Shown piece after piece: positions 1 through 64,000 of a stretch of DNA of 64,000 nucleotides (position 1 is the stretch's first letter; the number at the start of each line of letters is the position of its first letter). The position numbers and the translations under genes are program-made. Source of the stretch: a virus; IMG/VR virus record IMGVR_UViG_3300047323_000545; one strand, written 5' to 3'. The notes below the pieces were generated by a model. The model did no database searches. It was not told where the DNA came from and saw only the letters and a list, made by a program, of their open reading frames with translations.

Positions 1-3000
1 GACCCTGGCCATGCGGCCGATCGTGGAGGCGAACTCGTTCGAGGACTCCGCCGTGGCGTCGCCGACCGGCCGCCAGAAGTGCAGGCTCGGGTCGTCGAAG
101 TCCGGGTCGGCGACCAGCTGCTGAGGCTGGGACGTCTGCGCGGCGAACTGCACCGCCAGCACGCGCCGCTTGGACACGAACGTCTTGGAGACCGTCTGCG
201 CACCGTCGGACGGCGGCTGCTCGGTGGTGACCATCGCAGTGCCGGTGTGCTTCCAGCCACCCTGCTGGGACGCGTCGTAGCCGGACAGGTAGGCCGTGTC
301 ATGGAACAGCTCGACGTACTGCTCGGTGTCCCGCTGCGCGACCGGGTCGGCCAGGTAGGCCAGCACCTGGCTGATCGCCACGGTGTAACCCACCTTCGTG
401 TCCATGGCCATCTGCACCACGTGGTAGCGGTGCACGCCCGTGCTGGTGAAGCGCGGCGCCTGAGTGCCCGGCAGCGGCATGTACGGGAACCGCTGCCCGG
501 AGCGGCGCAGCTGCTGGGCCGCGAGCGGGTCCGGCGCGTACAGGGCCTCCGTGGCCAGGTACGGGCTGCTGTTGGCCGTGGAGGACACGATCCGGTTGGC
601 GTCCACGTACTGGTAGACCGCGCCCTGCTCGGTGGCGACCCGGGCGCCCGCCGGGGCTGCACCGGAGACCTGCGTGCCGGAGGCGACGATGCTGGAGCCC
701 TGCCCGGTGTCGGCCGGGAACAGCCTGGTCTCCACCAGAGGGCTGGCCTGGGATGGCGTGAGCACCATCGGCTGCAGGTTGGTGAACTCCATCTTGAGGT
801 GCCGGGCCTTGATCGGCCGGAACTTCATCAGCCCCTTGCGCAGGACGAAGTCCCCGGGGACCGGCGTCCACACCAGGTCGTCCAGGGCGACCGGCGGCCC
901 GCCGATCAGCCCCCACGGGCACACCGAGTCCTCCCCGGCCGTGATCAGGCTGGGGTCCATGCGCAGGATCGCACTGGCGCTGGTGTGCGCGAGGGCGTCC
1001 TTCCCGTAGCCGGGGCCGAGGGCGTAGGAGGCCGGGTCGTCCCAGTACGCCTCGACGGTGTCGACGTCGGCGGCCCGGCCGAGCGCGAGGAAGAGGTTGC
1101 GCAGCCGGATCGAGCCGCCCGGACCGGACAGCGGGCCGCCGAGCCGAACCACGGTCGGGGGCGCCTGGTCAACGACGTGGGCTGCCTCCTGGATCCGGGT
1201 CAGCCACGGGGTGCGCACAGTCAAGGTCGACCCGTCGTAGGCAACTGCCAGCGGGATGCGCTCGTTGACCCCGAACGTGACTGAGTCCATCTCCACCGTG
1301 CGGTCGCCCAGGCGGACCTTGACCGACCCGGACTCGATCCAGACGGTCAGGGCCGGGGTGTCCAGGACGGTGAACTTTCCGGTGTCGCCAGAGGTGAACT
1401 GGGGGTAGACCACCATGCCCAGCAGGAAAGGCTGAGCCGGGTCGAACTGGAGCGCCCGGTTGTCCACGTCCAGGTAGGAGTTGACCGAGTCAAACAGCAC
1501 GCCCTCGCTGTCAACGGCCGGGGTGTCCGTACTTGCCCGGACAAGAGGCGAGGTCAGAGGGGTGTCGCACGGCTCGAACCGCTCGGGCACCACCGTGGCG
1601 TCGGTGTAGTACAGGTTGCACGAAACCCCGGACGTGACCGGGTCAAGGTACAGCCGGTCGATAACTTGAGCGCTGCCGTCCGAGGTCCGCAGGTCCAGGT
1701 ACAGGCTTGCCACGGCGTTCGGGACCGGCTGCGGCGCGCACCGCCACACGCCGGACGCGGGCGGCACCAGGTTGTCTGCCCGGTTGCGCCGGAGCAGGTA
1801 GTCAACCTGGGAGCCGAGCAGGTCGGTTGACCCGGCGATCGGCACCGTGTGCTCGGCATCCTGCTGCGGCAGCCACGGCAGGTCAGTCAAGCTGGAGGCA
1901 CGGTACGAGACAAGCGCGTCCTTGACTCCCAGCGAGTACGACACCGGCTGGTTGTCCGAGCCGCGCGGGTACGCCGACGACGGCAGGCGGGTCATGATGA
2001 TCCTGAACCGGCTCGCGGAGACCGGCTGGACGTCGACCTCCTGCGCCATCCAGTGCCCGGCTCCGAAGTGCTGCGGGTGCAGCTTGAGGTTGTCCGGGAC
2101 ACCCGCAGGGATGACTGCCGGGACCGAGTCCAGGATGCTGATCTGGACCGGGCCGCCCAGGCGCGCGTTCTGCAGCGGCTTCCACAGCCCGTCGGCGTCG
2201 CGGTACTGCACCCAGGCCCGCTGGGGGAACCGGGCCAGGGAGAACGAGATGCGGTTGACCGGCCGGGCCGTGGCCAGAGAGAACTCGAAGACGTCCCGTG
2301 TCGGGTCACCGTTATTGCGCGGCGGGCTTGACCAGAACCGCTCCGTGTTGCCTGCCGCCTGCCGCTGGGTTGACAGGCGCAGCGCGTCCTTGAGCGAGTC
2401 AAGGGGCATGCCGTCTACAGTCAAGGGAGCCAGCGCCGGGATCCCGAAGTCACCCGACGCCGACCCTGTGCCGGTCACGGGCTGGGCAACCCGGCCCTTC
2501 CATGCCGAGCCGACGGCCTTGCCCGGCACATCCAGGCCGTTGAGCGCCGTCTGGATCGCGGTCATGTAGGCGTAGAAGTCGGACGTGCGCGCCCCGCTGT
2601 CCCGCCCGACCCGGGTGAAGTCCTCGAAGAAGGACTGCCGCTGCGCCAGCGACAGCTCCATCTGCACGCCCATGAGCCGGGCGTCCTTGTTGGTGATGTT
2701 CGCCGGGTCGCTGCCGTTCAGCTCGTCGCTGCCAGGCGCAACCGTGAACCCTGCCTGCTCCAGGGCCGCCTTGATCCGCTCACCGGTCTCCGTGTCCAGG
2801 CCACCGACGAAGGTGACCGGGTCGCTTCCAGCGGCGCCGTGCCAGGAGATGACGTAGTCGGCGGCGGCCACCAGGTCCAGGGCCTGCGGCTCGTCGAAGT
2901 TCGTCGAGGTGATGTGCAGGTTGCTGTTCCCCGAGGACAGCATGCCGTCGAAGGAGTAGAACCGGCTGGCCGACCCGGCCAGGTAGTCCGCGATCTCCGT

Positions 3001-3141
3001 GGTACCCGGCTCGATGCCACCGCCGTGGATGGCGATGTGCGCCAGCCGGGAGCCGGGCGGCGTACGGACCAGAATGCGGTAGTCCACACCGATCTGGCGC
3101 GCGGCTGCCAGCGCGGCATAGTTGGCGTACAGATCGGCCAC
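1..3141 (-). CDS. Giant baseplate/tail protein with N-terminal poly-gamma-glutamate hydrolase (PghP/DUF867) domain; runs off the left end (>1047 aa)
   Basis: Manual translation from GTG at 3141 (GGAGG SD): VADLYANYAALAAA...AIHGGGIEPGT...LHITSTNFDEP...ISWHG...GVQMELS; no in-frame stop in the lines checked; absent from the ORF track, consistent with no stop inside the window. Confidence 0.85.
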   Translation of the reverse strand, partial: MADLYANYAALAAARQIGVDYRILVRTPPGSRLAHIAIHGGGIEPGTTEIADYLAGSASRFYSFDGMLSSGNSNLHITSTNFDEPQALDLVAAADYVISWHGAAGSDPVTFVGGLDTETGERIKAALEQAGFTVAPGSDELNGSDPANITNKDARLMGVQMELSLAQRQSFFEDFTRVGRDSGARTSDFYAYMTAIQTALNGLDVPGKAVGSAWKGRVAQPVTGTGSASGDFGIPALAPLTVDGMPLDSLKDALRLSTQRQAAGNTERFWSSPPRNNGDPTRDVFEFSLATARPVNRISFSLARFPQRAWVQYRDADGLWKPLQNARLGGPVQISILDSVPAVIPAGVPDNLKLHPQHFGAGHWMAQEVDVQPVSASRFRIIMTRLPSSAYPRGSDNQPVSYSLGVKDALVSYRASSLTDLPWLPQQDAEHTVPIAGSTDLLGSQVDYLLRRNRADNLVPPASGVWRCAPQPVPNAVASLYLDLRTSDGSAQVIDRLYLDPVTSGVSCNLYYTDATVVPERFEPCDTPLTSPLVRASTDTPAVDSEGVLFDSVNSYLDVDNRALQFDPAQPFLLGMVVYPQFTSGDTGKFTVLDTPALTVWIESGSVKVRLGDRTVEMDSVTFGVNERIPLAVAYDGSTLTVRTPWLTRIQEAAHVVDQAPPTVVRLGGPLSGPGGSIRLRNLFLALGRAADVDTVEAYWDDPASYALGPGYGKDALAHTSASAILRMDPSLITAGEDSVCPWGLIGGPPVALDDLVWTPVPGDFVLRKGLMKFRPIKARHLKMEFTNLQPMVLTPSQASPLVETRLFPADTGQGSSIVASGTQVSGAAPAGARVATEQGAVYQYVDANRIVSSTANSSPYLATEALYAPDPLAAQQLRRSGQRFPYMPLPGTQAPRFTSTGVHRYHVVQMAMDTKVGYTVAISQVLAYLADPVAQRDTEQYVELFHDTAYLSGYDASQQGGWKHTGTAMVTTEQPPSDGAQTVSKTFVSKRRVLAVQFAAQTSQPQQLVADPDFDDPSLHFWRPVGDATAESSNEFASTIGRMARV
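1168..2424. repeat. Dispersed array of 17 GTCAA/TTGAC pentamers inside the CDS
   Basis: GTCAA at 1168,1220,1489,1510,1642,1801,1886,2398,2420; TTGAC at 1265,1319,1481,1827,1922,2255,2328,2370; none seen in 1-1160. Confidence 0.6.
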
Positions 3142-3158
3142 TGGTGGTCCTCCTCAGC

Positions 3159-3193
3159 TCACCCCTTGAGGGCGGATGAGAAGGACCGGACAG
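3159..3193 (-). promoter_or_regulatory. Putative phage late promoter (CTGTC-N21-AAGGGGTGA)
   Basis: One of about 20 intergenic copies of the motif. Confidence 0.75.
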
Positions 3194-3195
3194 GG

Positions 3196-4530
3196 TCAGT
3201 CGGTCGTCAGGACGGTGCGGCGGTCACCGGAGTACGGGTTGGCGATGAGCACACCGTCACCCCCGGCACGCGCGGCGTGGCTCAGCAACGGGTCAAGCGC
3301 ACCGAGGGAGGCACGGTAGACAGTCAAGGTGCCATCCCTCCAAACAACCGTCTGGTCATCCGAGGCAAGGTCGGCGTCCGGCACCGCTCCAGGCGCGGTG
3401 AAGTCGGCCGGGTCGTCCGGACTGACCGCGTAGGAGCGACAGGTCGGGACCTGCTGGCCGTACGACCACTCGTCCCCGAGCCGGGTGGTCAGCGGCGGCC
3501 GGGGCAGCACCCGGGCCGAACCCGGATCCACCCCGTCCTGCTGCTGGATCGCCGACAGCGGGTAGGGGTTCGTGCTGGTCGGCACCTGACTCGGGGTGAC
3601 CTGCGGGACGATCTCCCAGTTCTCACTGTCTGAGCGCACCCCGGCAATACCGCGCGCCACCAGAGCCGAAGTGCCCTGCGTATCGACCGTGAGAAGCATG
3701 TGAGCAGGCTTGATCCGCTCAAGAACACGCACCAGCGCCGACTCGTCGCTGGCCTGCTGCGCCCGGCCCTCCGGGGTCGTCGGGTAGTCGCGGTTGACCC
3801 GGACCAGGACCTCGGAACGGGTCAGGGAACCCGAGCGGCCGTAGAACGGCGTGCCCTCCAGAGCGCCCCAGATCTCACCCTCGTAGTCGCTCCAGTGACC
3901 GGCCTCCATCCAGGCCCAAGTGTGCGCGACCTCGTCCGCGTCCCCGGCGGCATCGAGCAGCGCCCAGGACTCGTAGACGTCGACCTCGACTCCGGTGATG
4001 GCCTCGGCCGCCGCCTGCAGGCCCGGCACGGTGCCGCCCGTCGCGACGGCCTTGGCCAGCGCGGTCATCCGGTCCCGGAAGGACGCGTCGGCAGCCTCGA
4101 TCGAGTCCCACTCGGCAGCCGTGGCGGTCGCCGTCTCCATCGGGTTGATCGGCAGGACCTCGGCATCGTTCCTGGTGGCGTTGAAGATCGCCCCATAGAA
4201 CCGGTCGAGATCGAAAAACCTTGCCCCCGAGACGGACAGGCTCTGCAACTGGGCCACCAGCAGCCGCTTGCGGAGCTGGCCGACACCAGAGTCCCCGAGG
4301 AGCGCCTGCATCAGGCGGACCAAGTGCGAGGTGGGCCGGAGGTCGTAGACCTCCTCAGGGAAGTGACGCAGCTGCTCGGCGACGGCCGTGTCGGCCACGA
4401 GCATGCCGGTGCCGCTGGCCAGCGCGGTGGACTGCGGCACGGTGACGTCGGCCTGCAGCGGAATCAGGCCGCCCGGGATGACGGCGGTCCCGAAAGTGCC
4501 GCTGCCCTGGTGGAGGAAGTCGTCTGCCAT
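3196..4530 (-). CDS. Baseplate wedge-associated protein
   Basis: ATG at 4530 (MADDFLHQ) overlaps the baseplate J stop; FFDLDRFYGAIF...GGTVPGLQAAAEAITG resembles wedge proteins that follow gpJ. Confidence 0.65.
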   Translation of the reverse strand: MADDFLHQGSGTFGTAVIPGGLIPLQADVTVPQSTALASGTGMLVADTAVAEQLRHFPEEVYDLRPTSHLVRLMQALLGDSGVGQLRKRLLVAQLQSLSVSGARFFDLDRFYGAIFNATRNDAEVLPINPMETATATAAEWDSIEAADASFRDRMTALAKAVATGGTVPGLQAAAEAITGVEVDVYESWALLDAAGDADEVAHTWAWMEAGHWSDYEGEIWGALEGTPFYGRSGSLTRSEVLVRVNRDYPTTPEGRAQQASDESALVRVLERIKPAHMLLTVDTQGTSALVARGIAGVRSDSENWEIVPQVTPSQVPTSTNPYPLSAIQQQDGVDPGSARVLPRPPLTTRLGDEWSYGQQVPTCRSYAVSPDDPADFTAPGAVPDADLASDDQTVVWRDGTLTVYRASLGALDPLLSHAARAGGDGVLIANPYSGDRRTVLTTD

Positions 4531-6380
4531 CACAGCACCCCGAAGGAGTTCCGGGCGAGGGTCTTGAAGACCACGCCGCCGAGCACGGGCAGTTCGTCGT
4601 CGCGGAAGTAGATGTCCTTGGCCCGACCGGTCGGCGCATCGACCCAAGAGGACAAAGCGGCCGAGTTCGGCGCCGAATTCGGGGCAATCTGCTGGACACC
4701 CACGATCGACGCGTTCGGATTGGCCGAGCTGTAGCCGGTCACGTCCGCGCCGTTGAGCAGGCGGCAGTTGTCCACGCCGGGCACCTGGTGGATGACCGCG
4801 AGGACGTCGCTGATCTGGACGTTGGAGTTGAAGTCCATCCGGTTCAGGTAGTCACTCAAGGCGGACCGGATGGCGTCCTGGACCGAGTCAACCGACCCGG
4901 TCGACGACACCGTGTACATCACGCCCAGCGCGAACCGCAGCCAGCGCTGCTTGGCCTGGTGGACCTTGGCGTCGATCCCGGTCAACCTCCACCGGTTCAC
5001 CGCGTCCTGCACGCTGGAGGGCACCTCGTTGTAGGTGTAGTCGCCGTTGCCACCCACGGAGACCGGCGAGCCGTCGGCAGGCAGGTAGGTGTGGTGCCAC
5101 TCCAGGCCGAACCGCGAGGTCGGCGTCCAGCCGTCCACCGTGTCCTCATGGACGACCGTGTAGGCGTACGTCACGCCGTTGGCCACCGTGCCCAGCGGGT
5201 GCGCCGTGGACGCCAGGCCGTATGTCGTCCCCGCGACCGACAGCGTGGACGGCACAGTCACGATCGGCCCGAACGGCAGCGGCACAAACACGTTGCTGGC
5301 CACCGGCCGCGTCTGATCCGACCGCAGCCACGCCCCGGTGTACAGATCCAGCGTCGAGACGGTCTGGAACACCTTGGTCTGCTTGAACACCAACGCCGTC
5401 TGCGCCGACTGCGCTCGGGTACCGCCGACGAAGAGGTCCACCCGGTTCGTGATGTTGTTCGCCGGGTCGTTCCGGCTCACCACCGGCAGATACTGGTACG
5501 ACACCGTGAGCAGCTCACCGGCCGCCGGGAAGCTCGCCGACAGCCCTGCGATCTGGGGCGGGTTCGCCGGAACCCAGGTGTAGTCGTAGTCCTTGATCAG
5601 CGGCGTGCCGTCGGACTTCGCCACCTGCACCGGCGAGGAGTAGATGTAGCGGGCGTCCGTGATCTGACAGACCGTGTTGCCGCTGACGGGCACCTGCAGG
5701 ATCTCCGACCGCGTCCGCGAGGAGCCCACGACGGACACCGCGTAGCAGTCGCCGTCGTCCAGAGCCACGCCCCGGTACATCTGCTCCGTCCCGGCCAGCG
5801 AGCGGAACACCGTCGACTTCCAGCGGGTCCGCAGCTCCGAGTCAGTCTCCCGCGACATGCCAGCGGTCAGGGCGGCCGTGTTGGTGACGGTGTTGACCCC
5901 CTGGATCGGGGAGGTGATCTGGGTAGCCATCCCGGCGCCCAGGTTGCCCTCGGGTCCGGCCGTCACGGCCTGGACCGGCACCGTGACCGAGGAGGCTCCC
6001 GGCATCAGCGTGCCGCCGACCACCGTGGTGACCACGATCGAGGAGTTCGACGAGGACGCGATCTCCGTGCCGACCGGGATGAAGACGGTCGGGGTCAGGT
6101 CGCCAGTCCGGGAGAAGGTCACCGTTCCGACCGAGCGCCGGGCCGCAATCCGCGCGATGCCGAACAGTTGGCAGAAGCTGTCGAGGTCGGCGTCGGTCTT
6201 GCTGTCGATGTCGTAGGCGTACGACAGCAGGTGGTTCTCCACGTACGCGTCCGCCAGCGACGCGGAGACCGCGTCAAGGATCTTCCGCGCCGGGGTGCCG
6301 ATGGACGTGTCCAGCTCCGGGTCGGAGACCAGCAGTGCATCCCGCATCTGCGAGACGATGTCGTCCCTGGAAACACCCAT
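4530..6380 (-). CDS. Baseplate J-like protein
   Basis: GTVTFSR...VPVQAVTAGPEGN...TAGMSRETDSELRTR motif; C-terminal VPGVDN. Confidence 0.88.
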   Translation of the reverse strand: MGVSRDDIVSQMRDALLVSDPELDTSIGTPARKILDAVSASLADAYVENHLLSYAYDIDSKTDADLDSFCQLFGIARIAARRSVGTVTFSRTGDLTPTVFIPVGTEIASSSNSSIVVTTVVGGTLMPGASSVTVPVQAVTAGPEGNLGAGMATQITSPIQGVNTVTNTAALTAGMSRETDSELRTRWKSTVFRSLAGTEQMYRGVALDDGDCYAVSVVGSSRTRSEILQVPVSGNTVCQITDARYIYSSPVQVAKSDGTPLIKDYDYTWVPANPPQIAGLSASFPAAGELLTVSYQYLPVVSRNDPANNITNRVDLFVGGTRAQSAQTALVFKQTKVFQTVSTLDLYTGAWLRSDQTRPVASNVFVPLPFGPIVTVPSTLSVAGTTYGLASTAHPLGTVANGVTYAYTVVHEDTVDGWTPTSRFGLEWHHTYLPADGSPVSVGGNGDYTYNEVPSSVQDAVNRWRLTGIDAKVHQAKQRWLRFALGVMYTVSSTGSVDSVQDAIRSALSDYLNRMDFNSNVQISDVLAVIHQVPGVDNCRLLNGADVTGYSSANPNASIVGVQQIAPNSAPNSAALSSWVDAPTGRAKDIYFRDDELPVLGGVVFKTLARNSFGVL

Positions 6381-6398
6381 GCGGCGCCCTCCTTCTCG

Positions 6399-6433
6399 TC
6401 ACCCCTTGAGGGCGAGAGGAAGGCGCCGCACAG
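6399..6433 (-). promoter_or_regulatory. Putative late promoter (CTGTG-N21-AAGGGGTGA)
   Basis: Motif copy followed by a separate GGAGG SD before gene J. Confidence 0.75.
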
Positions 6434-6439
6434 CAAAAG

Positions 6440-6868
6440 TCAGGTGCTCACCGTCCGCAGCACCCGGACCGTTCCGCCGGACTGCGTCTTCAGCGCGATC
6501 GTCACCTTGATCGTGTCGTACTGGATGTCCGTGCTGATGGACTGCACCGACTGCACCACGTCCTGGAAGCTGAACCGGCTCCGGGAGCCGGACAGGGCGT
6601 CGGCCGCGATCTGGGCCTGCTGGCCGTCCACGTACTGCTGCACCACCCGCACCACCTCGGCGCGCACGAGCAGCTCCAGCTCCGGCGTCAGCGGCTCACC
6701 GATGTGCGCGGCCAGCACCGACCCGAACTGCGGGTGATAGCTGTCGTGGCCGTACGGCTCGGCGAGTGCGAGTGCCAGGTCCTGTCGGATGCGGGCGGCG
6801 CCGGTGAGCGTCCGGTAGCCGCCGTCACCCAGTGCCAGGTCCCCGCCGACGAGCGCCAGCGTCTTCAT
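6440..6868 (-). CDS. Baseplate wedge gp25/gpW-like protein
   Basis: RIRQDLALALAEPYGHDSYHPQFGSVL motif; position upstream of J. Confidence 0.8.
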   Translation of the reverse strand: MKTLALVGGDLALGDGGYRTLTGAARIRQDLALALAEPYGHDSYHPQFGSVLAAHIGEPLTPELELLVRAEVVRVVQQYVDGQQAQIAADALSGSRSRFSFQDVVQSVQSISTDIQYDTIKVTIALKTQSGGTVRVLRTVST

Positions 6869-6984
6869 GAGCCCACCTCCTCACCCTTTCCGCTCCAAGA
6901 CAGGGCCGAAACACGGCTCCTGCGCACCCGGGCATCGCCGGTACGGCAAGATGTGGGCGACAACCCGCCTAAGAAGGGACCGGA

Positions 6985-7779
6985 GTGAAGACTTCTACGC
7001 TCCCCAGGCAGCAGCTGAAGCGGCTGCTCGCCTCGCAGGAAGAGATCCGAGCGTGGATCAGTGACAACGGCTGTCTCGTCATCGGTGTCGGCATGCTCAA
7101 GGGCGGCACCGGCAAGACCACGATGACCATCTTCGTAGCCCTCTACCTGTCCTTGATCCTCGGCCTCAAGGTTCTGGTCATCGACACGGACAACAACAGC
7201 CAGAGCATCGACAACTGGTACAAGGTCCGGGAGGCCCGCCCTGGGGGGCCGGAGAAGGTCCCGTTCGACCTGGTCACCTACGACTGCAAGAACAAGGCCG
7301 AGGACGCCCCCGACCTCGACGACGTCATCGACAGCTTCCGCGAGGCATACGACGTCATCCTCGTCGACTCCGGCGGCGCTGGTAAGGAGGAGTACTGGGA
7401 GCTGTGCCAGTCGGCGCGCATGGTGCTCCTCCCGTTCGCTCCGTCCGGCTTCGAGTGGAACCGCATCGCGCCGACGGCCAAGACTGCCGCGCGGGGAGGC
7501 AAGGCCAACGACGCCCGCCTGAAGGTCTTCGTGTGCATGGTGAAGTGCACCGGCCGGAACACGCTAGCGGCCGACGCCCGGCCGGTCGTCGAGGCCATCA
7601 TGGCGACGAAAATTGACGACGACATCCGCGAGAAGATCGACATCGCCTTCGTGGACGTGGAGTTCGAGATCAGCGATGCCCCCGAGTACCCGCGCTCCTG
7701 GGACGAGACCCCGAAGCGCAACCATCTCGAAGAGATGGGCCTCTTGTTCCGCCACGCCATGAAGGAGGTCATCAGCTGA
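6985..7779 (+). CDS. parA: ParA family partition ATPase
   Basis: Deviant Walker A KGGTGKTT, VLVIDTD, YDVILVDSG. Confidence 0.9.
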   Translation: MKTSTLPRQQLKRLLASQEEIRAWISDNGCLVIGVGMLKGGTGKTTMTIFVALYLSLILGLKVLVIDTDNNSQSIDNWYKVREARPGGPEKVPFDLVTYDCKNKAEDAPDLDDVIDSFREAYDVILVDSGGAGKEEYWELCQSARMVLLPFAPSGFEWNRIAPTAKTAARGGKANDARLKVFVCMVKCTGRNTLAADARPVVEAIMATKIDDDIREKIDIAFVDVEFEISDAPEYPRSWDETPKRNHLEEMGLLFRHAMKEVIS

Positions 7780-8759
7780 TGCCCCGCGTTGAAGCCCCCG
7801 CCGCCAAGAAGACGGTCGCCAAGAAGCTGACCGCGCGAGAGAGGCGCATCCAGCAGGCCACCGCAGGCGCGACGACCAGCGAGGTGGCCCCTGCCCGTCG
7901 CGGCGAGCAGGACGAACCCGAGGTCGAGCTGCAGGCGCTGGAGGAGGCTGCGACTGCCGCCGTGCCCCACCAGGCCGAAACCCCGGCCATGCCTTCCAGC
8001 ACCGTCGTTACCCCGACCGCCGATCAGGTCGTCACGGCAGCCGAGGAAGGCAACCCCTTCCAGTTCATCGTGCCGCCCGAGGATGCAGACCCCCTGGAGA
8101 AGGTGGGCATCGTCCGGCGCGGGATCGCACGGGCCAACCGGGGCCTCGCCAACGGCCTCGGGAGGATGCAGAAGGACTACGTCTCGTCGGCGGGCGAGTA
8201 CCTGTGGTGGGCCACCCAGGGCGACCGCCTGAAGGACGCGGGCATCAAGTCCATCGAGAAGTTCGCCGCCCCGCTCGACCTCGGCAAGCAGGACGTCTAC
8301 CGGCTCCGCCGAGCCGTCCCGGTCTACCGGATCATCGGAGATCTGGTAGACGAGCCGCTCAACGAGCGCACCATCCGTGAGCTGTTCTCCACCATCGTGG
8401 ACGAGAAGGGCGAGATCCCTGTCACTCCCGATGGAGAGCCGGACGTCTCTCCGGAGCGCCAGAAGAACCTCCGTGAGCAGTTCACCGAGATGAAGAGGAT
8501 GGGCCGGGTCAACTCCGGCGGCGCCGTAGCGGCCCGCAGGCTCCTCCTTCTCGGCGAGGCCACTGACGTCATCGAGCCCGAGCCCAGCACGTCGGCCCCG
8601 TCCAAGGCCGTGGACCAGCTGGCGAAGGCGCGACGGACCGGGCGCATCCTCGACCTGGAGACCCTCCGCGAGGCGAACAAGGAAGACCCCGACGAGGCCA
8701 AGAGGTACGTCGAAGACATGCGGCGCAAGTACGAGGCTGCTGCTGAGATCGTCGGATAG
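7779..8759 (+). CDS. Putative centromere-binding partition protein (non-canonical ParB partner)
   Basis: Translationally coupled to parA; disordered N-terminus; HTH-like segment (IEKFAAPLDLGKQDVYRLRRA); followed by palindromes; no ParB/Srx GxxR motif seen. Confidence 0.65.
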   Translation: MPRVEAPAAKKTVAKKLTARERRIQQATAGATTSEVAPARRGEQDEPEVELQALEEAATAAVPHQAETPAMPSSTVVTPTADQVVTAAEEGNPFQFIVPPEDADPLEKVGIVRRGIARANRGLANGLGRMQKDYVSSAGEYLWWATQGDRLKDAGIKSIEKFAAPLDLGKQDVYRLRRAVPVYRIIGDLVDEPLNERTIRELFSTIVDEKGEIPVTPDGEPDVSPERQKNLREQFTEMKRMGRVNSGGAVAARRLLLLGEATDVIEPEPSTSAPSKAVDQLAKARRTGRILDLETLREANKEDPDEAKRYVEDMRRKYEAAAEIVG

Positions 8760-8762
8760 TCG

Positions 8763-8828
8763 AAAGTGAGACCCACTGGGTCTCACTCTGGTACCGGGAA
8801 AAGTGAGACCCACTGGGTCTCACTTTTT
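8763..8828. repeat. Two tandem palindromes AAAGTGAGACCCACTGGGTCTCACT, putative parS
   Basis: Identical 25-bp copies at 8763-8787 and 8800-8824, directly after the partition genes. Confidence 0.75.
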
Positions 8829-9065
8829 TCATGTCAGGTCGACCCAGGCGGCGAAGCTCCACACGCCGTACGTGCGGTCGACGAGCCAGGTCTGGCCGAC
8901 CATCGGCGTGATGCCGGTGCGGTGGATGGCCGTGGTGACCTCCAGTTGCTGGCCCTCGGTGTCGACACACAGGGCGAACTTCTTGTCCGTGAGGATCGAG
9001 CTGACCTTGACCTGCTTGACCGTCCAGCCGATCCCGTGGGTGGCGGCGTTCCCTGGACCCATCAT
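8829..9065 (-). CDS. Small baseplate protein (spike/OB-fold-like)
   Basis: MMGPGNAAT...PMVGQTWLVDR; coupled to the hub gene stop. Confidence 0.55.
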   Translation of the reverse strand: MMGPGNAATHGIGWTVKQVKVSSILTDKKFALCVDTEGQQLEVTTAIHRTGITPMVGQTWLVDRTYGVWSFAAWVDLT

Positions 9066-11551
9066 CAGTTGCCTCCCGCCATCGGCAGACCGAGCAGCCG
9101 CTTGTCCTTGTCGCCAGTGAGCCGGGCCGGGGCCGCGAGCTGCACTGACGTCTTGAAGTAGCCGCCCTCGCCGAACTTGAAGTCGTGCTGGACCGTGGTG
9201 ACGTAGCCCTGGAAGTTGAAGGCGGGGAACTGCAGCAGCATCCCCGGCCACAGTTCCGGCATGAACGTCAGCGGGATGTTGGCCTGGTACTGGAAGGCGA
9301 ACTGCCGCATGAAGAGGAAGATCGCCGAGAACAGTGCGGCCTTCGGACCGATGAGGGCTGGCAGCTGCTGGTAGTCCGGCCGGGCACCGAACCGCTGCTT
9401 GATCCAGTCCGCGTACTCCTTCGCCTGCTTGTCTGTCTTGTCCATCCCGAACAGCGCCTTCCACACACCCGGGAAGTCGATGGTCACGATGCCGGTGGTG
9501 AAGAGAGCCGACTGGGACAGGTAGCTGTCGGAGATGGACTGCTGCACGGTCCCCGTGGCCGGGTCGAAGAGGTTCCCGCTGACCGGTGACGTCACCACGA
9601 ACTGGTGGGTGACCATGTAGTCATCCGACCAGGACACCTCGAAGTCCTGCACCTCGATGGGCTGGATGACCATCTTGGCGGCCGTGCCCCACATCCCGTA
9701 GTAGTCCGGGTACCAGGCGATCAGGTCGCCGTTCGGCGCGGAGCAAAACGACCGCATCGACGAGTTGAACAGGTTCTTCAGGTACGGCAGCAACGGCTGA
9801 TCGTTCAGCAGCGCTCGCGGCCCGGCCAGGGCCTGCGCCAGCGCGTAGTTCGGGTCGTTCTGCGCCGTCGAGATCGGCAGCCACGCGTTGTCGGCAAACA
9901 TCTTGTCGAACGGGTCCTTGGGGTTGTACCCGGGCGCGTCGGCGCCGGTGACCAGCTCGACCCCGGGGTCGCCGCTCATGTCGTTGACGCCCCCGCTGGT
10001 GCCGTCCGACCCATCGAAGATGACCGTGCCCGCGCCCGTGGTGTACGCGACGCGCGGCAGGAAGCCGCCGAAGTCCCAGTACGACGCCGCCGACGGCGGG
10101 TTGACGCCGACGTCATGCGGCTTGGCACCCGCGCGGTGCGCGCCGATCGTGCTCTTGCCGTCACCCAGGCTCATCTCCACGTGGTAGATGCCGCCCGGCG
10201 AGGAGCCCTTGAAGACCAGCGCACCAGGCGTCGCCAGGGCCTTCGCCACCGTCACCTTCTTGCACGCGCCGTACTGCGCCGCCGCCACACGGGGCAGGTC
10301 ATACAGAGACCCGAGCGCCCTCAAGTACATGGCCTGCACGAAGCTGGAGCAGTCCAGGCCGGGCGGAGGGTTCTGCGACAGCACGCCCATCTGGGTGCCG
10401 CCGTACTGCTGGGTGTACGGAATGTTCGGGTACTTCTGGCAGAAGTTCACGGAGAGCTGGGCCAGGTCGACGCCGGAGATGGTGCCCTGCGGCTTCGTCT
10501 TGGAGTCCAGCTTGCCCCCGCCCTTCTCCAGGTCCTTGACCATGGCCGTGGCGGGCTTCTCGTGCTTGGCGTACTCGTGCGGCGCGCCGGAGCGCTGGAC
10601 CGTGTCGCAGACCTTCCACAGCTCCATGTGGTCGCGGTTCGTGACCTTGAAGAGGGCGTCGTAGAACTTCCCCGCCGCGTACCGGGGGTCGGTCACCTGC
10701 TCGTGGGTGCCCCAGCCCTGGGAGGGGCGCTGCTGGAAGAGGCCCGCGCTGTCCCGGTCGCCGCCCTTGAGGTTGCGCAGGCCGGACTCCTGCATCGCCG
10801 TCATGATGGCGATGATGCAGTCACGGCTGGAGCCGCCCTTCTCCTTGCCGACGTTGTAGATGATCGCGGCGTTGGCCTTCTGGTCCGGGTTGTTGAAGCC
10901 GCCGTACGTCCCGTTCAGCGAGCTGGCGTCCGCGCCGCCCGTGCCGCCGACGGACGCGGTGCCGAGCTGATCCAGCAGGGCTCGTGCGATCTCGTCGGCG
11001 CCGGTGAGCTGGGCGTCGATCTGCTTGGCCAGGACCTCGATGACCGAGAACCAGTTGTTCGGGATGCGGGCGATGTGGGCCTTGGACTCCGGCCAGCCCA
11101 CCACCTTCTTCAGCACGGTGAGCGCGACGTTCGTCATGCCGCCGTCGGAGACACCGGTGTCCTTGTTCGCGTCCGTCAGGGCGTCGCGCACCATGGACTG
11201 CGACGCTTCGGTGTGGGAGTCCCAGTACCAGTACTGCAGCCGCTTGAGCGAGCAGGACGCGGTCAGGTGGACGACGCGCGGCCACGCCGTGACGAGCGGC
11301 ACCTTGTTCAGGTAGCCGGTGAATACCTGCACCCACTTCAGCCGCTTCATCTGCACCGAGACGCGGTCGTTCGGGGTCAGCACGCCGTCGTACTTCCGGC
11401 GGGCGTTCTGCAGGCTGAAGTTAAAGGAACTGACACCGTCCGAGCGGCGCGTCATCGAGCCCTCGACCAGGTCGTCCGAGACGTCGATGATCCCGTGCCT
11501 CTCGGTCGAGACGTAGACCTTGACGCCGGGTGCCAGGACGAAGTTCGGCAC
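9065..11551 (-). CDS. Baseplate hub / tail-associated lysin with lysozyme-like and NlpC/P60 domains
   Basis: AMQESGLRNL..GDRDSAGLFQQRPSQGWG; GLDCSSFV...HVEM; GTG start after GGAGG. Confidence 0.85.
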   Translation of the reverse strand: MPNFVLAPGVKVYVSTERHGIIDVSDDLVEGSMTRRSDGVSSFNFSLQNARRKYDGVLTPNDRVSVQMKRLKWVQVFTGYLNKVPLVTAWPRVVHLTASCSLKRLQYWYWDSHTEASQSMVRDALTDANKDTGVSDGGMTNVALTVLKKVVGWPESKAHIARIPNNWFSVIEVLAKQIDAQLTGADEIARALLDQLGTASVGGTGGADASSLNGTYGGFNNPDQKANAAIIYNVGKEKGGSSRDCIIAIMTAMQESGLRNLKGGDRDSAGLFQQRPSQGWGTHEQVTDPRYAAGKFYDALFKVTNRDHMELWKVCDTVQRSGAPHEYAKHEKPATAMVKDLEKGGGKLDSKTKPQGTISGVDLAQLSVNFCQKYPNIPYTQQYGGTQMGVLSQNPPPGLDCSSFVQAMYLRALGSLYDLPRVAAAQYGACKKVTVAKALATPGALVFKGSSPGGIYHVEMSLGDGKSTIGAHRAGAKPHDVGVNPPSAASYWDFGGFLPRVAYTTGAGTVIFDGSDGTSGGVNDMSGDPGVELVTGADAPGYNPKDPFDKMFADNAWLPISTAQNDPNYALAQALAGPRALLNDQPLLPYLKNLFNSSMRSFCSAPNGDLIAWYPDYYGMWGTAAKMVIQPIEVQDFEVSWSDDYMVTHQFVVTSPVSGNLFDPATGTVQQSISDSYLSQSALFTTGIVTIDFPGVWKALFGMDKTDKQAKEYADWIKQRFGARPDYQQLPALIGPKAALFSAIFLFMRQFAFQYQANIPLTFMPELWPGMLLQFPAFNFQGYVTTVQHDFKFGEGGYFKTSVQLAAPARLTGDKDKRLLGLPMAGGN

Positions 11552-11561
11552 GAGACCACCT

Positions 11562-11596
11562 CCGCCCCTTGGGGCGAACCACGGACACGGCGACAC
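11562..11596 (-). promoter_or_regulatory. Putative late promoter (GTGTC-N21-AAGGGGCGG)
   Basis: Motif variant. Confidence 0.65.
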
Positions 11597-11650
11597 GACC
11601 CCCGCTACGCTGGCCGTGCGCCTTTTGGTGTCGGCCTTTCCATCCGGCTG

Positions 11651-11689
11651 AGCGGCCCGCCCGTGCCGAAGTTCCTGGGGCGGGCCGCT
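11651..11689 (-). terminator. Intrinsic terminator-like hairpin
   Basis: agcggcccgccc...gggcgggccgct inverted repeat. Confidence 0.55.
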
Positions 11690-11775
11690 ATCCTTGTAGC
11701 AGTGGCGGTCGCCGTGGGCGGCTGCAAGTGACGCCAGGAGTCCCGGGGCAGACCGGGGGCCTGGCGTCGCGCATT

Positions 11776-12438
11776 TCAGTTCCCGTAGTCGTACCGCTCG
11801 TTCGGCGGGGTGCCCTCATTGGGCATCGGGTTGACCGGGAGGTCTTCCAGCTGGCCCGGGTCGGAGCCGCCGTCCTTGCCGGGGTCGACAGTCTGGTAGT
11901 TGCCGGACGGGACCGCGTTGCCGCCGAGCTGCGTGCCCATGGGCCAGAAGTACTTCATCTCGGGGTCCTGGGCGTTCTTGAAGCTGCTCGTGGAGAGGGC
12001 TGTGACGTCCTGGGGCTCGCGGGTGCACTCGAAGGTGATGACCGGCGTCCAGACGACAGTGCCGATGGTGTCGCCCCACTCGAAGCCGGACAGGGGCACG
12101 CCCTCGCGGTAGAAGTTCCGGTTCGGGAGCATGACCCCCATGTCGGGGAAGGAGTCACCGGCGGCCAGGCCCGGGTTCATCACGAAGTTGGCGTAGCCCT
12201 GCATCCAGTCGGCGAACGCCTTGCGCTCGCCGTACCCCTTGAGCAGCACCCGCAGGTAGAAGCGTGACGGGGTCGGCCGGTGCGGGTAGTACGCGCGGGC
12301 GTTACGGGAACTGGAGGAGTCGGCGACCATCGTCATGCCGTGCCCGAGGACGTCGGCACGGACCCGGAAGCTGGCGTTGGTCTTGCTGTCCTTGGGGTAG
12401 AACAGCAGGCAGTTCAGGCCCTTGCGGGTGTCGGCCAC
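11776..12438 (-). CDS. Tail/baseplate-associated protein
   Basis: ORF with AGGAG SD and phage codon bias, in the tail module. Confidence 0.65.
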   Translation of the reverse strand: MADTRKGLNCLLFYPKDSKTNASFRVRADVLGHGMTMVADSSSSRNARAYYPHRPTPSRFYLRVLLKGYGERKAFADWMQGYANFVMNPGLAAGDSFPDMGVMLPNRNFYREGVPLSGFEWGDTIGTVVWTPVITFECTREPQDVTALSTSSFKNAQDPEMKYFWPMGTQLGGNAVPSGNYQTVDPGKDGGSDPGQLEDLPVNPMPNEGTPPNERYDYGN

Positions 12439-12466
12439 AGCTCCTCCTGAAGCCTAGGATGAGGGT

Positions 12467-12676
12467 ATGGATGCAGAGATGACGCCATGGGTGATCCTTG
12501 GCGCGGTGTGGCTGGTCGGCTGGGCTGCCTCGTCGGTCCTTGCGATTCGCGCGGTGAAGGACGACGATTCATGGATGGCCTGGGATCTTGAAGACCAGCT
12601 CCCATTCATCGTGGCGGGGTTCCTTCTCCTCTGGCCCTGGTTCGCGCTGAAGATCCTCAAGCACCGAATGAAGTGA
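12467..12676 (+). CDS. Small two-TM membrane protein (counter-oriented insert)
   Basis: 69 aa, two hydrophobic helices; fills the gap between minus-strand genes. Confidence 0.55.
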   Translation: MDAEMTPWVILGAVWLVGWAASSVLAIRAVKDDDSWMAWDLEDQLPFIVAGFLLLWPWFALKILKHRMK

Positions 12677-12680
12677 CGTC

Positions 12681-12899
12681 TCACTCCTCGGGGTCCGGAA
12701 TCGTCTCCTCGGTGCTCCGCAGCGGGTTGTGCGGGGCGTAGACGGGCGTGGCGAGCCGCTCGTGGTCGGCGGCCGACATGTCCGGGTAGAGGCCGTCGAG
12801 GGTCATCGCAAAGCCGTTCATGGGAACGATGGCCTCCTGGTCGGCCCGCAGCGGCTGCGGCATGGAGACGGGCACGTCGGCGCCCCACTGGTTGGCCAT
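12681..12899 (-). CDS. Hypothetical protein
   Basis: MANQWGADVP start overlapping the upstream TAA. Confidence 0.6.
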   Translation of the reverse strand: MANQWGADVPVSMPQPLRADQEAIVPMNGFAMTLDGLYPDMSAADHERLATPVYAPHNPLRSTEETIPDPEE

Positions 12900-13093
12900 T
12901 ACCACCCTCGCTCTCGGGTCAGCTCGGCGACGATGAGGTCGGCAAGGTCCTCCGGGTCGGCGGCCCACAGGTTGCCCTCTCGTCCCTGCCCGCCGTCGGC
13001 CGACTGCTTGCGCCCCCAGATACGGCCGGTGGGCTCGCCCGGCGCGATGTGGCGCAGCACCTTGATGATGCACTCGCGTTCGCCTGCAGCCAC
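12899..13093 (-). CDS. Hypothetical protein
   Basis: Coupled start and stop with both neighbours. Confidence 0.55.
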   Translation of the reverse strand: MAAGERECIIKVLRHIAPGEPTGRIWGRKQSADGGQGREGNLWAADPEDLADLIVAELTRERGW

Positions 13094-13752
13094 TACTTGT
13101 CCTCCTTCTGTCCCTTGTCGCTCTTCTTGTCCTCAGTGCCGTCGCTGAGCGGGCCGTTGTACTCGGTCTGGCGCCAGCCGATGCCCTCGCTGATGCGGGC
13201 GATGTAGGAGGCGATGGCCTTCTCCTGGGCGGAGTCGACCGCGTTCTTCGAGGTGCCCGCCTTGACCAGCGAGTCGGAGCCCACCTGCACGATGAACAGC
13301 GTCAGCTTGTAGCCGTGGCTGTACTTCCCGGTGCGGTGCTCGATCGACGCCTGGCCGTCGATGTCAGAGACCTCGGTGAGGTACACGCTCCAGCGCCAGC
13401 CGTGCGGCGGATAGTTGAAGGTCGCCGGTTCGTGCATCTTGCCGGGCGTGCTGGAGTCCCGGGACTGGTGCTCCATGATGGCCCGGCAGTTCGCGATGAA
13501 CACCTCGTGCAAGCGCCAGCTGGCTCCAGCATGGTCCTTGTTGCCGTCCGGCGAGGGCCCGGCCCTGCGGTTCTCGCCGAGGTAGCCATTGATCGTGACG
13601 TCCCGCAGGGTCGCGCCGGTGATCTGCACGACCCTGCCGCCGACGGTCGGGGTGACCGAGGTGTGGATGTCGAAGCCCCAGTCGATCGAGTCGGGATTGA
13701 TGCGGAACGTGATCTGAGGGCCGCCCGTGAACCCGAGGGATGCGAGAGCCAT
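13093..13752 (-). CDS. Tail tube initiator-like baseplate protein
   Basis: ITFRINPDSI...VTINGYLG motif; follows the tape measure gene. Confidence 0.6.
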   Translation of the reverse strand: MALASLGFTGGPQITFRINPDSIDWGFDIHTSVTPTVGGRVVQITGATLRDVTINGYLGENRRAGPSPDGNKDHAGASWRLHEVFIANCRAIMEHQSRDSSTPGKMHEPATFNYPPHGWRWSVYLTEVSDIDGQASIEHRTGKYSHGYKLTLFIVQVGSDSLVKAGTSKNAVDSAQEKAIASYIARISEGIGWRQTEYNGPLSDGTEDKKSDKGQKEDK

Positions 13753-13755
13753 GGC

Positions 13756-15942
13756 CTACTCCCCGCCGTAGCTGGGGTTGGACGCGTACGGGCTCAGCGG
13801 CGGCGTGGCGGTCGCGGAGGACCCGGAGACGCCGGTGGAGTCCAGGACGGTCAGCAGGCGCCGGGCCTCGGCCGTCAGGGTGATCTCCAGCTTCTCCCGG
13901 CCCTTCTTGTCCTTGGTGGTGTGCTCCTTCTCCCACTTGGCGTACGTCTCGCCGGACTTGTCGGTGGCCTTGGCTTCCTTGGAGAAGTCGCGCAGCGGGT
14001 CGACCTTGTCCTTGCCGAGGATCTCGGAGACCGTCTTGCCCGTCTGGTCGCCCTCGACGACGACGGCCTTGCCGGACGCCAGCTCGTTGCGGTGGTTCTT
14101 GATCGCGTCGGCCAGCGAGACGACCTTCTTGCCGTCCTTGGTGGTGACGGCGACCTTGGTCTTGTCGTCGCCCTTGATCTTCTGGAGGAGGTGGTAGACG
14201 ACGGGGTCTTCCTGGCCGCCCTTCTGCTCGTGCCACTTCTGGTAGGCGTTGTAGGCGTCCGAGTTGTGGCCGCCGAAGCCCAGGAAGTCGCCGGACTTCT
14301 CCTTGTCGAGGTCGCCGAGGATGGACTTGCCCGCGTTCGGGCCCCGGTCGTCCTGGGTCTGGCGCATGTTGTTGCCGACGCCGGTGGAGACCGCGTTCTC
14401 CTTGCTGGCAGTCTTCTGGGCGGCCTTCTCCTTGGCCGTCATCTTGTGCGTCGTCTCGGCGGTGCCCTTGTCGTTGTACTGCTGCACGAGCCAGAAGGCG
14501 GCCTTGACCGGATCGTTGGCCAGCGTGCTCTGCCCGGAGATGGCGGCGATGACCTGCGCCATCGCCGGGGAGTCGTTGGCGTAGAACTGCCGGATCATCT
14601 GCTCGGCGATCTGCTGGACAACGTCCTCGTGGAGGTTGCCCGCGCCACCGGCCTTGGAGATCTGGTCCTTGATCCAGTCCTCGACGCCGGGCTTGAGCAC
14701 GGCGCTTGCCGTTGCCTGGTCCAGCTTCGCGTCGGCGGCGCCCTTGGACGTGACACCAGACGTCAGGTACTGCGAGACGCTCATCCCGGACATCGAGGCT
14801 GCCATGTAGGCGTGGTTCAGCGTCAGGCGCCCGGATACGTCCACGTCCTGGTAGGACCGGCCGTAGGAGTTCTTCGTCTGCTGCTCCAGAGACGCCACAT
14901 CCGCCGAGGACGAGCCGTATCCCTGCTTGATCGCCTGGTCCATCAGCTGCGTGAACTCGGCGCGCGCCTGCTGCGAGTTGACCCCGGCCTTGCCCGCGCT
15001 GTCGGAGACCGCGTTGAGGGCGTCGTTCAGGTCGTTAAGCGACCCAAGGGCGTTCTTGGAGTTGACCTGCAGCTGCTGCAGCGACTCGTCCACGGTCTCA
15101 CCGCGACGTGTCTTGCCGTGGTAGATGAAGTTGAGCGCATCCTGGCGGCCGACGCCGCCCTCCACCTTGCTGTTGTAGCCCAGCCTGGTGACGCCCTTGA
15201 ACGCCTTGCGTGACTCGTCGGAGGAGAGCACACCGAACGTCGACCAGCGATACAGCTCCTCGGAGGCACGCTCGCCGAAGCCGTCGAAGTTCGAGCCACC
15301 CTCGATCGACTGGTAGTAGGCGTTCTTGTCGCGCTGGCTGCGGACCTCGGCCGGGATGTCCGTGGCGGCACCGATGGCGGCACCCGCCACAGCGCCCCAG
15401 GGGCCACCGACAGCCGCACCGACACGGGGCAGCATCGACTTCGTCCACGAGCCGATACCCGAGGCATGACCGCCGCTACTGCCCGGGTGAACCGGTGCGA
15501 CCAGAGGGCCGCCATAGCCCGGCATGGGCCCGGTGTACGGCATGTGCGGATGCCCGTACGGGCTCATGTACGGGTACGGGTACGGCGGCATCGGGACCGG
15601 CGGCACAGGCGCAGGAGTCGGCGGCGTAGGCCCAGGAGGAGGCGGGCTGGACCGGCGCTGGGACTGGTTGAGCACCACCTGGCTCAGGAACTGCGCAGCC
15701 GTCTGCTGCAGCCACTGCGCGTTCGGAGCCACAGGCGCCGGGACCTGTCCGCCCAACAGCGCCTGCGGATTCAGGACGTTCTGCCGCGCCTGCCGCAGGG
15801 CGTTGGCCGTGCTCGACGGCAGGTTCTGCAGCGTCTGGTTCTGGTGCAGGAACGCCTGCAGCTGCATGGCCAGCGACTGCAACGCACCGGTGATGCCGCC
15901 AGGAGGGGTGTTGCCGCCCGGGGGCGGCGTAGGGGTCGCCAT
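13756..15942 (-). CDS. Tape measure-like protein
   Basis: 728 aa, Ala/Gly/Gln-rich helical; directly after the tail chaperones. Confidence 0.7.
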   Translation of the reverse strand: MATPTPPPGGNTPPGGITGALQSLAMQLQAFLHQNQTLQNLPSSTANALRQARQNVLNPQALLGGQVPAPVAPNAQWLQQTAAQFLSQVVLNQSQRRSSPPPPGPTPPTPAPVPPVPMPPYPYPYMSPYGHPHMPYTGPMPGYGGPLVAPVHPGSSGGHASGIGSWTKSMLPRVGAAVGGPWGAVAGAAIGAATDIPAEVRSQRDKNAYYQSIEGGSNFDGFGERASEELYRWSTFGVLSSDESRKAFKGVTRLGYNSKVEGGVGRQDALNFIYHGKTRRGETVDESLQQLQVNSKNALGSLNDLNDALNAVSDSAGKAGVNSQQARAEFTQLMDQAIKQGYGSSSADVASLEQQTKNSYGRSYQDVDVSGRLTLNHAYMAASMSGMSVSQYLTSGVTSKGAADAKLDQATASAVLKPGVEDWIKDQISKAGGAGNLHEDVVQQIAEQMIRQFYANDSPAMAQVIAAISGQSTLANDPVKAAFWLVQQYNDKGTAETTHKMTAKEKAAQKTASKENAVSTGVGNNMRQTQDDRGPNAGKSILGDLDKEKSGDFLGFGGHNSDAYNAYQKWHEQKGGQEDPVVYHLLQKIKGDDKTKVAVTTKDGKKVVSLADAIKNHRNELASGKAVVVEGDQTGKTVSEILGKDKVDPLRDFSKEAKATDKSGETYAKWEKEHTTKDKKGREKLEITLTAEARRLLTVLDSTGVSGSSATATPPLSPYASNPSYGGE

Positions 15943-16889
15943 CTACTGCCACTCCCGATCGAATCCGTCGTCCATGTCTGGCACCGGCGGTTCGTCCTCC
16001 GGCTCCGGGTCCCCAGACACCTGCACACGTGACTGAGAGAGCGCCTCCTGCATGCGATCCCAGTCGTCGGTCGAGCCCTGCTGCCAGTTGACGGCGGAGT
16101 AGTCGTAGTCGACGCCCTCGTCGTCCGGTACATCGGCGGCATCCCTCGGCCACAGCTCGGTCGCGTCCACGCCCGCAGCCACCAGCGCGAACTTCAGCTG
16201 GTCCTCGAACGCCTTCTCGTCCCGTTTGAGCTGCTCCTCGTCCCGCTCGACTTCCTTCCAGCCGTTGGCGAGGATGAGCAGCTCCAGGCCGAACTGCTGC
16301 ACCCGGGACAGGTGCCGCCCCGACAGCAGCCCCCGCCGCTCAGCGATCCGCAGATGGCGCTCCAGCCACGGGTCTATGCGGCCGGGGCGAAGGCTTTTCC
16401 CATGGCCTCGATGACCTGCGCGACCTTGTCCTCCAGCTGCAGGTACCGCTGGAAGACCTCGTTGATCGTCGGCTGGAACCAGTTGGCCTTGACGTAGGCG
16501 AACCGCCGGTGCCCCCATTCGGCCAGCAGCTGGTCCTCACCGATCGGCGTGGGCAGCTCCTCGCCGTCGACCGTCACGATCGCCATCGCCACCACCGCCG
16601 TGACGTAGGCGAGCTGCTCACCGCCGTCCTTGTACTTGGCGGTGACCTGAGCGACAGCGAGCTGCTCATCCACACCGAGGGTGCGGATAACGAACTCGTG
16701 CCCGAGCCAGGAGAAGCTCTCCGTCAGCGAACCCAGGTAAGCGAGCCCCTGAAAGGCCTCGGAGTAGCGCTCGTCGAAGCTGGGAAGCTCCGTACCGTCC
16801 TCAGCCTTCAGGGTCGGCTTGGCCTCCGGCGTGGCGGCCTTACGGCCCGGCCGGGAGGCAGGGTCGAAGGTGCCGTAGGTGTCCGTCAT
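15943..16889 (-). CDS. Tail assembly chaperone, long (-1 frameshift) form
   Basis: G GGA AAA slippery heptamer at 16401-16395; the -1 frame continues GKSLRPGRIDPWLERH to the stop at 15943. Confidence 0.8.
16374..16889 (-). CDS. Tail assembly chaperone, short form
   Basis: Between tube and tape measure; ends AMGKAFAPAA. Confidence 0.8.
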   Translation of the reverse strand: MTDTYGTFDPASRPGRKAATPEAKPTLKAEDGTELPSFDERYSEAFQGLAYLGSLTESFSWLGHEFVIRTLGVDEQLAVAQVTAKYKDGGEQLAYVTAVVAMAIVTVDGEELPTPIGEDQLLAEWGHRRFAYVKANWFQPTINEVFQRYLQLEDKVAQVIEAMGKAFAPAA

Positions 16890-16902
16890 CGCTCGCTCCT
16901 GG

Positions 16903-17406
16903 TCAGCGCAGTCGGGTGGAGTGCGTGTAAGCGGCGACCACAGGCTTGGCGACGTCCAGGCCGCCGACCGTCAGGGTGTCGCCGTCGGCGATGTCGACGA
17001 TCGTCACGTTGTGATAGATCTTGCCGCGCCACTTCGAGGGGGTCGCCTCGGTGCCGGGCGGCTTGATGATCGTCTGCGCCGTCACGTAGTTCGGACTTCC
17101 GGCCAGCCGGTCGAAAATCTCGACGATGTTGTTCGTGCCAGACAGCCCGGCCAGCTGCTCCCAGATCGCCTGGTTCCACAGCTCCTGGATCGTCATCTGC
17201 AGCGTGCCGCCGCCCAGGACGCGGGACGTCGCGATCTCCACCGGCGTACGCGAACCAAGGGGCTGAATAAACGCGTACGCCTGCCCCTTGTCGCTCCACG
17301 CACGCTGGCCCGAGTCCTCGACGCTGTTCAAGAACGCGATCGGCTTACCGGCGTACACGAACGTGCTGTAGCCGGAGCCGGTGACGCGGACCTTGCCTGC
17401 AGGCAT
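16903..17406 (-). CDS. Tail tube protein
   Basis: 167 aa, directly downstream of the sheath gene. Confidence 0.78.
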   Translation of the reverse strand: MPAGKVRVTGSGYSTFVYAGKPIAFLNSVEDSGQRAWSDKGQAYAFIQPLGSRTPVEIATSRVLGGGTLQMTIQELWNQAIWEQLAGLSGTNNIVEIFDRLAGSPNYVTAQTIIKPPGTEATPSKWRGKIYHNVTIVDIADGDTLTVGGLDVAKPVVAAYTHSTRLR

Positions 17407-17430
17407 TGCTCACCACCCCATCCGTAGGTC

Positions 17431-17465
17431 TCACCCACTGGTGCGGGATGGGCGGCCACGGACAG
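17431..17465 (-). promoter_or_regulatory. Putative late promoter (CTGTC-N21-AGTGGGTGA)
   Basis: Motif copy immediately after the sheath terminator. Confidence 0.7.
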
Positions 17466-17467
17466 CA

Positions 17468-17501
17468 GAGGACCCCCGGCGCCCTCACACCGGGGGTCCT
17501 C
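17468..17501 (-). terminator. Terminator hairpin after the sheath gene
   Basis: gaggacccccgg...ccgggggtcctc. Confidence 0.65.
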
Positions 17502-17546
17502 CATAAAGCGCGGCAGGGGCCCGTCACAAGCGCCTGCCGCGCGGGC

Positions 17547-19073
17547 TCAGGCGGCCTGGTCTGTCTGCGTGGACGTGTCGCCGGTCGTGAGGTCGACGGC
17601 GAACTTCACGACGACATAGTTCATCGGGATCGGCGGCTTGTAGCTGAAGGTCCCCTCGATGACCGACGGGTCCGCCGACTGCTGCCGCACCTGCGCGTTG
17701 GCGTAGGAGACGATGATCGCGTCGGAAACCGCCTGCTCCAGCAGACCGATCAGCGCCGACTTCACGTTGATCGTGGTCTCGGCCGTGATCGGCTCACCGA
17801 TGAGCCCAGCGTTGGACATGCCGACCTGGATCATCTGCAGCAGGACGTCGCCGATGCGGGTCAGCGAGATCTCCTGCGTCAGGATCGACGACATGTTCGT
17901 GGACACGCCGTGCCGGGCGACCAGCTGGTTGTTCTGGTTGATCTCCGCGACGTTCACACCGGACTTCGAGAGGTTGTTCTTGAAGGTCCGCGTCATGGCC
18001 TGCGCGATCGTCGCGGGCAGGCCCGTGAACGACGTCAGCGACTGGTTCGTCAGCCCCCGCGCGACCGCGTTCCGCGCCAGCCGTCCGGCCATCGCAGCGG
18101 CCAGGTAGAAGCCGTCGATCTCCGTGGAGGCGTTCACGGCCGAGTTGAAGGCCAGCAGCCGGTTCGGGTAGCACAGCACCAGCCGCTTGCTGTCCTGCGC
18201 CAGCGCCAGCTGGTCGTGGCCGGTCGTGTTGTCGTACGTCGTGGCCAGGCCGGTGAACGCCATCCGGCCGTAGCCGTCGTTGGCCGCCGTCTCGCAGTGG
18301 TTCTTGACGTCGGCCAGCAGGTTCGCCACGTTCGTCGGCGTGTGCGCGTTGTACGTGCCGTCCACGAACAGCGGCACCAGGATCTGCGCCCGGTAGTCCG
18401 CCTCCAGCTTGCTGTACGCCGCCTGCAGCGCCGCCCGGTAGTCCGTCGCCGCCGGGTTGGTCGCTACGCACAGCACGCTGGCCGCGCCGTTCTCCAGAGC
18501 GATCTTCGCCGCCAGAGTCAGCGCCGAGGCGACCTGAGACGCGGTCGGGCTCGTCGGCGCGGTCGACAGCATGGCCTGCCCGTACGTGGCCACGACCTGG
18601 TCGTAGTCCTCGAACTCGGTCGGCTCGTAATACGTCGCGTTGGTGAACGCGTACGTCACCCGGACCTGGTCGCCGTCCTTCAGCCCGTTCGGCGACGGCT
18701 GAGTCAGGTCGCTCTGGCTCGACGACAGACGCTTGATCGAAGTGATCGCCGTGGCGGCACCACCGGAACCGGCGGTCACCACGAAGGTGTAGTCGGTGTT
18801 GTAGACCATGACCGTGCCCGACAGGGTCGTGACCACGGGCGCCGCGATGGCAGGCGGCCCCACAACCGCCGCGATGTACGCGCCACGCTGCAACAGTGCG
18901 GTCGCCGAGCCGGAGAAGACGGTGACGACCTCACTGGTCGTCTGGTAACCCAGGGCCGGGCCGATCACCGTGACGGTCGTGGTTGACACGCCGCGCGGGG
19001 TGACCGTGGGAGTCGATTCGTCGCTGACGTAGACGCCGGGCGGCGTGTACGTCGCAGAGGAGATGTCGGGCAT
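17547..19073 (-). CDS. Tail sheath protein
   Basis: YTPPGVYV N-terminus; YLAAAMAG; C-terminal FSYKPPIPMNYVVVKF. Confidence 0.88.
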   Translation of the reverse strand: MPDISSATYTPPGVYVSDESTPTVTPRGVSTTTVTVIGPALGYQTTSEVVTVFSGSATALLQRGAYIAAVVGPPAIAAPVVTTLSGTVMVYNTDYTFVVTAGSGGAATAITSIKRLSSSQSDLTQPSPNGLKDGDQVRVTYAFTNATYYEPTEFEDYDQVVATYGQAMLSTAPTSPTASQVASALTLAAKIALENGAASVLCVATNPAATDYRAALQAAYSKLEADYRAQILVPLFVDGTYNAHTPTNVANLLADVKNHCETAANDGYGRMAFTGLATTYDNTTGHDQLALAQDSKRLVLCYPNRLLAFNSAVNASTEIDGFYLAAAMAGRLARNAVARGLTNQSLTSFTGLPATIAQAMTRTFKNNLSKSGVNVAEINQNNQLVARHGVSTNMSSILTQEISLTRIGDVLLQMIQVGMSNAGLIGEPITAETTINVKSALIGLLEQAVSDAIIVSYANAQVRQQSADPSVIEGTFSYKPPIPMNYVVVKFAVDLTTGDTSTQTDQAA

Positions 19074-19101
19074 GCCACCCACCAGTCGCGTCGGTCAGCT
19101 G

Positions 19102-19135
19102 TCACCCCTTGGGGCGACAACCGGGCCGTGGACAG
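19102..19135 (-). promoter_or_regulatory. Putative late promoter (CTGTC-N20-AAGGGGTGA)
   Basis: Motif copy. Confidence 0.75.
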
Positions 19136-19225
19136 CAACAGGCGTGGTAGCTTCAGCGCGGGGCGGGCGACCCCATGGGACGTTCCACATCCCAACGGTG
19201 CGATGCCGATCGCCCACCTCCCGCT

Positions 19226-19858
19226 TCAGTGCCAGGAGTCGAAGCCGCTGTCGCTCAGGTCGTCGAGGGTGAGGTCTGCGGTCGGCGTGACCACGATCTT
19301 CGAGAGCGGGACGATGACGCCGGTCTCCGGGTCCGGCGTGAAGTCACCGATCAGGTCGATGGCCAGGGTCCGCTCGTAGACCACCTCGTCAGTACCCCAC
19401 GGCGTGCCCGGCTCGGCCGACTCCCCGGTCGACTCGATCTCGTCCGTCCGGACCGTCAGATCGATCAGGTCGTTGTCCGCCAGGTAAGAGCGGAACCGGC
19501 CGCGCAGCGAGTCGAACCCGGACCAGGCGATCGTCGCCACCAGCTCGTCGTAGACCCGGTCCCGCTCCACGCTCGACAGAGCGACGACGACGAACTCCCA
19601 GGAGCCTTCGAACCGGAAGCGCGTGTACGGCGCGACACGGCCGCCGTCGACCGGGTCGGTGTCCTCGACGTGCGAGACGCCCGCCTGCCGCAGAGGGCCC
19701 GTGTCGCTATAACGCACCCAGACCTCGGGGAAGCTGGACTTGTCGACCGGGTACTCCAGCGAGCAGTGCAGCCCCCGGAACTCCGCCACGGGGTACTGGT
19801 CATCGAAGGCCGCGTGCAGGGCCTCGATCGCGAGGGTCTTCACCCTGGTGACGTACAT
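19226..19858 (-). CDS. Tail completion/terminator-like protein
   Basis: Position upstream of the sheath gene; EYPVDKSSFPEVWV. Confidence 0.6.
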   Translation of the reverse strand: MYVTRVKTLAIEALHAAFDDQYPVAEFRGLHCSLEYPVDKSSFPEVWVRYSDTGPLRQAGVSHVEDTDPVDGGRVAPYTRFRFEGSWEFVVVALSSVERDRVYDELVATIAWSGFDSLRGRFRSYLADNDLIDLTVRTDEIESTGESAEPGTPWGTDEVVYERTLAIDLIGDFTPDPETGVIVPLSKIVVTPTADLTLDDLSDSGFDSWH

Positions 19859-20583
19859 CAGCGGAACTCCTCGCCGTGCAGGCGGACGTTGTTTCTCCAG
19901 CCCCGGTCAGCGACGTAGACCCGCTCGGCCAGCAGGCCGTTCTTCTGCGCCGCCAAGGTCATGGACGTGTTCAAAAAACTCCGGGGCTTCAACCCCGGGT
20001 GGCGCCACCAAACACCGATGTTCCCCGGGTGGATCGCACCCGGCCTCTTCCCGGGCCGGGTCCAAGGCTGCTTGGCCTCGCGCCAGCCGATACGGCCGGG
20101 AGCGCCCGGGTAATGAGCCGGAGAATCGGAGACGAGCACCTTCAGACCGGTCTTCGGGTCCTTCTTGTAGACCTTCTTCCGCTCCCCGATCTTGGCAGCG
20201 CGCCGGAAGATCAACACCTGAATCTTGCCGGTCTCCGTGGTGCGCGTCTTCGCCTTCGGGTTGTCGCGGCGCTCCTGGCCGGTCGGGTCGTCGATCCACA
20301 TCGGGATGACCTTCCCGGCCAGCGAGCGCATGGTGAACGGCTTCGTGCCGTGGTCTTGGTACCAGACGACGTCGGTGGACCAGGAGATCCCGAAGTAGCC
20401 CTTGCCGTACAGCGGCTGCAGGCCGCGCGCGGCTGCGCCGGTGAGCTTCGGCATCCGGCGCCGGGCCTGCCGTACGGCCTCCCGGGCCGCAGCCTGGGCG
20501 CGCTTCGGGGGGAGCCCCTTCTCGACCATGATCATGCGGTCGGGGTGGGTGACGAGGTGGACCTCTGGGACCTCGACCAGCAC
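19858..20583 (-). CDS. Neck/virion morphogenesis protein
   Basis: Basic; YQDHGTKPF...WWRHPGLKPRSFL, resembling HK97 gp10-like neck proteins. Confidence 0.6.
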   Translation of the reverse strand: MLVEVPEVHLVTHPDRMIMVEKGLPPKRAQAAAREAVRQARRRMPKLTGAAARGLQPLYGKGYFGISWSTDVVWYQDHGTKPFTMRSLAGKVIPMWIDDPTGQERRDNPKAKTRTTETGKIQVLIFRRAAKIGERKKVYKKDPKTGLKVLVSDSPAHYPGAPGRIGWREAKQPWTRPGKRPGAIHPGNIGVWWRHPGLKPRSFLNTSMTLAAQKNGLLAERVYVADRGWRNNVRLHGEEFR

Positions 20584-20584
20584 G

Positions 20585-20992
20585 TCATTCCCCGTAGTAG
20601 TGCACGTCGGCGAAGGTGCCGTGCTTGACCGGAACGTGTGAGAGACCGGCGGCGTCAGCAGCGACGAGGCGCTGGTGACCGTCGACCACCTCGGGCGGGG
20701 ACTGCTCGTAGTCGATCCGGACGGGCTTCTGGACGCCTCTCTGACGTACGTCCTCGACGAACTCCTTCATGGCCGGATGCTCCATGTCGAAGTTCTCCTT
20801 CGCCTCGTCCCAGGAGCCTGCGTCGGCGAAGGAGAAGTTGTGCTTGATGTTGTCCAGGGACTCCTGGGTGGGGTGCTCGGTCACGGCCCCATCCTCTCCT
20901 GCATGGGAGCTGCCCAGGGCAGCCTCGACGGACCGTCTGGCCTGATCGACGATCTCACTCCACACCAACGTCACAGCGCCTCCTCTGCTCAC
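20585..20992 (-). CDS. Small ParB/Srx N-terminal-domain protein (start may be about 20971)
   Basis: VEDVRQRGVQKPVRI...VVDGHQRLVAA...HVPV. Confidence 0.75.
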   Translation of the reverse strand: MSRGGAVTLVWSEIVDQARRSVEAALGSSHAGEDGAVTEHPTQESLDNIKHNFSFADAGSWDEAKENFDMEHPAMKEFVEDVRQRGVQKPVRIDYEQSPPEVVDGHQRLVAADAAGLSHVPVKHGTFADVHYYGE

Positions 20993-21023
20993 CTCTTGAG
21001 GGCGACGGAGGAGGCGCGGACAG
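20989..21023 (-). promoter_or_regulatory. Putative late promoter (CTGTC-N21-AAGAGGTGA)
   Basis: Motif copy. Confidence 0.7.
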
Positions 21024-21042
21024 CGCTACGGTGCGACGCGAG

Positions 21043-21528
21043 TCAGGCAGACGCAGCCCATTGTTCGCCCCGGGACTGCTGGCAAACTACGCACTGTCGC
21101 CCCCTCCCGTCGGGCCGGACGTACACGTTCTCGCCCGCCAACTTATGTCCGGCCTTGCAGTGCGTCTTCCTGGTGTTCTGGTTGGCGGCCCTCCCTCTCA
21201 GCACCTTGTCGGCCACGTTGTCGGCGTGAGTGCCAGCCAAGAGATGGTGCGGGTTCACGCACGGCGGGTGGTCGCATCTGTGTCGAACGACCAGGCCGAG
21301 AGGCACAGGTTCCCCGTTGTGCAGCTCCCAGGACACCGGGTGCGTGCGGCGAGAATGCCCGTTGAGGCGGAAGACTCCGTATCCGTTTGAGTCAGTAGCC
21401 GCACCCCAGACCCAGCAAGGTCCGTCCAGTATTCGAGGGCCGTCCCGATCCACCTTCGACCAGAAGCGGACCTCCCAGTCGCTCACCCTGCCGATGACCG
21501 TAAGGCGTCTATTGGCACCAGAACTCAC
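21043..21528 (-). CDS. HNH homing endonuclease
   Basis: RFWSKVD..GPCWVW..GYG..VRHRCDHPPCVNPHHL..THADN; C-terminal THCKAGH...C..C; GTG start overlaps the thyX stop. Confidence 0.88.
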   Translation of the reverse strand: MSSGANRRLTVIGRVSDWEVRFWSKVDRDGPRILDGPCWVWGAATDSNGYGVFRLNGHSRRTHPVSWELHNGEPVPLGLVVRHRCDHPPCVNPHHLLAGTHADNVADKVLRGRAANQNTRKTHCKAGHKLAGENVYVRPDGRGRQCVVCQQSRGEQWAASA

Positions 21529-22256
21529 GGTGCCACCCGACCGTTCTTGTTGAACGCCTCGTAGGTGATCGGCATGAGCCGGGCCCACTCTGCTTCCATC
21601 TGCTCGGCAACCATCTCGATCTCGCGCTGTGGGTAGCTCTTGACCTTGGCGTCAGGATGGGTGGTACGCAGAGACAGGAAGTGCATGAGGGCTCGGGCAT
21701 TCGTAGTCACGTACATCGACGAGAACAGGCCCACCGGCAGGACAGAGCGAGCGACCTCACGGGCGACGCCCGCCTTCAGCATGCCCTGGTAGCTGTCGTA
21801 CGCCTCCTGGTAGGCGAGGGTCATCTGCGCGTAGGTCTCGTCGGCCTGCTCGACGGTGCCCTTGACGAACTCGTATTTCCCGGGCTTCCCTTTCTGGACG
21901 AGCTTGCGGTCCGGTCCCGGCACGTAGAACACCGGCTCCAGCTCGCGGTACCTTCCGCTCTCCTCGTTGTAGCTGAACCCGACCCTGTGGCGCATGAACT
22001 CGCGGAAGACGAAGATCGGGGCCTGCACGAAGAACGTCATCGAGTTGTGCTCGAACGGCGAGCCGTGCCGGTCCCGCATCAGATAGTTGATCAGGCCCTT
22101 GGACTTCTCGGGGTCCTTGCGGATCTCCCGCAGGGACATCTCCCCGGCGGTGGAGACACGAGCGGCGAAGATGACGTCGGCGTCGTCGGCAGCGGCCTTG
22201 ACCAATCCGACGGTGACGTCATCGCGGAAGGTGAGGTCGTAGTCCTCTGTGGGCAT
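21525..22256 (-). CDS. thyX: FAD-dependent thymidylate synthase (in-frame ATG at 22412 would add 52 aa)
   Basis: HGSPFEH, RHRVGFSYNEESGRY, AREVARSVLP. Confidence 0.95.
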   Translation of the reverse strand: MPTEDYDLTFRDDVTVGLVKAAADDADVIFAARVSTAGEMSLREIRKDPEKSKGLINYLMRDRHGSPFEHNSMTFFVQAPIFVFREFMRHRVGFSYNEESGRYRELEPVFYVPGPDRKLVQKGKPGKYEFVKGTVEQADETYAQMTLAYQEAYDSYQGMLKAGVAREVARSVLPVGLFSSMYVTTNARALMHFLSLRTTHPDAKVKSYPQREIEMVAEQMEAEWARLMPITYEAFNKNGRVAP

Positions 22257-22466
22257 GGCGGTACCCCTTGGTGTGGTGGTTGTGGCTTCGTCTTCCGGCA
22301 GCTGGTCCGGCATGAGGTTCAGCACGTAGACCAGCCGCTTTTCCAGTTCTTCGTCGGTGAGGGGACGGAAGTCCCCACGGCCGTCTTCTTCTTGCTCAGG
22401 CGTTGGTTCCATGCACTACTGGACGACGCACCCGAGGCGCTTGTTACACCTCTCCCAGTACGTGGC

Positions 22467-23132
22467 TCAGTCTCGCTCGTACAGCGGAATCAGCGGAGCC
22501 CGAATTACTTCTATGTCGGCGAAACTGGGAGGAGTTGACCCAAACCGGGACAGGATGGCGATGAGGTCGCTGGGGTTCGGCGGGATCGTGTAGGCCACGG
22601 AGTCCTCGTCCTCGACGGCCGCCCGGGTCAGGTTGTACGCCGTCCCGTCGTCCCTCTGGTGCGGGGTCCCGAAGCCGGTGCGCAGCGTGGTGCGCTGCGG
22701 GGTCCGCAGCTGCAGGCGCTCGCCGGTGGCGCGCATGGCGTAGTCGCCGCCGTGGACGCGGAAGTCGCTGGTGGTCTCCATGTGGACCTCCTGCGGCGAG
22801 ACGACGCCCCGGGCGGTGAAGCTCTGGCCGTCGTCGGCGTCCGTGAAGATGGCCGGGCGCACGATGAGCGCGCGGTAGCCGCCCTCAAAGCGCGTACCGA
22901 AGCAGGAGGGGCACTTGTTCCGCGTCGCCTGCCCGTACGCCTTGGAGATGCGGTCGGACGCGCACACCGTGCACAGGCCGACGAGCCCGGCATCGTGGTC
23001 GCGCGCCGTCCACAGCAGGCAGAACAGGGTGTTCTCACCCATCATCCACAGCGCCTGGTCGTGCCGCTGGCGCTCCTGCTCGACGGCCCAGTTCTGCTGG
23101 GTGCGGACGTACGTCCCCCGAGTCGTCTTCAT
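22467..23132 (-). CDS. Head-tail adaptor/neck protein with Zn motif
   Basis: MKTTRG start; CTVC...CPSCFGTRFEGGY. Confidence 0.65.
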   Translation of the reverse strand: MKTTRGTYVRTQQNWAVEQERQRHDQALWMMGENTLFCLLWTARDHDAGLVGLCTVCASDRISKAYGQATRNKCPSCFGTRFEGGYRALIVRPAIFTDADDGQSFTARGVVSPQEVHMETTSDFRVHGGDYAMRATGERLQLRTPQRTTLRTGFGTPHQRDDGTAYNLTRAAVEDEDSVAYTIPPNPSDLIAILSRFGSTPPSFADIEVIRAPLIPLYERD

Positions 23133-23305
23133 CAGCTCGCCGGGACGGGGACGACGCTCTGGGCCGAGAACACGGCCGTCCGCGTGGCCGCCGGGATCTG
23201 CCCGTACTGGGCGGCCGAGAGGATGACGACGTCGCCGCCCTGGTAACGGTTGCCGTTGGGCAGCACGACGTCGACCAGACCGGCCTTGAGGGTGACGCTG
23301 TACAC
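23132..23305 (-). CDS. Small hypothetical virion protein (57 aa, below track cutoff)
   Basis: Manual: VYSVTLKAGLVDVVLPNGNRYQGG...; GGAGA SD; stop overlaps the next ATG. Confidence 0.65.
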   Translation of the reverse strand: MYSVTLKAGLVDVVLPNGNRYQGGDVVILSAAQYGQIPAATRTAVFSAQSVVPVPAS

Positions 23306-23317
23306 GGGGTTCTCCGA

Positions 23318-23494
23318 TCAGGTGGAACGGCCAGGGCAGATGTGCAGGATCCGGAACTTCTCGGCTTCGTAGAGAGAGACCACGACATGACCGTGGCCGC
23401 AGACTCGGTGCGTGCACACGACCTGGTTGACCTCGACGTTGTCCAGGTCAAACTCGACAGACGGTGCAGGACCTTCTTGGGCGCCACCGGACAT
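23318..23494 (-). CDS. Small Cys/His-rich protein (58 aa, below track cutoff)
   Basis: Manual: MSGGAQEG...CTHRVCGHGH...HICPGRST; AAGGAGG SD. Confidence 0.5.
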   Translation of the reverse strand: MSGGAQEGPAPSVEFDLDNVEVNQVVCTHRVCGHGHVVVSLYEAEKFRILHICPGRST

Positions 23495-23513
23495 GGCCCC
23501 TCCTTGTTACCGA

Positions 23514-24389
23514 TCAGTAGAAACGGGTGAGCCACCTCGGACGCGCGGCCTCGGACAGCGGCAGCCGGGTGGGCCCCCAACGTCCATAGGCCCCGCCACT
23601 CACGAGGACCCGGGCGGTGCCGAGCCCCATGTGGGCGATCTTGAAGGTGTCAAGCTGGGACTTCAGGACCTCCTGCTCGCCCTGCAGGATCACGCCCCAG
23701 CGGTCCATGTAGTCCCGCCGGTCCAGCCGCGAGACACCGGAGCCGGACTGCACCTCGGGCTGCTCGACGTACGAGCGCATCAGGTGCCGCAGGCACTCCA
23801 CATACAGCGAGGACTCCAGCAGAGAGCCCCACTTGTCCACCGGGAAGCTGGCGCCGCCGTCACCGTCGATCGTGTACGTCTGGTACGGCTGGGCGGCCGT
23901 ATTGAGGCGGCCAACGGCGATCCGCAGCAGCTGCGCGAGGCGGTTCCGGCCGAAGTTGGACTGGACGTACGTCTGCAGGTGCGGGCCTTCGGTGGCGTAG
24001 TCGAACAGGTCGCTGAACCGGTTCCATGTCTGCTCGATCACCCCCTTCATCGAGTCGGCCAGCCGGTCGTACTCCGGGGCCGCCTTGCCGACCTCCAGCC
24101 AGAACCGCCACTCCTCCTCGGACCCAGCCACGGTGTACGTCCACACCAGGACATACGGGCCTGGAGCGGCCGTCTCCTTGGACGACAGGCGCACCGTGTA
24201 CTGGCCGACGCCCGGGTGGTCGGCCGCGCGGGAGAACACCGACGTCTGGGCATCGTCGTCATGCAGGAGCGCCACCGTGACGGCAGCGTCGGCGTCGCCG
24301 GGCGCGCCGTCACGCATGACCTGCAGGCCGAAGTCCCCCGCCGCGTAGCGGGAGATATAGGCCCGGTCGGTGTACTCGTCGGCCGCCAT
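23514..24389 (-). CDS. Head-tail connector protein
   Basis: Head module position; N-terminal Ig-like strands, helical C-terminus. Confidence 0.6.
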   Translation of the reverse strand: MAADEYTDRAYISRYAAGDFGLQVMRDGAPGDADAAVTVALLHDDDAQTSVFSRAADHPGVGQYTVRLSSKETAAPGPYVLVWTYTVAGSEEEWRFWLEVGKAAPEYDRLADSMKGVIEQTWNRFSDLFDYATEGPHLQTYVQSNFGRNRLAQLLRIAVGRLNTAAQPYQTYTIDGDGGASFPVDKWGSLLESSLYVECLRHLMRSYVEQPEVQSGSGVSRLDRRDYMDRWGVILQGEQEVLKSQLDTFKIAHMGLGTARVLVSGGAYGRWGPTRLPLSEAARPRWLTRFY

Positions 24390-25048
24390 CACGTGTCCTG
24401 CGAGTTGACGAGCATCGCCCAGCCACGCACCGACGCCAGGCTCACCGACACCGTCGACGTGGTCGACGTCGGGGTCGTGTAGAAGTGGATGCCGAAGTTG
24501 TGACTGCCCACCCCGACCGTGCGCAGGCCGTCAGCCCCCATCATGTAGTGCCGCGACCAGCCCGCACCGGAGGTGTTCGTCTGCTGCACGCGCATGTACG
24601 ACGAGGTGCTGCCGATCTGGGAGTCACTGCCGTCGACCTGCGGACGTGCTGCGACGTTCGCCGTGTAAATGGACTGGCACTGGAACTCGACCTCCAGGTG
24701 CACCAGGAGCGCACCAGGCCGGTTCACCGTGAAGGTGGCCATCTTGTAGTAGACATGCGTGTCCTTGCCCATCGCGGCGTTGGGCTGCACGTACCCGGTC
24801 CACACCGGCGCTGCGTCGAGGAGCGCCCGCCACGCGGTACCCGTCCACACCAACTCGCGCCGGGTGTCGGTCTCGTAGATGCGCAGACCGGTCTGAGCAC
24901 CGCCCCAGGCGGGCCGGGAGCCGGACGTGCAGACATAGGTGCCCGGGTAGGCGTCGATCTTGCCGTTGTTGTCATTGAAATCTTGGCGGAGGAAGGGATC
25001 GGACTGATCCCACGTCTTCAGCCCCAGCCGTGGTGTCGTACCGGACAT
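24389..25048 (-). CDS. Virion fibre/collar-like protein
   Basis: TTPRLGL..W...DFNDN..KID; IYETDT..LVWTGTAW fibre motif. Confidence 0.65.
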   Translation of the reverse strand: MSGTTPRLGLKTWDQSDPFLRQDFNDNNGKIDAYPGTYVCTSGSRPAWGGAQTGLRIYETDTRRELVWTGTAWRALLDAAPVWTGYVQPNAAMGKDTHVYYKMATFTVNRPGALLVHLEVEFQCQSIYTANVAARPQVDGSDSQIGSTSSYMRVQQTNTSGAGWSRHYMMGADGLRTVGVGSHNFGIHFYTTPTSTTSTVSVSLASVRGWAMLVNSQDT

Positions 25049-25072
25049 CGCCGCCCTCTCCTCGTGTCGCCT

Positions 25073-25107
25073 TCGCCCCTTGGCGGCCGGGAGGCGGGCG
25101 TGAACAG
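25073..25107 (-). promoter_or_regulatory. Putative late promoter (CTGTT-N21-AAGGGGCGA)
   Basis: Motif copy next to a terminator. Confidence 0.7.
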
Positions 25108-25110
25108 CAA

Positions 25111-25144
25111 GCGGCCCCGTCCCGGAGTCGTGGGACGGGGCCGC
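25111..25144 (-). terminator. Terminator hairpin
   Basis: gcggccccgtccc...gggacggggccgc. Confidence 0.65.
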
Positions 25145-25158
25145 TCAGCCAGCTGGGA

Positions 25159-26166
25159 TCAGACCACGGTGTAGTTGTTCGACGGAGTCGACGTGGCGCT
25201 CTGCAGCTGGCCGATCGCGGTGACGGTGAACGTGATGACGTTCGACACCGTCAGGCCGGGCACGTTGGCCGTCAGGACGGCCGGGCCGACGTGGACCTTC
25301 TGGCCAGTGGACGCGGTGACGTCGTAGCCGCCGGACGGCTGTCCGGTCGACGGCGCCGTCCAGGTCACGTTGGCGGTGGTCGTCGCACCGGCCGCCACGG
25401 TGGGCTTACCAGGCGCGGTCGGCGCCCCGTACGAGCCCTGCTTGATCGACCCGTCCTGGTTGTAGATCGGGTTCGCGACGTTCTTGGACGACAGCGCCAC
25501 CGGACGGACCTCGTCCTCGTTGTTCGGAGCGACGGCCGCCGCCGAGAACGGGCTGAACGCGCCGTCGCCGTTCCTGTTCACGGCCGCCACGCGGAACTTG
25601 TACGACTGGCCGCCCTTCACGTTGTCGAACCGCCAGCTGGTCACGTTGGCGGGCGCGTAGACGTGGCCGCCGGTGTCCGACTCGATGACGTACTGGGTCA
25701 CCTTGGCGTCCGCACCCGGGTTGGAGACCGGCGTCCAGGACACCGTGATGGACCGGTCCCCAGCGACGGCCGTGGGCGCGGCCGGGGCGACCGGCACAGT
25801 CGTGGTACCGGCCGGGACGGCGCCGAACGCTGCGGTGTCCTGGGTGCCGGACATCAAGAAGAGCGGGTTGATGGGCTGAGTGAGCCCGTTGCCAACCGGC
25901 GAGTCCGTCTTCGTGGTGTCCGCGTTCGCAGCCGCCGGAGGAGCCGACGGCGCCTTGTACGGCTGCTGCTTGTCGATCACCGTGGAGACCGTGGTCTCCT
26001 TGGTACCCGAGATCGCAGTCGACGTCGCCGCCCAGCCACGGGCGTCAACTGCGCCTGCACCGTTGGTTTCGGGCTGCGAGACCGGGCTGGGAGCAGCGCC
26101 CGGCTGACCCTTGGTACCGATCGAACCGTCGGTCTGGTAAGTGCTGGTCTGATCAGTCGCGGCCAT
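25159..26166 (-). CDS. Fibronectin type III repeat virion decoration protein
   Basis: Two FN3 domains (ITVSWTP...YKFRVAAVNRNGDG; ANVTWTAP...FTVTAIG). Confidence 0.82.
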   Translation of the reverse strand: MAATDQTSTYQTDGSIGTKGQPGAAPSPVSQPETNGAGAVDARGWAATSTAISGTKETTVSTVIDKQQPYKAPSAPPAAANADTTKTDSPVGNGLTQPINPLFLMSGTQDTAAFGAVPAGTTTVPVAPAAPTAVAGDRSITVSWTPVSNPGADAKVTQYVIESDTGGHVYAPANVTSWRFDNVKGGQSYKFRVAAVNRNGDGAFSPFSAAAVAPNNEDEVRPVALSSKNVANPIYNQDGSIKQGSYGAPTAPGKPTVAAGATTTANVTWTAPSTGQPSGGYDVTASTGQKVHVGPAVLTANVPGLTVSNVITFTVTAIGQLQSATSTPSNNYTVV

Positions 26167-26180
26167 CGCAGCCCGCTCCT

Positions 26181-26501
26181 TTACTTGTCAGCAGGCGCAG
26201 GCGCCTGCGCCTTCTTGGCCGGGGCACGCTTGGCGCGGGCGGCCGTGGAGGGCTTCTCCTCGACCTTGGCCTCGGCCTCGGGCTCCGTCACCGGCCCAGA
26301 GGGACCGTTTTCGGCCGCCTTCTGCTCCGGCTCGGGCTCTGTCTTGACAGGCGTCTCCTGGGGGATGTGGTCCCCCTCGAAGACCTCGGCGCCGAAGGCG
26401 ACGGCCACATGGTCGAGGTTCGCGTACGGGCTGCCGCCGACGCCGGATGTGTCGAGCGTGCCGGTGACCAGCAGCGCCCGCTCGTGATCGCTCATGCTCA
26501 T
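26181..26501 (-). CDS. Hypothetical protein
   Basis: MSMSDHER start; Pro/Glu/Lys-rich tail. Confidence 0.6.
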   Translation of the reverse strand: MSMSDHERALLVTGTLDTSGVGGSPYANLDHVAVAFGAEVFEGDHIPQETPVKTEPEPEQKAAENGPSGPVTEPEAEAKVEEKPSTAARAKRAPAKKAQAPAPADK

Positions 26502-26506
26502 GTGAC

Positions 26507-26890
26507 TCACGCCTTGAAGAGGGGTTCGATGACGACACGGAGGGGCTTGTCGACGGCCTTGTAGGACTCGTCGGACTCGTCCCACTCGCTGACCACACGA
26601 ATCGCGGTCAGCGGCTTCTCGTCCTGCGGCTGACGTTCCTTGACGTGGCCGAGCACTCGCAGCAGATCCGGGTCCGCCGAGATGTCGTCGTCGATGACCA
26701 GCACGCCTCGCTGCACCGCCTTCACGAACGGCGCCAGCAGGGCCGTGTCGCGGGAGACGAACTGGATGTCACCGCCAGCCTCGTCGCCCTGGCCCTCGAA
26801 GCGCAGGTACGACTTGGGCTTGTCGGGGTCCGGGGTGACGACGACGACGCCGCCCGACGGGTTGGAAACCTGGAGCTGCTGGACAGGCAT
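26507..26890 (-). CDS. Hypothetical head-associated protein
   Basis: MPVQQLQ with GAGGAGG SD. Confidence 0.7.
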   Translation of the reverse strand: MPVQQLQVSNPSGGVVVVTPDPDKPKSYLRFEGQGDEAGGDIQFVSRDTALLAPFVKAVQRGVLVIDDDISADPDLLRVLGHVKERQPQDEKPLTAIRVVSEWDESDESYKAVDKPLRVVIEPLFKA

Positions 26891-26922
26891 GATGCCTCCT
26901 CGGTCAAGGGACGGATCCTCCG

Positions 26923-26957
26923 TCACCCCTTGAGCGGCCCAGCAGCACCCCAGACAG
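26923..26957 (-). promoter_or_regulatory. Putative late promoter
   Basis: CTGTC-N21-AAGGGGTGA. Confidence 0.75.
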
Positions 26958-27042
26958 CACTCAACCCCCGGGAAGGGGGAACCCGGGGGTTGAGGCTGGC
27001 GGCCGGAGAACGGAGCCGCAGAGGGCCCACCACAAACCCTCT
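26958..27042 (-). ncRNA. Candidate small three-hairpin RNA
   Basis: Lies between a late-promoter copy (27043-27077) and a perfect 13-bp hairpin (26960-26994); pyrimidine-rich loops CCGUUCUCC and UUCCCCCUU. Confidence 0.45.
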
Positions 27043-27077
27043 TCACCCCCTATGGATGGAGGCGGCCCGGGAGACAG
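27043..27077 (-). promoter_or_regulatory. Putative late promoter (CTGTC-N21-AGGGGGTGA)
   Basis: Motif copy with no credible ORF before the next hairpin. Confidence 0.65.
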
Positions 27078-27199
27078 TGACTGTGGCCGAAATTCTCTCC
27101 CGATGACAGAATTACGGATGGTGGGGTTCCAACTACCGCGCGAATGTGTCAAGGTGAGAATATGTCACCCCGCCAGACGACACACCGAGCGCACGCCCG

Positions 27200-27368
27200 G
27201 CGGTGACCCTGGTCCCCCTTCGGGGGCCAGGGCTCACGACGGTCCCGACCGCCCGCCCACAGGTCGGAGGCCATGAGCCTATGGCGGCGCCCCCGAAGCC
27301 TGTGGGCATGACGGAGGCCCCCTCTGGTCCGTCCTAGGGATCAGAGGGGGCCTTCGTCGATCATGCCA
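27200..27368 (+). ncRNA. Candidate plus-strand structured RNA
   Basis: cUUCGg-capped stem at about 27203-27237 and a long G-U-containing stem at 27305-27367. Confidence 0.35.
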
Positions 27369-27543
27369 GACCCAGGAGCTTCAGGAGATCCTCGCGGCTG
27401 GCCGGAGGTGGCACCAGGTCCTCCTGCTTCAGGACCACGAACGGGATGTCCTTCTCACGGGAAAACGAAGATGGGCCCGCCGCCTTGTTGGCGACGAGCC
27501 CACCTATCTGCCCTGGTCAGGTGCTATACAGACACCCAGCCAC

Positions 27544-28530
27544 CTAGGACTTAACGATCTTGGCCAAACCCCTGGGGTTCAAGATCAACATGGATACCAT
27601 CTCGTCGAAGACCCAGCCCTTCCAGAAGGACTCGACTCGGTGGTTTTCCTCGACGTCCAGCGAGTACAGGACCGGGAAGACACCCAGGAACTGCGGGTCC
27701 GGCGTCAGGAAGATCGTGTTCTGGGGGATGACGATCGAGCGCTGGATCTGGAACTCGCCGAACGAGGTGATCGTCTCGCCCGCGACGACGCGGTCCTTGA
27801 ACGCCCAGCCGGTCTGGTTGATGTCCCACCGGTACATGTCCCGGTAGTCCATCGGGTTGATGAGGATGCGGCTGGACTGCAGCTCGTGCATGTCCGTCAT
27901 GGAGACGGCCGAGTACAGCGAGCCCGGGGTCAGGTAGCCGCTGGCTTCCGTGATGACGTGGTTCGGGGTGACCGTGTGGTCGGCCCGGCCCGCGTAGTCG
28001 GAGATGGCGGCCTGCAGGATGGTGACGAGGCGGCTGTCCTCCTGCTTGAGGATGGCCTGCTTGGTCTCGTCCTGGGCCTGCTCGACCGCGTTGATGCGGA
28101 GGTAGAGCAGGTCTTCCTTGCGGATGGCCGGGCGCGAGGCGATGCGGAAGAAGCGCACCTGGATGCGCTTGCCTTCGAACGGCGTGATGCGGACTTCGCC
28201 GTCCGTGCCGGACATGATGTACGCCTGTCCGAGGTCGTCCCAGACGTCGTACTCGACCGGGGTACCGGGGGTGCAGGGGTCCTCGACGAGGACGTTGCGG
28301 GTGATGCCCTGGTATCGGAGCTTCAACTGGATCGGGCCGATCATGCCCACGCCGAGGCGCTTGATCCCGTTGACGGAGTCGGAGGCGACGGCCTGGAGGC
28401 GCTGGCGCTTGGCCTCGAAGGAGAGCGGCTGGTTGCCACGAGACTCGCGACGGGCGAGGATCTCGGAGACGTAGTCGTCCGACTTCTTCGCGGTGCGAAC
28501 GTGGCCGGTGGCGGCGGGCGCTGCGGTCAT
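27544..28530 (-). CDS. Major capsid protein
   Basis: 328 aa from MTAAPAAT; HK97-type C-terminus (GWVFDEMVSMLILNPRGLAKI); follows scaffold and decoration genes; very strong codon bias. Confidence 0.88.
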   Translation of the reverse strand: MTAAPAATGHVRTAKKSDDYVSEILARRESRGNQPLSFEAKRQRLQAVASDSVNGIKRLGVGMIGPIQLKLRYQGITRNVLVEDPCTPGTPVEYDVWDDLGQAYIMSGTDGEVRITPFEGKRIQVRFFRIASRPAIRKEDLLYLRINAVEQAQDETKQAILKQEDSRLVTILQAAISDYAGRADHTVTPNHVITEASGYLTPGSLYSAVSMTDMHELQSSRILINPMDYRDMYRWDINQTGWAFKDRVVAGETITSFGEFQIQRSIVIPQNTIFLTPDPQFLGVFPVLYSLDVEENHRVESFWKGWVFDEMVSMLILNPRGLAKIVKS

Positions 28531-28564
28531 GGTGAGTTGAGTCCTCTCGCTCGGCTCGGGCGCG

Positions 28565-29077
28565 TTAGCGCAGGCCGCCGATGGTGATCTTGGACGGGGA
28601 GTTGACCTTGAGCAGGCGGCCGACCGGCAGCGCGGAGATCGCGGTGGCGACAGCGCCGTTGGTGGCGAGCGCGAGCTTGCCTCGGCCCGTACCGGCGGTG
28701 ATCGCGTAGACGAGCTTCTCGGTGGTGCCGTTGGGCTCGGTCCAGGTCTGGGTGTCGTCGAACGCGGGTGAGAGGACCTCGAACTGAGCGTCCGAGCCCA
28801 TGACCCACACGGAGGTGGCGTTGACGCCGACGTCGAGCATCGGGTCGAAGCCGTCGCCGCCGACGTAGTCACCGGCGAGGCCGTAGGGGACGCCGGAGGC
28901 GCCGATGAGGCTGACCGTCTCGCCTGCGGTCTGCGACAGGACCATCCCGGGCCAGATCGGGATGCTGCGGTCCCACGCCGGGTCCAGGAACACGGACGCG
29001 GGGGTTGCCTGGGTCCAGGCGTAAAGCGGGCGCAGGGTGCGCTTGATGTGGGCCAGGTTTGCCCGCACGCGGATCAT
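28565..29077 (-). CDS. Capsid decoration/minor capsid protein
   Basis: 170 aa between scaffold and MCP, with its own late promoter. Confidence 0.7.
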   Translation of the reverse strand: MIRVRANLAHIKRTLRPLYAWTQATPASVFLDPAWDRSIPIWPGMVLSQTAGETVSLIGASGVPYGLAGDYVGGDGFDPMLDVGVNATSVWVMGSDAQFEVLSPAFDDTQTWTEPNGTTEKLVYAITAGTGRGKLALATNGAVATAISALPVGRLLKVNSPSKITIGGLR

Positions 29078-29131
29078 GTGTTCCGCCCTCCAGTGGGTCT
29101 CGGCTGGCCGCCGAGATCCGGCAGGCCGTCT

Positions 29132-29167
29132 TCACCCCCTAGGCGCGGGCAATGGGGGGTGAGACAG
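29132..29167 (-). promoter_or_regulatory. Putative late promoter for the capsid genes
   Basis: CTGTC-N22-AGGGGGTGA. Confidence 0.7.
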
Positions 29168-29196
29168 TGCCCAACGGCAAGGAATTTCTGGGGATA

Positions 29197-29235
29197 TACG
29201 AAAGGGCCCGGCGGAAGCCCGCCGAGCCCTTCGTA
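29197..29235 (-). terminator. Terminator hairpin after the scaffold gene
   Basis: tacgaaagggcccggcgg...ccgccgagcccttcgta. Confidence 0.6.
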
Positions 29236-29244
29236 TTTGGGGGG

Positions 29245-30117
29245 TCAGTCGAACAGGTCGGAGACCTCGTCGGTGCCCGCGAGCGGGGCCGCAGAGGCGG
29301 TCGCGTGGGCCGCCAGGGACGGCGCTACACGCTCTGCGCTGCGGGCCGCGACCCGGGCGCCCGACGGCGCGGTCCGGGCGGAGGCGGCCTTCATGACGCG
29401 GTCCAGGACGCCGATCTCACGGTTGATCAGCTCGTCGGAGAGGCTGGCGTCGGACTCCAGGCGTGCGGACACGGTGAGGTCGTCGCCGCTGGCGATACCG
29501 GCCTGGATCTGCAGGCGGGCCAGGCGCAGGCACGCGTGCGTGCGCGACGGACCACCGCTGGCACCGGCCATCTCACCCGTAGTCACCGGGTTGGAGTTGG
29601 ACTTGTTCTCGCTCATCGTCCAGGGGAAGGCGACGTCCCACTGGGCCGGGTCGCCGACGCGTACGTCGGTTTCGATGCGGGTCTCGTCCAGCGGGACCTC
29701 ACCGGTGTTGACGCCGGAGACCGGGGAGGTGACGTCCTGCAGGTTGCCGTACGGCTCGGCAGGGAGGGTGCCTCCCGGGGTGAGCGCGGTGTCGGTCGCT
29801 GCGGCCGGGACACCGGCGGTGGAGTTGCCGGTCTGGCCCGGGGAGCGGACGTCGTCGTTGGTCTCGGGGGTCGCGGCCTGCTCGGTCGTCTCCGACGGGG
29901 CCTGCTCCGGCCCGTCCGGGATCGGCTGGGCGGGGTTGGCGATGTCGGCCGTCTTGGAGAGGGCTTCGACCTCGCCGGTGACTCCGGCCAGCCGGGCGAT
30001 CAGCGCGATCTGCTTCCCCTGGACGGCGAGCTGCTGAGACTGGGCGGCCAGCTGCTTGCGCTGGTCGTCGATGACCAGCTGCTGGGCGGTCAGCGCTGCC
30101 ATGAGCGGTCGGCTCAT
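29245..30117 (-). CDS. Scaffolding-like protein
   Basis: N-terminal coiled coil, low-complexity middle, ends DEVSDLFD; between protease and capsid genes. Confidence 0.65.
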   Translation of the reverse strand: MSRPLMAALTAQQLVIDDQRKQLAAQSQQLAVQGKQIALIARLAGVTGEVEALSKTADIANPAQPIPDGPEQAPSETTEQAATPETNDDVRSPGQTGNSTAGVPAAATDTALTPGGTLPAEPYGNLQDVTSPVSGVNTGEVPLDETRIETDVRVGDPAQWDVAFPWTMSENKSNSNPVTTGEMAGASGGPSRTHACLRLARLQIQAGIASGDDLTVSARLESDASLSDELINREIGVLDRVMKAASARTAPSGARVAARSAERVAPSLAAHATASAAPLAGTDEVSDLFD

Positions 30118-30181
30118 ACTGGACACTCCTTCAAAGCCTGTGGCGCTCACGACGGCTGCCGTGGGCGGGGTCTTCACTGCT

Positions 30182-33100
30182 TCAGGTGCGCGGGAGCTGC
30201 GGGACAGCAGGCGGGGGGACAGAAGACTTGCCCTGCAGTTCTGCGGGGGTCAGCAGCTGCGCCTTGTTGCAGTTCGGGCAGACGTCCCCGGCGACGATGC
30301 CGTCGGTCGCGCCTGCCGCGTTGCCCATGTCCTGGGTCTGCGGTGCGGTCGCGTCCGCTCCGAACCCGCAGTGCAGGCAGTTCAGGTCCGGCACGCCGTC
30401 GCTGGGCTGGCCGTCCTTCGGCGTGCGCGGGGCCATCACGCTGAAGCGTCGGCGACGTGGGTCGTCCGGCTCCTCGGCCTGCTCCGGTCCCGGAGCCTCG
30501 TCGGACACGTCCCGGTTCCAGGACCAGTGCGGCGTCTCACTCTCGTCGCCGGTGTAGTCGCCGGGGTGCGCCAGGATCGGCTCCTGCGGAGACCCCATAC
30601 CGGGGCCCTGGAAGCCACTGTCGTCATCGTCTTCCTGCAGGCCGCCTTCGGGACCCTCAGGCCCCTGCATACGCGGCATGTCAGGGCCGGGGGTGAACGG
30701 GTCTCCCATGCGGTCCGTGGCGCGGCCGGGCAGCTCGCGCGGGCCTGCCTGGCCGCCCTGTTCCGGGTCGACCAACTGCGGCTGGGCGTTGACGTTGCCG
30801 TCCGGGTCGATCTCGTCCGGCTGGATCATGCCGTCGCCGTTGCGGTCGGAGACGGCCGGGCCCATCTGCTGGGTGCCGTCGAGCGCCTGGTCGCCGAACG
30901 GGGACGGCGGCAGGCCGTTCTCGTCGAGCTGGTCGGGGTCGACCATCTGCGGGTCGTCCTCGTCCAGCGGCTGCCCGTCGGGGCCCAACTGCTCCTCGCC
31001 GGGCTCCTCGCCCTGCTGCGGCATGCCGGTGCCGTCGTCGTTGACGCGCTGCAGTTCGCCGTTGTTGTCGACCAGGGAGGGGTCGACGATCTGCTTGCGC
31101 AGGTCGAGCTGCTTGGCCTTGTCCAGGTCCGGGTCGCGGAACTGCTCCGGCGGGTTGATGAACCCGCAGATCTGGCACTGGATCCCGTCGAAGGTGTCCT
31201 TGTCGCCGCAGACCGGGCAGTTCTCCTCGCGGAGCGTGTCGACGTCGGCCGGGGCCTTGATCTCCCCGTACGCCAGCGCGCTGATGGATCCATCGGCGTT
31301 GATCATGACGGCGTCAACCACCTTCGCCACGTGGGAGTTGCCCTGCTCCTTCAGCTCCGGCGCGTGCTCGCCCGCAAAGCCCTTCCAGTGGCCCTTGATG
31401 TTCTCCTCGGCCTTGTTACGCCCCGCGCCCAGGTTCTTGGCGCTGGCGTTCGCGTTGGCCTGGTCCTCGGCGGTGTTGAGGCGCTGGCGCACCAGCCAGG
31501 TCACGGCCTGCACCTGGTGTGCGGCGACCGGCTTGCCCTCCTTCTCGGAGATGGCGGCGGCGGCGTTGCGGTAGGTGTTGGCGGCGTGCTCGTAGTAGTG
31601 CCGGGCGTGCTTGCCGCTCTGGGCGCCAGGGAAGCCCTGGTGGGCGTCGTTCTCGACGTCGGTGATCCGGCGCCCGGCCGCCACGGACAGTGCGTGCCGG
31701 TCGACGACCACCCGGCCGGACAGCCGACGCTCGGCGCCGGACTTCTTCTCCTCGTCGGTCTGCGGTTCGTAGCCGCCGTGCTCGATGAGGTGCGCGAAGT
31801 CCTGGGTCTTCGGTGCCTTCAGGACCGGCTGGTGGTGCTCGCCGTCCATGATGCGCTGCGCCTTGTCGGCGTGCATGCCCATGGTGACGGTGTGCGCGGG
31901 CTTGTCCGGGTCGTCCTTGAGCGGCCGGACGGCCGCCTGCCGGTGGAAGGAGTGGGCCGCGTTGAACATGTTCATCGGCCAGTTGGTGCGCGGGCTGTAG
32001 GCCGACAGGACACCGGCGCCCTTGTGGGCGGCCTCTTCGTCGGTCTTGATGCTGGGGTCGAGCTTGGCGATGGCCTTGGCGACGTGGTGGGCGTCGCTGT
32101 ACCAGCGCATGCCCGAGTCCTTCTCCTCTGGCGTGGCCTGGTCCCAGTGCTTGACGATGTGGTCGTGGTGCAGCGGGACTTGCTTGTACCAGGGGTGGTC
32201 TCCGGCGGGCTCGTACGGCTGGCCGCGCTTCGGCTTCGGGGTGCCGTACTCGTCCAGTTCGGGCTCGGCCGCCTTCGGCGCGGGCTTCTTCGCAGCCGCC
32301 ATGGCCTCCAGCGCGGCGGTACGGCGGCGGCCGAACAGCTTCTGCTGCTCCCACTGCGGTGCGGCCGGAGCGGGAGCCTGGGCGCGCGTGCGGGACTTGG
32401 TGGTGCGCTGCCTTGGCGCGGGCTCGGCGCCGTGGAACGGGCCCTTGGAGCCGTCGCCGAACGGGGTACGCGGGTGCGGCGAGTGGGCGACGTAGGCAGG
32501 TACCGAGTCCATGCGGCGCTCGTACGCGGCCTGGGCGCGGTGGTGGCCGTCAGCAACCTGGTAGACGCCGTGGCGGTGCACCAGCACCAGCGGCGGCACC
32601 TTCTCCGGGTTCTCGGCGTAGCCCCGGCTGGCGTTCTCGACGCGGCCGTCGCCGCCGCCATGGTGCTTGAAGTCGATGTGCTGGGGGTTGATGTGCTGCA
32701 GGTGGAACTCCAGGCTGTGCACATCGGAGGACTCGTCGTGCGGGTCGTCGGGCCGGTTGTGGGCCAGGTGGTTGGCGGCCCAACCGATGCCCTCGCCGTC
32801 GGCGCCCTCAGCGGCCTCGCCGTGGTACTCGGGGTCGCCGTAGACGTGAGGGTGCCGCTCGCCGATCTCGTCCCACGAGAACGGGCCGGTGCTGTTGGCC
32901 TCCACCTGCAGGGCGTTGAGGCTCGGCTTCAGCGGCGTGAAGGGCTTCGAGTGCGACACCGCGTCCTCGCGGCGCTGCCGGTTCTCCGTGGTGCCCTCGA
33001 ACGGGACGTGCGGCACGGCGGGCTTGGCGTGGGAGACGGGGTGGGCGGGCTTCGGCTGGGGTGTCGCGTCCTCGCCGTCGTCGTCGCCCTCCAGGTCGTC

Positions 33101-33808
33101 GTGGTCCTCGAACTGGGAGTAGTCGGTCGCGGCCGTCTTCGAGGCGGCCTTGCCGAGGCCGGAGGTGTCCACGCCGAGGAAGTGCGCGGTGGGGTCGGCC
33201 GGGGGCTCGACGAGCACCGAGTTCTCGAAGAAGCGCAGGCCGAAGCAGGTCTCGCGGACCAGCTCGCCGACCTTCTTTCCGCCCGCCGTGGCGCGGAAGA
33301 TCCGCTTGCCCTTCAGATGGGGGATGTGGGAGCAGTAGTCGGCCGGGGTGCGGGCCTCGTTGCCGCAGGCGGAGCACACGGAGCGCTCGACGTCGCAGCC
33401 CATGGAGGTCCGGTCGATATGTCCGGCCAGGATCGCCTTGGCCAGCTTGGGGAACCGGGTGGCGTCGATCTCCATGAGGACTTCGGCCCAGGTGTCCGGC
33501 GAGCCGTCGGGGTTGCGGTCCTGGTGAAGGGCGGCGTCGATGATCACGCCTCGGGCACGCCGGTGGTTGTCATTGACGTGGTTCACGAAGACCGGCTTGC
33601 CGACGAACGTCTTGTACGACGCCGCGATCTCCTCGGCAGGAAACTCGTCGAAATTGTCGTTGCAGCGTGAACTGATCGCCCTGCTGCGTACGTACAAGTA
33701 GCCGGGGCGAGCCTCGTACTGGAACACCGCACGGTGGGCCGCCTTGGTGACGCGCTGCTGGTCGCCGAGGCTGGCGGCGATGATCTGGGCCGTGGCGAAC
33801 TTCAGCAC
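30182..33808 (-). CDS. Giant multidomain prohead protease (protease + ParB/Srx + HhH-glycosylase-like + Zn ribbons)
   Basis: GTG after GGAGG (VLKFATA). Protease motifs GKPVFVNH, TSMGC, FFENSVLVEPPADPTA; VADGHHR; GMRWY/SPR/PKT/VDRH/QAVTW; CPVC-CQIC and CLHC-CPNC. Confidence 0.8.
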   Translation of the reverse strand: MLKFATAQIIAASLGDQQRVTKAAHRAVFQYEARPGYLYVRSRAISSRCNDNFDEFPAEEIAASYKTFVGKPVFVNHVNDNHRRARGVIIDAALHQDRNPDGSPDTWAEVLMEIDATRFPKLAKAILAGHIDRTSMGCDVERSVCSACGNEARTPADYCSHIPHLKGKRIFRATAGGKKVGELVRETCFGLRFFENSVLVEPPADPTAHFLGVDTSGLGKAASKTAATDYSQFEDHDDLEGDDDGEDATPQPKPAHPVSHAKPAVPHVPFEGTTENRQRREDAVSHSKPFTPLKPSLNALQVEANSTGPFSWDEIGERHPHVYGDPEYHGEAAEGADGEGIGWAANHLAHNRPDDPHDESSDVHSLEFHLQHINPQHIDFKHHGGGDGRVENASRGYAENPEKVPPLVLVHRHGVYQVADGHHRAQAAYERRMDSVPAYVAHSPHPRTPFGDGSKGPFHGAEPAPRQRTTKSRTRAQAPAPAAPQWEQQKLFGRRRTAALEAMAAAKKPAPKAAEPELDEYGTPKPKRGQPYEPAGDHPWYKQVPLHHDHIVKHWDQATPEEKDSGMRWYSDAHHVAKAIAKLDPSIKTDEEAAHKGAGVLSAYSPRTNWPMNMFNAAHSFHRQAAVRPLKDDPDKPAHTVTMGMHADKAQRIMDGEHHQPVLKAPKTQDFAHLIEHGGYEPQTDEEKKSGAERRLSGRVVVDRHALSVAAGRRITDVENDAHQGFPGAQSGKHARHYYEHAANTYRNAAAAISEKEGKPVAAHQVQAVTWLVRQRLNTAEDQANANASAKNLGAGRNKAEENIKGHWKGFAGEHAPELKEQGNSHVAKVVDAVMINADGSISALAYGEIKAPADVDTLREENCPVCGDKDTFDGIQCQICGFINPPEQFRDPDLDKAKQLDLRKQIVDPSLVDNNGELQRVNDDGTGMPQQGEEPGEEQLGPDGQPLDEDDPQMVDPDQLDENGLPPSPFGDQALDGTQQMGPAVSDRNGDGMIQPDEIDPDGNVNAQPQLVDPEQGGQAGPRELPGRATDRMGDPFTPGPDMPRMQGPEGPEGGLQEDDDDSGFQGPGMGSPQEPILAHPGDYTGDESETPHWSWNRDVSDEAPGPEQAEEPDDPRRRRFSVMAPRTPKDGQPSDGVPDLNCLHCGFGADATAPQTQDMGNAAGATDGIVAGDVCPNCNKAQLLTPAELQGKSSVPPPAVPQLPRT

Positions 33809-33848
33809 ACCGGGTCCTCCTGTGCGGGCGGCGGCGCCTGGTGCGCCC

Positions 33849-33883
33849 TCGCCCCTTGGGGGTGGACGGGGTGTGGCGAACAG
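33849..33883 (-). promoter_or_regulatory. Putative late promoter
   Basis: CTGTT-N21-AAGGGGCGA. Confidence 0.7.
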
Positions 33884-34121
33884 GAGGGCAACCTGGGAGC
33901 CGTCGGTGGCAACAGATTGGAGAAGGAGGTGTGTAGACCTCATGAAGGGGAGAACCGATGGCCAGTGGTTCGGCACAATGCGAGATAAGGTCTCCGCTTG
34001 TCAGCCGAAGCGGAGGGTCCTCTTCCTCGCTTTGGCGACAAATAGACTTATTCTAAATTTACCGATACCGTTCATCCGGCGCGTCGTTGAACGATGCGAC
34101 GTCCCGCAGACGACATGCAGA

Positions 34122-34168
34122 GAGCCCCGGCCGACCTTCCTGGCAAGGAATCGGGTCGGCCGGGGCTC
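34122..34168. terminator. Strong hairpin downstream of the holin
   Basis: gagccccggccgacc...ggtcggccggggctc. Confidence 0.65.
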
Positions 34169-34200
34169 GGCTCCGGTCTACGTCAGCGGTAGATGGCGGT

Positions 34201-34503
34201 CTACGGCCGGTCTTCCGGAGTGGGATCCGACGTGGCGGTCGCCGGATCGGGGGTGCTGGCCTTGCGGTGCCGTCCCGTGTAGGTCGGCCTGGCAGTGGAG
34301 CCGAGGAGTAGCCCCGCGAGCGGCCAGCGTGACTGAAGCAGGTGGGCGAGCGTGTAGTACGCGGCGCCGAGGACCACGGTCAGCAGGCCGGTGAGGTTCT
34401 GCGTGAACTCGGCGCTGGCGTGGACGTTGTGCGAGGCGAGGAACGCCAGGACGAAGCCGACAGCCATCGGAACGACCGTACGGACAAGAGCGGGAGTAGG
34501 CAC
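34201..34503 (-). CDS. Putative holin
   Basis: ALVRTVVPMAVG...AAYYTLAHLLQSRWPLAGLLLG..PTY, typical of actinophage holins; two TMs. Confidence 0.72.
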   Translation of the reverse strand: MPTPALVRTVVPMAVGFVLAFLASHNVHASAEFTQNLTGLLTVVLGAAYYTLAHLLQSRWPLAGLLLGSTARPTYTGRHRKASTPDPATATSDPTPEDRP

Positions 34504-34529
34504 CTGAACTCCTTGGGCCAGGGGATGCT

Positions 34530-34564
34530 TCGCCCCTTGACGGCCCGCAGGTACGCCCGGACAG
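34530..34564 (-). promoter_or_regulatory. Putative late promoter
   Basis: CTGTC-N21-AAGGGGCGA. Confidence 0.72.
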
Positions 34565-34802
34565 CACCGGGCCCCGGGGATTCGGGCGGCCGTCACGGCT
34601 GTGCTCATGATGGATCGCCTCCCCCGTCAGCTCGTGTCTGTCAGTTTGCTGAGCTGATCGTATGACGCCGGGTGGTACTGGTGTCAACTTTCCATGCACC
34701 TCGGCTTGTTCTGAGCACCCGGGTGTATGGAAACCATGCATCGGCGCTAGGATCCAGGCATGGGTCAATTTTTTTCATCTCGACATAGGGAGGGGGGACC
34801 CG

Positions 34803-35378
34803 ATGCCTCTAGGTCGCAAGTTCCGCCAGCTGCATGCCTTGAAGCTCAGCCCTGATGGCAAGAAGTACGACATCAGTGTGATCGCCCGCGAGGCTTCAAG
34901 GTTGTACCGCGAGGAGAAAATTCTGCGGACGACCCAGGAGCTTCAGGCTGCCGGTGTCAGTATGAAGGAAATCGCACAGGCGTGCGAGACGATTCGCGCC
35001 GAGCCCGACGTGATCAACCGCCTGTACCTGTCTGAAGTGCGCGACGGCAAGAAGCGGGATGTGAAGTGGGGGGTCGTCGAGGCCCTCAGTCTCTTCTTCC
35101 GTGTCGAGACGGACTTCTGGCGCATCGGTGCCGACGCTACGGACAAGACGCGCAGGATCGAGAAGGAAGTGGAACTTATCCAGCTCGGCTTGCAGGTGGC
35201 CAAGGCCGCCCAGGCGCTCGATAAGCCTACGGACGGTGACCAAGAGAGCACGCAGGGCATGGAGTTGATCGGGGCCCTGCTGCGTGGAGGCCAAGAGAAG
35301 GACCCCGCGCAGGTGGAGAGCATCTTCCGCGTGGCCCTGATGGCCCTACAAGCGGCCCCCGAAGCAGAGACCGGATAG
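34803..35378 (+). CDS. HTH (Xre/EspR-like) DNA-binding protein
   Basis: INRLYLSEVRDGKKRDVKWGVVEALSLFFRVETDFW; GGAGG SD. Confidence 0.72.
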   Translation: MPLGRKFRQLHALKLSPDGKKYDISVIAREASRLYREEKILRTTQELQAAGVSMKEIAQACETIRAEPDVINRLYLSEVRDGKKRDVKWGVVEALSLFFRVETDFWRIGADATDKTRRIEKEVELIQLGLQVAKAAQALDKPTDGDQESTQGMELIGALLRGGQEKDPAQVESIFRVALMALQAAPEAETG

Positions 35379-35437
35379 CTCCATTGTCAGCCCCGTGCCT
35401 TACGCTGAGTGGCGTCAAGAGGCAGACTCGGTGATCA

Positions 35438-35995
35438 ATGGGGGCTTGGATGGGTGTGATGCGGAACCGGCGTGGCCTGAAGGGGACTTGGGACCAAGCA
35501 TTGACGAGGCTGGTGCTCCCCGCGTCTCCCTGGACGGCCGAGGACCTGCTGCGCGCGTACGTGGAGCAGGTGCGCGGTCGCAAGCTCATCCTCAGTCGCG
35601 ATCCAGTGGTGGCCTCGCCGAACGGCCCGAGCGGCATGTGGTTTCCCACGCCGGACACCGACCTCGTCTGGGCCCATCCCGCCATATCGGGCATACCGTA
35701 CAACCACGTCCTGGGGCACGAGCTTGGCCACATGGTCAACGGAGATGAGCCGGACCGACTCAACCTCACCAGCATCGTGCGCCTCTTGATGGGGGCCTGC
35801 ACCAGTACATCGGGCCTCCTCGCGGACGCCCTCTCCTCCGCCGGAGTCCTGTGCCGCGCCGACGGCACGAGCAGTGAGGACCGCGAACGGAAGGCCGAGA
35901 AATTCGGCTACTTCGCCGAGGGCTGGCTGGCCCAGAACGCCCCCCGCAAGGCCACCCTCCTGGAGGCGAATGTGCGAGAGAGCCTCGCCCTCTGA
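35438..35995 (+). CDS. ImmA/IrrE-like zinc metallopeptidase-fold protein
   Basis: PSGMWF...NHVLGHELGHM...ERKAEKFG (HExxH plus distal E). Confidence 0.8.
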   Translation: MGAWMGVMRNRRGLKGTWDQALTRLVLPASPWTAEDLLRAYVEQVRGRKLILSRDPVVASPNGPSGMWFPTPDTDLVWAHPAISGIPYNHVLGHELGHMVNGDEPDRLNLTSIVRLLMGACTSTSGLLADALSSAGVLCRADGTSSEDRERKAEKFGYFAEGWLAQNAPRKATLLEANVRESLAL

Positions 35996-36010
35996 CCGAG
36001 ATGAGTAACG

Positions 36011-37285
36011 GTGACCGCCACACCTGACCTGCCCGCCTGGATAGCCAGCATCCTCCTGACTCTGGAAGTCCTGAGGCGTCTCCCTGCCGCGCTCCGCAAC
36101 TCACGCAGCCGCCCTCTCTGGATCTTCTTCTTCGCCCTCGACATGGCGATGCTGGCGAAGATCCAGAGCGTTGGGGACTTCCTGTACGAGACCACCGGCG
36201 TAGACGACGTCGCCGTCCTGACCAAACACATCTTCGGGATCGCTGCCGTCGCCGGACTCCTGCGCTGGGTCACCAACGTCGTACCCGGCCGCATGGACGG
36301 CAGACGCGAGCCCCGCTACCGGATGGTCATCAGCAGCAACCCCCGGCGCATCGTGAGCTGGCTCTTCGTCGTCGCGGTGGTCGCCCTCTTTCCGATGGCA
36401 CAGCGGCGTACCGGCAACCAAGAGGACTCGGACTTCATCTTCGTCCAGGCCGGGCACTTCTGGGGCAGTCTGCAGATGCTGCTCTTCTACGCCTACCTGG
36501 TCTTCGGCCTGGTCTGCGCCTCCCTGACCTGTTCCGCCACGGCGCGCGAGCCGTCAGCCAAGGGCGCCTTCAAGTACGGCATGCAGGTCATGTCGCTGGG
36601 CTGCTCCTGTGGCTCGTTCTACGGCATCCTGCGCTCTGGCTACCTGATCGTCCGCCTCTTCAACAAACCGTTCCTCGGCGGCGACCAGTTCGTGAACGTC
36701 ACCTCCGACTTCGCCCTCGTCAGCGCAGTCCTCCTCATCGTCGGAGGCGCGGCGGCCCCGAAGCTGGAGCGCATAGACCACCTCATCAAGGCCCACGCCG
36801 CCATCAACGACCTGCGCCCGCTGTGGCTCACCCTGACCCGGGCAGTCCCCGAGGTGATCTACGACGACCAGGTCCCCCACCGCCGTCCCACCCGCACCCG
36901 CGATCTTCTGGACCGCCTGTACGACTTCTGGAACTGGAAGCACCTCGACCTGCGCCTGCGTAAGCGGATCCAGGAGATCCACGACGCCTCTCTCCACCTC
37001 GCCCCCTACGTGCCCACCGACCTGCGCGGGCGCGCCGAGACGGTCACTCGCGAACTTGGCCTGCCTTCGTACGTGGTGACCGCCTACCTCCTCCACACCG
37101 CCATCCGGCGCAAGAAGGATCACGAGGAGCCCTGCAGTGGTCAGTGCGAGTGCGAGGTCATCCTGCAGGCGACGGAGGACCTGTTCACCAGCACCTCGAA
37201 GCTGCTGCCGGTCGGGCACGCCATGCAGAACCCGCTTCAGATGGGCCTGATCAACCGGCGATTCACAGCGGCCGTGCACGCATAA
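36011..37285 (+). CDS. MAB_1171c-family multi-pass membrane protein
   Basis: About 7 TMs followed by LRPLWLTLTRAVPEV...LRKRIQEIHDASLHLAPY. Confidence 0.8.
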   Translation: MTATPDLPAWIASILLTLEVLRRLPAALRNSRSRPLWIFFFALDMAMLAKIQSVGDFLYETTGVDDVAVLTKHIFGIAAVAGLLRWVTNVVPGRMDGRREPRYRMVISSNPRRIVSWLFVVAVVALFPMAQRRTGNQEDSDFIFVQAGHFWGSLQMLLFYAYLVFGLVCASLTCSATAREPSAKGAFKYGMQVMSLGCSCGSFYGILRSGYLIVRLFNKPFLGGDQFVNVTSDFALVSAVLLIVGGAAAPKLERIDHLIKAHAAINDLRPLWLTLTRAVPEVIYDDQVPHRRPTRTRDLLDRLYDFWNWKHLDLRLRKRIQEIHDASLHLAPYVPTDLRGRAETVTRELGLPSYVVTAYLLHTAIRRKKDHEEPCSGQCECEVILQATEDLFTSTSKLLPVGHAMQNPLQMGLINRRFTAAVHA

Positions 37286-37287
37286 CG

Positions 37288-37326
37288 CCGTTGAGCCGCC
37301 TTTCAACGGAAAGACGGCTCAACGGT
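37288..37326. terminator. Bidirectional terminator
   Basis: ccgttgagccg...cggctcaacgg followed by a T-run, between convergent genes. Confidence 0.75.
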
Positions 37327-37337
37327 TTTCAGTTTTT

Positions 37338-37760
37338 TCATCCAGTGAGCAGCATCTGCAGGGCCGCCGTCGTCTCCTCCGGAGTCAGCGGCTGGCCCGA
37401 AGCGATCTTCTCCCGCAGCTGCGCCTGCGCCTTCTGCTCGTCCGTCATGCCGTAGTACGGGTCCGGCCTGTGCGTGGCCAGCACCTGCTTCACGGCCGCC
37501 AGGTCCGCCGAGGACGGCGTGACGTACAGCGTGATCGGGGTCTGCGCGCCGACCGGGACCGGCTCGCCCTCGTCGTCGAGCGGGAAGAAGGCCGCGAGCC
37601 GGACGTCCGGGCCGAGCGCCTCGGTGACCTCGTCCTGCAGCTGGCCGATCTGCAGGTCACGGGGCCAGGTGAAGCGCTGGCTGTCTCCTCGGAAGGGGCA
37701 CTTCGGGTCGCTGCCGTCGGCCGCCGTCTCAGCGGGGATCGGCTCGGCCACGTCGTCCAT
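37338..37760 (-). CDS. Hypothetical protein
   Basis: ATG overlaps the upstream stop (TGATG). Confidence 0.65.
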   Translation of the reverse strand: MDDVAEPIPAETAADGSDPKCPFRGDSQRFTWPRDLQIGQLQDEVTEALGPDVRLAAFFPLDDEGEPVPVGAQTPITLYVTPSSADLAAVKQVLATHRPDPYYGMTDEQKAQAQLREKIASGQPLTPEETTAALQMLLTG

Positions 37761-39979
37761 CAGTCCAGCCATGTGGTGTCATCCTCCTGTGCCGCCAGGA
37801 CGTGCTCCAGGTCGGCGTAGTGGGTCCCCTTGATGTCCAGGCGGTCGAGGTTCGCCGCCCGCACCCCCTCACCCTCGTTGATCAGCGCCTGCTGCTCAGC
37901 GAGAGAGAAGTCCTTCAGCGCCTGCCGCTTGAGGCCCGCCGTCATCGACGGCGTCAGGTCCGACGCCTCATCCGTCGGCACCGCCCCGTCCGTCGAGGGC
38001 AGCGCACCCTCCGGCTCGTCGTGCAGCTCCGCCTCCGTGCCGCCGGGCTCGAACAGCGCCGCCTCCAGACCCCCGTGGGCGTACGACTGCAGCGGCAGCT
38101 GCCGGTTCCAGCCCGCCGGGTCCCCGCCCGCGAGCGGTCCGGCCGACGCCGGGTTCTCCCAGGGCCTCTTCGGCGCCGTGGCTCCCGGCGCCTTGGGCAG
38201 CAGGTACGACGTCCCCGACGGCTCCCCGAACGGCGCGTCGGCATTGGCCAGCGGCCGGATGCCCGCCACGCTCAAGGCCAGCAGCAGCTCCTCCTGGTCC
38301 TCACCGGCGACCACGGTCGCACGGGCGACGACCGACATGGGCGCCTGCTGCAGGGAAGCGTGAGCGGCATGGCCGCCGGGAAAGTCGTGACGCTGGTGCT
38401 CCCAGAGGTGGTCGAAGAGGCCGTCGCCCTTGAACGTCCGGAAGTCCTCGTCGGGCGTGTTCATGTTCTTCCAAGAGACGCCCTTGAGGTGCACCCCGGC
38501 CCCAGGGTGGAGCGGGATCTCACTCTCGCCGTGGTCGTGGTAGCCGTAGATCATTCCGTCGGACTGGTCCGGGTCCTCGTCGATCGCGTGCCGGTCAGGC
38601 TTCTCCGCGTGGAAGACGACCGACGTGGGGTGAGTGCCGTGCCGGTTCGGGCGATCGTCCATCTCGCCGAAGGACTCGGCCACGCCGTGGTTGTCCGTCC
38701 AGTGGCGTCCCAGGCCCTCACTGCCCCGGGCCAGGTCGCTGTGCGGGAGTGACTTCATCAGGTGCTGGGCGCGCTCGTGCATCGGGCGGGACTCGTCGTG
38801 GACGATCGCGTGATCCTCGGGGCGCAGATGGACGTTGACGCCCCGGTGGATATCGCCAAGACCTTCGTGGATGCTGTCCCACTCGTTCGACTTCCGCTGC
38901 TTCTCCGCAAAGTAGTCGTGGTCGCCGTGTTCTTCGGCGTCCATGTCCCACATGGACGGCTCGGGGGCGTCCCACGAGGAGAGCTTGCGAGCGGTCGCCG
39001 GGGCGAGCCGGTTGGTGTCGGCGTCGATGTCGTAGCGGACGACGACATGGCGGGGTACCCAGGTGGGCTTGTGCTCGTCGGCGTTGACGTCGCGGCCGAA
39101 CATGCCCCTCGACTGGGCCTCGTACTGCAGGGCCAGCGCGTGGGAGCACATGCGCCCGGCGAACCGGCTGAAGTCGTCGTCGGCGCCCCAGTGGTAGGCG
39201 CCCCACTTGCAGCCGCAGGACCAAGAGTGCGCGGCCACCTTGCCCGGCATGCGCTGCAGGCCGGTCTCGTAGACGTGGTGGTCGCCCTTGACCTCGGCGT
39301 AGACCAGGCCGTCGGAGGCGAGGGTGACGCGCAGGCGGCCCTCGGAGCGGATCCGCTTGGCCTTGGCCACCACGTCGCGCCAGGCGGCCGTGATGTGGAA
39401 GCGGAAGTCGGTGTCAGCGGCGGCCGTCACGACCAGGTCGGAGAAGAGGGCGGACGCCTTCTTGGCCCACGGCGGCGCGTCGTCGTCGCCGTCGCTGGAG
39501 TCGTAGTCATCCTTGTCGTCGGAGTCGTCGTCCGAGTCCTTGGAGTCGTTTTCTCCGGAGTCGTCGTCGTTCTCCGAGTCGTCCGAATCCGGCTCGTCGC
39601 TGTCGCTGTCGGCAAAGGGGTTCTTGCCCGCCGTGACGAACTGGCGGGCCGGGTCCGGGCGCTCGACGAGGATCTGGGACAGCTCCGGGTAGTCGACGGC
39701 CGCCGTCTGCTCCATGGCCTCGGCGGTGATCGGCGCCGGGCTGAGCTGGGAGGCCGTGTACCGGCCGCCACCCAGACCTCGGTCCAGCACGACCTCGTAC
39801 TCCTCGGAGCCGGGGAAGGGGCCGTCCTCGACGTGCTTGACGACGCCGGTGACACCGTCGATCGTCTGTACCCGCTGCTCGGGCTTGTACTCCCAGTAGT
39901 CCTCGGAGCGCACCGCGAGACGCTGCACGCCCAGGGTCTGGTGCTCCAGGCGCTCGCTGCGCTCGAACTTGCCGCCCAC
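37760..39979 (-). CDS. Multidomain head-associated protein with SWIM Zn finger and ADP-ribosyltransferase-like domain
   Basis: WSCGC...MCSHALAL; IHRG...GLGRHWTD..VAESF...GESEIPLHPG; acidic D/S tract. Confidence 0.7.
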   Translation of the reverse strand: MGGKFERSERLEHQTLGVQRLAVRSEDYWEYKPEQRVQTIDGVTGVVKHVEDGPFPGSEEYEVVLDRGLGGGRYTASQLSPAPITAEAMEQTAAVDYPELSQILVERPDPARQFVTAGKNPFADSDSDEPDSDDSENDDDSGENDSKDSDDDSDDKDDYDSSDGDDDAPPWAKKASALFSDLVVTAAADTDFRFHITAAWRDVVAKAKRIRSEGRLRVTLASDGLVYAEVKGDHHVYETGLQRMPGKVAAHSWSCGCKWGAYHWGADDDFSRFAGRMCSHALALQYEAQSRGMFGRDVNADEHKPTWVPRHVVVRYDIDADTNRLAPATARKLSSWDAPEPSMWDMDAEEHGDHDYFAEKQRKSNEWDSIHEGLGDIHRGVNVHLRPEDHAIVHDESRPMHERAQHLMKSLPHSDLARGSEGLGRHWTDNHGVAESFGEMDDRPNRHGTHPTSVVFHAEKPDRHAIDEDPDQSDGMIYGYHDHGESEIPLHPGAGVHLKGVSWKNMNTPDEDFRTFKGDGLFDHLWEHQRHDFPGGHAAHASLQQAPMSVVARATVVAGEDQEELLLALSVAGIRPLANADAPFGEPSGTSYLLPKAPGATAPKRPWENPASAGPLAGGDPAGWNRQLPLQSYAHGGLEAALFEPGGTEAELHDEPEGALPSTDGAVPTDEASDLTPSMTAGLKRQALKDFSLAEQQALINEGEGVRAANLDRLDIKGTHYADLEHVLAAQEDDTTWLD

Positions 39980-40007
39980 CGGCGCCTCCCTCAACGACCG
40001 AAACCCT

Positions 40008-40042
40008 TCAGCCCTTGGGGGTCGCTGCCGGTGGGGCGACAG
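40008..40042 (-). promoter_or_regulatory. Putative late promoter
   Basis: CTGTC-N21-AAGGGCTGA. Confidence 0.68.
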
Positions 40043-40052
40043 CAAGGGGCAT

Positions 40053-40421
40053 TCAGTGGAAGACGGCGAACAGAGAGATGGCGGCGATGATCAGGGAGAT
40101 GCCTGGGATGATGCCCTTGTAGAGGAAGTCGCGGCGGCCTTGCTGGCGGGAGCGCTCCTCTTCGGAGCGGGAGCGCGCCTCTTCGGACGCTTCCTCCTCC
40201 AGCTTCTTCACCGCCTCTTCCAGGTGGTCGACGCGCTGCTGCAGGAGACGCTTTTCTGCTTCGAAGTGATCGCGGGTAACGAAGCCGTCCAGGCGCTTCT
40301 TGACGTCGTTCAGCTCCTGCTTGATCTGCCCGTATGTCAGGCTGACGCGTTCGCGAGTGTTGTCCGAGTCACGCTCGATCAGCCGCCACAGCTCCCCGAT
40401 GCTCTGGGGTTCGGTCGTCAT
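40053..40421 (-). CDS. Coiled-coil protein with C-terminal TM (lysis accessory)
   Basis: MTTEPQSIGELWR...GIIPGISLIIAAISLFAVFH; next to the endolysins. Confidence 0.65.
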   Translation of the reverse strand: MTTEPQSIGELWRLIERDSDNTRERVSLTYGQIKQELNDVKKRLDGFVTRDHFEAEKRLLQQRVDHLEEAVKKLEEEASEEARSRSEEERSRQQGRRDFLYKGIIPGISLIIAAISLFAVFH

Positions 40422-40450
40422 GGGCGCAACTCCTAGGTGGGGGTGGGTCC

Positions 40451-40486
40451 TCACCCCTTGGCGGCAGTGCTCAGTGGTCCAGACAG
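40451..40486 (-). promoter_or_regulatory. Putative late promoter
   Basis: CTGTC-N22-AAGGGGTGA. Confidence 0.72.
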
Positions 40487-40537
40487 GGCGAAGGCCCGGA
40501 TTGCGGACGATCACAATCCGGGCCTTCACTGTGGGTG

Positions 40538-41413
40538 TTACTTCTTGCGCAGACCGTTGGCGACCTCGAAGGCGTACTGCCAGGTCTTCGGGCCGCACAG
40601 GCCGTCGGCCGGGCCGAGCGCCGACAGGTAGTGCTGCTGCAGCGCCTTGACCTTCTTCAGGTCGATGGATGACATCGTCTCGGACGGGCCGACGGCGTAC
40701 TCCGGGCCCCAGTTGCCCTTGTCGAGCCACTTCTGCAGCTGCAGGGCGTACTTGTTCCTCGCGCCGAGCCTGAAGTACTCACGGCCGGGGAAGGCCGGGC
40801 ACTTCGGGGTGCTCGGGGTCGGCTTGCTCGGCGTGGGCGGAGTCGGCGGCTTGGGAGCGACCGGGGCCGACCAGCGCCAGGAGGCGACCGCCTTGCCGCC
40901 GCGCGGGTCGGCAGGGTCGGCCGTGGGCGGGCAGACGCCGTCGGGGAAGTGCGGGGCGAAGTATCCGGCGACCTTGGTGGCGCGGCGGGCGGTGACGTGG
41001 GACCAGACGCCGTTGCCCTGGCCGTTGTCCTCGGACCCGGTCTTGATCGAGTTCCCGCCCTTGGTGTACACCCAGGTCTCGTCGAAGCCGACGACGATCT
41101 CAGTGTGCGCGCCGTTCGAGAAGTCGACGAGCGCTCCCACCGAGGGGTACTCGGACCACAGGCCGTGCTGCTTGGCGTAGGCCGCCATGGCCGCCACGGA
41201 GGCTGTCTTGGGCACGATCGCATCGAGGCCGACGTCGTGGAACATGTCCCAGTCGAAGATCATGCACCACGCGACGCCGTCCCAGCCGTACTCCTTGCCG
41301 AACGGGGTGTGGTTGTCCCAGCCCTCGACGGAGTTCCAGGTCTCGTAGATCTTCTCGGGTATGGACTGGACGTGGTCGACGAGGCGGCGCCAGTCGGGGG
41401 TCGAATCGGTCAC
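40538..41413 (-). CDS. Endolysin, CHAP-like domain + Pro linker + peptidoglycan-binding domain
   Basis: VAWCMIF...HTEIV...KGGNS; PAFPG..F...LQKWL...ADGLCGPKTW. Confidence 0.85.
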   Translation of the reverse strand: MTDSTPDWRRLVDHVQSIPEKIYETWNSVEGWDNHTPFGKEYGWDGVAWCMIFDWDMFHDVGLDAIVPKTASVAAMAAYAKQHGLWSEYPSVGALVDFSNGAHTEIVVGFDETWVYTKGGNSIKTGSEDNGQGNGVWSHVTARRATKVAGYFAPHFPDGVCPPTADPADPRGGKAVASWRWSAPVAPKPPTPPTPSKPTPSTPKCPAFPGREYFRLGARNKYALQLQKWLDKGNWGPEYAVGPSETMSSIDLKKVKALQQHYLSALGPADGLCGPKTWQYAFEVANGLRKK

Positions 41414-41440
41414 GGGTTCCTCCCGGAGGGTGGTGAGATC

Positions 41441-41474
41441 TCACCCCTTCGGTTGGAACCCGTGACCGAGACAG
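41441..41474 (-). promoter_or_regulatory. Putative late promoter
   Basis: CTGTC-N20-AAGGGGTGA. Confidence 0.72.
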
Positions 41475-41477
41475 CAA

Positions 41478-42275
41478 TCAGTGGCTGTGAGGTACCTGCA
41501 GGGCCCGCCAGATGGTCTCGTTGGGCACGCCGGTGTACGCGCCGCCAGGAGAGCCGCACGTCACGTGCCAGTTGCCCCACGCGGTGAGGTCGCCGGAGCC
41601 GATGTCGGCGGTCGGCGTGTAGCTGCCTGCACCGACCGCGATCAGGCGCTGGGCTGCAGCCAGGACGAGCGGCGACGTCCGGCCGATGTCGAACCAGTCG
41701 GCGCCGGGGTATGGCGCGTAGGCCGCCGCCGTGCCGGAGGACGTCTTGAGCAGGGTGCCGTCGTCGACCCAGCCCGGGTCGGCGGTCACCATCGGGCTGC
41801 AGTACTTCGGGTATCCGTAGCCGTAGACGTTGGTGTCGGAGCGGTTGCGCACCCGCAGGTAGACGCCGTCGCCCTCGGCCGCACCGGTGGTGTTTGAATT
41901 GCCTTCTATCGTCCAGATCTGGGTGGAGTTGTAGGCATACACCAGGCCGGTGTGGTCACCGCCGTTGGTGCCCAGCATGACCTGCGCGCCGACCGCCGGG
42001 TACCAGCTCCACCGGTTCCAGGACTGGTAGGTGTTGATGACCTCCAGGCAGTCGGGGCTGTTGGGGATGATGCCGACATCACCGGCCCGGTAGGCCAGCC
42101 ACAGCAGGAAGATGACGCACCAGGACTGGCCGTCGTACCCGGCCATCCCGGGCGTCTCCTTGGCGTACTTGTTCAGGTTCGACCAGGTGTTGGAGACATA
42201 GTCCTCCTGGTACTTGATGGCGGCTTCCTGCTGCCCGAGTTCGAACAGCGTCTGGGGCGCGATTGCGGCTACCAC
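41478..42275 (-). CDS. Second CHAP-domain lysin with PG-binding tail
   Basis: QSWCVIF...DHTGLV...TIEGNS...YGYGYP; PYPGADWF; GTG start at 42275. Confidence 0.82.
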   Translation of the reverse strand: MVAAIAPQTLFELGQQEAAIKYQEDYVSNTWSNLNKYAKETPGMAGYDGQSWCVIFLLWLAYRAGDVGIIPNSPDCLEVINTYQSWNRWSWYPAVGAQVMLGTNGGDHTGLVYAYNSTQIWTIEGNSNTTGAAEGDGVYLRVRNRSDTNVYGYGYPKYCSPMVTADPGWVDDGTLLKTSSGTAAAYAPYPGADWFDIGRTSPLVLAAAQRLIAVGAGSYTPTADIGSGDLTAWGNWHVTCGSPGGAYTGVPNETIWRALQVPHSH

Positions 42276-42289
42276 GGGGGCTCCAGGGG

Positions 42290-45200
42290 TCAGGACGGGT
42301 CGAGGATGCGCCAGCCGACCGTCGAGGTGTCGCTGGCCGACGTTGAGGTGACGGCGAACGAGGTGCCCGCCGTCCGCGCGGAGACGTACGGGGTGCCGAC
42401 CGTGCCGCCCGGGGCCTGGGTGGTCAGCATGACGACGCTGCCCGCCCCGATCGCCGTGGTGTTCACGGTGGCCGTGCCGCCGACGAGGACGACCGTGCCC
42501 ATACGGGCGCCAGTGCCGGTCGCGGGCACCACGGTGCGCCCGGCCAGCGTGACGGAGCCGTCGCCCTGGCCGAGGAGGTTGACGGTGCCGTTCAGGGCGT
42601 TCGGCTTGACCGCGATCAGGCCCAGCGCGGTGCCGTACGTGCCCGCGTCCGCCCTGAGGCAGGTGGTGGCGCCCGAGCCGGGCGACGCCTCCACGACGCC
42701 GCTGAGGATCGCGCCGGAGGTCGCGTTGGTGAGCCAGACGCTCGTACCGTCGGACGCCTCGGTGTAGAAGCCGCTGACGACCGTGCCGTTGCCGCCGTAG
42801 ATGATCAGGCCGGTGGTGCACTGCTCGGCGCCGGAGCCGGTGATGTTGACGGCCAGGCAGTTGTCCAGCCGGTACCCGGCCGGAGTGTTGGAGGCGGAGC
42901 AGGCATTCAGGGTCGTGTAGGCCATGCCGTCGAGCCAGAAGCCGCCGGTGACGTTGCCTTCGGCGGAGCACGAGATCAGCGACGTCGAGGTACCGCCCAG
43001 GACGGTGTCCTGCGGAGAGCGCAGGTGGAAGCCGAGGCCGCCACAGGTCCGCACCCGCACGCGGTGCAGCGTGCTGGAAGCCAGCTCGTGGCAGAAGACA
43101 CCGTCGCCGCCAAAGCTCTGGATGAGCATGTCCCGCAGGCTGATGTTCGCGGTCGACGGCGCGGAGAAGCGGGTGAAGCGCACGCCGGAGCCGTAGCCGC
43201 GCCCGGGGCCGGACAGCTGCAGCGCCTGCAGGGTGACGCCGCTGATGTCGGTGCCGGTGATGCAGTCCAGGGTCTGGTTGGTCGACTGCAGGATGGACAC
43301 GCGGGCGCCCGCGCCGATCGCGTTGACGCCGCTGGCCCAGGTGAGCGAGGCGTTCAGGATGTAGCGGCCCGCCGGGAAGTACAGCGTGCCGCCCCCGGCC
43401 GCGCTGGCCGCGTTGATGGCGGCCTGGATCGCCGGGGCGTCGTCGGTGACGCCGTCGCCCTTGGCGTTGTACTTCTTGACGTTCAGCCAGTCCACCGCGA
43501 GCGAGGGCCGCGTCGCGCGCACCGGCGCAGTGGTTGGGCCGGTCGCCGTGGTGACGGTGGCGCCGATCGTGACGGCCGTGTTGGTGCCGTCGTCGTACAG
43601 GCCCTGAGCGTCGGCGTGGAGGTAGGCGATGTCGAGCTGGACGTTGGAGGCGCCGGACAGGCGGACGCCGTACTGGGGCGAGTTGGTGCCGCTGCCGTTG
43701 TCGTCCACGCCCGGGTAGCAGGTCAGTCCGCTGACCACGACCGGCATGGTGGAGCCGACCAGGGACAGGCCCGCGTAGTTCGCGCCGCCGGAGCCGCCGT
43801 TGCGGCCGTCACGGCGGGTGACCAGCTCGCCGATGGTCAGCGGGCCGTTGCCGGTGGCGTCCACGCGCACGCCGTCCCAGCCGTTGCGGTCCGTGCTGCA
43901 GGCGGACATGACGGCGCCGCCGGAGCCCGCGCCGTTGCCCCAGGAGCCAGTGATGTAGTAGCCGTAGTTGCCGTTCCACTCCGAGCGGCAGCCCAGGAGG
44001 GTGGAGTTGGCGATGTTGTTGAGGATGAAGCCGGTCGCCCAGCAGCCGATGACCTGGCAGTCGTCCAGGGTGATGTCGGTCATGCGGTTGAGCAGCATGC
44101 CGTTGCCACGGCAGTTGTCGACCATGACCGAGTGCAGGCGCCAGGAGTACGGGAAGACGTTGCTGACCCCGGCGGTGACGATGCCGTTGTTGGACATCTT
44201 CCGGATCGTCACGTTGCGCATGACGAGGTTCTGGACGTTCCCGGCGGCGTAGATGCCGTCGACCGGCTTGGTGCCGTCCAGCGTCGAGCCGTCGAGCATG
44301 ATGTCCTGCAGCCGGTGCTCGGCCGCCAGGCTGGAGTAGCCGCCGGTGGTCTGGTCCTGGTAGGTCAGCAGCGCGGTGCCCGTGAAGGAGGCCAGCGGCT
44401 GGATGTAGGACGGCGGGTCGGTCAGGCCCGGTCCGGACATCAGGCTGGAGTGCACGCCCTGCAGGACCACGCCCGGCTTCGGCTTCAGGGTGGCGCTGGT
44501 GCGGTAGACGCCCGCCGGGAAGTAGACGATGCCGCCGGAGGGGCAGGCGTCGATCGCGGCCTGGATCGCGGCCCGGTCGTCGGTGGCGCCGTCGCCCTTG
44601 GCACCGTAGAGCTTGTCCTTGACGTTGTACCAGGCCAGCGCGGAGCCGCCGAGCTGGGCGACGGTGGCGTAGTCCTGCGGGTTCACGCCGTCGGCCGCGC
44701 CGGTGATGCGCTGGCCGTTCAGGGGGATGCTGGCCGTCGGCAGTCCCACCTGGTGCAGCAGCGGCATCTGGTGGACGTGCTGGGCGTCGGCCGCCTTGCC
44801 GCTGGCCCCGGCCGCCCGGGTCCCCAGGGCCTGGATATCGGTGTTGTCACCGCTGATCGGCGTGGCGCTCCCGCCGCCGGTGCCGAGGTTGGCAGGCAGC
44901 TGGTCCAGGGGTACGCGGCCGGAGCCGTCCAGTCCCGCGTACCCGTTGGGCAGGCCGCGCGTGTTGACGGGCTGGAAGAAGATGCCCGGCGCGAGGGCCT
45001 CGGCCAGCCGGGGCGCGGTGGCCAGGTCGACCGTCCCGCCGTCGTACGGCACGGCGATGAAGTAGGTGGCCGTGGCCAGCCCGGACAGCGTCTCGGTCAC
45101 CTCGTAGGTGCCGCCGCCGACCGGAAGCGTGTCGGGGTCGTTGGTGGCCTGGACGCTCAGGGATATCTTCCCCAGGGAGTCGAGCGTGGCCGTGTACGGC

Positions 45201-45325
45201 CGCCGGTCGGCGATCTCCCCGCTGTTGGTGAGCACGCCGACGAGCTGCAGCCGAACCGTTCCGCTGCGGGGATTGCCCGAGCCGTCCGTGTAGGTCCGCG
45301 TGACCGGAACCAGCGTGAATGTCAT
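42290..45325 (-). CDS. Fibre/spike with two tandem pectate-lyase-like beta-helix domains
   Basis: Two NVK..GAKGDG.TDD..AIQAAI.A...YFPAG.Y motifs, each followed by parallel beta-helix repeats. Confidence 0.85.
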   Translation of the reverse strand: MTFTLVPVTRTYTDGSGNPRSGTVRLQLVGVLTNSGEIADRRPYTATLDSLGKISLSVQATNDPDTLPVGGGTYEVTETLSGLATATYFIAVPYDGGTVDLATAPRLAEALAPGIFFQPVNTRGLPNGYAGLDGSGRVPLDQLPANLGTGGGSATPISGDNTDIQALGTRAAGASGKAADAQHVHQMPLLHQVGLPTASIPLNGQRITGAADGVNPQDYATVAQLGGSALAWYNVKDKLYGAKGDGATDDRAAIQAAIDACPSGGIVYFPAGVYRTSATLKPKPGVVLQGVHSSLMSGPGLTDPPSYIQPLASFTGTALLTYQDQTTGGYSSLAAEHRLQDIMLDGSTLDGTKPVDGIYAAGNVQNLVMRNVTIRKMSNNGIVTAGVSNVFPYSWRLHSVMVDNCRGNGMLLNRMTDITLDDCQVIGCWATGFILNNIANSTLLGCRSEWNGNYGYYITGSWGNGAGSGGAVMSACSTDRNGWDGVRVDATGNGPLTIGELVTRRDGRNGGSGGANYAGLSLVGSTMPVVVSGLTCYPGVDDNGSGTNSPQYGVRLSGASNVQLDIAYLHADAQGLYDDGTNTAVTIGATVTTATGPTTAPVRATRPSLAVDWLNVKKYNAKGDGVTDDAPAIQAAINAASAAGGGTLYFPAGRYILNASLTWASGVNAIGAGARVSILQSTNQTLDCITGTDISGVTLQALQLSGPGRGYGSGVRFTRFSAPSTANISLRDMLIQSFGGDGVFCHELASSTLHRVRVRTCGGLGFHLRSPQDTVLGGTSTSLISCSAEGNVTGGFWLDGMAYTTLNACSASNTPAGYRLDNCLAVNITGSGAEQCTTGLIIYGGNGTVVSGFYTEASDGTSVWLTNATSGAILSGVVEASPGSGATTCLRADAGTYGTALGLIAVKPNALNGTVNLLGQGDGSVTLAGRTVVPATGTGARMGTVVLVGGTATVNTTAIGAGSVVMLTTQAPGGTVGTPYVSARTAGTSFAVTSTSASDTSTVGWRILDPS

Positions 45326-47505
45326 ACCTGCAGCTCCATGTTGATGTCGGCCTCCGTGATGTGGCGGCGCATGCCGAGGTGGCGCGGGCCCTGGTAAAGG
45401 CCGACGGCCTGCTTGCGCTCGATCGCCTCGGGGACCGGAACCTCGGCGTCGTCCTCGACGACCGGCTTGACCGGCACCTTGACCTTGGGCTGGTGCTCGT
45501 CGGCCAGGGCCTTCATCCGCTCGTGGTTCTGGAACAGACCCACCACGTCGTCCAGGCGCGGCCGGGGGTACGGGATCAGCGAGGACTGCTTGGGCATGTC
45601 ACCGCGCGCCTCGTCGGACTCGTCGGGGCGCTGCTCTGCGCCGCCCTGGCTGCCGTCGACCGGCTCCGTCTCCATGCCGGGCTGGGCGACCCCACCGTCC
45701 GGCGGCGTTGAGGTCAGGTCCTGCATGGTCGGCGCGATCGTGGGCTGCGTGGTGACCGGGTCCATGCCGAGGATCGGGATCCGCGACGGCGCGGTCGGCA
45801 TCGCGCTGGGGTCCTGGGACTCGTCCAGGGCGCGCGGCTCGAAGTCGGAGCGCAGGTCCTGGCCGATGGGCAGGCCCTTGTCCTTGAGCGCGACATAGAT
45901 GGCCTTGCGGGTCTCCTGCTCGGCCACCGCCATCTCGACGGCCTCGTCGCGCGACTTCTCGATCTCCTCGTCGAAGTCGATGTTGATGTTGTGCAGCCGG
46001 GTCTTCATGCTGATCGGCACCCCGGCCTCGCGCAGGGCCTCGAAGAACTCGTTCTGCGCGGCCTCGTCCTGCAAGCTCATGGTCTTGAACTGCAGGTCGG
46101 GGATCAGCAGCTTCGGCTGCTCGACGATCCGGCCCTCGCCGGTCTCCTCGTCGATCTCGTAGATCTCCTCCATCTTCACGTACCGCTTGCCGTTGCGCTC
46201 TTCGTAGTCGAAGTGCTCCTGGGCCTCGGCGACGACGAGGGCCCGCTGGCGGTAGTGGGAGGAGATGAGGTTCTGGTAGTTGGTCAGCATCTGCGTGACC
46301 AGGTCGCGGTTGAGGGCGTCGGCCGCGTACGTCTCACCGGAGGACGCACCGGCGAGCATGGTCTTGGACAGGCCGAAGGTCTGCAGGACCCGTCCCTCGA
46401 TCCGGTCAAAGTCGCCGGTCAGGTCGGGGATGTCCTCCTTGCCCAGCACCGACTCCATCTGGACCGCGAAGTGGGTCATGATGATGCGGAAGTCGCCCGC
46501 GAGGGCCGCGTCCACGGCCTCCTCGAAGTCGGCGAGGTCGTCCATGGTCGGGATCCACGGCACGTTCGTGCCGAGGTCGGACGCAGACGCGCCGAGCTTG
46601 GCGTGGATGAGCGGCGTGTACAGCCTGTCGGCGATGGAGTCGACGGCCGCGTTCAACATTTCTTCCTGCATGAGCGAACGCATCGCTCTGTACAGCAGCG
46701 GGATGCCCCGGGGGTTGAACGTGTCCGCCTCGAACTTGATCTGCCGCAGCAGGATGTTCGACACCGGCATGAGGGCGTTGTCGTCGGAGTAGTACGTCAG
46801 CTCCGGGTACGCCGTGATGAGCTTCTCGTACTCCCAGGCGGGCTGCCGGGTGCGGATCAGCTCCTTCATGCTCTGCGGGAGCCGGATCAGGAACCGGGGC
46901 TCGCGCAGGAACGGGCTCGGCTGCACCTCGACGTCGTCGGGGTTCAGCAGCTCCTCGTCGTCCCAGACACCGAGGTCCTCGTTGAAGGTACCCAGCGGCC
47001 ACGCCTCGCCGGTGGTCCAGTACTCCCGGCCCATCTTGACCAGGAACTTCTGGTAGTCCAGGCCGTCCTCGGAGAGGAAGTGGTCCGTGTAGAACTCCGT
47101 GAGCCGCTCGTCCTTGCACGTCATCTTCAGTCCGAGCAGCGGGTACTTCGAGTAGATGTCGACGCAGGAGCCGACCAGCGGATGCGAGATGTAAAGAAGT
47201 CGGCAGTACGCCCGCATCTTCTGCATCTGCGCCGGGTCGTCGAACTGGAACGGGAGATTATTTTGTCTCCAATAAAACAGCGGGTCGCGCGGCCTGACCG
47301 TGGCGAAGTCCACCGAAGGACCGCCCGCACCGCCGCCGGTGAAGCCCGCCGCTGCCGTCCTCCGTTGGGCGACGCGCCGGTTGGCGCGCATCTCGGCCTC
47401 TTCGCCCGACTCGCTCGGCCGCGAGGAAAAGCGGCGGAACAAGCGGTCGATCCGTGACTGCTCGCCGTCGTAGTTCGGCTGGGCTCCGCCCCGCTGGCTT
47501 GCCAT
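45322..47505 (-). CDS. Portal protein
   Basis: HPLVGSCVDIYSKYP, REYWTTGEAWP, RGIPLLYRA; size and position. Confidence 0.8.
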   Translation of the reverse strand: MASQRGGAQPNYDGEQSRIDRLFRRFSSRPSESGEEAEMRANRRVAQRRTAAAGFTGGGAGGPSVDFATVRPRDPLFYWRQNNLPFQFDDPAQMQKMRAYCRLLYISHPLVGSCVDIYSKYPLLGLKMTCKDERLTEFYTDHFLSEDGLDYQKFLVKMGREYWTTGEAWPLGTFNEDLGVWDDEELLNPDDVEVQPSPFLREPRFLIRLPQSMKELIRTRQPAWEYEKLITAYPELTYYSDDNALMPVSNILLRQIKFEADTFNPRGIPLLYRAMRSLMQEEMLNAAVDSIADRLYTPLIHAKLGASASDLGTNVPWIPTMDDLADFEEAVDAALAGDFRIIMTHFAVQMESVLGKEDIPDLTGDFDRIEGRVLQTFGLSKTMLAGASSGETYAADALNRDLVTQMLTNYQNLISSHYRQRALVVAEAQEHFDYEERNGKRYVKMEEIYEIDEETGEGRIVEQPKLLIPDLQFKTMSLQDEAAQNEFFEALREAGVPISMKTRLHNINIDFDEEIEKSRDEAVEMAVAEQETRKAIYVALKDKGLPIGQDLRSDFEPRALDESQDPSAMPTAPSRIPILGMDPVTTQPTIAPTMQDLTSTPPDGGVAQPGMETEPVDGSQGGAEQRPDESDEARGDMPKQSSLIPYPRPRLDDVVGLFQNHERMKALADEHQPKVKVPVKPVVEDDAEVPVPEAIERKQAVGLYQGPRHLGMRRHITEADINMELQV

Positions 47506-47523
47506 GAATCCTCCTGTGGTGGC

Positions 47524-47558
47524 TCACCCCTTGGGGGTGGGCGAGCCGCCACAGACAG
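47524..47558 (-). promoter_or_regulatory. Putative late promoter
   Basis: CTGTC-N21-AAGGGGTGA. Confidence 0.75.
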
Positions 47559-47564
47559 GGCCGA

Positions 47565-47747
47565 TCAGGAGGAGGGGGTCTTCCTCCGCGTCTTCTTCAC
47601 CGGCTCCGCCGGGGATGCGTCGGCGTACCCGTACGACTGCAGCTGGGCCGCGCGGGCCTCCTGGCCCTCAGGCAGCTCCAGCACCTCACCGGAGGCGTAG
47701 ACGACGCCGTCCAGCTCCAGCGTCACCAGGGCGCGCAGGGAGATCAC
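47565..47747 (-). CDS. Small hypothetical virion protein
   Basis: Coupled ORF, GGAGG SD. Confidence 0.6.
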   Translation of the reverse strand: MISLRALVTLELDGVVYASGEVLELPEGQEARAAQLQSYGYADASPAEPVKKTRRKTPSS

Positions 47748-48265
47748 TGCTGGCCTCCCAGGAGCCCGGCGAGGTAGTCGACGTACGCGGCCCGCCCGAG
47801 CGTCCGGCCGCCGGACGCCCGGTAGACGGACTCCTTCTTCCCGAACGGCGGCCCGCCGCCGGAGTCCTTGTCGCCGCCACCGGAGCCGTCCGAGCCGCCG
47901 CTGTCGGAGCCCGAGTCGCTTGAGTCGCTGCCTCCGCCGAACGGAGGCGCACCACCGCCGTCCTCGGCCCCGTCCGCGCCTTCAGCGCCCGGCGGCATCG
48001 CGTTCGGGTCGTTGGGGTCACCGCCCGGCGGCATCCCGGGCATGGTCGGAGGCGGCATCCCGGGGATCTGCATCGGCATTCCGTCGATCGTCTGAGGGAA
48101 CGCCGAGTACATCGGCTGCACCCTGACCAGGAACGACTGATTGCAGAACGAGCACTCCGTGTTGCCGTCCGAGCGGCCGATGACCTGCCCCGATCCGCAG
48201 AACGGGCAGTGCGCGATCGTGATCCCGTCGCCGGACTGATGCGCCACCACTACGCGCAGCGTCAT
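47744..48265 (-). CDS. Zn-ribbon protein with Pro- and Asp/Ser/Gly-rich tail
   Basis: HCPFCGSG...ECSFC. Confidence 0.7.
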   Translation of the reverse strand: MTLRVVVAHQSGDGITIAHCPFCGSGQVIGRSDGNTECSFCNQSFLVRVQPMYSAFPQTIDGMPMQIPGMPPPTMPGMPPGGDPNDPNAMPPGAEGADGAEDGGGAPPFGGGSDSSDSGSDSGGSDGSGGGDKDSGGGPPFGKKESVYRASGGRTLGRAAYVDYLAGLLGGQQ

Positions 48266-48276
48266 ACCGCTCACCT

Positions 48277-48311
48277 CCACCCCCTACAGGTGGAGCGACG
48301 CCCCCGGACAG
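48277..48311 (-). promoter_or_regulatory. Putative late promoter
   Basis: CTGTC-N21-AGGGGGTGG, next to a terminator hairpin at 48317-48347. Confidence 0.68.
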
Positions 48312-48405
48312 CACAACGCCCCTCCTGACGTCTAGGCAGGAGGGGCGAGTAGCCCGCGCGTGTGGATGCCGAATCGCGACAGGCTGGTGGCCATGGGGCC
48401 TTCGG

Positions 48406-48762
48406 CTACGGTACCGGTTCCGGGACGGGCCGGGGGCCGGTTCCGTCGTACGGGAGAGCCAGTCCGGCGTCGATCAGCGCCTGGCCCAGGTCCTCGGTGC
48501 CGGACAGGACCGTCGCGAGGTAGCGACCGTACTTCTCCCGCTTGTCCTTCTGGGTCCGGACGGTGAGCACCGGCCCATGTTTCTGGACCCAGTCCCGGAC
48601 GAAGGCGGTGGCCTTGTCGCCGAGTTCGGTGCCGTGCTCGGCGGCGTTGATGCCGAGGAGGCGCGCCCGCTGCCTGGTGAGCACTCCGAACCCGAGGTCG
48701 AGCTGCAGGTCCAGGGTGTCGCCGTCGACCACCTTCTCCACGGTGGCCTGGTAGATGAACAC
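48406..48762 (-). CDS. Thermonuclease (SNase-like)
   Basis: VVDGDT, RLLGINAAE, EKYGRYLA. Confidence 0.9.
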   Translation of the reverse strand: MFIYQATVEKVVDGDTLDLQLDLGFGVLTRQRARLLGINAAEHGTELGDKATAFVRDWVQKHGPVLTVRTQKDKREKYGRYLATVLSGTEDLGQALIDAGLALPYDGTGPRPVPEPVP

Positions 48763-48975
48763 CTACTGACCTCCGAAGATGATGTGCGGGATGAACCAGG
48801 CCGTCAGGCCCAGCCAGGCGATGACGAAGGCCGCCTTGCCGGGCCGGGTGCTGGTGTGGAACCAGGTCCGAACCCGCTCGGAGAGCGTGTCGCCCAGCTT
48901 GCCGTTGAAGACGCCGTACATCTCGTAGGCGAACGCGGTGCCGAGAATGGCTCCCCAGGTGAGGTTCGGGTCCAT
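48763..48975 (-). CDS. Small membrane protein
   Basis: Two TMs around DTLSERVRTWF. Confidence 0.65.
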   Translation of the reverse strand: MDPNLTWGAILGTAFAYEMYGVFNGKLGDTLSERVRTWFHTSTRPGKAAFVIAWLGLTAWFIPHIIFGGQ

Positions 48976-48983
48976 CGCTGCTC

Positions 48984-50225
48984 CTACTCGAACAGGCTGT
49001 GCTGGAGGCTGGCCCGGTGGGAGAAGGCGTGCTCGGCCGGGTCGGTCGGCAGCGACTGCTGGCCACCGGCGGGCGCGCCGCTGTCGGGGTGGGAGAAGTC
49101 GGTCACCACCGACCGCACCGGCGGCTCACCCGTCCCGCGCTCGCCCGGCTCCGCGTGGGAGAACGGCAGCCTGGAAGGGGTGCGCCCCAGTTCGTCCAGA
49201 CTGTGCTCCATGTCGTCGGTCCTCCGGTCGTGCGCCTGCTGCAGGTACTTCGTGCGCTGCTCGGTGTCCGCCGGGCTCTCGAAGCGGTCCGCGCGCGGGG
49301 TGTCCCACTTGTGGTTCATCTCGGCCTGGTCGCCGTTCAGCCGGTTCATGATGTCGTTGAACTCGCGGCGCCCCTGCTCGTCGTGATGACGAGTGACGGC
49401 GTCATCGACGTGGTCGGAGGCCGCGTTGTTGCTCGGGGTGATCAGCGGGGCCCGCCCGGGGGCCGGGGCCGACGGCGCCGGAGTCGAGGACGGCGCCGGG
49501 GTGTGCTGCGCATCCTCGCCGCCGTGCCACCAGTCCTTCAGCCGCTGGTAGAACCCGGCTACGGTCGGGTCCAGGGAGGCAGCCGAACCGAGGCCCTCTT
49601 CCAGGCCGTCCAGGCGCTTGTTGACCTCGTCGAAGGTGCTGGAGCCGCCGTTGGCGCCCGGGTCGGCCGCCGGGCCGCTGGCGCTCTCCGGAAGAGCCTT
49701 GGGCAGCTGGCCCGGGGTGAAGTTCTTGGCCCGGTTGGTGACCGGGCCGTCGTGCGTGCCGCCCCACGACTCGTACGCCAGCGGGTAGGCGTCGGCGTGC
49801 ACCCGGACGGCCTCGGTGGCCAGCTTCAGGCACTCGACCATCGGCACGCCGGGGTTCTGCCGCGCCGCCACGGCGGCCAGGCGGGCCGCCACGGTGTCCA
49901 TGGCCTGCTCCTGGGCGGCCGTCACCTGCCGCCGGGCGGCCGTCTTCTGAGCGGTCGCCGTACGCGTCTGGGACAGCAGCTGCCATCGCTCGGTCAGGTC
50001 GCCGGTCAGGTCCTGCAGCGGGTAACCGCGCAGGGACGCCACGGCCTGCAGCTGCGAGTCGGCCAGCGCGAACCGGTTGACCAGGTCGACGTCGTTGGCC
50101 GCCTGGTAGAGGAACTGGCCGACCATGCGCTCGGCGTCGTTCAGGGCGGCCGTACGGGCCAGCTCACGACGCTCGTGGTCGAGGTCGCGGCCGGTCTCGT
50201 CCCACATCAGGGATGCGATGTCCAT
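48984..50225 (-). CDS. Putative internal head protein
   Basis: Late operon; helical N-terminus then low-complexity segments with repeated TAA/HAS motifs. Confidence 0.6.
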   Translation of the reverse strand: MDIASLMWDETGRDLDHERRELARTAALNDAERMVGQFLYQAANDVDLVNRFALADSQLQAVASLRGYPLQDLTGDLTERWQLLSQTRTATAQKTAARRQVTAAQEQAMDTVAARLAAVAARQNPGVPMVECLKLATEAVRVHADAYPLAYESWGGTHDGPVTNRAKNFTPGQLPKALPESASGPAADPGANGGSSTFDEVNKRLDGLEEGLGSAASLDPTVAGFYQRLKDWWHGGEDAQHTPAPSSTPAPSAPAPGRAPLITPSNNAASDHVDDAVTRHHDEQGRREFNDIMNRLNGDQAEMNHKWDTPRADRFESPADTEQRTKYLQQAHDRRTDDMEHSLDELGRTPSRLPFSHAEPGERGTGEPPVRSVVTDFSHPDSGAPAGGQQSLPTDPAEHAFSHRASLQHSLFE

Positions 50226-50228
50226 GGG

Positions 50229-52394
50229 TCAGGCGCCCTTTCGCTCGGCGAGGAGGCCCGACTGCACGCGTCGGCGGAACGCAGCCGCCGTCGGGGACAG
50301 GCCGGAGCCGGAGTTGTACGCGGACGCCATGCCGCTGTCGGGTATGGTCACCGGCTGGCCCTGCGGCACGGCCGCCGAGGACGGCACGACCGGCTGGCCC
50401 ATCGGCTCGGCCCCGTTGTAGGGGGCGGCACCGGCCGGGGCGGCTGCGTCCATCTGTCCCGCGAGCGGGCCGGGCTTGCCGGGGCCGTTGATCGGGGTGT
50501 CGCCGGACGGCGACGGCGAGGTGGACGGGTTGGTGGTGGCCAGGTCGATCCCGGTGGCGGCCTGGACCTGCAGGTAGGTGCCATCGGTGGGCAGCGCCTG
50601 CGCGGCGGCCACCTTGTGGGTCAGCTCCCGGTGCTGGGCGATCCGGCGGCCCAGGGCGGGCTCGACGGACGTCAAGGCCGCGTGCGCGGACAGCCACGCA
50701 CCGCGCGAGTGCGGGTTGTCGGTGAACCCGGCGTAGATACCGGCCTCCAGCTCCGGCGAGCCGGGCCGGACCACCGGAGTGCCCTCCTTCCAGCGGGCCG
50801 CGTACTTGTAGCCCTTCTGGAAGTCCGGGTGCTGCATGTCCTGCCGGGACGCCACGCGACGCGAGGCGAACGCGGGGTGCTTCAGGGACTGCCCGTTGTC
50901 ACCGCCCATGGAGTACGGCACGTCCTGCGCGGGCGCGGCCGGGGCAGTGCTGGTGTAGCCCTGGGTGTACTGGGGCGCGGCGTGTGCGTCACCGAACGAG
51001 GGCGCCGTGTCTGCCGCGCGGGCGTCCGCAGCGCCGTCACCGGCCTGCCCGACGTTCCTGGGCGGCGTGGAGCGCGGCGAGTTGGCGATGTTCGGCTCGA
51101 TGATCTGGTTCGGCTGGGTCCACTGGTCGGCCCGCCGCTGCAGGGAGGCGTGCGGCTGGTGGCCGGAGGAGACCTGGCCGCCCTGGTCGTACTGGGCGTC
51201 GCCGGTCATGCCGTGGGCCTCGCCGCCCTCGTCCAGCGTCCACGGGAACGCCACGGTGGTCGGCAGCGGCGTCTTGTGGTCCTGGTCGTGGACGTCGACC
51301 GACTGCTGGACCTGCTCCAGGCCGGACGCGGCCGTCTTGGGCCGCTGGGAGACGTCACCGGCCTCCTGGGTCTGCTCGGTCTCCTCCTGCGCCGGTTCGG
51401 CCTGCGGAGTGGCGTTGGTCGGCCCGCCCTGCGCCGGGAGGTCCCCGGAGATGGAGTGGCCGCCCGCGCGCTCCGGCGAGGAGCTGCCGCCACCGCCGGA
51501 CAGGGACGGCTCGGCGCCGGGGCCGGTCAGCTGGCCGCTGCTGTCGTGGCCGCCGGGCTGCTCGGGGCTGGAGTTCCCGCCCTGCTGGGACATCTGGATC
51601 GCCGGGGCCGCGCTGGAGGTCTCCGTGCCGGAGACGGCGGTGTTGATGTCGGCGACCGGCGGCGCGAAGTTGTCGAAGACGTCCGGGGGCAGCGGGGTCG
51701 GCTTGTTGGTGACGCCGTCCGGCGCGGTGGTCTGCTGGATCTGGTCCACGCCCGAGGCGGCCTCGACGGTGACGGCCTGGGTGCGCAGGAACGTCGCGTA
51801 GCCGACGAAGATGTCCTCGGCCGTCTGGGACTGCGCGCCGAGGCTCGCGCTGACCTGGCGGGCCTTGCCGACGGCCTGCTCGGCGAACTCCTCCTGGTCG
51901 GCCTTGACGAAGTCCGGCACGCCGCCGAACCACAGCGCGGCCTGCGCGATCAGCTGGCCGTGGTCGAACGGGGTGTCGGCGACCTCGGTGTCCAGCCAGT
52001 CGGACGCGGACGTGCCGCGCGCGACGGAGGAGACAACCGGGGTGAACCTCTCCCGGATCGAGGTGTCGGCCAGGTCCGCCTCGTGGTCCAGCGCGGCGGT
52101 GCGCTGCGCGGCACGGTCGAACTCGTGAAGCTGGGCGACGAGCTTGAGCTGCTCGTCGAACGATGCGGCACGCTCGATCCGCTGCAGCAGCTCGGAGCGG
52201 TCAGGGCTGGGCATGCTGTTCTCCTCCTGCGCGCCCGCGCGGCGCATCCGGCGACGTACGGAACGGTCTTCGCGGGAGGGGTTGCGGCGTGGGCCGCGCG
52301 CAGCAGGACGCATCGGCTCGCGAGAGGACTCCTCGGCGGTCCAGGACTCGTCCGTCCACAGGTCGTCCGGTGCGTCGTGTCGAGCGTCGTACAT
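50229..52394 (-). CDS. Large low-complexity putative internal head/core protein (alternative start 52214)
   Basis: Internal repeat AASG(V/L)(D/E)Q(I/V)QQ...TPLP; first gene after a late promoter. Confidence 0.65.
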   Translation of the reverse strand: MYDARHDAPDDLWTDESWTAEESSREPMRPAARGPRRNPSREDRSVRRRMRRAGAQEENSMPSPDRSELLQRIERAASFDEQLKLVAQLHEFDRAAQRTAALDHEADLADTSIRERFTPVVSSVARGTSASDWLDTEVADTPFDHGQLIAQAALWFGGVPDFVKADQEEFAEQAVGKARQVSASLGAQSQTAEDIFVGYATFLRTQAVTVEAASGVDQIQQTTAPDGVTNKPTPLPPDVFDNFAPPVADINTAVSGTETSSAAPAIQMSQQGGNSSPEQPGGHDSSGQLTGPGAEPSLSGGGGSSSPERAGGHSISGDLPAQGGPTNATPQAEPAQEETEQTQEAGDVSQRPKTAASGLEQVQQSVDVHDQDHKTPLPTTVAFPWTLDEGGEAHGMTGDAQYDQGGQVSSGHQPHASLQRRADQWTQPNQIIEPNIANSPRSTPPRNVGQAGDGAADARAADTAPSFGDAHAAPQYTQGYTSTAPAAPAQDVPYSMGGDNGQSLKHPAFASRRVASRQDMQHPDFQKGYKYAARWKEGTPVVRPGSPELEAGIYAGFTDNPHSRGAWLSAHAALTSVEPALGRRIAQHRELTHKVAAAQALPTDGTYLQVQAATGIDLATTNPSTSPSPSGDTPINGPGKPGPLAGQMDAAAPAGAAPYNGAEPMGQPVVPSSAAVPQGQPVTIPDSGMASAYNSGSGLSPTAAAFRRRVQSGLLAERKGA

Positions 52395-52411
52395 GCAAAT
52401 CACCCCTCCTT

Positions 52412-52447
52412 CCGCCCCTTGAGGGGGCCGAGAGAGGGGTGAGACAG
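52412..52447 (-). promoter_or_regulatory. Putative late promoter
   Basis: CTGTC-N22-AAGGGGCGG. Confidence 0.7.
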
Positions 52448-52461
52448 GAAGAGGGGGTGGG

Positions 52462-52707
52462 TCAGTCGGAGACGGGCTCCTTGGCGGGCGTGTACTCCAG
52501 GATGTCGCCGACGCCGCAGTCCAGTACGCGGCAGATGGCGGAGAGGGTGGCGAAGCGGACGGCGGCGACCTTGGCGTTGCGCAGCTTGGAGATATTCGCC
52601 TCCGTGATGCCAGCCTGCCGGGCCAGCTCGGCCGGGCTCATGCCGCGCTCGCGGAGGATGGCGTCGAGGCGGATGGTGATCTCGTGCTCAAAGTCGGTGG
52701 GCGGCAT
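52462..52707 (-). CDS. Xre/Cro-C1 HTH regulator (YozG-like)
   Basis: IRLDAILRERGMSPAELARQAGITEANISKL...VRFATLSAICRVLDC.VGDILEY. Confidence 0.9.
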   Translation of the reverse strand: MPPTDFEHEITIRLDAILRERGMSPAELARQAGITEANISKLRNAKVAAVRFATLSAICRVLDCGVGDILEYTPAKEPVSD

Positions 52708-52708
52708 G

Positions 52709-53281
52709 TCAGACCACGTTCTCCAGCTCGGCGTCGAGCTTCTTCGCCCGTTCGTGCTCTGCCACCCACTTGATGCGGTTGCCGACCGCTCCGACCAGCA
52801 GCAGGGCGAACGCTCCGCCGGACATCACCGAGCCCAGATCGAACTGGTTCGAGGGCACGTCGATGCCGAAGTAGAACTTGGTGATGACGCCGATGAAGCC
52901 GGGGGCGAGGATGATCAGGATGCTTGCGATGCCGACCGTGATCATCACTCGCCGCGCCCGCGTCTTGGCGTAGTGGTCGTAACGGCTCTCCCACATGAGG
53001 TAGCTGTACGCAAGGACTACCAAGGCGACCTGCAGGAGGCTCGGCAGGGCGGCGACGAGGCGGTCGGTGAAGCTCGGGTCCGCCAGCTCGACTGTGACGG
53101 CCTGGACGGCGCCGGGGAGGTCCTTCGGCGCGGGTGTGCCAGTCTCCTTCGCGCTGACCATGGGGTGCAGCAGCGTCTGGAGGGAGTTGTAGGCGGCGAA
53201 GACCATGAGGGCCACGGGGAGCGCCGTCCTGGTGGACCGCGTGAGCATCCAGTTGGCGACGGCTTCGGTGCGAGATGTCAT
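52709..53281 (-). CDS. DUF2975-like membrane protein
   Basis: Four TMs, C-terminal AKKLDAELENVV; usual partner of the YozG-like HTH. Confidence 0.7.
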   Translation of the reverse strand: MTSRTEAVANWMLTRSTRTALPVALMVFAAYNSLQTLLHPMVSAKETGTPAPKDLPGAVQAVTVELADPSFTDRLVAALPSLLQVALVVLAYSYLMWESRYDHYAKTRARRVMITVGIASILIILAPGFIGVITKFYFGIDVPSNQFDLGSVMSGGAFALLLVGAVGNRIKWVAEHERAKKLDAELENVV

Positions 53282-53294
53282 GGCGAGGTGAGTC

Positions 53295-53352
53295 CTTATC
53301 GTGGACGATAACGATTAGCTCGATGATAGTTATCGTCCACGATAAGAGTCAA
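53295..53352 (-). promoter_or_regulatory. Sigma70-type promoter TTGACT-N18-TATCAT with two palindromic operators TTATCG-N4-CGATAA
   Basis: Perfect 18-bp inverted repeat CTTATCGTGGACGATAAC/GTTATCGTCCACGATAAG. Confidence 0.8.
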
Positions 53353-53357
53353 GCGGG

Positions 53358-55094
53358 TTAGCGGCCCTTCCAGTTCGGAAGGTGCGGGCCGATGTAGCCG
53401 ACGTGGACCTTCTCGGTCGGTCCGCAGGTGTCGTCGTAGAAGTGCATCCGGGGCGCCGGGCCGCCGCTGCCCTGCCCGATCCGGACGTGGAGCCCCATGA
53501 ACACCTCGCCCAGGCCCGGCACTTCGAACAGCCGGGTCCGCTTCCAGTCGCTCCCGGTGCGCTCCAGGCTCACCTCGGAGGGCCGGAACCAGGTCCGGGG
53601 GATCAGGTCGGTGGCCTGCGGCCACTCCAGGTACGTCGCGAAGTGCGGCAGCACGTGCGTGCCGTGCTCCTTCTTGGCCGCGACGTAGGCGTTCAGCGCC
53701 TCCATCGTGTTCCACGTCCGCCGCAGCCACGACGTCGAGGACGCGTGCCCGTACAGCTTCTGCAGCGGAGCCCGCACGCTGTCGAGGACCTGCACATGCT
53801 CCAGCAGCTCGGGCGCCAGCTCCAGCAGCTCCTGCCAGCTCTCCGGCCCCCTGGACGGCTCCGGCACCGGCTCCCCGTACGCCCGGCCCGGCACCTGCGC
53901 CAGCTGACGGCGCAGCCATCCCACCTCGCCGGTCAGCCGCTCCACCTCGGCATCGGACAGCTCGCTGAGCGCCTGCGCCTCCTGGGCCTGCCGCTCGGCC
54001 TCCTTCGCCTGCTGGGCCAGCGGCTGTGCGCGCAGCTCCTGCAGCCTGCTCTCGGCGTCGTCCCTGGACGCCCGCACCTGCTGAGCCATCTTCCGCTCGT
54101 CGTCCAGGACGCCCTGCAGGTCGGCCAGCTGCCGCTCCAGCTCACGGGTACGCTCGACGGCCTGGTCCTTCTCCAGCAGTATCCGCTTGGGCGCCACCGT
54201 GATCTCCGGCAACACCCACGTCTCGCGCAGGTCCTTCACGCACCAGCGGGCCGCGCTACCGTAGTGCGGCCGGAGCGCGGCGTACCGGGTGACGGCCTCG
54301 GCCGTCTCCTTCAGCAGCTGCTCCATGTTCCCGCCGGACGGCCGCCGCACACGGTAGTCGGCCCAGCCCCACTCCTCCTGGCGAGGACTCGTCGGTAGGA
54401 TCAGCGCCCCGCCCCGAGACAGCTGCAGCCTGCTCTCCGGCAGCACGGTGGGGGTGTTGACGAGCCGGTCCTGATCCCCGAAGACGCGCACCTCCACCAC
54501 CCGCCCTCGCAGGGAAGGGGGCAGGTAGGTGCCGAGCGTGGGTTCCGTCTCGTGCACCACAGCGCTGATCGGCCGCTTGTCGTGGGTGATGACGGTGATG
54601 TACCAGGAGGCCGCCGACATGGCGGAGAACATCTTGCTGTAGTCCGGGAGGTCCACTCCCTTGGTGAAGGTGTAGTCGACCAGCGGCATGCGCCCGGAGA
54701 CCCAGTCATACGGGCGGACATCGCCGAACATGATCATCGGCGACTGCCAGTCCAGGTTCCAGGGGCTGTCGGCCTCGGCCGTCAGCCTCCAGCACATCTC
54801 GATGTTGACGTCGCTGGTGTCCAGCTTCTTCTTGGACAGCCTCAGGAGGGCGGCTGCAGTCAGGTCCGGCTGCAGCTCCAGCCGGGCCTTGATGCGGTCG
54901 CCGTCCCAGGTGCGCCAGGCGGCGTCGAACCCCCACCACCACTTCGGGTCGTCGGAGGGGGTGAACTCCCTCCAGTGCTGGAACGGCTCCTGCTGCAGGC
55001 GCTGGCGGATCGCCCGCAGAGAGCTGGAGTTCTTCACTCGACCGCTGGTGTGCCAGACCGTCTCCGGCCAAGGCTGAAGCGACTTCCGCTTCAT
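53358..55094 (-). CDS. Coiled-coil protein with C-terminal RelE-like (putative RNase) domain
   Basis: Central coiled coil; C-terminal HVRIG...PRMHFYDD...VHVGYIGPHLPN. Confidence 0.6.
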   Translation of the reverse strand: MKRKSLQPWPETVWHTSGRVKNSSSLRAIRQRLQQEPFQHWREFTPSDDPKWWWGFDAAWRTWDGDRIKARLELQPDLTAAALLRLSKKKLDTSDVNIEMCWRLTAEADSPWNLDWQSPMIMFGDVRPYDWVSGRMPLVDYTFTKGVDLPDYSKMFSAMSAASWYITVITHDKRPISAVVHETEPTLGTYLPPSLRGRVVEVRVFGDQDRLVNTPTVLPESRLQLSRGGALILPTSPRQEEWGWADYRVRRPSGGNMEQLLKETAEAVTRYAALRPHYGSAARWCVKDLRETWVLPEITVAPKRILLEKDQAVERTRELERQLADLQGVLDDERKMAQQVRASRDDAESRLQELRAQPLAQQAKEAERQAQEAQALSELSDAEVERLTGEVGWLRRQLAQVPGRAYGEPVPEPSRGPESWQELLELAPELLEHVQVLDSVRAPLQKLYGHASSTSWLRRTWNTMEALNAYVAAKKEHGTHVLPHFATYLEWPQATDLIPRTWFRPSEVSLERTGSDWKRTRLFEVPGLGEVFMGLHVRIGQGSGGPAPRMHFYDDTCGPTEKVHVGYIGPHLPNWKGR

Positions 55095-55187
55095 GGTGTT
55101 CTCCTTACGCTGGCGGTGTTTGCATTGTGGTGGCGGCCACTGACAACCACAGCCAGACCAGAGAAAACCAGCGACGAAACGTAAAGA

Positions 55188-55739
55188 TCAGCGCATTTCG
55201 TAACGAGATTCGGTGGGCCCGAACTGGTTCTGGTAGTGGTTGCCCGCGCTTCCGTACGGCCTCGTGGGGACGGCCTGCATGGGGATGAGGCACAGCTGGG
55301 CGATCGGCATCAGCCGCCGGAGCCGGATCGGCTTGCCGGACAGGTTGGCGATCTCCAGCGTGATCTGTCCGCTGAACCCCGGGTCGATGAAGCCCGCCGT
55401 CACGTGCACGGTCAGGCCCAACCGGCCCAGGGAACTCTTTCCTTCGACCCTCGCCGCCAGGTCGGGCGGCAGGGTCACACGCTCGACGGTGCAGCCGAGA
55501 AGGAAGGCTCCTGGCTCCAGCAGCCAGCCGTCCCCGTCGATCTCGTGGAGCGTGGTGTGCCCGGCTCGCACGTCCGCCACGTCGATCGCCGAACCCTCGG
55601 GGAACGGCCGATCCAACGTACGCACGTACTGGTCGAGCAGCATGTCCACGGAGGCGGGCTGTACCCGCTCCGGGTCGAACGGGGAGATGTCAAAATCTCC
55701 CGAGATGATGCGGTCTTTGATCTGCCAGTCGGCGAGCAT
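55188..55739 (-). CDS. dcd: dCTP deaminase
   Basis: VQPASVD, EGKSSLGRLGL, TAGFIDPGFSGQITLE. Confidence 0.95.
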   Translation of the reverse strand: MLADWQIKDRIISGDFDISPFDPERVQPASVDMLLDQYVRTLDRPFPEGSAIDVADVRAGHTTLHEIDGDGWLLEPGAFLLGCTVERVTLPPDLAARVEGKSSLGRLGLTVHVTAGFIDPGFSGQITLEIANLSGKPIRLRRLMPIAQLCLIPMQAVPTRPYGSAGNHYQNQFGPTESRYEMR

Positions 55740-55756
55740 GTGGTGGTCCCCTTTCT

Positions 55757-55791
55757 CCACCCCATGGGGGCGCCGACTGGCGGTGAGACAG
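55757..55791 (-). promoter_or_regulatory. Putative late promoter variant
   Basis: CTGTC-N21-ATGGGGTGG upstream of dcd. Confidence 0.55.
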
Positions 55792-55794
55792 CTA

Positions 55795-55989
55795 CTACGC
55801 GGCCCTGGCGCTCACCAGCGCCGTGGCCAGCATGTCGGCCAGGCCGGGCCGTTCGCGGACGGCGGGCTCCGTGCAGGGCCACTTCGTCACGACGATCTGG
55901 AAGTGCACCAGGTCGCCGTCGGCCTCGGTCGCCAGGCTGAAATGGACGACGCCGCAGCGCGAGCACACCTTGTCGATGGCCTTAGTCAC
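55795..55989 (-). CDS. Small hypothetical protein
   Basis: Coupled ORF, CxxC. Confidence 0.45.
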   Translation of the reverse strand: MTKAIDKVCSRCGVVHFSLATEADGDLVHFQIVVTKWPCTEPAVRERPGLADMLATALVSARAA

Positions 55990-56137
55990 GGCGGCGCCCC
56001 GGAAGGTTGCCCCAGGCCCAGAACCATATGGTGATCGCCGTGAGCGCCCCGACGAAGACGCCCGCGCCGGAGTCCTTGGCGAGCCAGGCGGCGCCGCCGG
56101 TGGCGATACCGAAGGCGGCGCCGATGAGGGTGCGCAT
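55982..56137 (-). CDS. Small membrane peptide
   Basis: MRTLIGAAFG..., start overlaps the upstream stop. Confidence 0.55.
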   Translation of the reverse strand: MRTLIGAAFGIATGGAAWLAKDSGAGVFVGALTAITIWFWAWGNLPGRRRD

Positions 56138-56328
56138 CAGTCGGTACCCCCGCTGAGCGCCCAGGCCAGGATGATGCAGCCCAGGTCCCACAGCGCGTCG
56201 GCCAGGCGGAACCACACCGCGATGATCAGGCCGATGCCGACCAGGCAGGCAATCTCCGTGCTCTGGCCCGCGTGGTGGGCGACCCCGGCGGCGATGGCGC
56301 CGAGGATCGCCCCGATCGCGAATCTCAT
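56137..56328 (-). CDS. Small membrane protein
   Basis: MRFAIGAILG..., hydrophobic. Confidence 0.55.
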   Translation of the reverse strand: MRFAIGAILGAIAAGVAHHAGQSTEIACLVGIGLIIAVWFRLADALWDLGCIILAWALSGGTD

Positions 56329-56903
56329 CGCACCTGGTCCTTCGCCGTGACACGGTGCTGCGGGCAGCGCGGGTATCCGTCGTGGTCGGGCGTCCACCCC
56401 TCGGGCAAGAAGTCGGCGCGCACGAAGGTCGCCGAGCAGCAGCGGCAGGGGATGAGGGGCTCGGCGACCGGCTCCGGATACGGCTGCAGACGCAGCGCGC
56501 GGGCCTGCTCGTGCGTGCGGTGGATCTCGGAGTGGGCGGCGGTCAGCTCACTCATCAGGGTGGCCGTGGCGCCCCGCAGGTAGTCCGAGAGGAGGTCGAG
56601 GGTGACCTTGCGGGCACGCTTGGGCGCCCACCGGAACCAGCGGCCCATGCCCTCGGCCAGGGCCTCCGCCATCCGGTCGGCGTACCAGCTGACCTGCCTG
56701 TCGTGTGAGTCCCGCAGCTGCTTCAGGTCGGACTTGTGAAGCGGCGTCACGTCGACCCGGCGCCCCGCGAGGGCGGCGGTGACAGCGACGATGTCGTCCT
56801 CGGTCATCCCCTTGAAGAACTTCTTGATGACCCTGCTGCTGCCCGAAGGCGAGTAGACGAGAGTGACCGTCGTGCCGGTGCGCTCGGTGGTGGTGTCGTT
56901 CAT
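56325..56903 (-). CDS. Hypothetical protein, C-terminal Zn motif
   Basis: CRCC...CPQH. Confidence 0.6.
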   Translation of the reverse strand: MNDTTTERTGTTVTLVYSPSGSSRVIKKFFKGMTEDDIVAVTAALAGRRVDVTPLHKSDLKQLRDSHDRQVSWYADRMAEALAEGMGRWFRWAPKRARKVTLDLLSDYLRGATATLMSELTAAHSEIHRTHEQARALRLQPYPEPVAEPLIPCRCCSATFVRADFLPEGWTPDHDGYPRCPQHRVTAKDQVR

Positions 56904-57448
56904 GCTGCCTTGACCCCCATGGCGGTGGTGGTGGAGAGGTTGATGACGTCGTTGCGGGCGGTCTGCTGGCGCTGGACCGTGTCGACGACCGTCTGCCAGG
57001 CCATGCCGCAGAACCGGCCCAGCATCCGCTCGATGTTCAGGACGGCCTCGGGATCGACTCGGACCTTGCGCGCGGTGGCCTCCATCAGCATCTTGGCCAT
57101 CTGTTCCGTACGTTCTCCGCTGGTACCCAGATTCAGGATGTCCAGCGGGTGGTCGTCCTCCCCGTACAGGAACGTCTGGGCGCAGGTGGACCGGTAGGGG
57201 CGTATCCCCTTCTCGGTGCCGATCTTGCGCAGGTTCCGCCGGTAGTCGAGGTAGTTGCCGACCAGGGACACGAACGGCTGGGGAACGCCCAGCAGTTGAG
57301 CGATGTCCGTGTGCGTCCAGCGGAAGCTGGGCCGGGCCCGGTTGGAGAGGTCGTCGATGGCGGCCATGGCCACCAGGCGGTGGGCTTCCTTGTCACGCAG
57401 GTCGAGGTTGTCGCGGACGGCAAACAGGTGCGGATGTGCTGCGGGCAT
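56900..57448 (-). CDS. HTH-containing protein
   Basis: WTHTDIAQLLGVPQPFVS. Confidence 0.65.
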   Translation of the reverse strand: MPAAHPHLFAVRDNLDLRDKEAHRLVAMAAIDDLSNRARPSFRWTHTDIAQLLGVPQPFVSLVGNYLDYRRNLRKIGTEKGIRPYRSTCAQTFLYGEDDHPLDILNLGTSGERTEQMAKMLMEATARKVRVDPEAVLNIERMLGRFCGMAWQTVVDTVQRQQTARNDVINLSTTTAMGVKAA

Positions 57449-57471
57449 GGCGGGTTGCCCTTCCTGAAGGT

Positions 57472-57747
57472 TCAGAGTGTGATGGCTGCCAGCAGGTTGC
57501 GGCGGTAGTCGAACACGGAGCGCATGGTGAAGCTCCCCTGTCCACCGTTGACCAGCTCCAGGGGGCCGACGAGTCCGCGAGTGCGGTTCAGCCGAGACCT
57601 CCGTACCAGGTCGTCCATCTCATCCTGAGTCAGCCCCAGCCACTCACGGGCGAGATCCGGAGTGAAGGTGTAGTCGTCGATCTCTTCCTTGGGAAGCTCG
57701 ACGGGTACACGTGGCTTCGAGGGCATGGAGCACTCAGATGAAGGCAT
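57472..57747 (-). CDS. Small MerR/excisionase-like DNA-binding protein
   Basis: FTPDLAREWLGLTQDEMDDLVRR. Confidence 0.45.
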   Translation of the reverse strand: MPSSECSMPSKPRVPVELPKEEIDDYTFTPDLAREWLGLTQDEMDDLVRRSRLNRTRGLVGPLELVNGGQGSFTMRSVFDYRRNLLAAITL

Positions 57748-57900
57748 GGATGATCTCCTGGCGGGTGGAGATTGAAGAAAGTTGATCTTGCGGACTGGCG
57801 GGTCCGCGTGGCCTTCACTCTACACGCACATACCACCGTGCCCAGGCATATGCAGAAAACTGACGCTCAGTTACTTTTGCAGGCCAGAGCCGGACATGAC

Positions 57901-57936
57901 GGAGCCCCACCCCCTGGATAGAAGGGGTGGGGCTCC
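57901..57936 (-). terminator. Terminator hairpin
   Basis: ggagccccaccc...gggtggggctcc. Confidence 0.65.
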
Positions 57937-57945
57937 ATGGCCAGT

Positions 57946-58350
57946 CTACGCCCGCGCGTGCGCCAGCAGCTGCGTCACCACCCTGTCGAGCCGGGCTGTG
58001 CTGGCCGTCAGGTCGGCGTCGGCGAGCAGGTCCCTCACCGTCATGGACGCGTACCGGCCATCCGTCAGGCTCAGGTCCCGGCGCCACACGGTCAGGTCGA
58101 TGAGCACCGTCACCATGACCGTCCACCCCCTGAACCCAGACCCCTCGGGCGGGGCCGCGTTGATCACCTTCTGTACCACCGCGCACCCGGCCTGACCGGG
58201 GCACGACTCCTCGACGGCCTTCCGCAGCGGCGCCTTCAGCCCCTTCGCCGCCTCCGGGACCTGCTCCTCTTCCTCGACGGACACGTACACCAGGTACGTC
58301 GCCGTCAGCTTCCCTGTCGTCTCCGCCTCGGGAGACACGTCCTTCGCCAT
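57946..58350 (-). CDS. Hypothetical protein
   Basis: ORF with phage codon bias. Confidence 0.55.
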   Translation of the reverse strand: MAKDVSPEAETTGKLTATYLVYVSVEEEEQVPEAAKGLKAPLRKAVEESCPGQAGCAVVQKVINAAPPEGSGFRGWTVMVTVLIDLTVWRRDLSLTDGRYASMTVRDLLADADLTASTARLDRVVTQLLAHARA

Positions 58351-58363
58351 GCCGGTCATCCTC

Positions 58364-58813
58364 TCAGGCGGCCGTGGCCATGTCGGCGGCCGTCAGCGGC
58401 CTGAACTGGTTGACGATCCGGCCCCGCTGCAGGTGCACGATCTCGCCGAGCCGGGTCAGGTAGAAGTGGCCCGGCGCGCGCCGGACGAGCGTCTGCAGGC
58501 CCTTGCCGCTCATGGGCTGCGTCTGCGGGATCGGCTTGCCGCCCGTGGGCGCGGCCCAGTGCTGGTACTCCCCGTCGAGCTTGCGCATGTCCTGGCTGTA
58601 GTGGAGCGGGACGTACTGAATGACGGTCCAGTCGTCGGCGGTGACGACGAACCCCCCACCCTTCTGCGGCTTGACGTCGCGGTCCGAGTGGACCTGGGTG
58701 AGGACGTAGTCGACCTGGGAGCCGTGGACGATCTCGGCGTGCCGGGTGCGGTGGTTCAGGCGCAGGTAGGCGTCGGCGCCCGCGATGGTGCGCCGGTTCA
58801 TGATGGCGGTCAT
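58364..58813 (-). CDS. Hypothetical protein
   Basis: SD present, codon bias. Confidence 0.65.
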   Translation of the reverse strand: MTAIMNRRTIAGADAYLRLNHRTRHAEIVHGSQVDYVLTQVHSDRDVKPQKGGGFVVTADDWTVIQYVPLHYSQDMRKLDGEYQHWAAPTGGKPIPQTQPMSGKGLQTLVRRAPGHFYLTRLGEIVHLQRGRIVNQFRPLTAADMATAA

Positions 58814-58898
58814 GGTGTTCCTTCGTGGCGGTCGAGGAACTGCTGATGGAGTTGTAAAGAAGTGACGGGGCCGGGCAGTTGGCGGGCTGCCCGGCTGG

Positions 58899-59042
58899 TC
58901 AGGCTTGGTCGTCGTTGAGCTGGTCGAGGAGTGCCGCTTCGGCGGGGTGGCACTGCCTGCACATCTTGTGCGGGGTGTCCTCGTGGAGGCCCTGCTTGTG
59001 CTCCGAGGCCAACATCAGGGTGTACGCGGTCGGGTCCGGCAT
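58899..59042 (-). CDS. Small His/Cys peptide
   Basis: MPDPTAY...HKMCRQCH. Confidence 0.5.
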   Translation of the reverse strand: MPDPTAYTLMLASEHKQGLHEDTPHKMCRQCHPAEAALLDQLNDDQA

Positions 59043-59044
59043 GG

Positions 59045-59836
59045 TCAGGCCCTCTGCAGCCGCGTGCCGTTCTTCCAGGCTTCGAGGTCGTCGCCCTTGG
59101 CCTGCTGTAGCGCCTGGTCCGCGCCGCACTGCACGCACAGGGTGTAGACCGTCGTGAGGTTGGTGCCCGGCTCCGGCCCGTCCGCGTAGAAGCCCGCGAT
59201 GACGACGTTCCACAGCTCGCCCAGGGTGCGCTCCCTGGTCGTCCCGGCCTTCACTGCCTTCGCCAGCGCGGCGCAGGGCGCCTTGTGGACCGTCGCTCGC
59301 CGCAGCGGCGACTGGGTCCGGTGGGAGAGCTGGACGATGCCCCACTCCTTCGGCTCGGCGTCCTCGGCCGGTTTGGGGGTTTCTTCGGCGCCCAAGCCGT
59401 TCTCATCGGCGATCTTCATGGCGATCTGCTCGGCCTGGGCGTGGTCGTCGACACCCCCGCGCGCTTCGATACGGCGCTGCAGTTCCTCTCGGTCCTTGGC
59501 GGTCGGCGTGTAGGGCTCGTCCCACTCGGCGGCGTCGCGGAAACCGTCCCACATCGGCTCGGGGTAGACCCAGTCGCGCGCCAGGGCGATGCCCGCGAGC
59601 ATGGCCGAGCCGGAGCCCTTGAGCCGGGCGTTGGCGTAGAACTCCTTGCCCTGCTTGTCGAGCTGGTGGAAGAGGATCTCGCGCACGCGGGTGCCGACGT
59701 CGCTCTTCAGCAGCTCCTCATCGGTCATGGCGCCGTAGTCGCTGGCGAGCGCGACGTCGGCCTCGGCGTCGAGGAACAGGTTGACCAGCTCGCGGATGCG
59801 GGCGCGGCGTTCTTCGGGCGTGGGCGTGGTGGTCAA
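59045..59836 (-). CDS. Hypothetical early protein
   Basis: AAGGAG SD; downstream of an early promoter. Confidence 0.7.
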   Translation of the reverse strand: MTTTPTPEERRARIRELVNLFLDAEADVALASDYGAMTDEELLKSDVGTRVREILFHQLDKQGKEFYANARLKGSGSAMLAGIALARDWVYPEPMWDGFRDAAEWDEPYTPTAKDREELQRRIEARGGVDDHAQAEQIAMKIADENGLGAEETPKPAEDAEPKEWGIVQLSHRTQSPLRRATVHKAPCAALAKAVKAGTTRERTLGELWNVVIAGFYADGPEPGTNLTTVYTLCVQCGADQALQQAKGDDLEAWKNGTRLQRA

Positions 59837-59867
59837 GGTGTTCTCCTTCGTTCCCTTGGCGAGATCT

Positions 59868-59898
59868 CCACTCTAACGCATCACGTGTTGCGCGTCTA
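59868..59898 (-). promoter_or_regulatory. Early sigma70/HrdB-like promoter TAGACG-N17-TAGAGT
   Basis: Near-identical copy at 62376-62405; partial copy at about 60536-60556. Confidence 0.72.
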
Positions 59899-60501
59899 CG
59901 GGATGAGGCTGGCCTCGCGCGCCTTGGCGGACATGTGCGTGAGGCTGGCCGCGCATCGCTCGCCCTGGTCGTTCTCGTGGGGGCGCACCCGGTCGGCAGC
60001 GTCGAGACTGACCTCCGCGCTGCAGGTGGAGGCCTCGGGGCACCGGTACTTCTTGGCGGCCTGCCACGGGTCGACGAGGGCCTGTAGCGGGGTCACGTTG
60101 AGAATGAGCGTCGCGGACAGATTCTCGCGCAGGTCGCCGAGGACGCGGTCGATGGCGTCACGCCGGACGAGACGAGTGAGCTTCTCGATGTCCTTCTGCT
60201 GGCCGATGACGGCCAGTTCGTCGGCCACCGCCTGCTCGTCGAAGCCCTTGGTATAGGCGGAGGCGGGGCTCGCCTGGATGACGAGCATGCCCCGCCGCGC
60301 GCCGGTGCTGCTGTCCTGGACTCCCGACCTGGACGAGGCGTCGGCGGGGGCCAGGGAAAAGGAGGCCCCCTCCGAGCCGGGAGTGAGTTCCCATAGGCGC
60401 GTGTCCAGCAGGAGCGCCGGGCCGGTGGAGCGGCGGGCGGCCGTTCGGGAGGCCGCCTTGGTGGCGTACAGCTCTCGCGGTTTCAGCTCGGACAGGCGCA
60501 T
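59896..60501 (-). CDS. Hypothetical early protein
   Basis: C-terminal C..C..H..C. Confidence 0.6.
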   Translation of the reverse strand: MRLSELKPRELYATKAASRTAARRSTGPALLLDTRLWELTPGSEGASFSLAPADASSRSGVQDSSTGARRGMLVIQASPASAYTKGFDEQAVADELAVIGQQKDIEKLTRLVRRDAIDRVLGDLRENLSATLILNVTPLQALVDPWQAAKKYRCPEASTCSAEVSLDAADRVRPHENDQGERCAASLTHMSAKAREASLIP

Positions 60502-60581
60502 GGTGGGGCTCCAGGGGGTGGCGTGGACAATTGACCCACTCTAACGCATCAATGGATGCCATGGGGTGGGATGCGGGCAGT

Positions 60582-60953
60582 TCAGGCGGCGGGCAGGACC
60601 TGTCGGAAGGCGAGCACGGCCATGACCCCTGAGCCGGGCACGCGGGTGCGGCGTGAGATCTCCTCGACGCTCAGCCCGTTCAGCAGGTACAGGTCGGTGA
60701 TCACCTCTATCTTCGCCCACGGCACGCCCGAGACGGCGAACTCCGTGTGCTCCTCCTTCAGGCGGGCGTGCAGCCGCCAGCCGTACTCGGTCAGGTACAG
60801 GGTTCCGCGCACGGACTTCGCGTACTTCTTGGCGCGCAGGCTCTCCCGGAAGTTGCAGCCGGATGCGTTGATCCGGCCGGTGCCCGGGTCGGCGTGGAGC
60901 AGGGCCTGACGCTCGGCGGCGGTCAGCTTGCTGGTGATGCTATTGCGGGCCAT
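60582..60953 (-). CDS. Hypothetical protein with HTH-like C-terminus
   Basis: GLSVEEISRRTRVP. Confidence 0.6.
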   Translation of the reverse strand: MARNSITSKLTAAERQALLHADPGTGRINASGCNFRESLRAKKYAKSVRGTLYLTEYGWRLHARLKEEHTEFAVSGVPWAKIEVITDLYLLNGLSVEEISRRTRVPGSGVMAVLAFRQVLPAA

Positions 60954-61007
60954 GGGGACTCCTGGCGGTGAGTCGGAACGAATGGGTGCCTGGCGGGCAA
61001 TCCGAGG

Positions 61008-61286
61008 CTAGCGCTCGACGCTCTCGGCGAAGCGGTTCTCGGCGATCTGAATTGCCTCGCGGACGTCGGCGGCCAGCTGCGGCTCGGCGCCGGACAGCGG
61101 CCACGAGCGCGCCGAGACGGACACCAGGGAGCCGTCCCTGCTGGTCACGGCGCGAACGACGTGTCCACGCTTGCTGCCCTGGGTCAGCTCCAGCTCGACG
61201 ACGGAGCCGTCGCTGCGCGGGGCGGTCAGGCGGATCGTTCCGCCGAGGCGGACGAGCGGCTTGACGGTAGCGGTCATCTGCGGCAT
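61008..61286 (-). CDS. Hypothetical protein
   Basis: GGAGG SD. Confidence 0.6.
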   Translation of the reverse strand: MPQMTATVKPLVRLGGTIRLTAPRSDGSVVELELTQGSKRGHVVRAVTSRDGSLVSVSARSWPLSGAEPQLAADVREAIQIAENRFAESVER

Positions 61287-61411
61287 GGGGCCCTCCTGTG
61301 GCGGGTCAAGAGGTGAACGAGAGACGGCCGCACCTGATGGAGGTCAGGATGTGGCGGCCGTCACTGATATTGCCGAAACGTGCGTCAATTGATCGACGGA
61401 AATCTGTTTTT

Positions 61412-61723
61412 TTACTTACTCGTTACTGTGGGCTGCCGGTCCTCCGGGCCCCAGTCGTCCGGCGAGATGCCGATCGTCGCGAGCGCCGGACCCTGGACGA
61501 TCTGCTCCGCGCTCTCCGTGGCCAGCGGCCCGTACCAGGCGACGCGCTGGCCGCTCGCCGGGTTGCGGAAGATGGCCAGCGCGGCCGGGAGCAGCAGCGG
61601 CGGCGCGAACCGCAGCAGGTACACCGAGTCGTCCTGGCCATCGAGCGGCTCGATCGTCGTCTCGGCCGGGTGCCAGCCGTGCGGGGACGGGTCCCAGCTC
61701 TCGGGGATGGGCACCATGAACAT
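61412..61723 (-). CDS. Hypothetical protein
   Basis: MFMVPIPESW, overlaps the upstream stop. Confidence 0.55.
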   Translation of the reverse strand: MFMVPIPESWDPSPHGWHPAETTIEPLDGQDDSVYLLRFAPPLLLPAALAIFRNPASGQRVAWYGPLATESAEQIVQGPALATIGISPDDWGPEDRQPTVTSK

Positions 61724-62343
61724 CAGACCCCCTCCGGGGCGGCCACCAGGGTGGTCGGTTCGAAGCTGGACCAGGTGGCGCCGTCCTTGGCCTTGTGCGC
61801 GCGCAGCTCGTTGGCGACGGCGCGGCCCAGCTCGGTGAGCCGGAAGCGGGCCCACGGCATCAGCCGCCACTCGGTGTGGCCGGTCATCAGGCCCGGCCGG
61901 GGGTCGTACGAGCCATTGAGCGGGCGGCCGTTCGGCTTCAGGAAGTACTCGCCGTCCTCGCTGACGCCCGGCATCTCGATGGTGATGAGCCTGGCGTCGA
62001 CCATGTCCATCAGGGCGTCGGCCTCGCAGTGCCCGTACACGGTGACCGACTCGCCGCCGACGGGCTTGAGACGCAGGCCGTACTGGTCGGCCGCGTCCTC
62101 GCCGCCGAGGGAGGAGTGCCGGTTGCGGGCGGCCCACAGCATGGGCCAGTTGCGCTGGGAGAGGGTGAGCCGGTCCCAGGTGATGCGACCGCTGTACTCG
62201 ACCTCCACGTTCTCCACGTAGCCGAGGAGGCTCCAGTGGTCCTTGCCCCAGCGCTCGGGGGCGATCTGCTCGCGGCCCTCGCGGGCCTGCCACTCCGGAG
62301 AGGCGTTCATCAGCTCGGCGAGCTGGGTCATGTCGATGGTCAT
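61723..62343 (-). CDS. Hypothetical early protein
   Basis: ERWGKDHWSLL..., downstream of an early promoter. Confidence 0.7.
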   Translation of the reverse strand: MTIDMTQLAELMNASPEWQAREGREQIAPERWGKDHWSLLGYVENVEVEYSGRITWDRLTLSQRNWPMLWAARNRHSSLGGEDAADQYGLRLKPVGGESVTVYGHCEADALMDMVDARLITIEMPGVSEDGEYFLKPNGRPLNGSYDPRPGLMTGHTEWRLMPWARFRLTELGRAVANELRAHKAKDGATWSSFEPTTLVAAPEGV

Positions 62344-62375
62344 GGGGTTGCTCCCTTGTTCCTAGGCAGTGATCC

Positions 62376-62405
62376 CACTCTAGGGCATCAATCGTTGCGC
62401 GTCTA
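62376..62405 (-). promoter_or_regulatory. Early promoter TAGACG-N17-TAGAGT
   Basis: TAGACGCGCAACGATTGATGCCCTAGAGT. Confidence 0.72.
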
Positions 62406-62424
62406 CTGGTTCGGGAAACGCAAA

Positions 62425-62450
62425 GGCCCGCCCCGGTGAAGGGGCGGGCC
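62425..62450 (-). terminator. Terminator hairpin
   Basis: ggcccgcccc...ggggcgggcc, followed by TTT on the minus strand. Confidence 0.65.
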
Positions 62451-62462
62451 CATGCCATCTGA

Positions 62463-63119
62463 TCAGCGGATCTCGCCGTCGTAGACGCCGTCCGGCTCGC
62501 TGGCCTCCTCCATGGTGTCGACCTCGGCCTGGTAGCCCTCCAGCAGGTGCTCCAGGGCGTCCTGGGTCACGCCGTCCGGGTGGTTGGGGCCGCCGAGCGC
62601 GTCGACCAGCTCGTGCTTGCGGACCACGATGTCGCCGTGCGGCACGAGGGCCTCGGCCCAGATGTCCAGCCGGACCGGCTCGCCGGTGGTCTCGTCCCTG
62701 GACACGTACAGCACCGGGTCCTCGGCCCCGCTCGCCAGCAGATCCCGCAGGTTGTCAGTGGTCACGGTCAGCATCTCGTCGTACTCCCCCTCGTAGCTGG
62801 GCCAGCGGTCGCCAGCCCAATTCTGGTGGTCGCCGTGCTTGTGCGGCGGCCGATCGCACTCGGTCTCCTGCGCCTGCAGGATGATCCCGAAGGAGCCGCA
62901 GGTCGGGCCGGTGGGCTCGCGTGCTTCCATGTCGGCCTCCAGGGCTTCCTGGGCCTTCCGGCGGGCGCGCACGGTGGCAGCGGCCTTCGTGGAACGTTCG
63001 GAGCGCGCCCGGCGCGCCTCGGGACTGTTGTAGCGGGCCTCCTTCTTCGCCTTCTCAGCCGCGACGACGTCCGGGTGCGAGGCGGCCAGCTCCAGCAGCA
63101 GAGACTTCACGGACCTCAC
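62463..63119 (-). CDS. Hypothetical protein
   Basis: GTG start in a GTGA overlap. Confidence 0.55.
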   Translation of the reverse strand: MRSVKSLLLELAASHPDVVAAEKAKKEARYNSPEARRARSERSTKAAATVRARRKAQEALEADMEAREPTGPTCGSFGIILQAQETECDRPPHKHGDHQNWAGDRWPSYEGEYDEMLTVTTDNLRDLLASGAEDPVLYVSRDETTGEPVRLDIWAEALVPHGDIVVRKHELVDALGGPNHPDGVTQDALEHLLEGYQAEVDTMEEASEPDGVYDGEIR

Positions 63120-63838
63120 GCCGACTGCCCACCAGGCATCGGGCACTCGGGGTGCGGGTGGACTTCCTCGCCGTTCTCCTCGAAGCACAGGCCGCAGGCC
63201 AGCAGGCGGGCGTACTTCGTCTCGGTGTCATAGGCCCAGCGCAGGACCTCGCCGGGGAAGCGGTCCACCTCGCTGTACCAGCTGCCGCCGCCGCTGCCGT
63301 CGGCCGGGTCGATGCCGACGCGGTAGTAGATCCGGCCTGCCGTGATCTTGGTGATCTTGCACAGCTCGGGGTCGCGCTTGCCGGTGTCCGGGTTGATGTC
63401 CTCGACGACCTTGTGGGCATGCCAGAACCGGCGGCCGACGCGCGGCAGCGGGTCGTGCGTCAGGCGCGTTGCGGGCGCGGGCCCCTCGTCCTCCTTCATG
63501 ACGGCCAGCAGGCCGCGCAGCTTGGCCAGCGGCACCGTGTCCCGGTGCCGGTGCTCGATGTTGACCCCGGCGTCCTTCAGGTCGGCCAGCAGCTGCTCGC
63601 GCTCCTTCATCTCCGCGTACTGCGCGGGCGTGACCAGGGTCCGCGCCCAGCCGATGTTCTGCTTGGCCGCGCCGGTGACACGGTCGAACTTGGTGTCGTC
63701 CTCGTAGGCGGCGCCCTTCCTGGTGACGTACACGTACACGAGACCGATCCGGGAGACGACGACCTCCTCGGCACTCGCGTTGCGGTCCTCCGACACGAGG
63801 ACGAGCGGCTCGCCCTTCTGCAGAGCAGGCAGAGCCAT
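63116..63838 (-). CDS. Hypothetical multidomain early protein
   Basis: MALPALQKG with GGAGG SD; C-terminal CGLC..H..C. Confidence 0.65.
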   Translation of the reverse strand: MALPALQKGEPLVLVSEDRNASAEEVVVSRIGLVYVYVTRKGAAYEDDTKFDRVTGAAKQNIGWARTLVTPAQYAEMKEREQLLADLKDAGVNIEHRHRDTVPLAKLRGLLAVMKEDEGPAPATRLTHDPLPRVGRRFWHAHKVVEDINPDTGKRDPELCKITKITAGRIYYRVGIDPADGSGGGSWYSEVDRFPGEVLRWAYDTETKYARLLACGLCFEENGEEVHPHPECPMPGGQSA

Positions 63839-64000
63839 GTCACACCTCCATGACGAGGATGCCGTCGCCGGTCTCGCCGGACGGCCGGGTGCGGAACCCG
63901 GCCCGGTCCAGGGCAAAGACGGCGGTGGCGCGGAGCCCGGCGCGCTCGTACTGGCGGGCCGAGTCGGGGATGCCGTCGCGGCCGACGATGGAGACGACTG

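Follow-up and report, generated by a model that had tools for sequence, protein, structure and literature searches.

Packaged effectors that are processed by a head protease are an established concept, known from Alt and the internal proteins of phage T4 and from the ejection proteins of phages phiKZ and SPN3US, and polyvalent phage proteins have likewise been described. In T4, the prohead protease gp21 strips Alt and IPI-III of N-terminal targeting peptides; it cuts after Glu at L/I-x-E sites, and prohead proteases of the phiKZ type cut after Glu at (S/A/G)-x-E. Herpesvirus assemblin cuts after Ala and before Ser, in the V/L-x-A↓S sequence of its M and R sites (an arrow marks the actual or presumed cut). 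Alt, an ADP-ribosyltransferase (ART), is packaged in the T4 head and injected (PMC5512222), while the SPN3US ejection proteins are cut by the prohead protease (PMC10052503, PMC7411985), the ejection or inner-body proteins of phiKZ, 201phi2-1 and SPN3US all being processed by a gp21-like enzyme. The polyvalent proteins of Iyer, Burroughs, Anand, de Souza and Aravind (2017) are giant multi-domain proteins encoded among the virion genes of phages and in conjugative elements; they bring together ART, ParB-like, GNAT, NUDIX-type and peptidase domains, which are rampantly shuffled, and their packaging, proteolytic processing and delivery with the DNA have been proposed (PMC5512222). An assemblin-like peptidase was rare in that survey and "always at the C termini" (PMC5512222).

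The viral DNA analysed here, referred to as the window (IMGVR_UViG_3300047323_000545; 64,000 nucleotides), is the virion/head module of a high-GC Bxz1/E3-like actinobacterial myovirus from a Streptomyces clade of ~155 kb elements, with the locus under study at 29245-52394 (Table 1). Relatives were found on ~155 kb Streptomyces contigs, one of which is annotated as a plasmid. The genes run in the order protease protein, scaffold-like protein, minor capsid protein and major capsid protein, the last lying just outside the range given, and the order protease, minor capsid, major capsid is shared with the cluster C-like actinophages E3, Pupper and Myrna. The minor capsid protein has the position and N-terminal sequence of E3 gp78 and Pupper gp95, and by its position is likened to Myrna gp98, the minor capsid protein at the corresponding place (PMC7150772). 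In these three phages the protease gene products, E3 gp77 (895 aa), Pupper gp94 (1,082 aa) and Myrna gp97 (1,211 aa), are annotated as "capsid maturation protease" or "prohead protease". Their protease domains are homologous to that of the window (39-45% identity) and the junction motif described below persists at homologous junctions of these distant isolates, but their C-terminal cargo is unrelated. Myrna gp97 has been labelled "tape measure". A literature search found neither the polyprotein nature of these E3, Pupper and Myrna genes nor the motif described.

Table 1. Features of the head module, with window coordinates (strand as given) and the evidence for each.
Feature	Coordinates	Strand	Evidence
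Major capsid protein, 329 aa from M115 of the ORF	27544..28530	-	phrog_2522, E = 4e-107
Candidate capsid N-terminal site V-R-T-A↓K	28486-28500	-	[RK]-x-A↓[RK]KSDDY kept in relatives
Minor capsid protein (E3 gp78 homologue)	28565..29077	-	tblastn: conserved homologues in related loci
Scaffold-like protein	29245..30177	-	family has 15 [KR]TA vs 3.4 expected
Scaffold KAASARTA↓P segment	SARTAP at 29365-29382	-	sequence
Scaffold site S-K-T-A↓D	29944-29958	-	[KRH]-x-A-D..NPAQPVP kept in all homologues
Protease-first polyvalent head protein, 1,208 aa from V57 of the 1,264-codon ORF 30182-33976	30182..33808	-	phrog_2774, phrog_18299 (head maturation protease)
Pair of Cys4 zinc ribbons, at 31163-31219 and 30269-30379, on either side of an acidic Pro/Gln-rich tail	30269..31219	-	read from sequence
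DUF7178 module	31487..32164	-	Pfam PF23802, E = 3.7e-28
R-R-T-A↓A-L between ParB-like module and DUF7178	32312..32326	-	RRTA↓S in L002
ParB/Srx-like module; PPLVLVHRHGVYQVADGHHR at 32537-32596	32417..32884	-	invariant DGHHR (homologue alignment)
L-Q-V-E-A↓N before ParB-like module	32894..32911	-	aligned homologues LQAQA↓N, LQATA↓A, LQTTA↓S
S-K-T-A↓A after protease domain, candidate self-release site	33128..33142	-	comparable motif behind core in most homologues
Prohead serine protease domain, ORF residues 57 to ~270	33167..33808	-	FVNH and RTSMG invariant
761-aa head protein: N-module, acidic linker, SWIM-like, ART-like, C-module	37760..40045	-	homologue alignment
S-M-T-A↓G before conserved C-terminal 50 aa	37934..37948	-	homologous site LRTA↓G in E3 and Pupper, QRTA↓G in Myrna
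ART-like cassette; IHRG 38840-38851, GESEIP 38513-38530	38351..38923	-	invariant residues and fold matches
ART-like cassette flanks P-A-T-A↓R; A-A-H-A↓S	38987-39001; 38354-38368	-	sequence
SWIM-like module; CxCxnCxH at 39140-39223	38978..39436	-	C79, C81, C102, H104 invariant (18 sequences)
L-V-V-T-A↓A opening SWIM-like module	39419-39433	-	module start L-x-x-x-A↓[AS]xD conserved
Junction F-V-T-A↓G, end of conserved N-module	39626..39640	-	homologue alignment
Portal protein	45322..47505	-	phrog_2833, E = 2e-136
Portal motif R-R-T-A↓A	47350-47364	-	NRRV..[RK][RK][TVKS][AG]↓[AS] kept in divergent homologues
413-aa head-region protein	48984..50225	-	family has 21 [KR]TA vs 4.5 expected
Q-K-T-A↓A, 413-aa protein	49935-49949	-	sequence
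A-R-T-A↓A-L after 26-aa N-terminal peptide, 413-aa protein	50145-50159	-	in 11/11 homologues aligned there
724-aa head-region protein	50229..52403	-	family has 12 [KR]TA vs 5.6 expected
L-Q-V-Q-A↓A, 724-aa protein	50556-50573	-	conserved in homologues
P-K-T-A↓A, 724-aa protein	51327-51341	-	conserved in homologues
Q-R-T-A↓A-L, 724-aa protein	52092-52106	-	conserved in homologues

The largest protein of the locus is a polyvalent protein headed by a protease, its start being placed at VLKFATAQ by homologue alignment. It has 662 long homologues, and the protease is the first domain in more than 600 proteins. Homologues range from 587 to 2,013 aa, with modules inserted, lost or reordered. The AF2 model of the protease domain (pLDDT 75) was matched by VIA-align to T4 gp21 (5jbl) with Z 9.2 and an rmsd of 2.8 A over 126 aa, and to herpesvirus proteases with Z 7-8.6 (VZV protease 8.6); the best 28 matches are all gp21/herpesvirus-type proteases, and Foldseek E-values for the same model are weak (>=0.03). 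The His of FVNH and the Ser of RTSMG are invariant columns in 21 homologues and are candidate catalytic residues. By this model the domain has the beta-barrel fold of T4 gp21 and herpes assemblin (clan SH), as a preliminary description of the DNA had supposed. Since gp21, its best structural match, cuts after Glu, the fold is no predictor of specificity for Ala.

The preliminary description had further proposed that (K/R/V/I/H)-(T/E/Q/H)-A followed by A/S/D/N recurs at domain boundaries of the head proteins as an assemblin-type cleavage site. Every peptide quoted for it was found in place when the sequence was re-read, and in a post hoc test within the window this loose motif occurs 17 times in seven head proteins, against 7.1 in shuffled sequence, and 16 times against 15.2 in the other proteins. 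A tripeptide scan of the window alone ranks TAA first (14 against 3.7) and fails correction for ~8,000 tests. Among 93 non-redundant head-protein homologues, [KR]TA was counted 148 times with 42.5 expected and [KR]TA[ASG] 89 times with 11.6 expected, while five scrambled controls gave 0.6-1.15x. In 394 other proteins [KR]TA stands at 1.18x, [KR]TA[ASG] being still 1.9x enriched in proteins classed "other". When all 8,000 tripeptides were scanned in the 93 homologues, RTA, KTA, TAA and TAS came out on top, none of them enriched in the 394 other proteins, and with homologous sites collapsed RTA (p = 8e-15) and KTA (p = 1e-12) rank first. Two longer forms, S[RK][TV]A[ASG] (20 against 1.4 expected) and LQ..A[AS] (30 against 4.0, or 7.5x), are enriched in head proteins, the first there only and the second with 2 against 5.3 expected elsewhere. 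The motif is real and head-specific, and two specific flavours, [S/R]-[R/K/H]-T-A-[A/S/G]-L and L-Q-x-x-A-[A/S], describe it better than the degenerate form. Phage E3 taken alone shows a modest enrichment (7 against 2.6 expected). A Glu-type code is not enriched in the head proteins of the window ([AGS].E 75 against 80.8 expected; [LIV].E 51 against 48.4), and the motif which is enriched has Ala where the A-x-E site of SPN3US has Glu.

Such a pattern could be a by-product, whether of a composition rich in Ala (the head proteins have 11.7% Ala), of shared ancestry among related homologues or of a signal in the DNA, and the failure of the window alone to reach significance after correction for multiple tests would agree with this. 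However, the scrambled tripeptides are not enriched, the enrichment remains after homologous sites are collapsed, and the motif turns up again in contexts that are not homologous and in modules without relation to one another. In addition, the coding sequences of 93 sites fall into 60 different 12-nt forms, K/R swaps included, and this synonymous variation places the constraint at the level of the protein. The by-product explanation is thus largely refuted and is regarded as extremely improbable.

The sites also lie where modules meet. Of 140 sites, 72 are within 12 aa of alignment breakpoints (46 expected), and in seven homologues with several domains every site lies outside the Pfam domains. 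In the protease-first protein, [KRH]TA occurs within 60 aa of the protease core in 62 of 120 database homologues, against 4.5 expected. The homologue L007 is without the ParB-like module, and the ends of its deletion coincide with the LQVEA↓N and RRTA↓A sites, while in homologues x-[T/E]-A↓A is always found within ~10-15 aa ahead of DUF7178. This last region was at first described as glycosylase-like (HhH-GPD), a label that found no support; it is Pfam DUF7178, and a PDB profile search gave nothing relevant and no link to a solved structure. The ParB/Srx assignment keeps the invariant DGHHR motif and the source names ParB/RepB/Spo0J that some homologues carry (NCBI or UniRef), but its profile matches, to sulfiredoxin (E ~0.5) and SbnI, are weak (E 0.45-0.9) and no Pfam or NCBIfam match was found; the module is likened to ParB-like domains in general only, and not to the DdrB-like clade of the polyvalent survey. 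The zinc ribbons have weak rubredoxin-like Pfam matches only. Modules seen in homologues include NUDIX, GNAT and Arr-ms (Arr-like) domains, and their exchange among homologues agrees with the modular enzymatic cargo that had been predicted.

The 761-aa protein, related to E3 gp76, Pupper gp93 and Myrna gp96, has a similar construction, with homologues of 534 to 2,148 aa whose modules are inserted, lost or reordered. In all homologues examined its N-module ends in GSLQxxA↓[AS], GS[RK][TV]A↓[AS] or xVxA↓[AGK], beyond which the sequences are unrelated. The SWIM-like module has no match to the Pfam SWIM model or to PDB profiles, so that its identity rests on the invariant CxCxnCxH signature. The site HITA↓A, earlier taken as a junction, lies in a conserved helix of this module; motif copies in conserved helices may be structural, which counts against reading those copies as cleaved. 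For the KKA↓S, VHA↓D, HRA↓S and PHA↓S sites also proposed, comparison with homologues gives no support. Several of the sites first listed are matches by chance or fall within folded domains. The ART-like cassette likewise has no Pfam or PDB profile match, and its AF2 model (pLDDT 76) reaches a best Z of only 5.1-5.5 (pertussis toxin S1). Yet a search of 48,161 chains gave 70 at Z >=2, the best 50 of which are nearly all of ART fold, and in an alignment of 14 sequences H-R-G is invariant, HW[ST] nearly so, and the final E of [E/D]-x-E invariant. An ART-like fold is therefore moderately supported for the cassette, by sequence and model together. The cassette is missing from L015 and L022, occurs twice in L007 and stands at another position in L003, always with its flanks. 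These flanks, the divergence behind the N-module and the L007 deletion all place the boundaries of homologue insertions at the motif, as had been predicted.

Judged from sequence, a common motif whose presumed P1 residue is Ala is carried by the polyprotein and at least five further head proteins, namely the scaffold-like, portal, 761-aa, 413-aa and 724-aa proteins. The last two, which like the portal and capsid proteins carry it near the N-terminus, belong to no family in Pfam, PHROGs or NCBIfam, and the Atlas model of the 413-aa protein has a pLDDT of 0.45. The site of the portal protein precedes a Gly/Ala-rich linker in divergent homologues, and the candidate capsid site has as its counterparts GRFA↓K in E3 and GRFS↓K in Pupper. 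The residue after Ala at this capsid site is Lys/Arg and not Ala/Ser, which counts against its reading as a cleavage site; a second capsid candidate, LQAVA↓S, was rejected as it is not conserved. The places where the motif is found (behind the protease core, near the capsid and portal N-termini, in the scaffold and 26 aa into the 413-aa protein) are those of classical prohead protease sites, which supports cleavage.

A different reading is that the motif is an uncut joint between modules, or a capsid-targeting or docking signal bound by scaffold, portal or protease, the large proteins being packaged or acting intact. Conservation and boundary position fit this equally well, and packaging without processing is known for some polyvalent virion proteins, the N4 virion RNA polymerase among them (PMC5512222). 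The monomer AF2 model of the protease also fails to bring the tail into the active site, SKTA↓A being the start of a low-confidence segment in which the motif-bearing tail is unplaced (pLDDT <50). Against it are the classical cleavage positions just listed, a preference that is tight over ~5 residues with an invariant small residue, as is typical of protease sites, and tandem sites such as HTA↓SKTA↓S, which are more readily explained as redundant cut sites. An uncut joint or docking signal is considered rather unlikely.

It is instead probable that the motif is where the gp21/assemblin-fold prohead protease cuts packaged cargo free, in proteins that would co-assemble and whose modules would exit with the DNA. 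The polyprotein would be brought into the prohead by its protease and scaffold-like parts, and the protease would then cut at the motifs, for which we infer a scissile bond directly after Ala. This would free the protease itself, take short N-terminal peptides off the portal, the capsid protein and the internal proteins, break up the scaffold and separate the cassettes, which are ParB-like, DUF7178, SWIM-like and ART-like here and NUDIX, GNAT and Arr-like in relatives. The freed modules would remain in the capsid and may be injected with the DNA. Because each cassette has its own flanking motif, it could be inserted, duplicated or swapped without losing its processing. It might also be that a different protease does the cutting, one of the host or a second one of the phage, or that processing follows injection and takes place in the host and not in the prohead, as the tie between motif and enzyme is one of co-occurrence only and processing of polyvalent proteins has been proposed at several stages (PMC5512222). 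However, no second peptidase domain was found in the head proteins scanned with Pfam, PHROGs and NCBIfam, motif and protease family vary together across the Streptomyces elements, E3, Pupper and Myrna, and the motif stands directly behind the protease core in most homologues. Cutting by another enzyme, or only once in the host, is accordingly considered decidedly improbable.

Like the polyvalent proteins, the protease-first and 761-aa proteins have at least two unrelated domains each, lie in a virion-gene context and are shuffled among homologues. They differ in that the peptidase of the former is N-terminal in all homologues, whereas the survey has it C-terminal, and in the junction motif, no junction or cleavage motif being described there (PMC5512222). 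The 413-aa protein, with its conserved site behind 26 residues, resembles T4 Alt and IPI-III in layout, but Alt is a single-domain cargo, while the ART-like module, whose activity is predicted, is a movable cassette in a larger protein. The substrates of phiKZ and SPN3US are separate gene products, in contrast to a polyprotein headed by the protease. Herpes assemblin is the N-terminal domain of a self-releasing protease-scaffold fusion, to which there is a parallel in L022, where the scaffold and the protease protein are fused in a single ORF. The two differ in that there is no sequence similarity, cleavage here is a candidate, and neither the preference for basic P3 and Thr at P2 nor the many cargo cassettes have a counterpart in herpesviruses. 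What is new here is that the protease leads the polyprotein and that the junctions, as predicted cut sites, follow a code of the Ala type.

It is tentatively proposed, for the Bxz1/E3/Myrna-like myoviruses and the ~155 kb Streptomyces phage-plasmid-like elements as a group, that a prohead protease with a herpes-assemblin-like Ala↓Ala/Ser code ([R/K]-T-A↓, L-Q-x-x-A↓) heads a polyprotein open to any enzyme cassette that brings the flanking tag. This would amount to an evolvable "load and release" system of 4-6 residues, naturally delivering ART, ParB-like, NUDIX, GNAT and Arr-like enzymes into the host together with the DNA. The claim is directly testable on existing isolates. If the cut does lie at the motif, it would be the first processing code for these numerous and much-sequenced actinophages (the cluster C mycobacteriophages, which number in the hundreds, those of Gordonia and Rhodococcus, and the Streptomyces elements), from which mature virion proteins and packaged effectors could be predicted by sequence, and in laboratory strains foreign proteins could be loaded into these capsids by means of a short tag. 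A phage protease of gp21/assemblin fold with a herpesvirus-like Ala site, unlike the Glu site of T4 and phiKZ, would bear on the evolution of specificity in an ancient protease lineage, and a tag travelling with its cassette would account for the recruitment of such dissimilar enzyme modules as capsid cargo.

The window has a G+C content of 68% and its coding lies almost entirely on the minus strand. Its nearest isolated phages are the actinobacterial myoviruses of the Bxz1/Myrna/E3/Pupper group, with 39-45% identity in the protease segment only, and a megablast of the region gave no nucleotide match to the phage collection. Many Streptomyces assemblies have database homologues of the large protease protein, on contigs of 150-158 kb. 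Given these Streptomyces contigs and the affinity to the Bxz1 group, the element belongs to this myovirus group as one of its Streptomyces representatives. The contigs, one of which (Streptomyces sp. RLB1-9) is annotated as a plasmid, suggest a phage-plasmid lifestyle.

Features of the window and their coordinates
Feature	Coordinates	Strand	Remark
Baseplate J and tape-measure-like or hydrolase protein			profile searches
Tail sheath			profile searches
Two plus-strand genes	6985-8759	+	
ThyX	21525-22412	-	profile searches; among structural genes
Major capsid protein	27544-28530	-	profile searches; true start is M115 of the ORF
Large protein with head-maturation-protease segment	30182-33976	-	profile searches
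Second plus-strand island	35438-37285	+	
761-aa protein	37760-40045	-	
Endolysin and tailspike	40538-45325	-	profile searches
Portal	45322-47505	-	profile searches
118-aa nuclease-like protein	48406-48762	-	NCBIfam
413-aa protein	48984-50225	-	
724-aa protein	50229-52403	-	
dCTP deaminase	55188-55760	-	
201-aa protein	59896-60501	-	no family

The two plus-strand genes break the minus-strand tail module. Between the genes for the protease and the 761-aa head protein lies the second plus-strand island, which codes for two proteins of 185 and 424 aa, the longer one with Pfam DUF6545; no convincing gene was found in the stretch 34000-35400. The portal is separated from the other head genes by the endolysin and the tailspike, a 1,011-aa protein of the pectate-lyase type whose C-terminal domain is a K1 lyase; for either gene this is an unusual location. 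The dCTP deaminase gene is embedded in structural genes, as is ThyX, which E3, Pupper and Myrna also have among their structural genes. A staphylococcal-nuclease-like protein (NCBIfam EcnA/NucI-type, E = 2e-10), encoded between the portal and the 413-aa protein, could be a further packaged enzyme.

The preliminary description had proposed recurrent cleavage sites after alanine at the domain boundaries of the head proteins, and all the peptides it quoted are present in the window sequence. Seven head proteins contain 17 copies of its loose motif (7.1 expected) and the other proteins 16 (15.2 expected), an excess to be read with the motif having been defined on the same proteins, and when tripeptides were scanned without bias in the window alone, TAA ranked first and failed multiple-test correction. 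For these two reasons loci of relatives were fetched from IMG/VR, 40 covering the surroundings of the protease gene and 34 those of the portal. A Glu-type cleavage motif was rejected, [AGS]xE not being enriched in the window's head proteins.

In a set of 93 homologues of head proteins, from which redundancy had been removed by shared 5-mers, there are 148 copies of [KR]TA where 42.5 are expected (z = 16.7) and 89 of [KR]TA[ASG] where 11.6 are; five scrambled controls gave 0.6x to 1.15x, and in 394 other proteins of the same loci [KR]TA reached 1.18x. When all 8,000 tripeptides were scanned in the head homologues, after merging of homologous sites that share their flanking context, RTA was top (64 site clusters, 20.3 expected, p = 8e-15) and KTA second (p = 1e-12), followed by ASL, TAA, TAS and HTA, all of which are absent from the top tripeptides of other proteins. 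The site logo has S/R/Q at P4, R/K at P3, T at P2, A at P1, A/S/G at P1′ and L at P2′, P1 being the alanine ahead of the presumed scissile bond (↓). A second flavour, L-Q-x-x-A-[A/S], was found from alignments; head proteins have 30 copies of it where 4.0 are expected, and other proteins 2 where 5.3 are. Since 93 sites show 60 different 12-nt codings, AAG/CGN swaps included, the constraint on the motif, as read from these codings, acts at the protein level. The enrichment in the whole genome of E3 is in the same direction, with small numbers.

The check proposed in the preliminary description, whether variable insertions in homologues begin and end at the motif, came out positive. The protease protein varies from 587 to 2,013 aa across homologues and the family of the 761-aa protein from 534 to 2,148 aa. 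In every homologue of the latter examined, the conserved N-module is followed by GSLQxxA↓[AS], GS[RK][TV]A↓[AS] or xVxA↓[AGK], and downstream of this the sequences are unrelated. The SWIM-like module always starts with L-x-x-x-A↓[AS]-x-D, while the ART-like cassette, which among the related loci L015 and L022 lack, L007 has twice and L003 carries at another place, has in each copy x-T-A↓ upstream and RHDFP..H-x-A↓[S/N] at its end. Locus L007 is without the ParB-like module, the gap being bounded by LQxxA↓ and RRTA↓A..AAAKK, and x-[T/E]-A↓A always precedes DUF7178. In seven homologues no motif site falls inside a Pfam domain (NUDIX, GNAT, Arr-ms, DUF7178), the sites typically lying 30-55 residues upstream of the Pfam-defined domain. 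A cruder and noisy test gave moderate enrichment near BLAST breakpoints (72 of 140 sites, 46 expected). One of the peptides originally quoted, HITA↓A, was discarded as a junction, as it sits within a conserved helix. Another peptide, GP[ST]K[YW]S[SA][LK], recurs at the end of a repeated module in homologues of both large proteins (L031, L033, L024, L028, L060, L066), and often the junction motif comes immediately after it (GPTKYSSKTA↓S, for example).

Most homologues have the motif after the protease core (FFENS..PADPTA), no more than 60 residues past it in 62 of 120 database proteins against 4.5 expected, and short stand-alone forms of the protease also bear it after the core. In the capsid protein it stands ahead of a conserved KSDDY (GRFA↓K in E3, GRFS↓K in Pupper), in the portal it is in the N-terminal arm upstream of a Gly/Ala-rich linker, in the scaffold it is ahead of a conserved D..NPAQPVP, and in the 413-aa protein it lies 26 residues in, in all of the 11 homologues that align there. 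Another capsid candidate, LQAVA↓S, was rejected as not conserved. The 201-aa protein carries KAASRTA↓ARR at residues 14-23, an extended motif that the scaffold (KAASARTA↓P) and the site past the protease core (KAASKTA↓A) share with it. The protein may be a further substrate of the protease, with its gene at a distance from those of the head.

The model of the protease domain (pLDDT 75) has T4 gp21 as its best structural match (Z 9.2, rmsd 2.8 Å over 126 aa), with herpesvirus proteases at Z 7-8.6, the best 28 matches all being proteases of the gp21/herpesvirus type; its His (FVNH) and Ser (RTSMG) are invariant in homologues. In the ART-like module, H-R-G and the final E of [E/D]-x-E are invariant and HW[S/T] nearly so, and nearly all of the listed matches of its model (pLDDT 76) are ADP-ribosyltransferase folds, though at a low Z of 5.1-5.5. 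Of the other activities initially suggested, ParB/Srx is a tentative assignment from a DGHHR motif, sulfiredoxin matches at E ~0.5 and the source names of homologues, and SWIM one from an invariant CxCxnCxH signature, while the "glycosylase-like" segment proved to be Pfam DUF7178, for which neither a further link nor a paper was found. Eight sub-segments searched against Pfam with E allowed up to 1 matched no model for ParB, SWIM, ART or the protease, and PDB profile searches with the ART, protease, DUF7178 and SWIM modules returned nothing meaningful. NCBIfam and PADLOC gave nothing useful on the four large proteins. For the 413-aa and the 724-aa protein the ESM Atlas yielded no usable match, and no family was found for these two in Pfam, PHROGs, ESM Atlas or NCBIfam.

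On the preferred reading, the junction motifs would be substrate sites of the prohead protease. They might instead have a docking or targeting role without cleavage, and several points count against cleavage: the closest fold match, T4 gp21, cuts after Glu, the predicted protease structure does not put the motif tail in the active site, and in the capsid protein P1′ is Lys/Arg. A literature search found no cleavage data for Bxz1, Myrna, E3 or any other member. In favour of a protease site, the positions match classical targets (self-release, capsid, portal, scaffold and internal proteins), some five residues show a narrow sequence preference, a small one among them being invariant, tandem sites exist (HTA↓SKTA↓S), and the motif and this protease family co-occur out to E3, Pupper and Myrna. 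On balance, we somewhat favour cutting of the motifs by this protease. In L022 the protease polyprotein and a scaffold-like protein form one ORF of 1,550 aa (L022:10010-14662, plus strand), resembling the fusions of protease and scaffold in herpesviruses and in some phages.

Effectors packaged in the head, and often processed, include T4 Alt and internal proteins and the Dar proteins of phage P1. The ejection proteins of phiKZ and SPN3US (PMC10052503, PMC7411985, PMC5694885) and the polyvalent proteins of Iyer et al. (PMC5512222) are likewise head-packaged and often processed, and the concept is already established. However, the survey of polyvalent proteins reported the assemblin-like protease at C-termini only (PMC5512222), whereas here it is the first domain of the protein. 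This protease-first family has at least 662 long homologues, labelled in databases only "hypothetical", "DUF7178" or "ParB/RepB/Spo0J", or "tape measure" in Myrna, and no literature on it was found. The Myrna label, on the 1,211-aa protease-first protein gp97 (L083:8896-12531), looks like a misannotation because of the protease domain and the location ahead of the capsid genes. The motif is of an Ala type and not of a Glu type, and the organisation is cassette-like, every module having its own flanking tag; less certainly than the cleavage itself, the freed modules may be packaged and delivered.

Follow-up and report, generated by a model that had tools for sequence, protein, structure and literature searches.

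The window analysed here, 64,000 nucleotides of viral DNA, carries on its minus strand an open reading frame of 1208 codons (30182–33808) whose translation is free of stops and whose GC3 of 0.92 is coding-like for a window of 68% GC. We favour the GTG start at 33808 over an upstream GTG at 33976 because an AGGAGG lies just 5′ of it, at 33816–33821. A search with the whole protein gave 658 homologues (99–40% identity, mostly from Streptomyces), and the DUF7178 domain alone as query gave 540 representative clusters; the protein is therefore far beyond chance, and the reading frame is confirmed as a real gene. It belongs to a late module ordered as portal, protease fusion, coiled-coil protein, cement, major capsid, sheath and baseplate, in an element that shares 91% identity with the circular plasmid pRLB1-9.1 (154 kb) of Streptomyces sp. 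RLB1-9, a relative in which no S78 or ClpP protease is found elsewhere. The features of the locus are as follows.

45322–47523, minus strand: portal protein gene (phrog_2833 portal, E 1.8e-136), upstream in the late module
33816–33821, minus strand: Shine-Dalgarno sequence AGGAGG, 7 nt 5′ of the GTG start at 33808, read directly from the letters
30182–33808, minus strand: putative protease–cargo polyprotein gene (P0001), 1208 codons plus stop; open frame, GC3 and homologues
33137–33721, minus strand: predicted prohead (capsid maturation) serine protease domain, residues 30–224; phrog_18299 and fold searches
33578–33580, minus strand: His77 codon, protease domain
33404–33406, minus strand: Ser135 codon, protease domain
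32921–33136, minus strand: linker 1, residues 225–296; acidic, Pro-rich, predicted disordered, unconserved
32468–32920, minus strand: predicted ParB/sulfiredoxin-fold module, residues 297–447; model and fold searches
32174–32467, minus strand: linker 2, residues 448–545; basic, Pro/Ala-rich, little conserved
31439–32173, minus strand: DUF7178 domain, residues 546–790 (Pfam PF23802, E 3.7e-28); predicted HhH-GPD glycosylase fold
31808–31810, minus strand: Lys667 codon, invariant, DUF7178 domain
31700–31702, minus strand: Asp703 codon, invariant, DUF7178 domain
31103–31285, minus strand: lineage-wide conserved segment, residues 842–902 (AYGEIKAP..VDTLREE...PDLDKAKQLD); BLASTP
30404–31102, minus strand: acidic Asp/Glu/Pro/Gln/Gly-rich low-complexity tail, residues 903–1135; composition
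30185–30403, minus strand: conserved C-terminal zinc ribbon, residues 1136–1208; CxxC at 1144 and 1177
29245–30177, minus strand: next gene downstream (P0257, 310 aa); N-terminal coiled coil and low-complexity region
28565–29077, minus strand: cement protein gene (PF23968 Phage_cement_3, E 1e-26)
lower part of 27544–28872, minus strand: major capsid protein gene (phrog_2522 major head protein, E 4e-107)

The RefSeq homologue of the major capsid protein is annotated as an HK97-fold major capsid protein. P0257 has no match in Pfam or PHROG and, as its gene follows that of the protease and precedes those for cement and capsid, is a candidate scaffolding protein.

A sequence-only reading of this DNA had proposed a protease-like N-terminus followed by ParB/Srx-like and HhH-GPD-like segments, and all three folds are borne out by template-free AlphaFold2 models and searches of solved structures. 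The segment positions given in that reading agree with those of the folded domains (residues 30–224, 297–447 and 546–790). For the N-terminal domain (pLDDT about 90), VIA structure search matched T4 gp21 (5jbl; Z 9.9, rmsd 2.7 over 126 aa) and the VZV protease (Z 8.6), and gp21 and herpes proteases were again among the Foldseek matches. The domain also matches the phrog_18299 head maturation protease family (E 1.8e-23), its sequence relatives include jumbo-phage genes called ‘prohead core protease’, and no Pfam protease model matches the 1208-residue protein. The motifs quoted in the earlier reading were all located (NH at 76–77, TSMG at 134–137 and ENSVLVEPPADP at 195–206). Among homologues H77 is nearly invariant (at least 90%), S135, C145, C148 and C159 are invariant, and an internal knuckle, C145-x2-C148...C159-x-H161, is kept; a weak hhalign match pairs H77/S135 with H85/S140 of gp21. 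Modelling thus supports a T4 gp21/herpes assemblin protease fold for residues 30–224.

Linker 1, with pLDDT below 50 and no conservation over 32 full-length homologues, leads into a module modelled at pLDDT above 90, in which a helical N-terminal part precedes a sulfiredoxin-like core with DGHHR at 420–424. Foldseek matched this module to human sulfiredoxin (1xw4; E 1.7e-4, probability 1.0) and, also at probability 1.0, to ParB-CDP (6sdk), SbnI, PadC, Noc and KorB, while VIA structure search gave sulfiredoxin (Z 6.6), SerK (5.9) and SbnI (5.5). In sequence searches the module matches weakly (phrog_1033, E 0.0045; TIGR00180, 14.6 bits), and neither Pfam ParBc nor any other Pfam ParB model, DdrB-type included, matches the module. 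The DGHHR residues recur in most homologues (D420 in 46 of 53, G421 in 48 of 55, H422 in 46 of 55, H423 in 47 of 56 and R424 in 55 of 58). The model supports a ParB/sulfiredoxin fold for residues 297–447, predicted to bind NTP.

The DUF7178 domain, on which we found no paper in the literature searched, was modelled at pLDDT 89.3 without templates. Z values of 8–11 are possible by chance for helical models in VIA structure search; the best 22 matches among 48,161 representative chains (Z 10.8–5.2) were all HhH-GPD enzymes, the next having Z 4.4, and comparison with solved structures gave MjOgg (3knt, Z 11.2), Tm1821 (10.8), QNG1/DUF2419 (8.8) and MagIII (8.2), with AGOG and OGG1 lower (both 7.8). 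An hmmsearch against the PDB matched no solved glycosylase, hhalign gave no match to EndoIII, and Pfam HhH-GPD did not match the domain; because these sequence-profile links failed, the assignment rests on predicted structure and motifs. The motifs lie at 566–570 (GMRWY), 603–607 (AYSPR), 664–668 (KAPKT), 700–706 (VVVDRHA) and 765–771 (QVQAVTW). Besides Lys667 and Asp703, the residues His705, Trp569, Tyr570, Ser605, Pro606, Trp610, Gln767 and Trp771 are invariant, and K667, D703 and H705 are unchanged also in homologues from cyanophages and from Microbacterium phages. The PKT/VDxH pattern, earlier likened to catalytic motifs, coincides with the invariant Lys and Asp, whose spacing, taken from sequence, is 19 residues in minimal DUF7178 members and 18 in E. 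coli EndoIII; by motif and spacing, Lys667/Asp703 is a candidate counterpart of the Lys/Asp pair that bifunctional glycosylase/AP-lyases typically carry. The predicted fold resembles Ogg2 (M. jannaschii MjOgg 3knt, T. maritima Tm1821 3n0u), AGOG, OGG1 and EndoIII over about 170 of about 206 residues: as in those enzymes, the invariant Lys opens a helix, the invariant Asp opens the next helix but one, and the conserved set is rich in aromatics, VDxH corresponding to VDTH of EndoIII. Unlike them, DUF7178 has an altered hairpin glycine pattern, and the copy studied here a 17-residue loop insertion. An HhH-GPD-superfamily glycosylase fold, with Ogg2 closest, is therefore supported for residues 546–790 at the level of the model.

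The segment at 842–902 is strongly conserved in Streptomyces homologues, and BLASTP matches it to Myrna gp97 (600–653), E3 gp77 (214–260) and Pupper gp94 (522–571) with E values of 3e-7 to 4e-6; in the Streptomyces clade it encloses a CxxC...CxxC zinc ribbon (864–881). Both the zinc ribbons and the acidic Gln/Pro tail noted by the earlier reader are found, with CxxC pairs at 864/878 and 1144/1177 and with 53 Asp/Glu against 15 Lys/Arg in the weakly conserved tail.

The length of the protein had seemed unusual against the 200–300 aa of most prohead proteases. That figure does not carry over to this actinophage lineage, where proteases of 895–1211 aa are the rule: the ‘capsid maturation proteases’ of the large actinobacteriophage myoviruses Myrna (Mycobacterium, gp97), E3 (Rhodococcus, gp77) and Pupper (Gordonia, gp94) have 1211, 895 and 1082 aa. 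Their N-terminal domains are homologous (39–45% identity over about 180–215 aa), and their genes follow the same order of large upstream protein, protease fusion, cement and major capsid. The only parts that all four proteins share are the protease and the AYGE..AP..VDTLR segment. The novelty is the content of the slot between them, not length alone. Over 154 homologues the slot ranges from 108 to 2064 aa and holds ParB, DUF7178, NUDIX, GNAT and DUF6582 in varying combinations, and other domains too; NUDIX lies immediately N-terminal of DUF7178 in several, and the ParB module is missing in about 70% of those homologues that have this protease and tail. The inserts are thus modular, present or absent between protease and conserved downstream motif. 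Among the relatives the slot is empty in E3, where the conserved segment directly follows the protease, holds a Phage_L5_gp82 domain in Pupper, and is without Pfam assignment in Myrna; Pfam finds neither ParB nor DUF7178 in these three proteins, which also lack the zinc ribbons of the Streptomyces protein. The relative from Streptomyces is carried as a plasmid, seems to be temperate, and has one gene more, for a coiled-coil protein, behind the protease.

DUF7178 occurs in other phages as well. For instance, a 1347-aa protein combining it with an alpha/beta-hydrolase is encoded directly after terminase, Mu-type portal and MuF genes, an independent association of DUF7178 with a head module, and viral proteins that bear the names ART-PolyVal and ‘large polyvalent protein associated domain’ contain the fold too. 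In Microbacterium phages and T7-like cyanophages DUF7178 is a gene by itself, placed in the early region and in one case annotated ‘glycosylase’; this fits a function required at the onset of infection.

Taken as a whole, our best reading, which we hold to be probable, is that the gene encodes the head maturation protease of a myovirus-like Streptomyces phage-plasmid of about 150 kb. The analysis itself gives the folds of the domains, the conserved residues, the genomic setting and the modular slot; packaging, cleavage, ejection, activity and substrate we infer, and we consider it reasonably likely that the product is a polyvalent protease–cargo–scaffold-like polyprotein placing DNA-acting enzymes in the capsid. 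The phage would probably load these enzymes and deliver them with its genome. The protein would enter the procapsid core via its protease and tail elements, as herpesvirus pUL26 or lambda C/Nu3 do; once the shell had assembled, the protease would cut the unconserved linkers, and the freed ParB-like and glycosylase-like enzymes would remain in the head, exit with the DNA and, during the opening minutes of infection, act on DNA. They might protect the incoming genome by excising damaged or modified bases and nicking, or might attack host DNA. A cargo role in DNA protection or anti-defence would agree with the genomic setting and with the occurrence of DUF7178 among head genes of other phages and in polyvalent proteins.

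An unlikely alternative is that the extra domains serve assembly, the ParB-like and HhH domains being DNA-binding core or scaffold parts that organise or receive the genome or regulate packaging and are afterwards degraded or inert, without a role in the next host. The scaffold-like acidic disordered tail with its conserved terminal elements would suit this, as would a position and N-terminal-protease layout matching protease–scaffold fusions, and both folds bind nucleic acid or nucleotides. However, the invariant K667, D703 and H705 and the strongly conserved DGHHR exceed the needs of DNA binding, the NUDIX, GNAT, hydrolase and ART-like slot domains have no obvious assembly role, DUF7178 is also a stand-alone early gene, and E3 gp77 assembles heads despite its empty slot.

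Rather improbable, too, is that DUF7178 is a nucleoside or nucleotide N-glycosidase like the queuine-salvage enzyme QNG1 (DUF2419), and not a DNA glycosylase, working with the often adjacent NUDIX on free or signalling nucleotides such as defence second messengers or modified nucleotides. NUDIX does lie directly N-terminal of DUF7178 in several homologues, the classic G-h-G hairpin is kept only in part (LKxPK), and QNG1/DUF2419 gives the second-best matches (Z 8.8) with the longest coverage (205–220 residues aligned), but the top places go to Ogg2 enzymes solved with DNA (Z 11.2 and 10.8). The Lys–Asp spacing of 19 is moreover as in DNA glycosylase/lyases, a ParB-fold domain accompanies DUF7178 here, and another group's annotation names one member a glycosylase. 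That the protein is a plasmid partition protein (ParB/RepB/Spo0J) with incidental phage-like features seems very improbable. Though NCBI gives that name to homologues P0003, P0011 and P0019, in Streptomyces sp. RLB1-9 the element exists as a plasmid and the ParB/Srx fold is present, the TIGR00180 score of 14.6 bits, limited to a core of about 40 residues, compares with a cut-off of 58.45, Pfam ParBc does not match, and the module is missing from about 70% of the homologues that share protease and tail; the gene's place on the late strand is between those for portal and capsid, and the pRLB1-9.1 annotation has no ParA next to it.

Compared with known systems, the polyprotein recalls the protease–scaffold fusion precursors herpesvirus pUL26 (assemblin–linker–scaffold), phage lambda C/Nu3 and P2 gpO in its N-terminal assemblin-fold serine protease, linker and presumed shell-contacting C-terminal region, and self-cleavage would likewise be expected at linker sites. 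Those precursors lack the enzymatic cargo that here lies between the protease and the putative scaffold-like tail and, in contrast to them, the next gene is a scaffold candidate in its own right, so that role need not fall to the tail. Capsid-targeted internal proteins include T4 IPI–III and Alt with gp21-type proteases and phiKZ-like inner-body proteins with gp175; such internal enzymes or anti-restriction proteins of T4, phiKZ and P1 enter the prohead, are trimmed by the head protease and are injected with the DNA. The protease here is of the same fold family as the T4/phiKZ gp21-type enzymes, but their cargo consists of separate proteins with short targeting peptides, whereas here it is covalently joined to the protease. 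P1 Dar/DdrB and T4 Alt are summarised as capsid-targeted internal proteins by Iyer, Burroughs, Anand, de Souza and Aravind (2017; PMC5512222), from whom comes the concept of polyvalent proteins packaged in capsids with processing peptidases. In that survey assemblin-like peptidases are ‘always’ C-terminal, which we count against our preferred reading, since in this polyprotein the head protease of the phage itself stands at the N-terminus and appears to be the anchor; the paper also makes no mention of a glycosylase domain. Like the polyvalent proteins of phages and conjugative elements, however, the polyprotein unites several unrelated effector-type domains at a virion-gene locus, with processing by a peptidase presumed, and the themes common to both include ParB-superfamily, GNAT and NUDIX-neighbour domains, as well as a DUF7178 fold that recurs in ART-PolyVal/LPD proteins.

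The open reading frame P0001 occupies 30182–33808 on the minus strand and translates without a stop into 1208 residues. Its stop-to-stop frame extends to 34000, an AGGAGG at 33816–33821 stands at the proper distance before the GTG at 33808, and homologues found in a whole-protein search share this start point; GC3 is 0.92 in a window of 68% GC. Every motif quoted in the sequence-only reading of this frame is found where it was placed, as are the zinc ribbons it proposed (four CxxC pairs, making two zinc-ribbon-like elements) and the acidic Gln/Pro tail, which is rich in Pro, Gln and Gly and carries 53 acidic versus 15 basic side chains per 233 residues. A phmmer search with the whole protein against all PDB sequences gave no match, and nothing was found in NCBIfam. 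Two AlphaFold2 models were built for residues 1–480 and 530–800, without templates and from alignments of natural homologues, and the first of these contains two confident domains (residues 30–224 and 297–447), with a disordered linker (pLDDT below 50) between them. Among homologues the domains, a segment with the pattern AYGE..VDTLR and the C-terminal zinc ribbon are kept, and the linkers are unconserved. The fusion of protease, ParB/sulfiredoxin (ParB/Srx) and HhH parts is real, and the interpretation first placed on it is supported as far as computation can test it.

The N-terminal domain had been read as a prohead protease, which its fold, its conserved residues and the position of the gene support. 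The predicted model has an assemblin-type beta-barrel fold, and a structure search aligns it to T4 gp21 (PDB ID: 5jbl; Z 9.9, rmsd 2.7 over 126 aa) and to the herpesvirus assemblins of VZV (Z 8.6), HCMV (6.6) and KSHV (5.7), with Foldseek also finding gp21 at a probability of 0.97. Ser135 never varies in the Streptomyces homologues or in three actinophages, and His77 is nearly invariant (at least 90%); hhalign pairs them with H85 and S140 of gp21, the catalytic residues of that protease, in an alignment that is statistically weak (E 0.18). No Pfam model matches the domain at E≤1, and PHROG 18299, “head maturation protease”, matches P0001 with an E-value of 1.8e-23. Finally, the gene lies in the head module, between those for the portal and the major capsid protein. 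The 154-kb plasmid pRLB1-9.1, a close relative of the window, has no match to S78 or ClpP and so no second known head protease by these families, and in an S77 search even the controls gave no signal; judged from sequence, P0001 appears to be the only head protease of its kind in the element. The domain also carries a zinc-knuckle-like C-x2-C...C-x-H insertion (33320–33380, minus strand; residues 145–161), conserved in the Streptomyces elements and in the phages Myrna, E3 and Pupper; this insertion may be a metal site, structural or regulatory, that is particular to the lineage.

Genes of the late module around P0001, in order of description
45322–47523, minus strand: portal
After the portal in the late module, minus strand: tail-spike-like protein and endolysin
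37760–40045, minus strand: 761-aa protein, upstream of P0001 in the head module
29245–30177, minus strand: P0257, 310-aa coiled-coil protein, after P0001
After P0257, minus strand: cement protein (PF23968) and major capsid protein (phrog_2522)
Further downstream, minus strand: tail sheath and baseplate

These minus-strand genes form a myovirus late module. The region 27000–41000 is 91% identical to pRLB1-9.1, a circular plasmid of 154,158 bp from Streptomyces sp. RLB1-9 and the sole close DNA relative found; megablast of the locus against cultured phages gave no close DNA match. Since many homologues of P0001 also lie on contigs of 150–158 kb, the late module and the identity to pRLB1-9.1 place the window within a large Streptomyces phage-plasmid or plasmid-like prophage. 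The paper on strain RLB1-9 contains no discussion of a phage nature for the plasmid, and pRLB1-9.1 has been typed as “non-mobilizable”. The window and NZ_CP041653.1 belong to a family of elements of roughly 150–158 kb, with pRLB1-9.1 as one member, that carry a complete myovirus late module and occur widely in assemblies of Streptomyces and Kitasatospora and in metagenomes. The family appears to be a large group of actinobacterial phage-plasmids that has gone undescribed, kin to cluster-C-type mycobacteriophages.

Several neighbours deserve mention in their own right. The 761-aa protein matches only PHROGs of unknown function, has no Pfam match, and corresponds in position to Myrna gp96, Pupper gp93 and E3 gp76. 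The sole plus-strand block within the head module (34662–37285), in which small genes precede a last gene (36011–37285) assigned to DUF6545 or the “MAB_1171c family putative transporter”, resembles a moron that has entered among the late genes. P0257, a scaffold candidate that matches no family, has an N-terminal coiled coil and a low-complexity middle. The helix region at its C-terminal end weakly resembles that end of E3 gp77, with an E-value of 4.5e-5 uncorrected and 0.2 when corrected for composition; P0257 might be a detached piece of an ancestral protease-scaffold protein, an idea that is not supported and serves as a lead only. At 42290–45598 (minus strand) lies a large tail-spike-like protein ending in a polysaccharide-deacetylase-like region, and at 1–3153 (minus strand) a large minor tail protein whose N-terminal part is poly-gamma-glutamate-hydrolase-like.

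For the second domain, residues 297–447, the proposed ParB/Srx-like character is borne out by both kinds of fold comparison. Foldseek matches human Srx (PDB ID: 1xw4; E 1.7e-4, rmsd 2.8 over 85 columns) and, at a probability of 1.0, ParB (ParB-CDP), Noc, KorB, PadC and SbnI, and the structure search gives sulfiredoxin at Z 6.6 together with free serine kinase. Within the DGHHR loop R424 is present in 55 of 58 sequences, and D420, G421, H422 and H423 are strongly conserved. The domain has both the alpha+beta core fold and the Arg-containing phosphate-binding loop (GxxR) of the superfamily. The pRLB1-9.1 homologue bears the name “ParB/RepB/Spo0J family partition protein”. We reject a role as partition ParB: TIGR00180 reaches 14.6 bits, compared with a cut-off of 58.45, in a match confined to positions 43–82, Pfam ParBc does not match, and no ParA is annotated next to the pRLB1-9.1 homologue. 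With respect to the DdrB-like ParB of phage polyvalent proteins (PMC5512222), the Pfam search at E≤1 gave DUF7178 alone.

DUF7178 (E 3.7e-28) covers residues 546–790, and here the sequence-only reading had noted a PKT/VDxH pattern resembling that of HhH-GPD glycosylases. The AlphaFold2 model of residues 530–800 has a pLDDT of 89.3, and when it was compared with 48,161 representative solved chains the best 22 were all HhH-GPD proteins (Z 10.8–5.2), the next row being unrelated at Z 4.4. They include Ogg2 Tm1821, QNG1/DUF2419, MagIII, Mag1, EndoIII and NTHL1, as well as OGG1, AGOG, MutY, AlkA and ROS1. In a second structure search the best match was DNA-bound MjOgg (PDB ID: 3knt; Z 11.2, rmsd 3.3 over 171 of 206 residues). 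Foldseek alone is weak (AGOG, E 0.11), and language-model features likewise give a faint pointer to HhH-GPD. On the predicted model, and with the caution that a helical fold calls for, DUF7178 has the two-lobed all-helical HhH-GPD fold. Sequence methods were silent: Pfam HhH-GPD (PF00730) has no match in the domain, hmmsearch with the DUF7178 profile found nothing among all PDB sequences, and hhalign gave no match to E. coli EndoIII, either alone, where the template profile has almost no diversity, or with 120 homologues, which are 86–99% identical and leave the template at Neff 1.0.

Lys667, at the start of domain helix 137–147, and Asp703 (domain D174), at the start of domain helix 175–182, are invariant, and Asp703-x-His705 begins the next helix but one after that of Lys667. 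All three residues are still invariant in the stand-alone 207-aa DUF7178 proteins of phage Cece (gp22, deposited with the annotation “glycosylase”) and cyanophage 9515-10a (gp9), in which the Lys–Asp spacing is 19, against 18 for Lys120–Asp138 of E. coli EndoIII (within LPGVGRKT...VDTH); in P0001 the loop between the two is lengthened by an insertion of 17 residues. In the predicted structure Asp703 is, by its position, probably the counterpart of the catalytic Asp of glycosylases, and Lys667 is a candidate for the HhH-helix Lys nucleophile of the bifunctional glycosylase/lyase subclass (K120 in EndoIII). For the pair, catalytic equivalence is a well-supported inference, short of proof.

Our best guess for the activity, given the predicted fold, is Ogg2-like DNA base excision with lyase chemistry. 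The main rival is a QNG1-like activity on nucleosides or nucleotides, and in its favour counts the frequent presence of NUDIX beside DUF7178, which often sits inside proteins of 1000–2500 aa next to NUDIX, a PI3/4-kinase-like region or an alpha/beta hydrolase. The same neighbour could recall the glycosylase-NUDIX architecture of MutY, which is not supported, as NUDIX precedes DUF7178 and NUDIX_4 stays below its cut-off.

When clustered at 50% identity, DUF7178 yields 540 representative clusters; a literature search on it came back empty. In a viral structure library its fold recurs in ART-PolyVal and “large polyvalent protein associated domain” proteins, and an Arr-like ART stands beside it in some large proteins (a weak match). 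A metagenomic locus (L007, 8001–12044) encodes a 1347-aa protein joining DUF7178 to Abhydrolase_8, directly after terminase, Portal_Mu and MuF; the place right after a terminase, Mu-type portal and MuF is a classic site for packaged effectors, and the protein is a further polyvalent setting of DUF7178. The two stand-alone proteins are located as follows.

Stand-alone DUF7178 genes
L010, 4971–5594: Cece gp22, 207 aa; Microbacterium phage of roughly 190 kb, early region
L011, 4468–5091: cyanophage 9515-10a gp9, 207 aa; T7-like Prochlorococcus podovirus, early region

The cyanophage gene lies between those for a DNA methyltransferase and an RNA polymerase. As copies occur in Microbacterium phages and Prochlorococcus podoviruses, the family spans very different phages and hosts, and its placements, among early genes and in head modules, fit a function needed as DNA enters.

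The layout of P0001 becomes clearer when it is compared by BLASTP with the long proteases of other actinophages, Myrna gp97 (1211 aa), E3 gp77 (895 aa; annotated “prohead protease”) and Pupper gp94 (1082 aa; “capsid maturation protease”). Common to all four are the protease domain and a segment of 55–60 residues, A(Y/W)GE..AP..VDTLR...PDL..A..D, corresponding to residues 842–902 of P0001. What precedes the segment differs: in E3 gp77 it comes directly after the protease, in Pupper gp94 it follows a Phage_L5_gp82 domain, and in Myrna gp97 about 390 residues without family assignment. A set of 154 fetched homologues that carry both pieces shows separations of 108 to 2064 residues, and the slot holds DUF7178 alone in 108, ParB with DUF7178 in 36, ParB alone in 8 and neither in 2, proportions that are biased since part of the set was gathered with DUF7178 as the query. 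The survey of homologues suggested with the sequence-only reading thus finds inserts that vary, with ParB and DUF7178 each present or absent, and some homologues add NUDIX, GNAT and DUF6582. P0001 is of the multi-domain polyvalent type, with a protease, a ParB/Srx domain and an HhH-GPD-fold domain in one head-module frame. T4-like L-x-E cleavage motifs are few in the linkers of P0001, with none in linker 1 (residues 225–296), and the conserved segment has LRE in P0001 but LRK in E3, so that this motif is not invariant; these motifs define no cleavage site. The protease relative in the jumbo phage AD1 of Dickeya is an ordinary protein of only 259 aa, which argues that the expansion is specific to the actinophage lineage.

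These observations suggest a mechanism in which the P0001 polyprotein would enter the procapsid, as protease-scaffold precursors do, and the protease would cut its linkers; the ParB-like and glycosylase-like domains would then stay in the head, be ejected and act on DNA. From the genomic context, delivery would be with the DNA into the recipient cell. A broader proposal, which we regard as rather unlikely, is that the head protease acts as a platform for loading in general, whatever domain stands between it and the AYGE..VDTLR segment being packed and injected, and that the near-universal DUF7178 is an unrecognised phage base-excision family that clears bases damaged or modified by the host ahead of replication. 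Such damage might come from genotoxic Streptomyces metabolites or from enzymatic DNA-modifying defences, and if this proposal were true the system would be a pre-loaded DNA-repair counter-defence.

More immediately, DUF7178, a family without literature, gains a fold and candidate catalytic residues, and a modular slot is recognised in the head protease of a phage lineage. Repeated insertion of enzymes into this slot explains the “capsid maturation protease” genes of 900–2500 aa across a lineage of large actinobacteriophages; in cluster-C-type actinophages such long protease genes carry annotations, with no explanation found in the literature searched. Nor did that literature hold anything relevant on proteomics of the E3 prohead protease or of mycobacteriophage I3, on protease-cargo fusions, or on capsid-delivered glycosylases. 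We know of no capsid-delivered DNA glycosylase described before, and if packaging were confirmed this would be the first, as far as the literature searched shows. It would also be a new way for tailed phages to load cargo, which would be joined covalently to the protease instead of relying on a targeting peptide or a MuF/portal anchor. In laboratory strains the slot could also lend itself naturally to engineering actinophages for protein delivery.

The concept of capsid-packaged phage polyvalent proteins with processing peptidases and ParB-superfamily domains is that of Iyer et al. 2017 (PMC5512222), whose survey reports assemblin-like peptidases solely in C-terminal positions and makes no mention of a glycosylase domain. 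The arrangement of protease, linker and tail in P0001 resembles that of herpes pUL26, lambda C/Nu3 and P2 gpO. The logic is like that of the T4 internal proteins and Alt, the inner-body proteins of phiKZ and the Dar system of P1; in the T4, phiKZ and P1 systems, however, the cargo is made as separate proteins, unlike in P0001.
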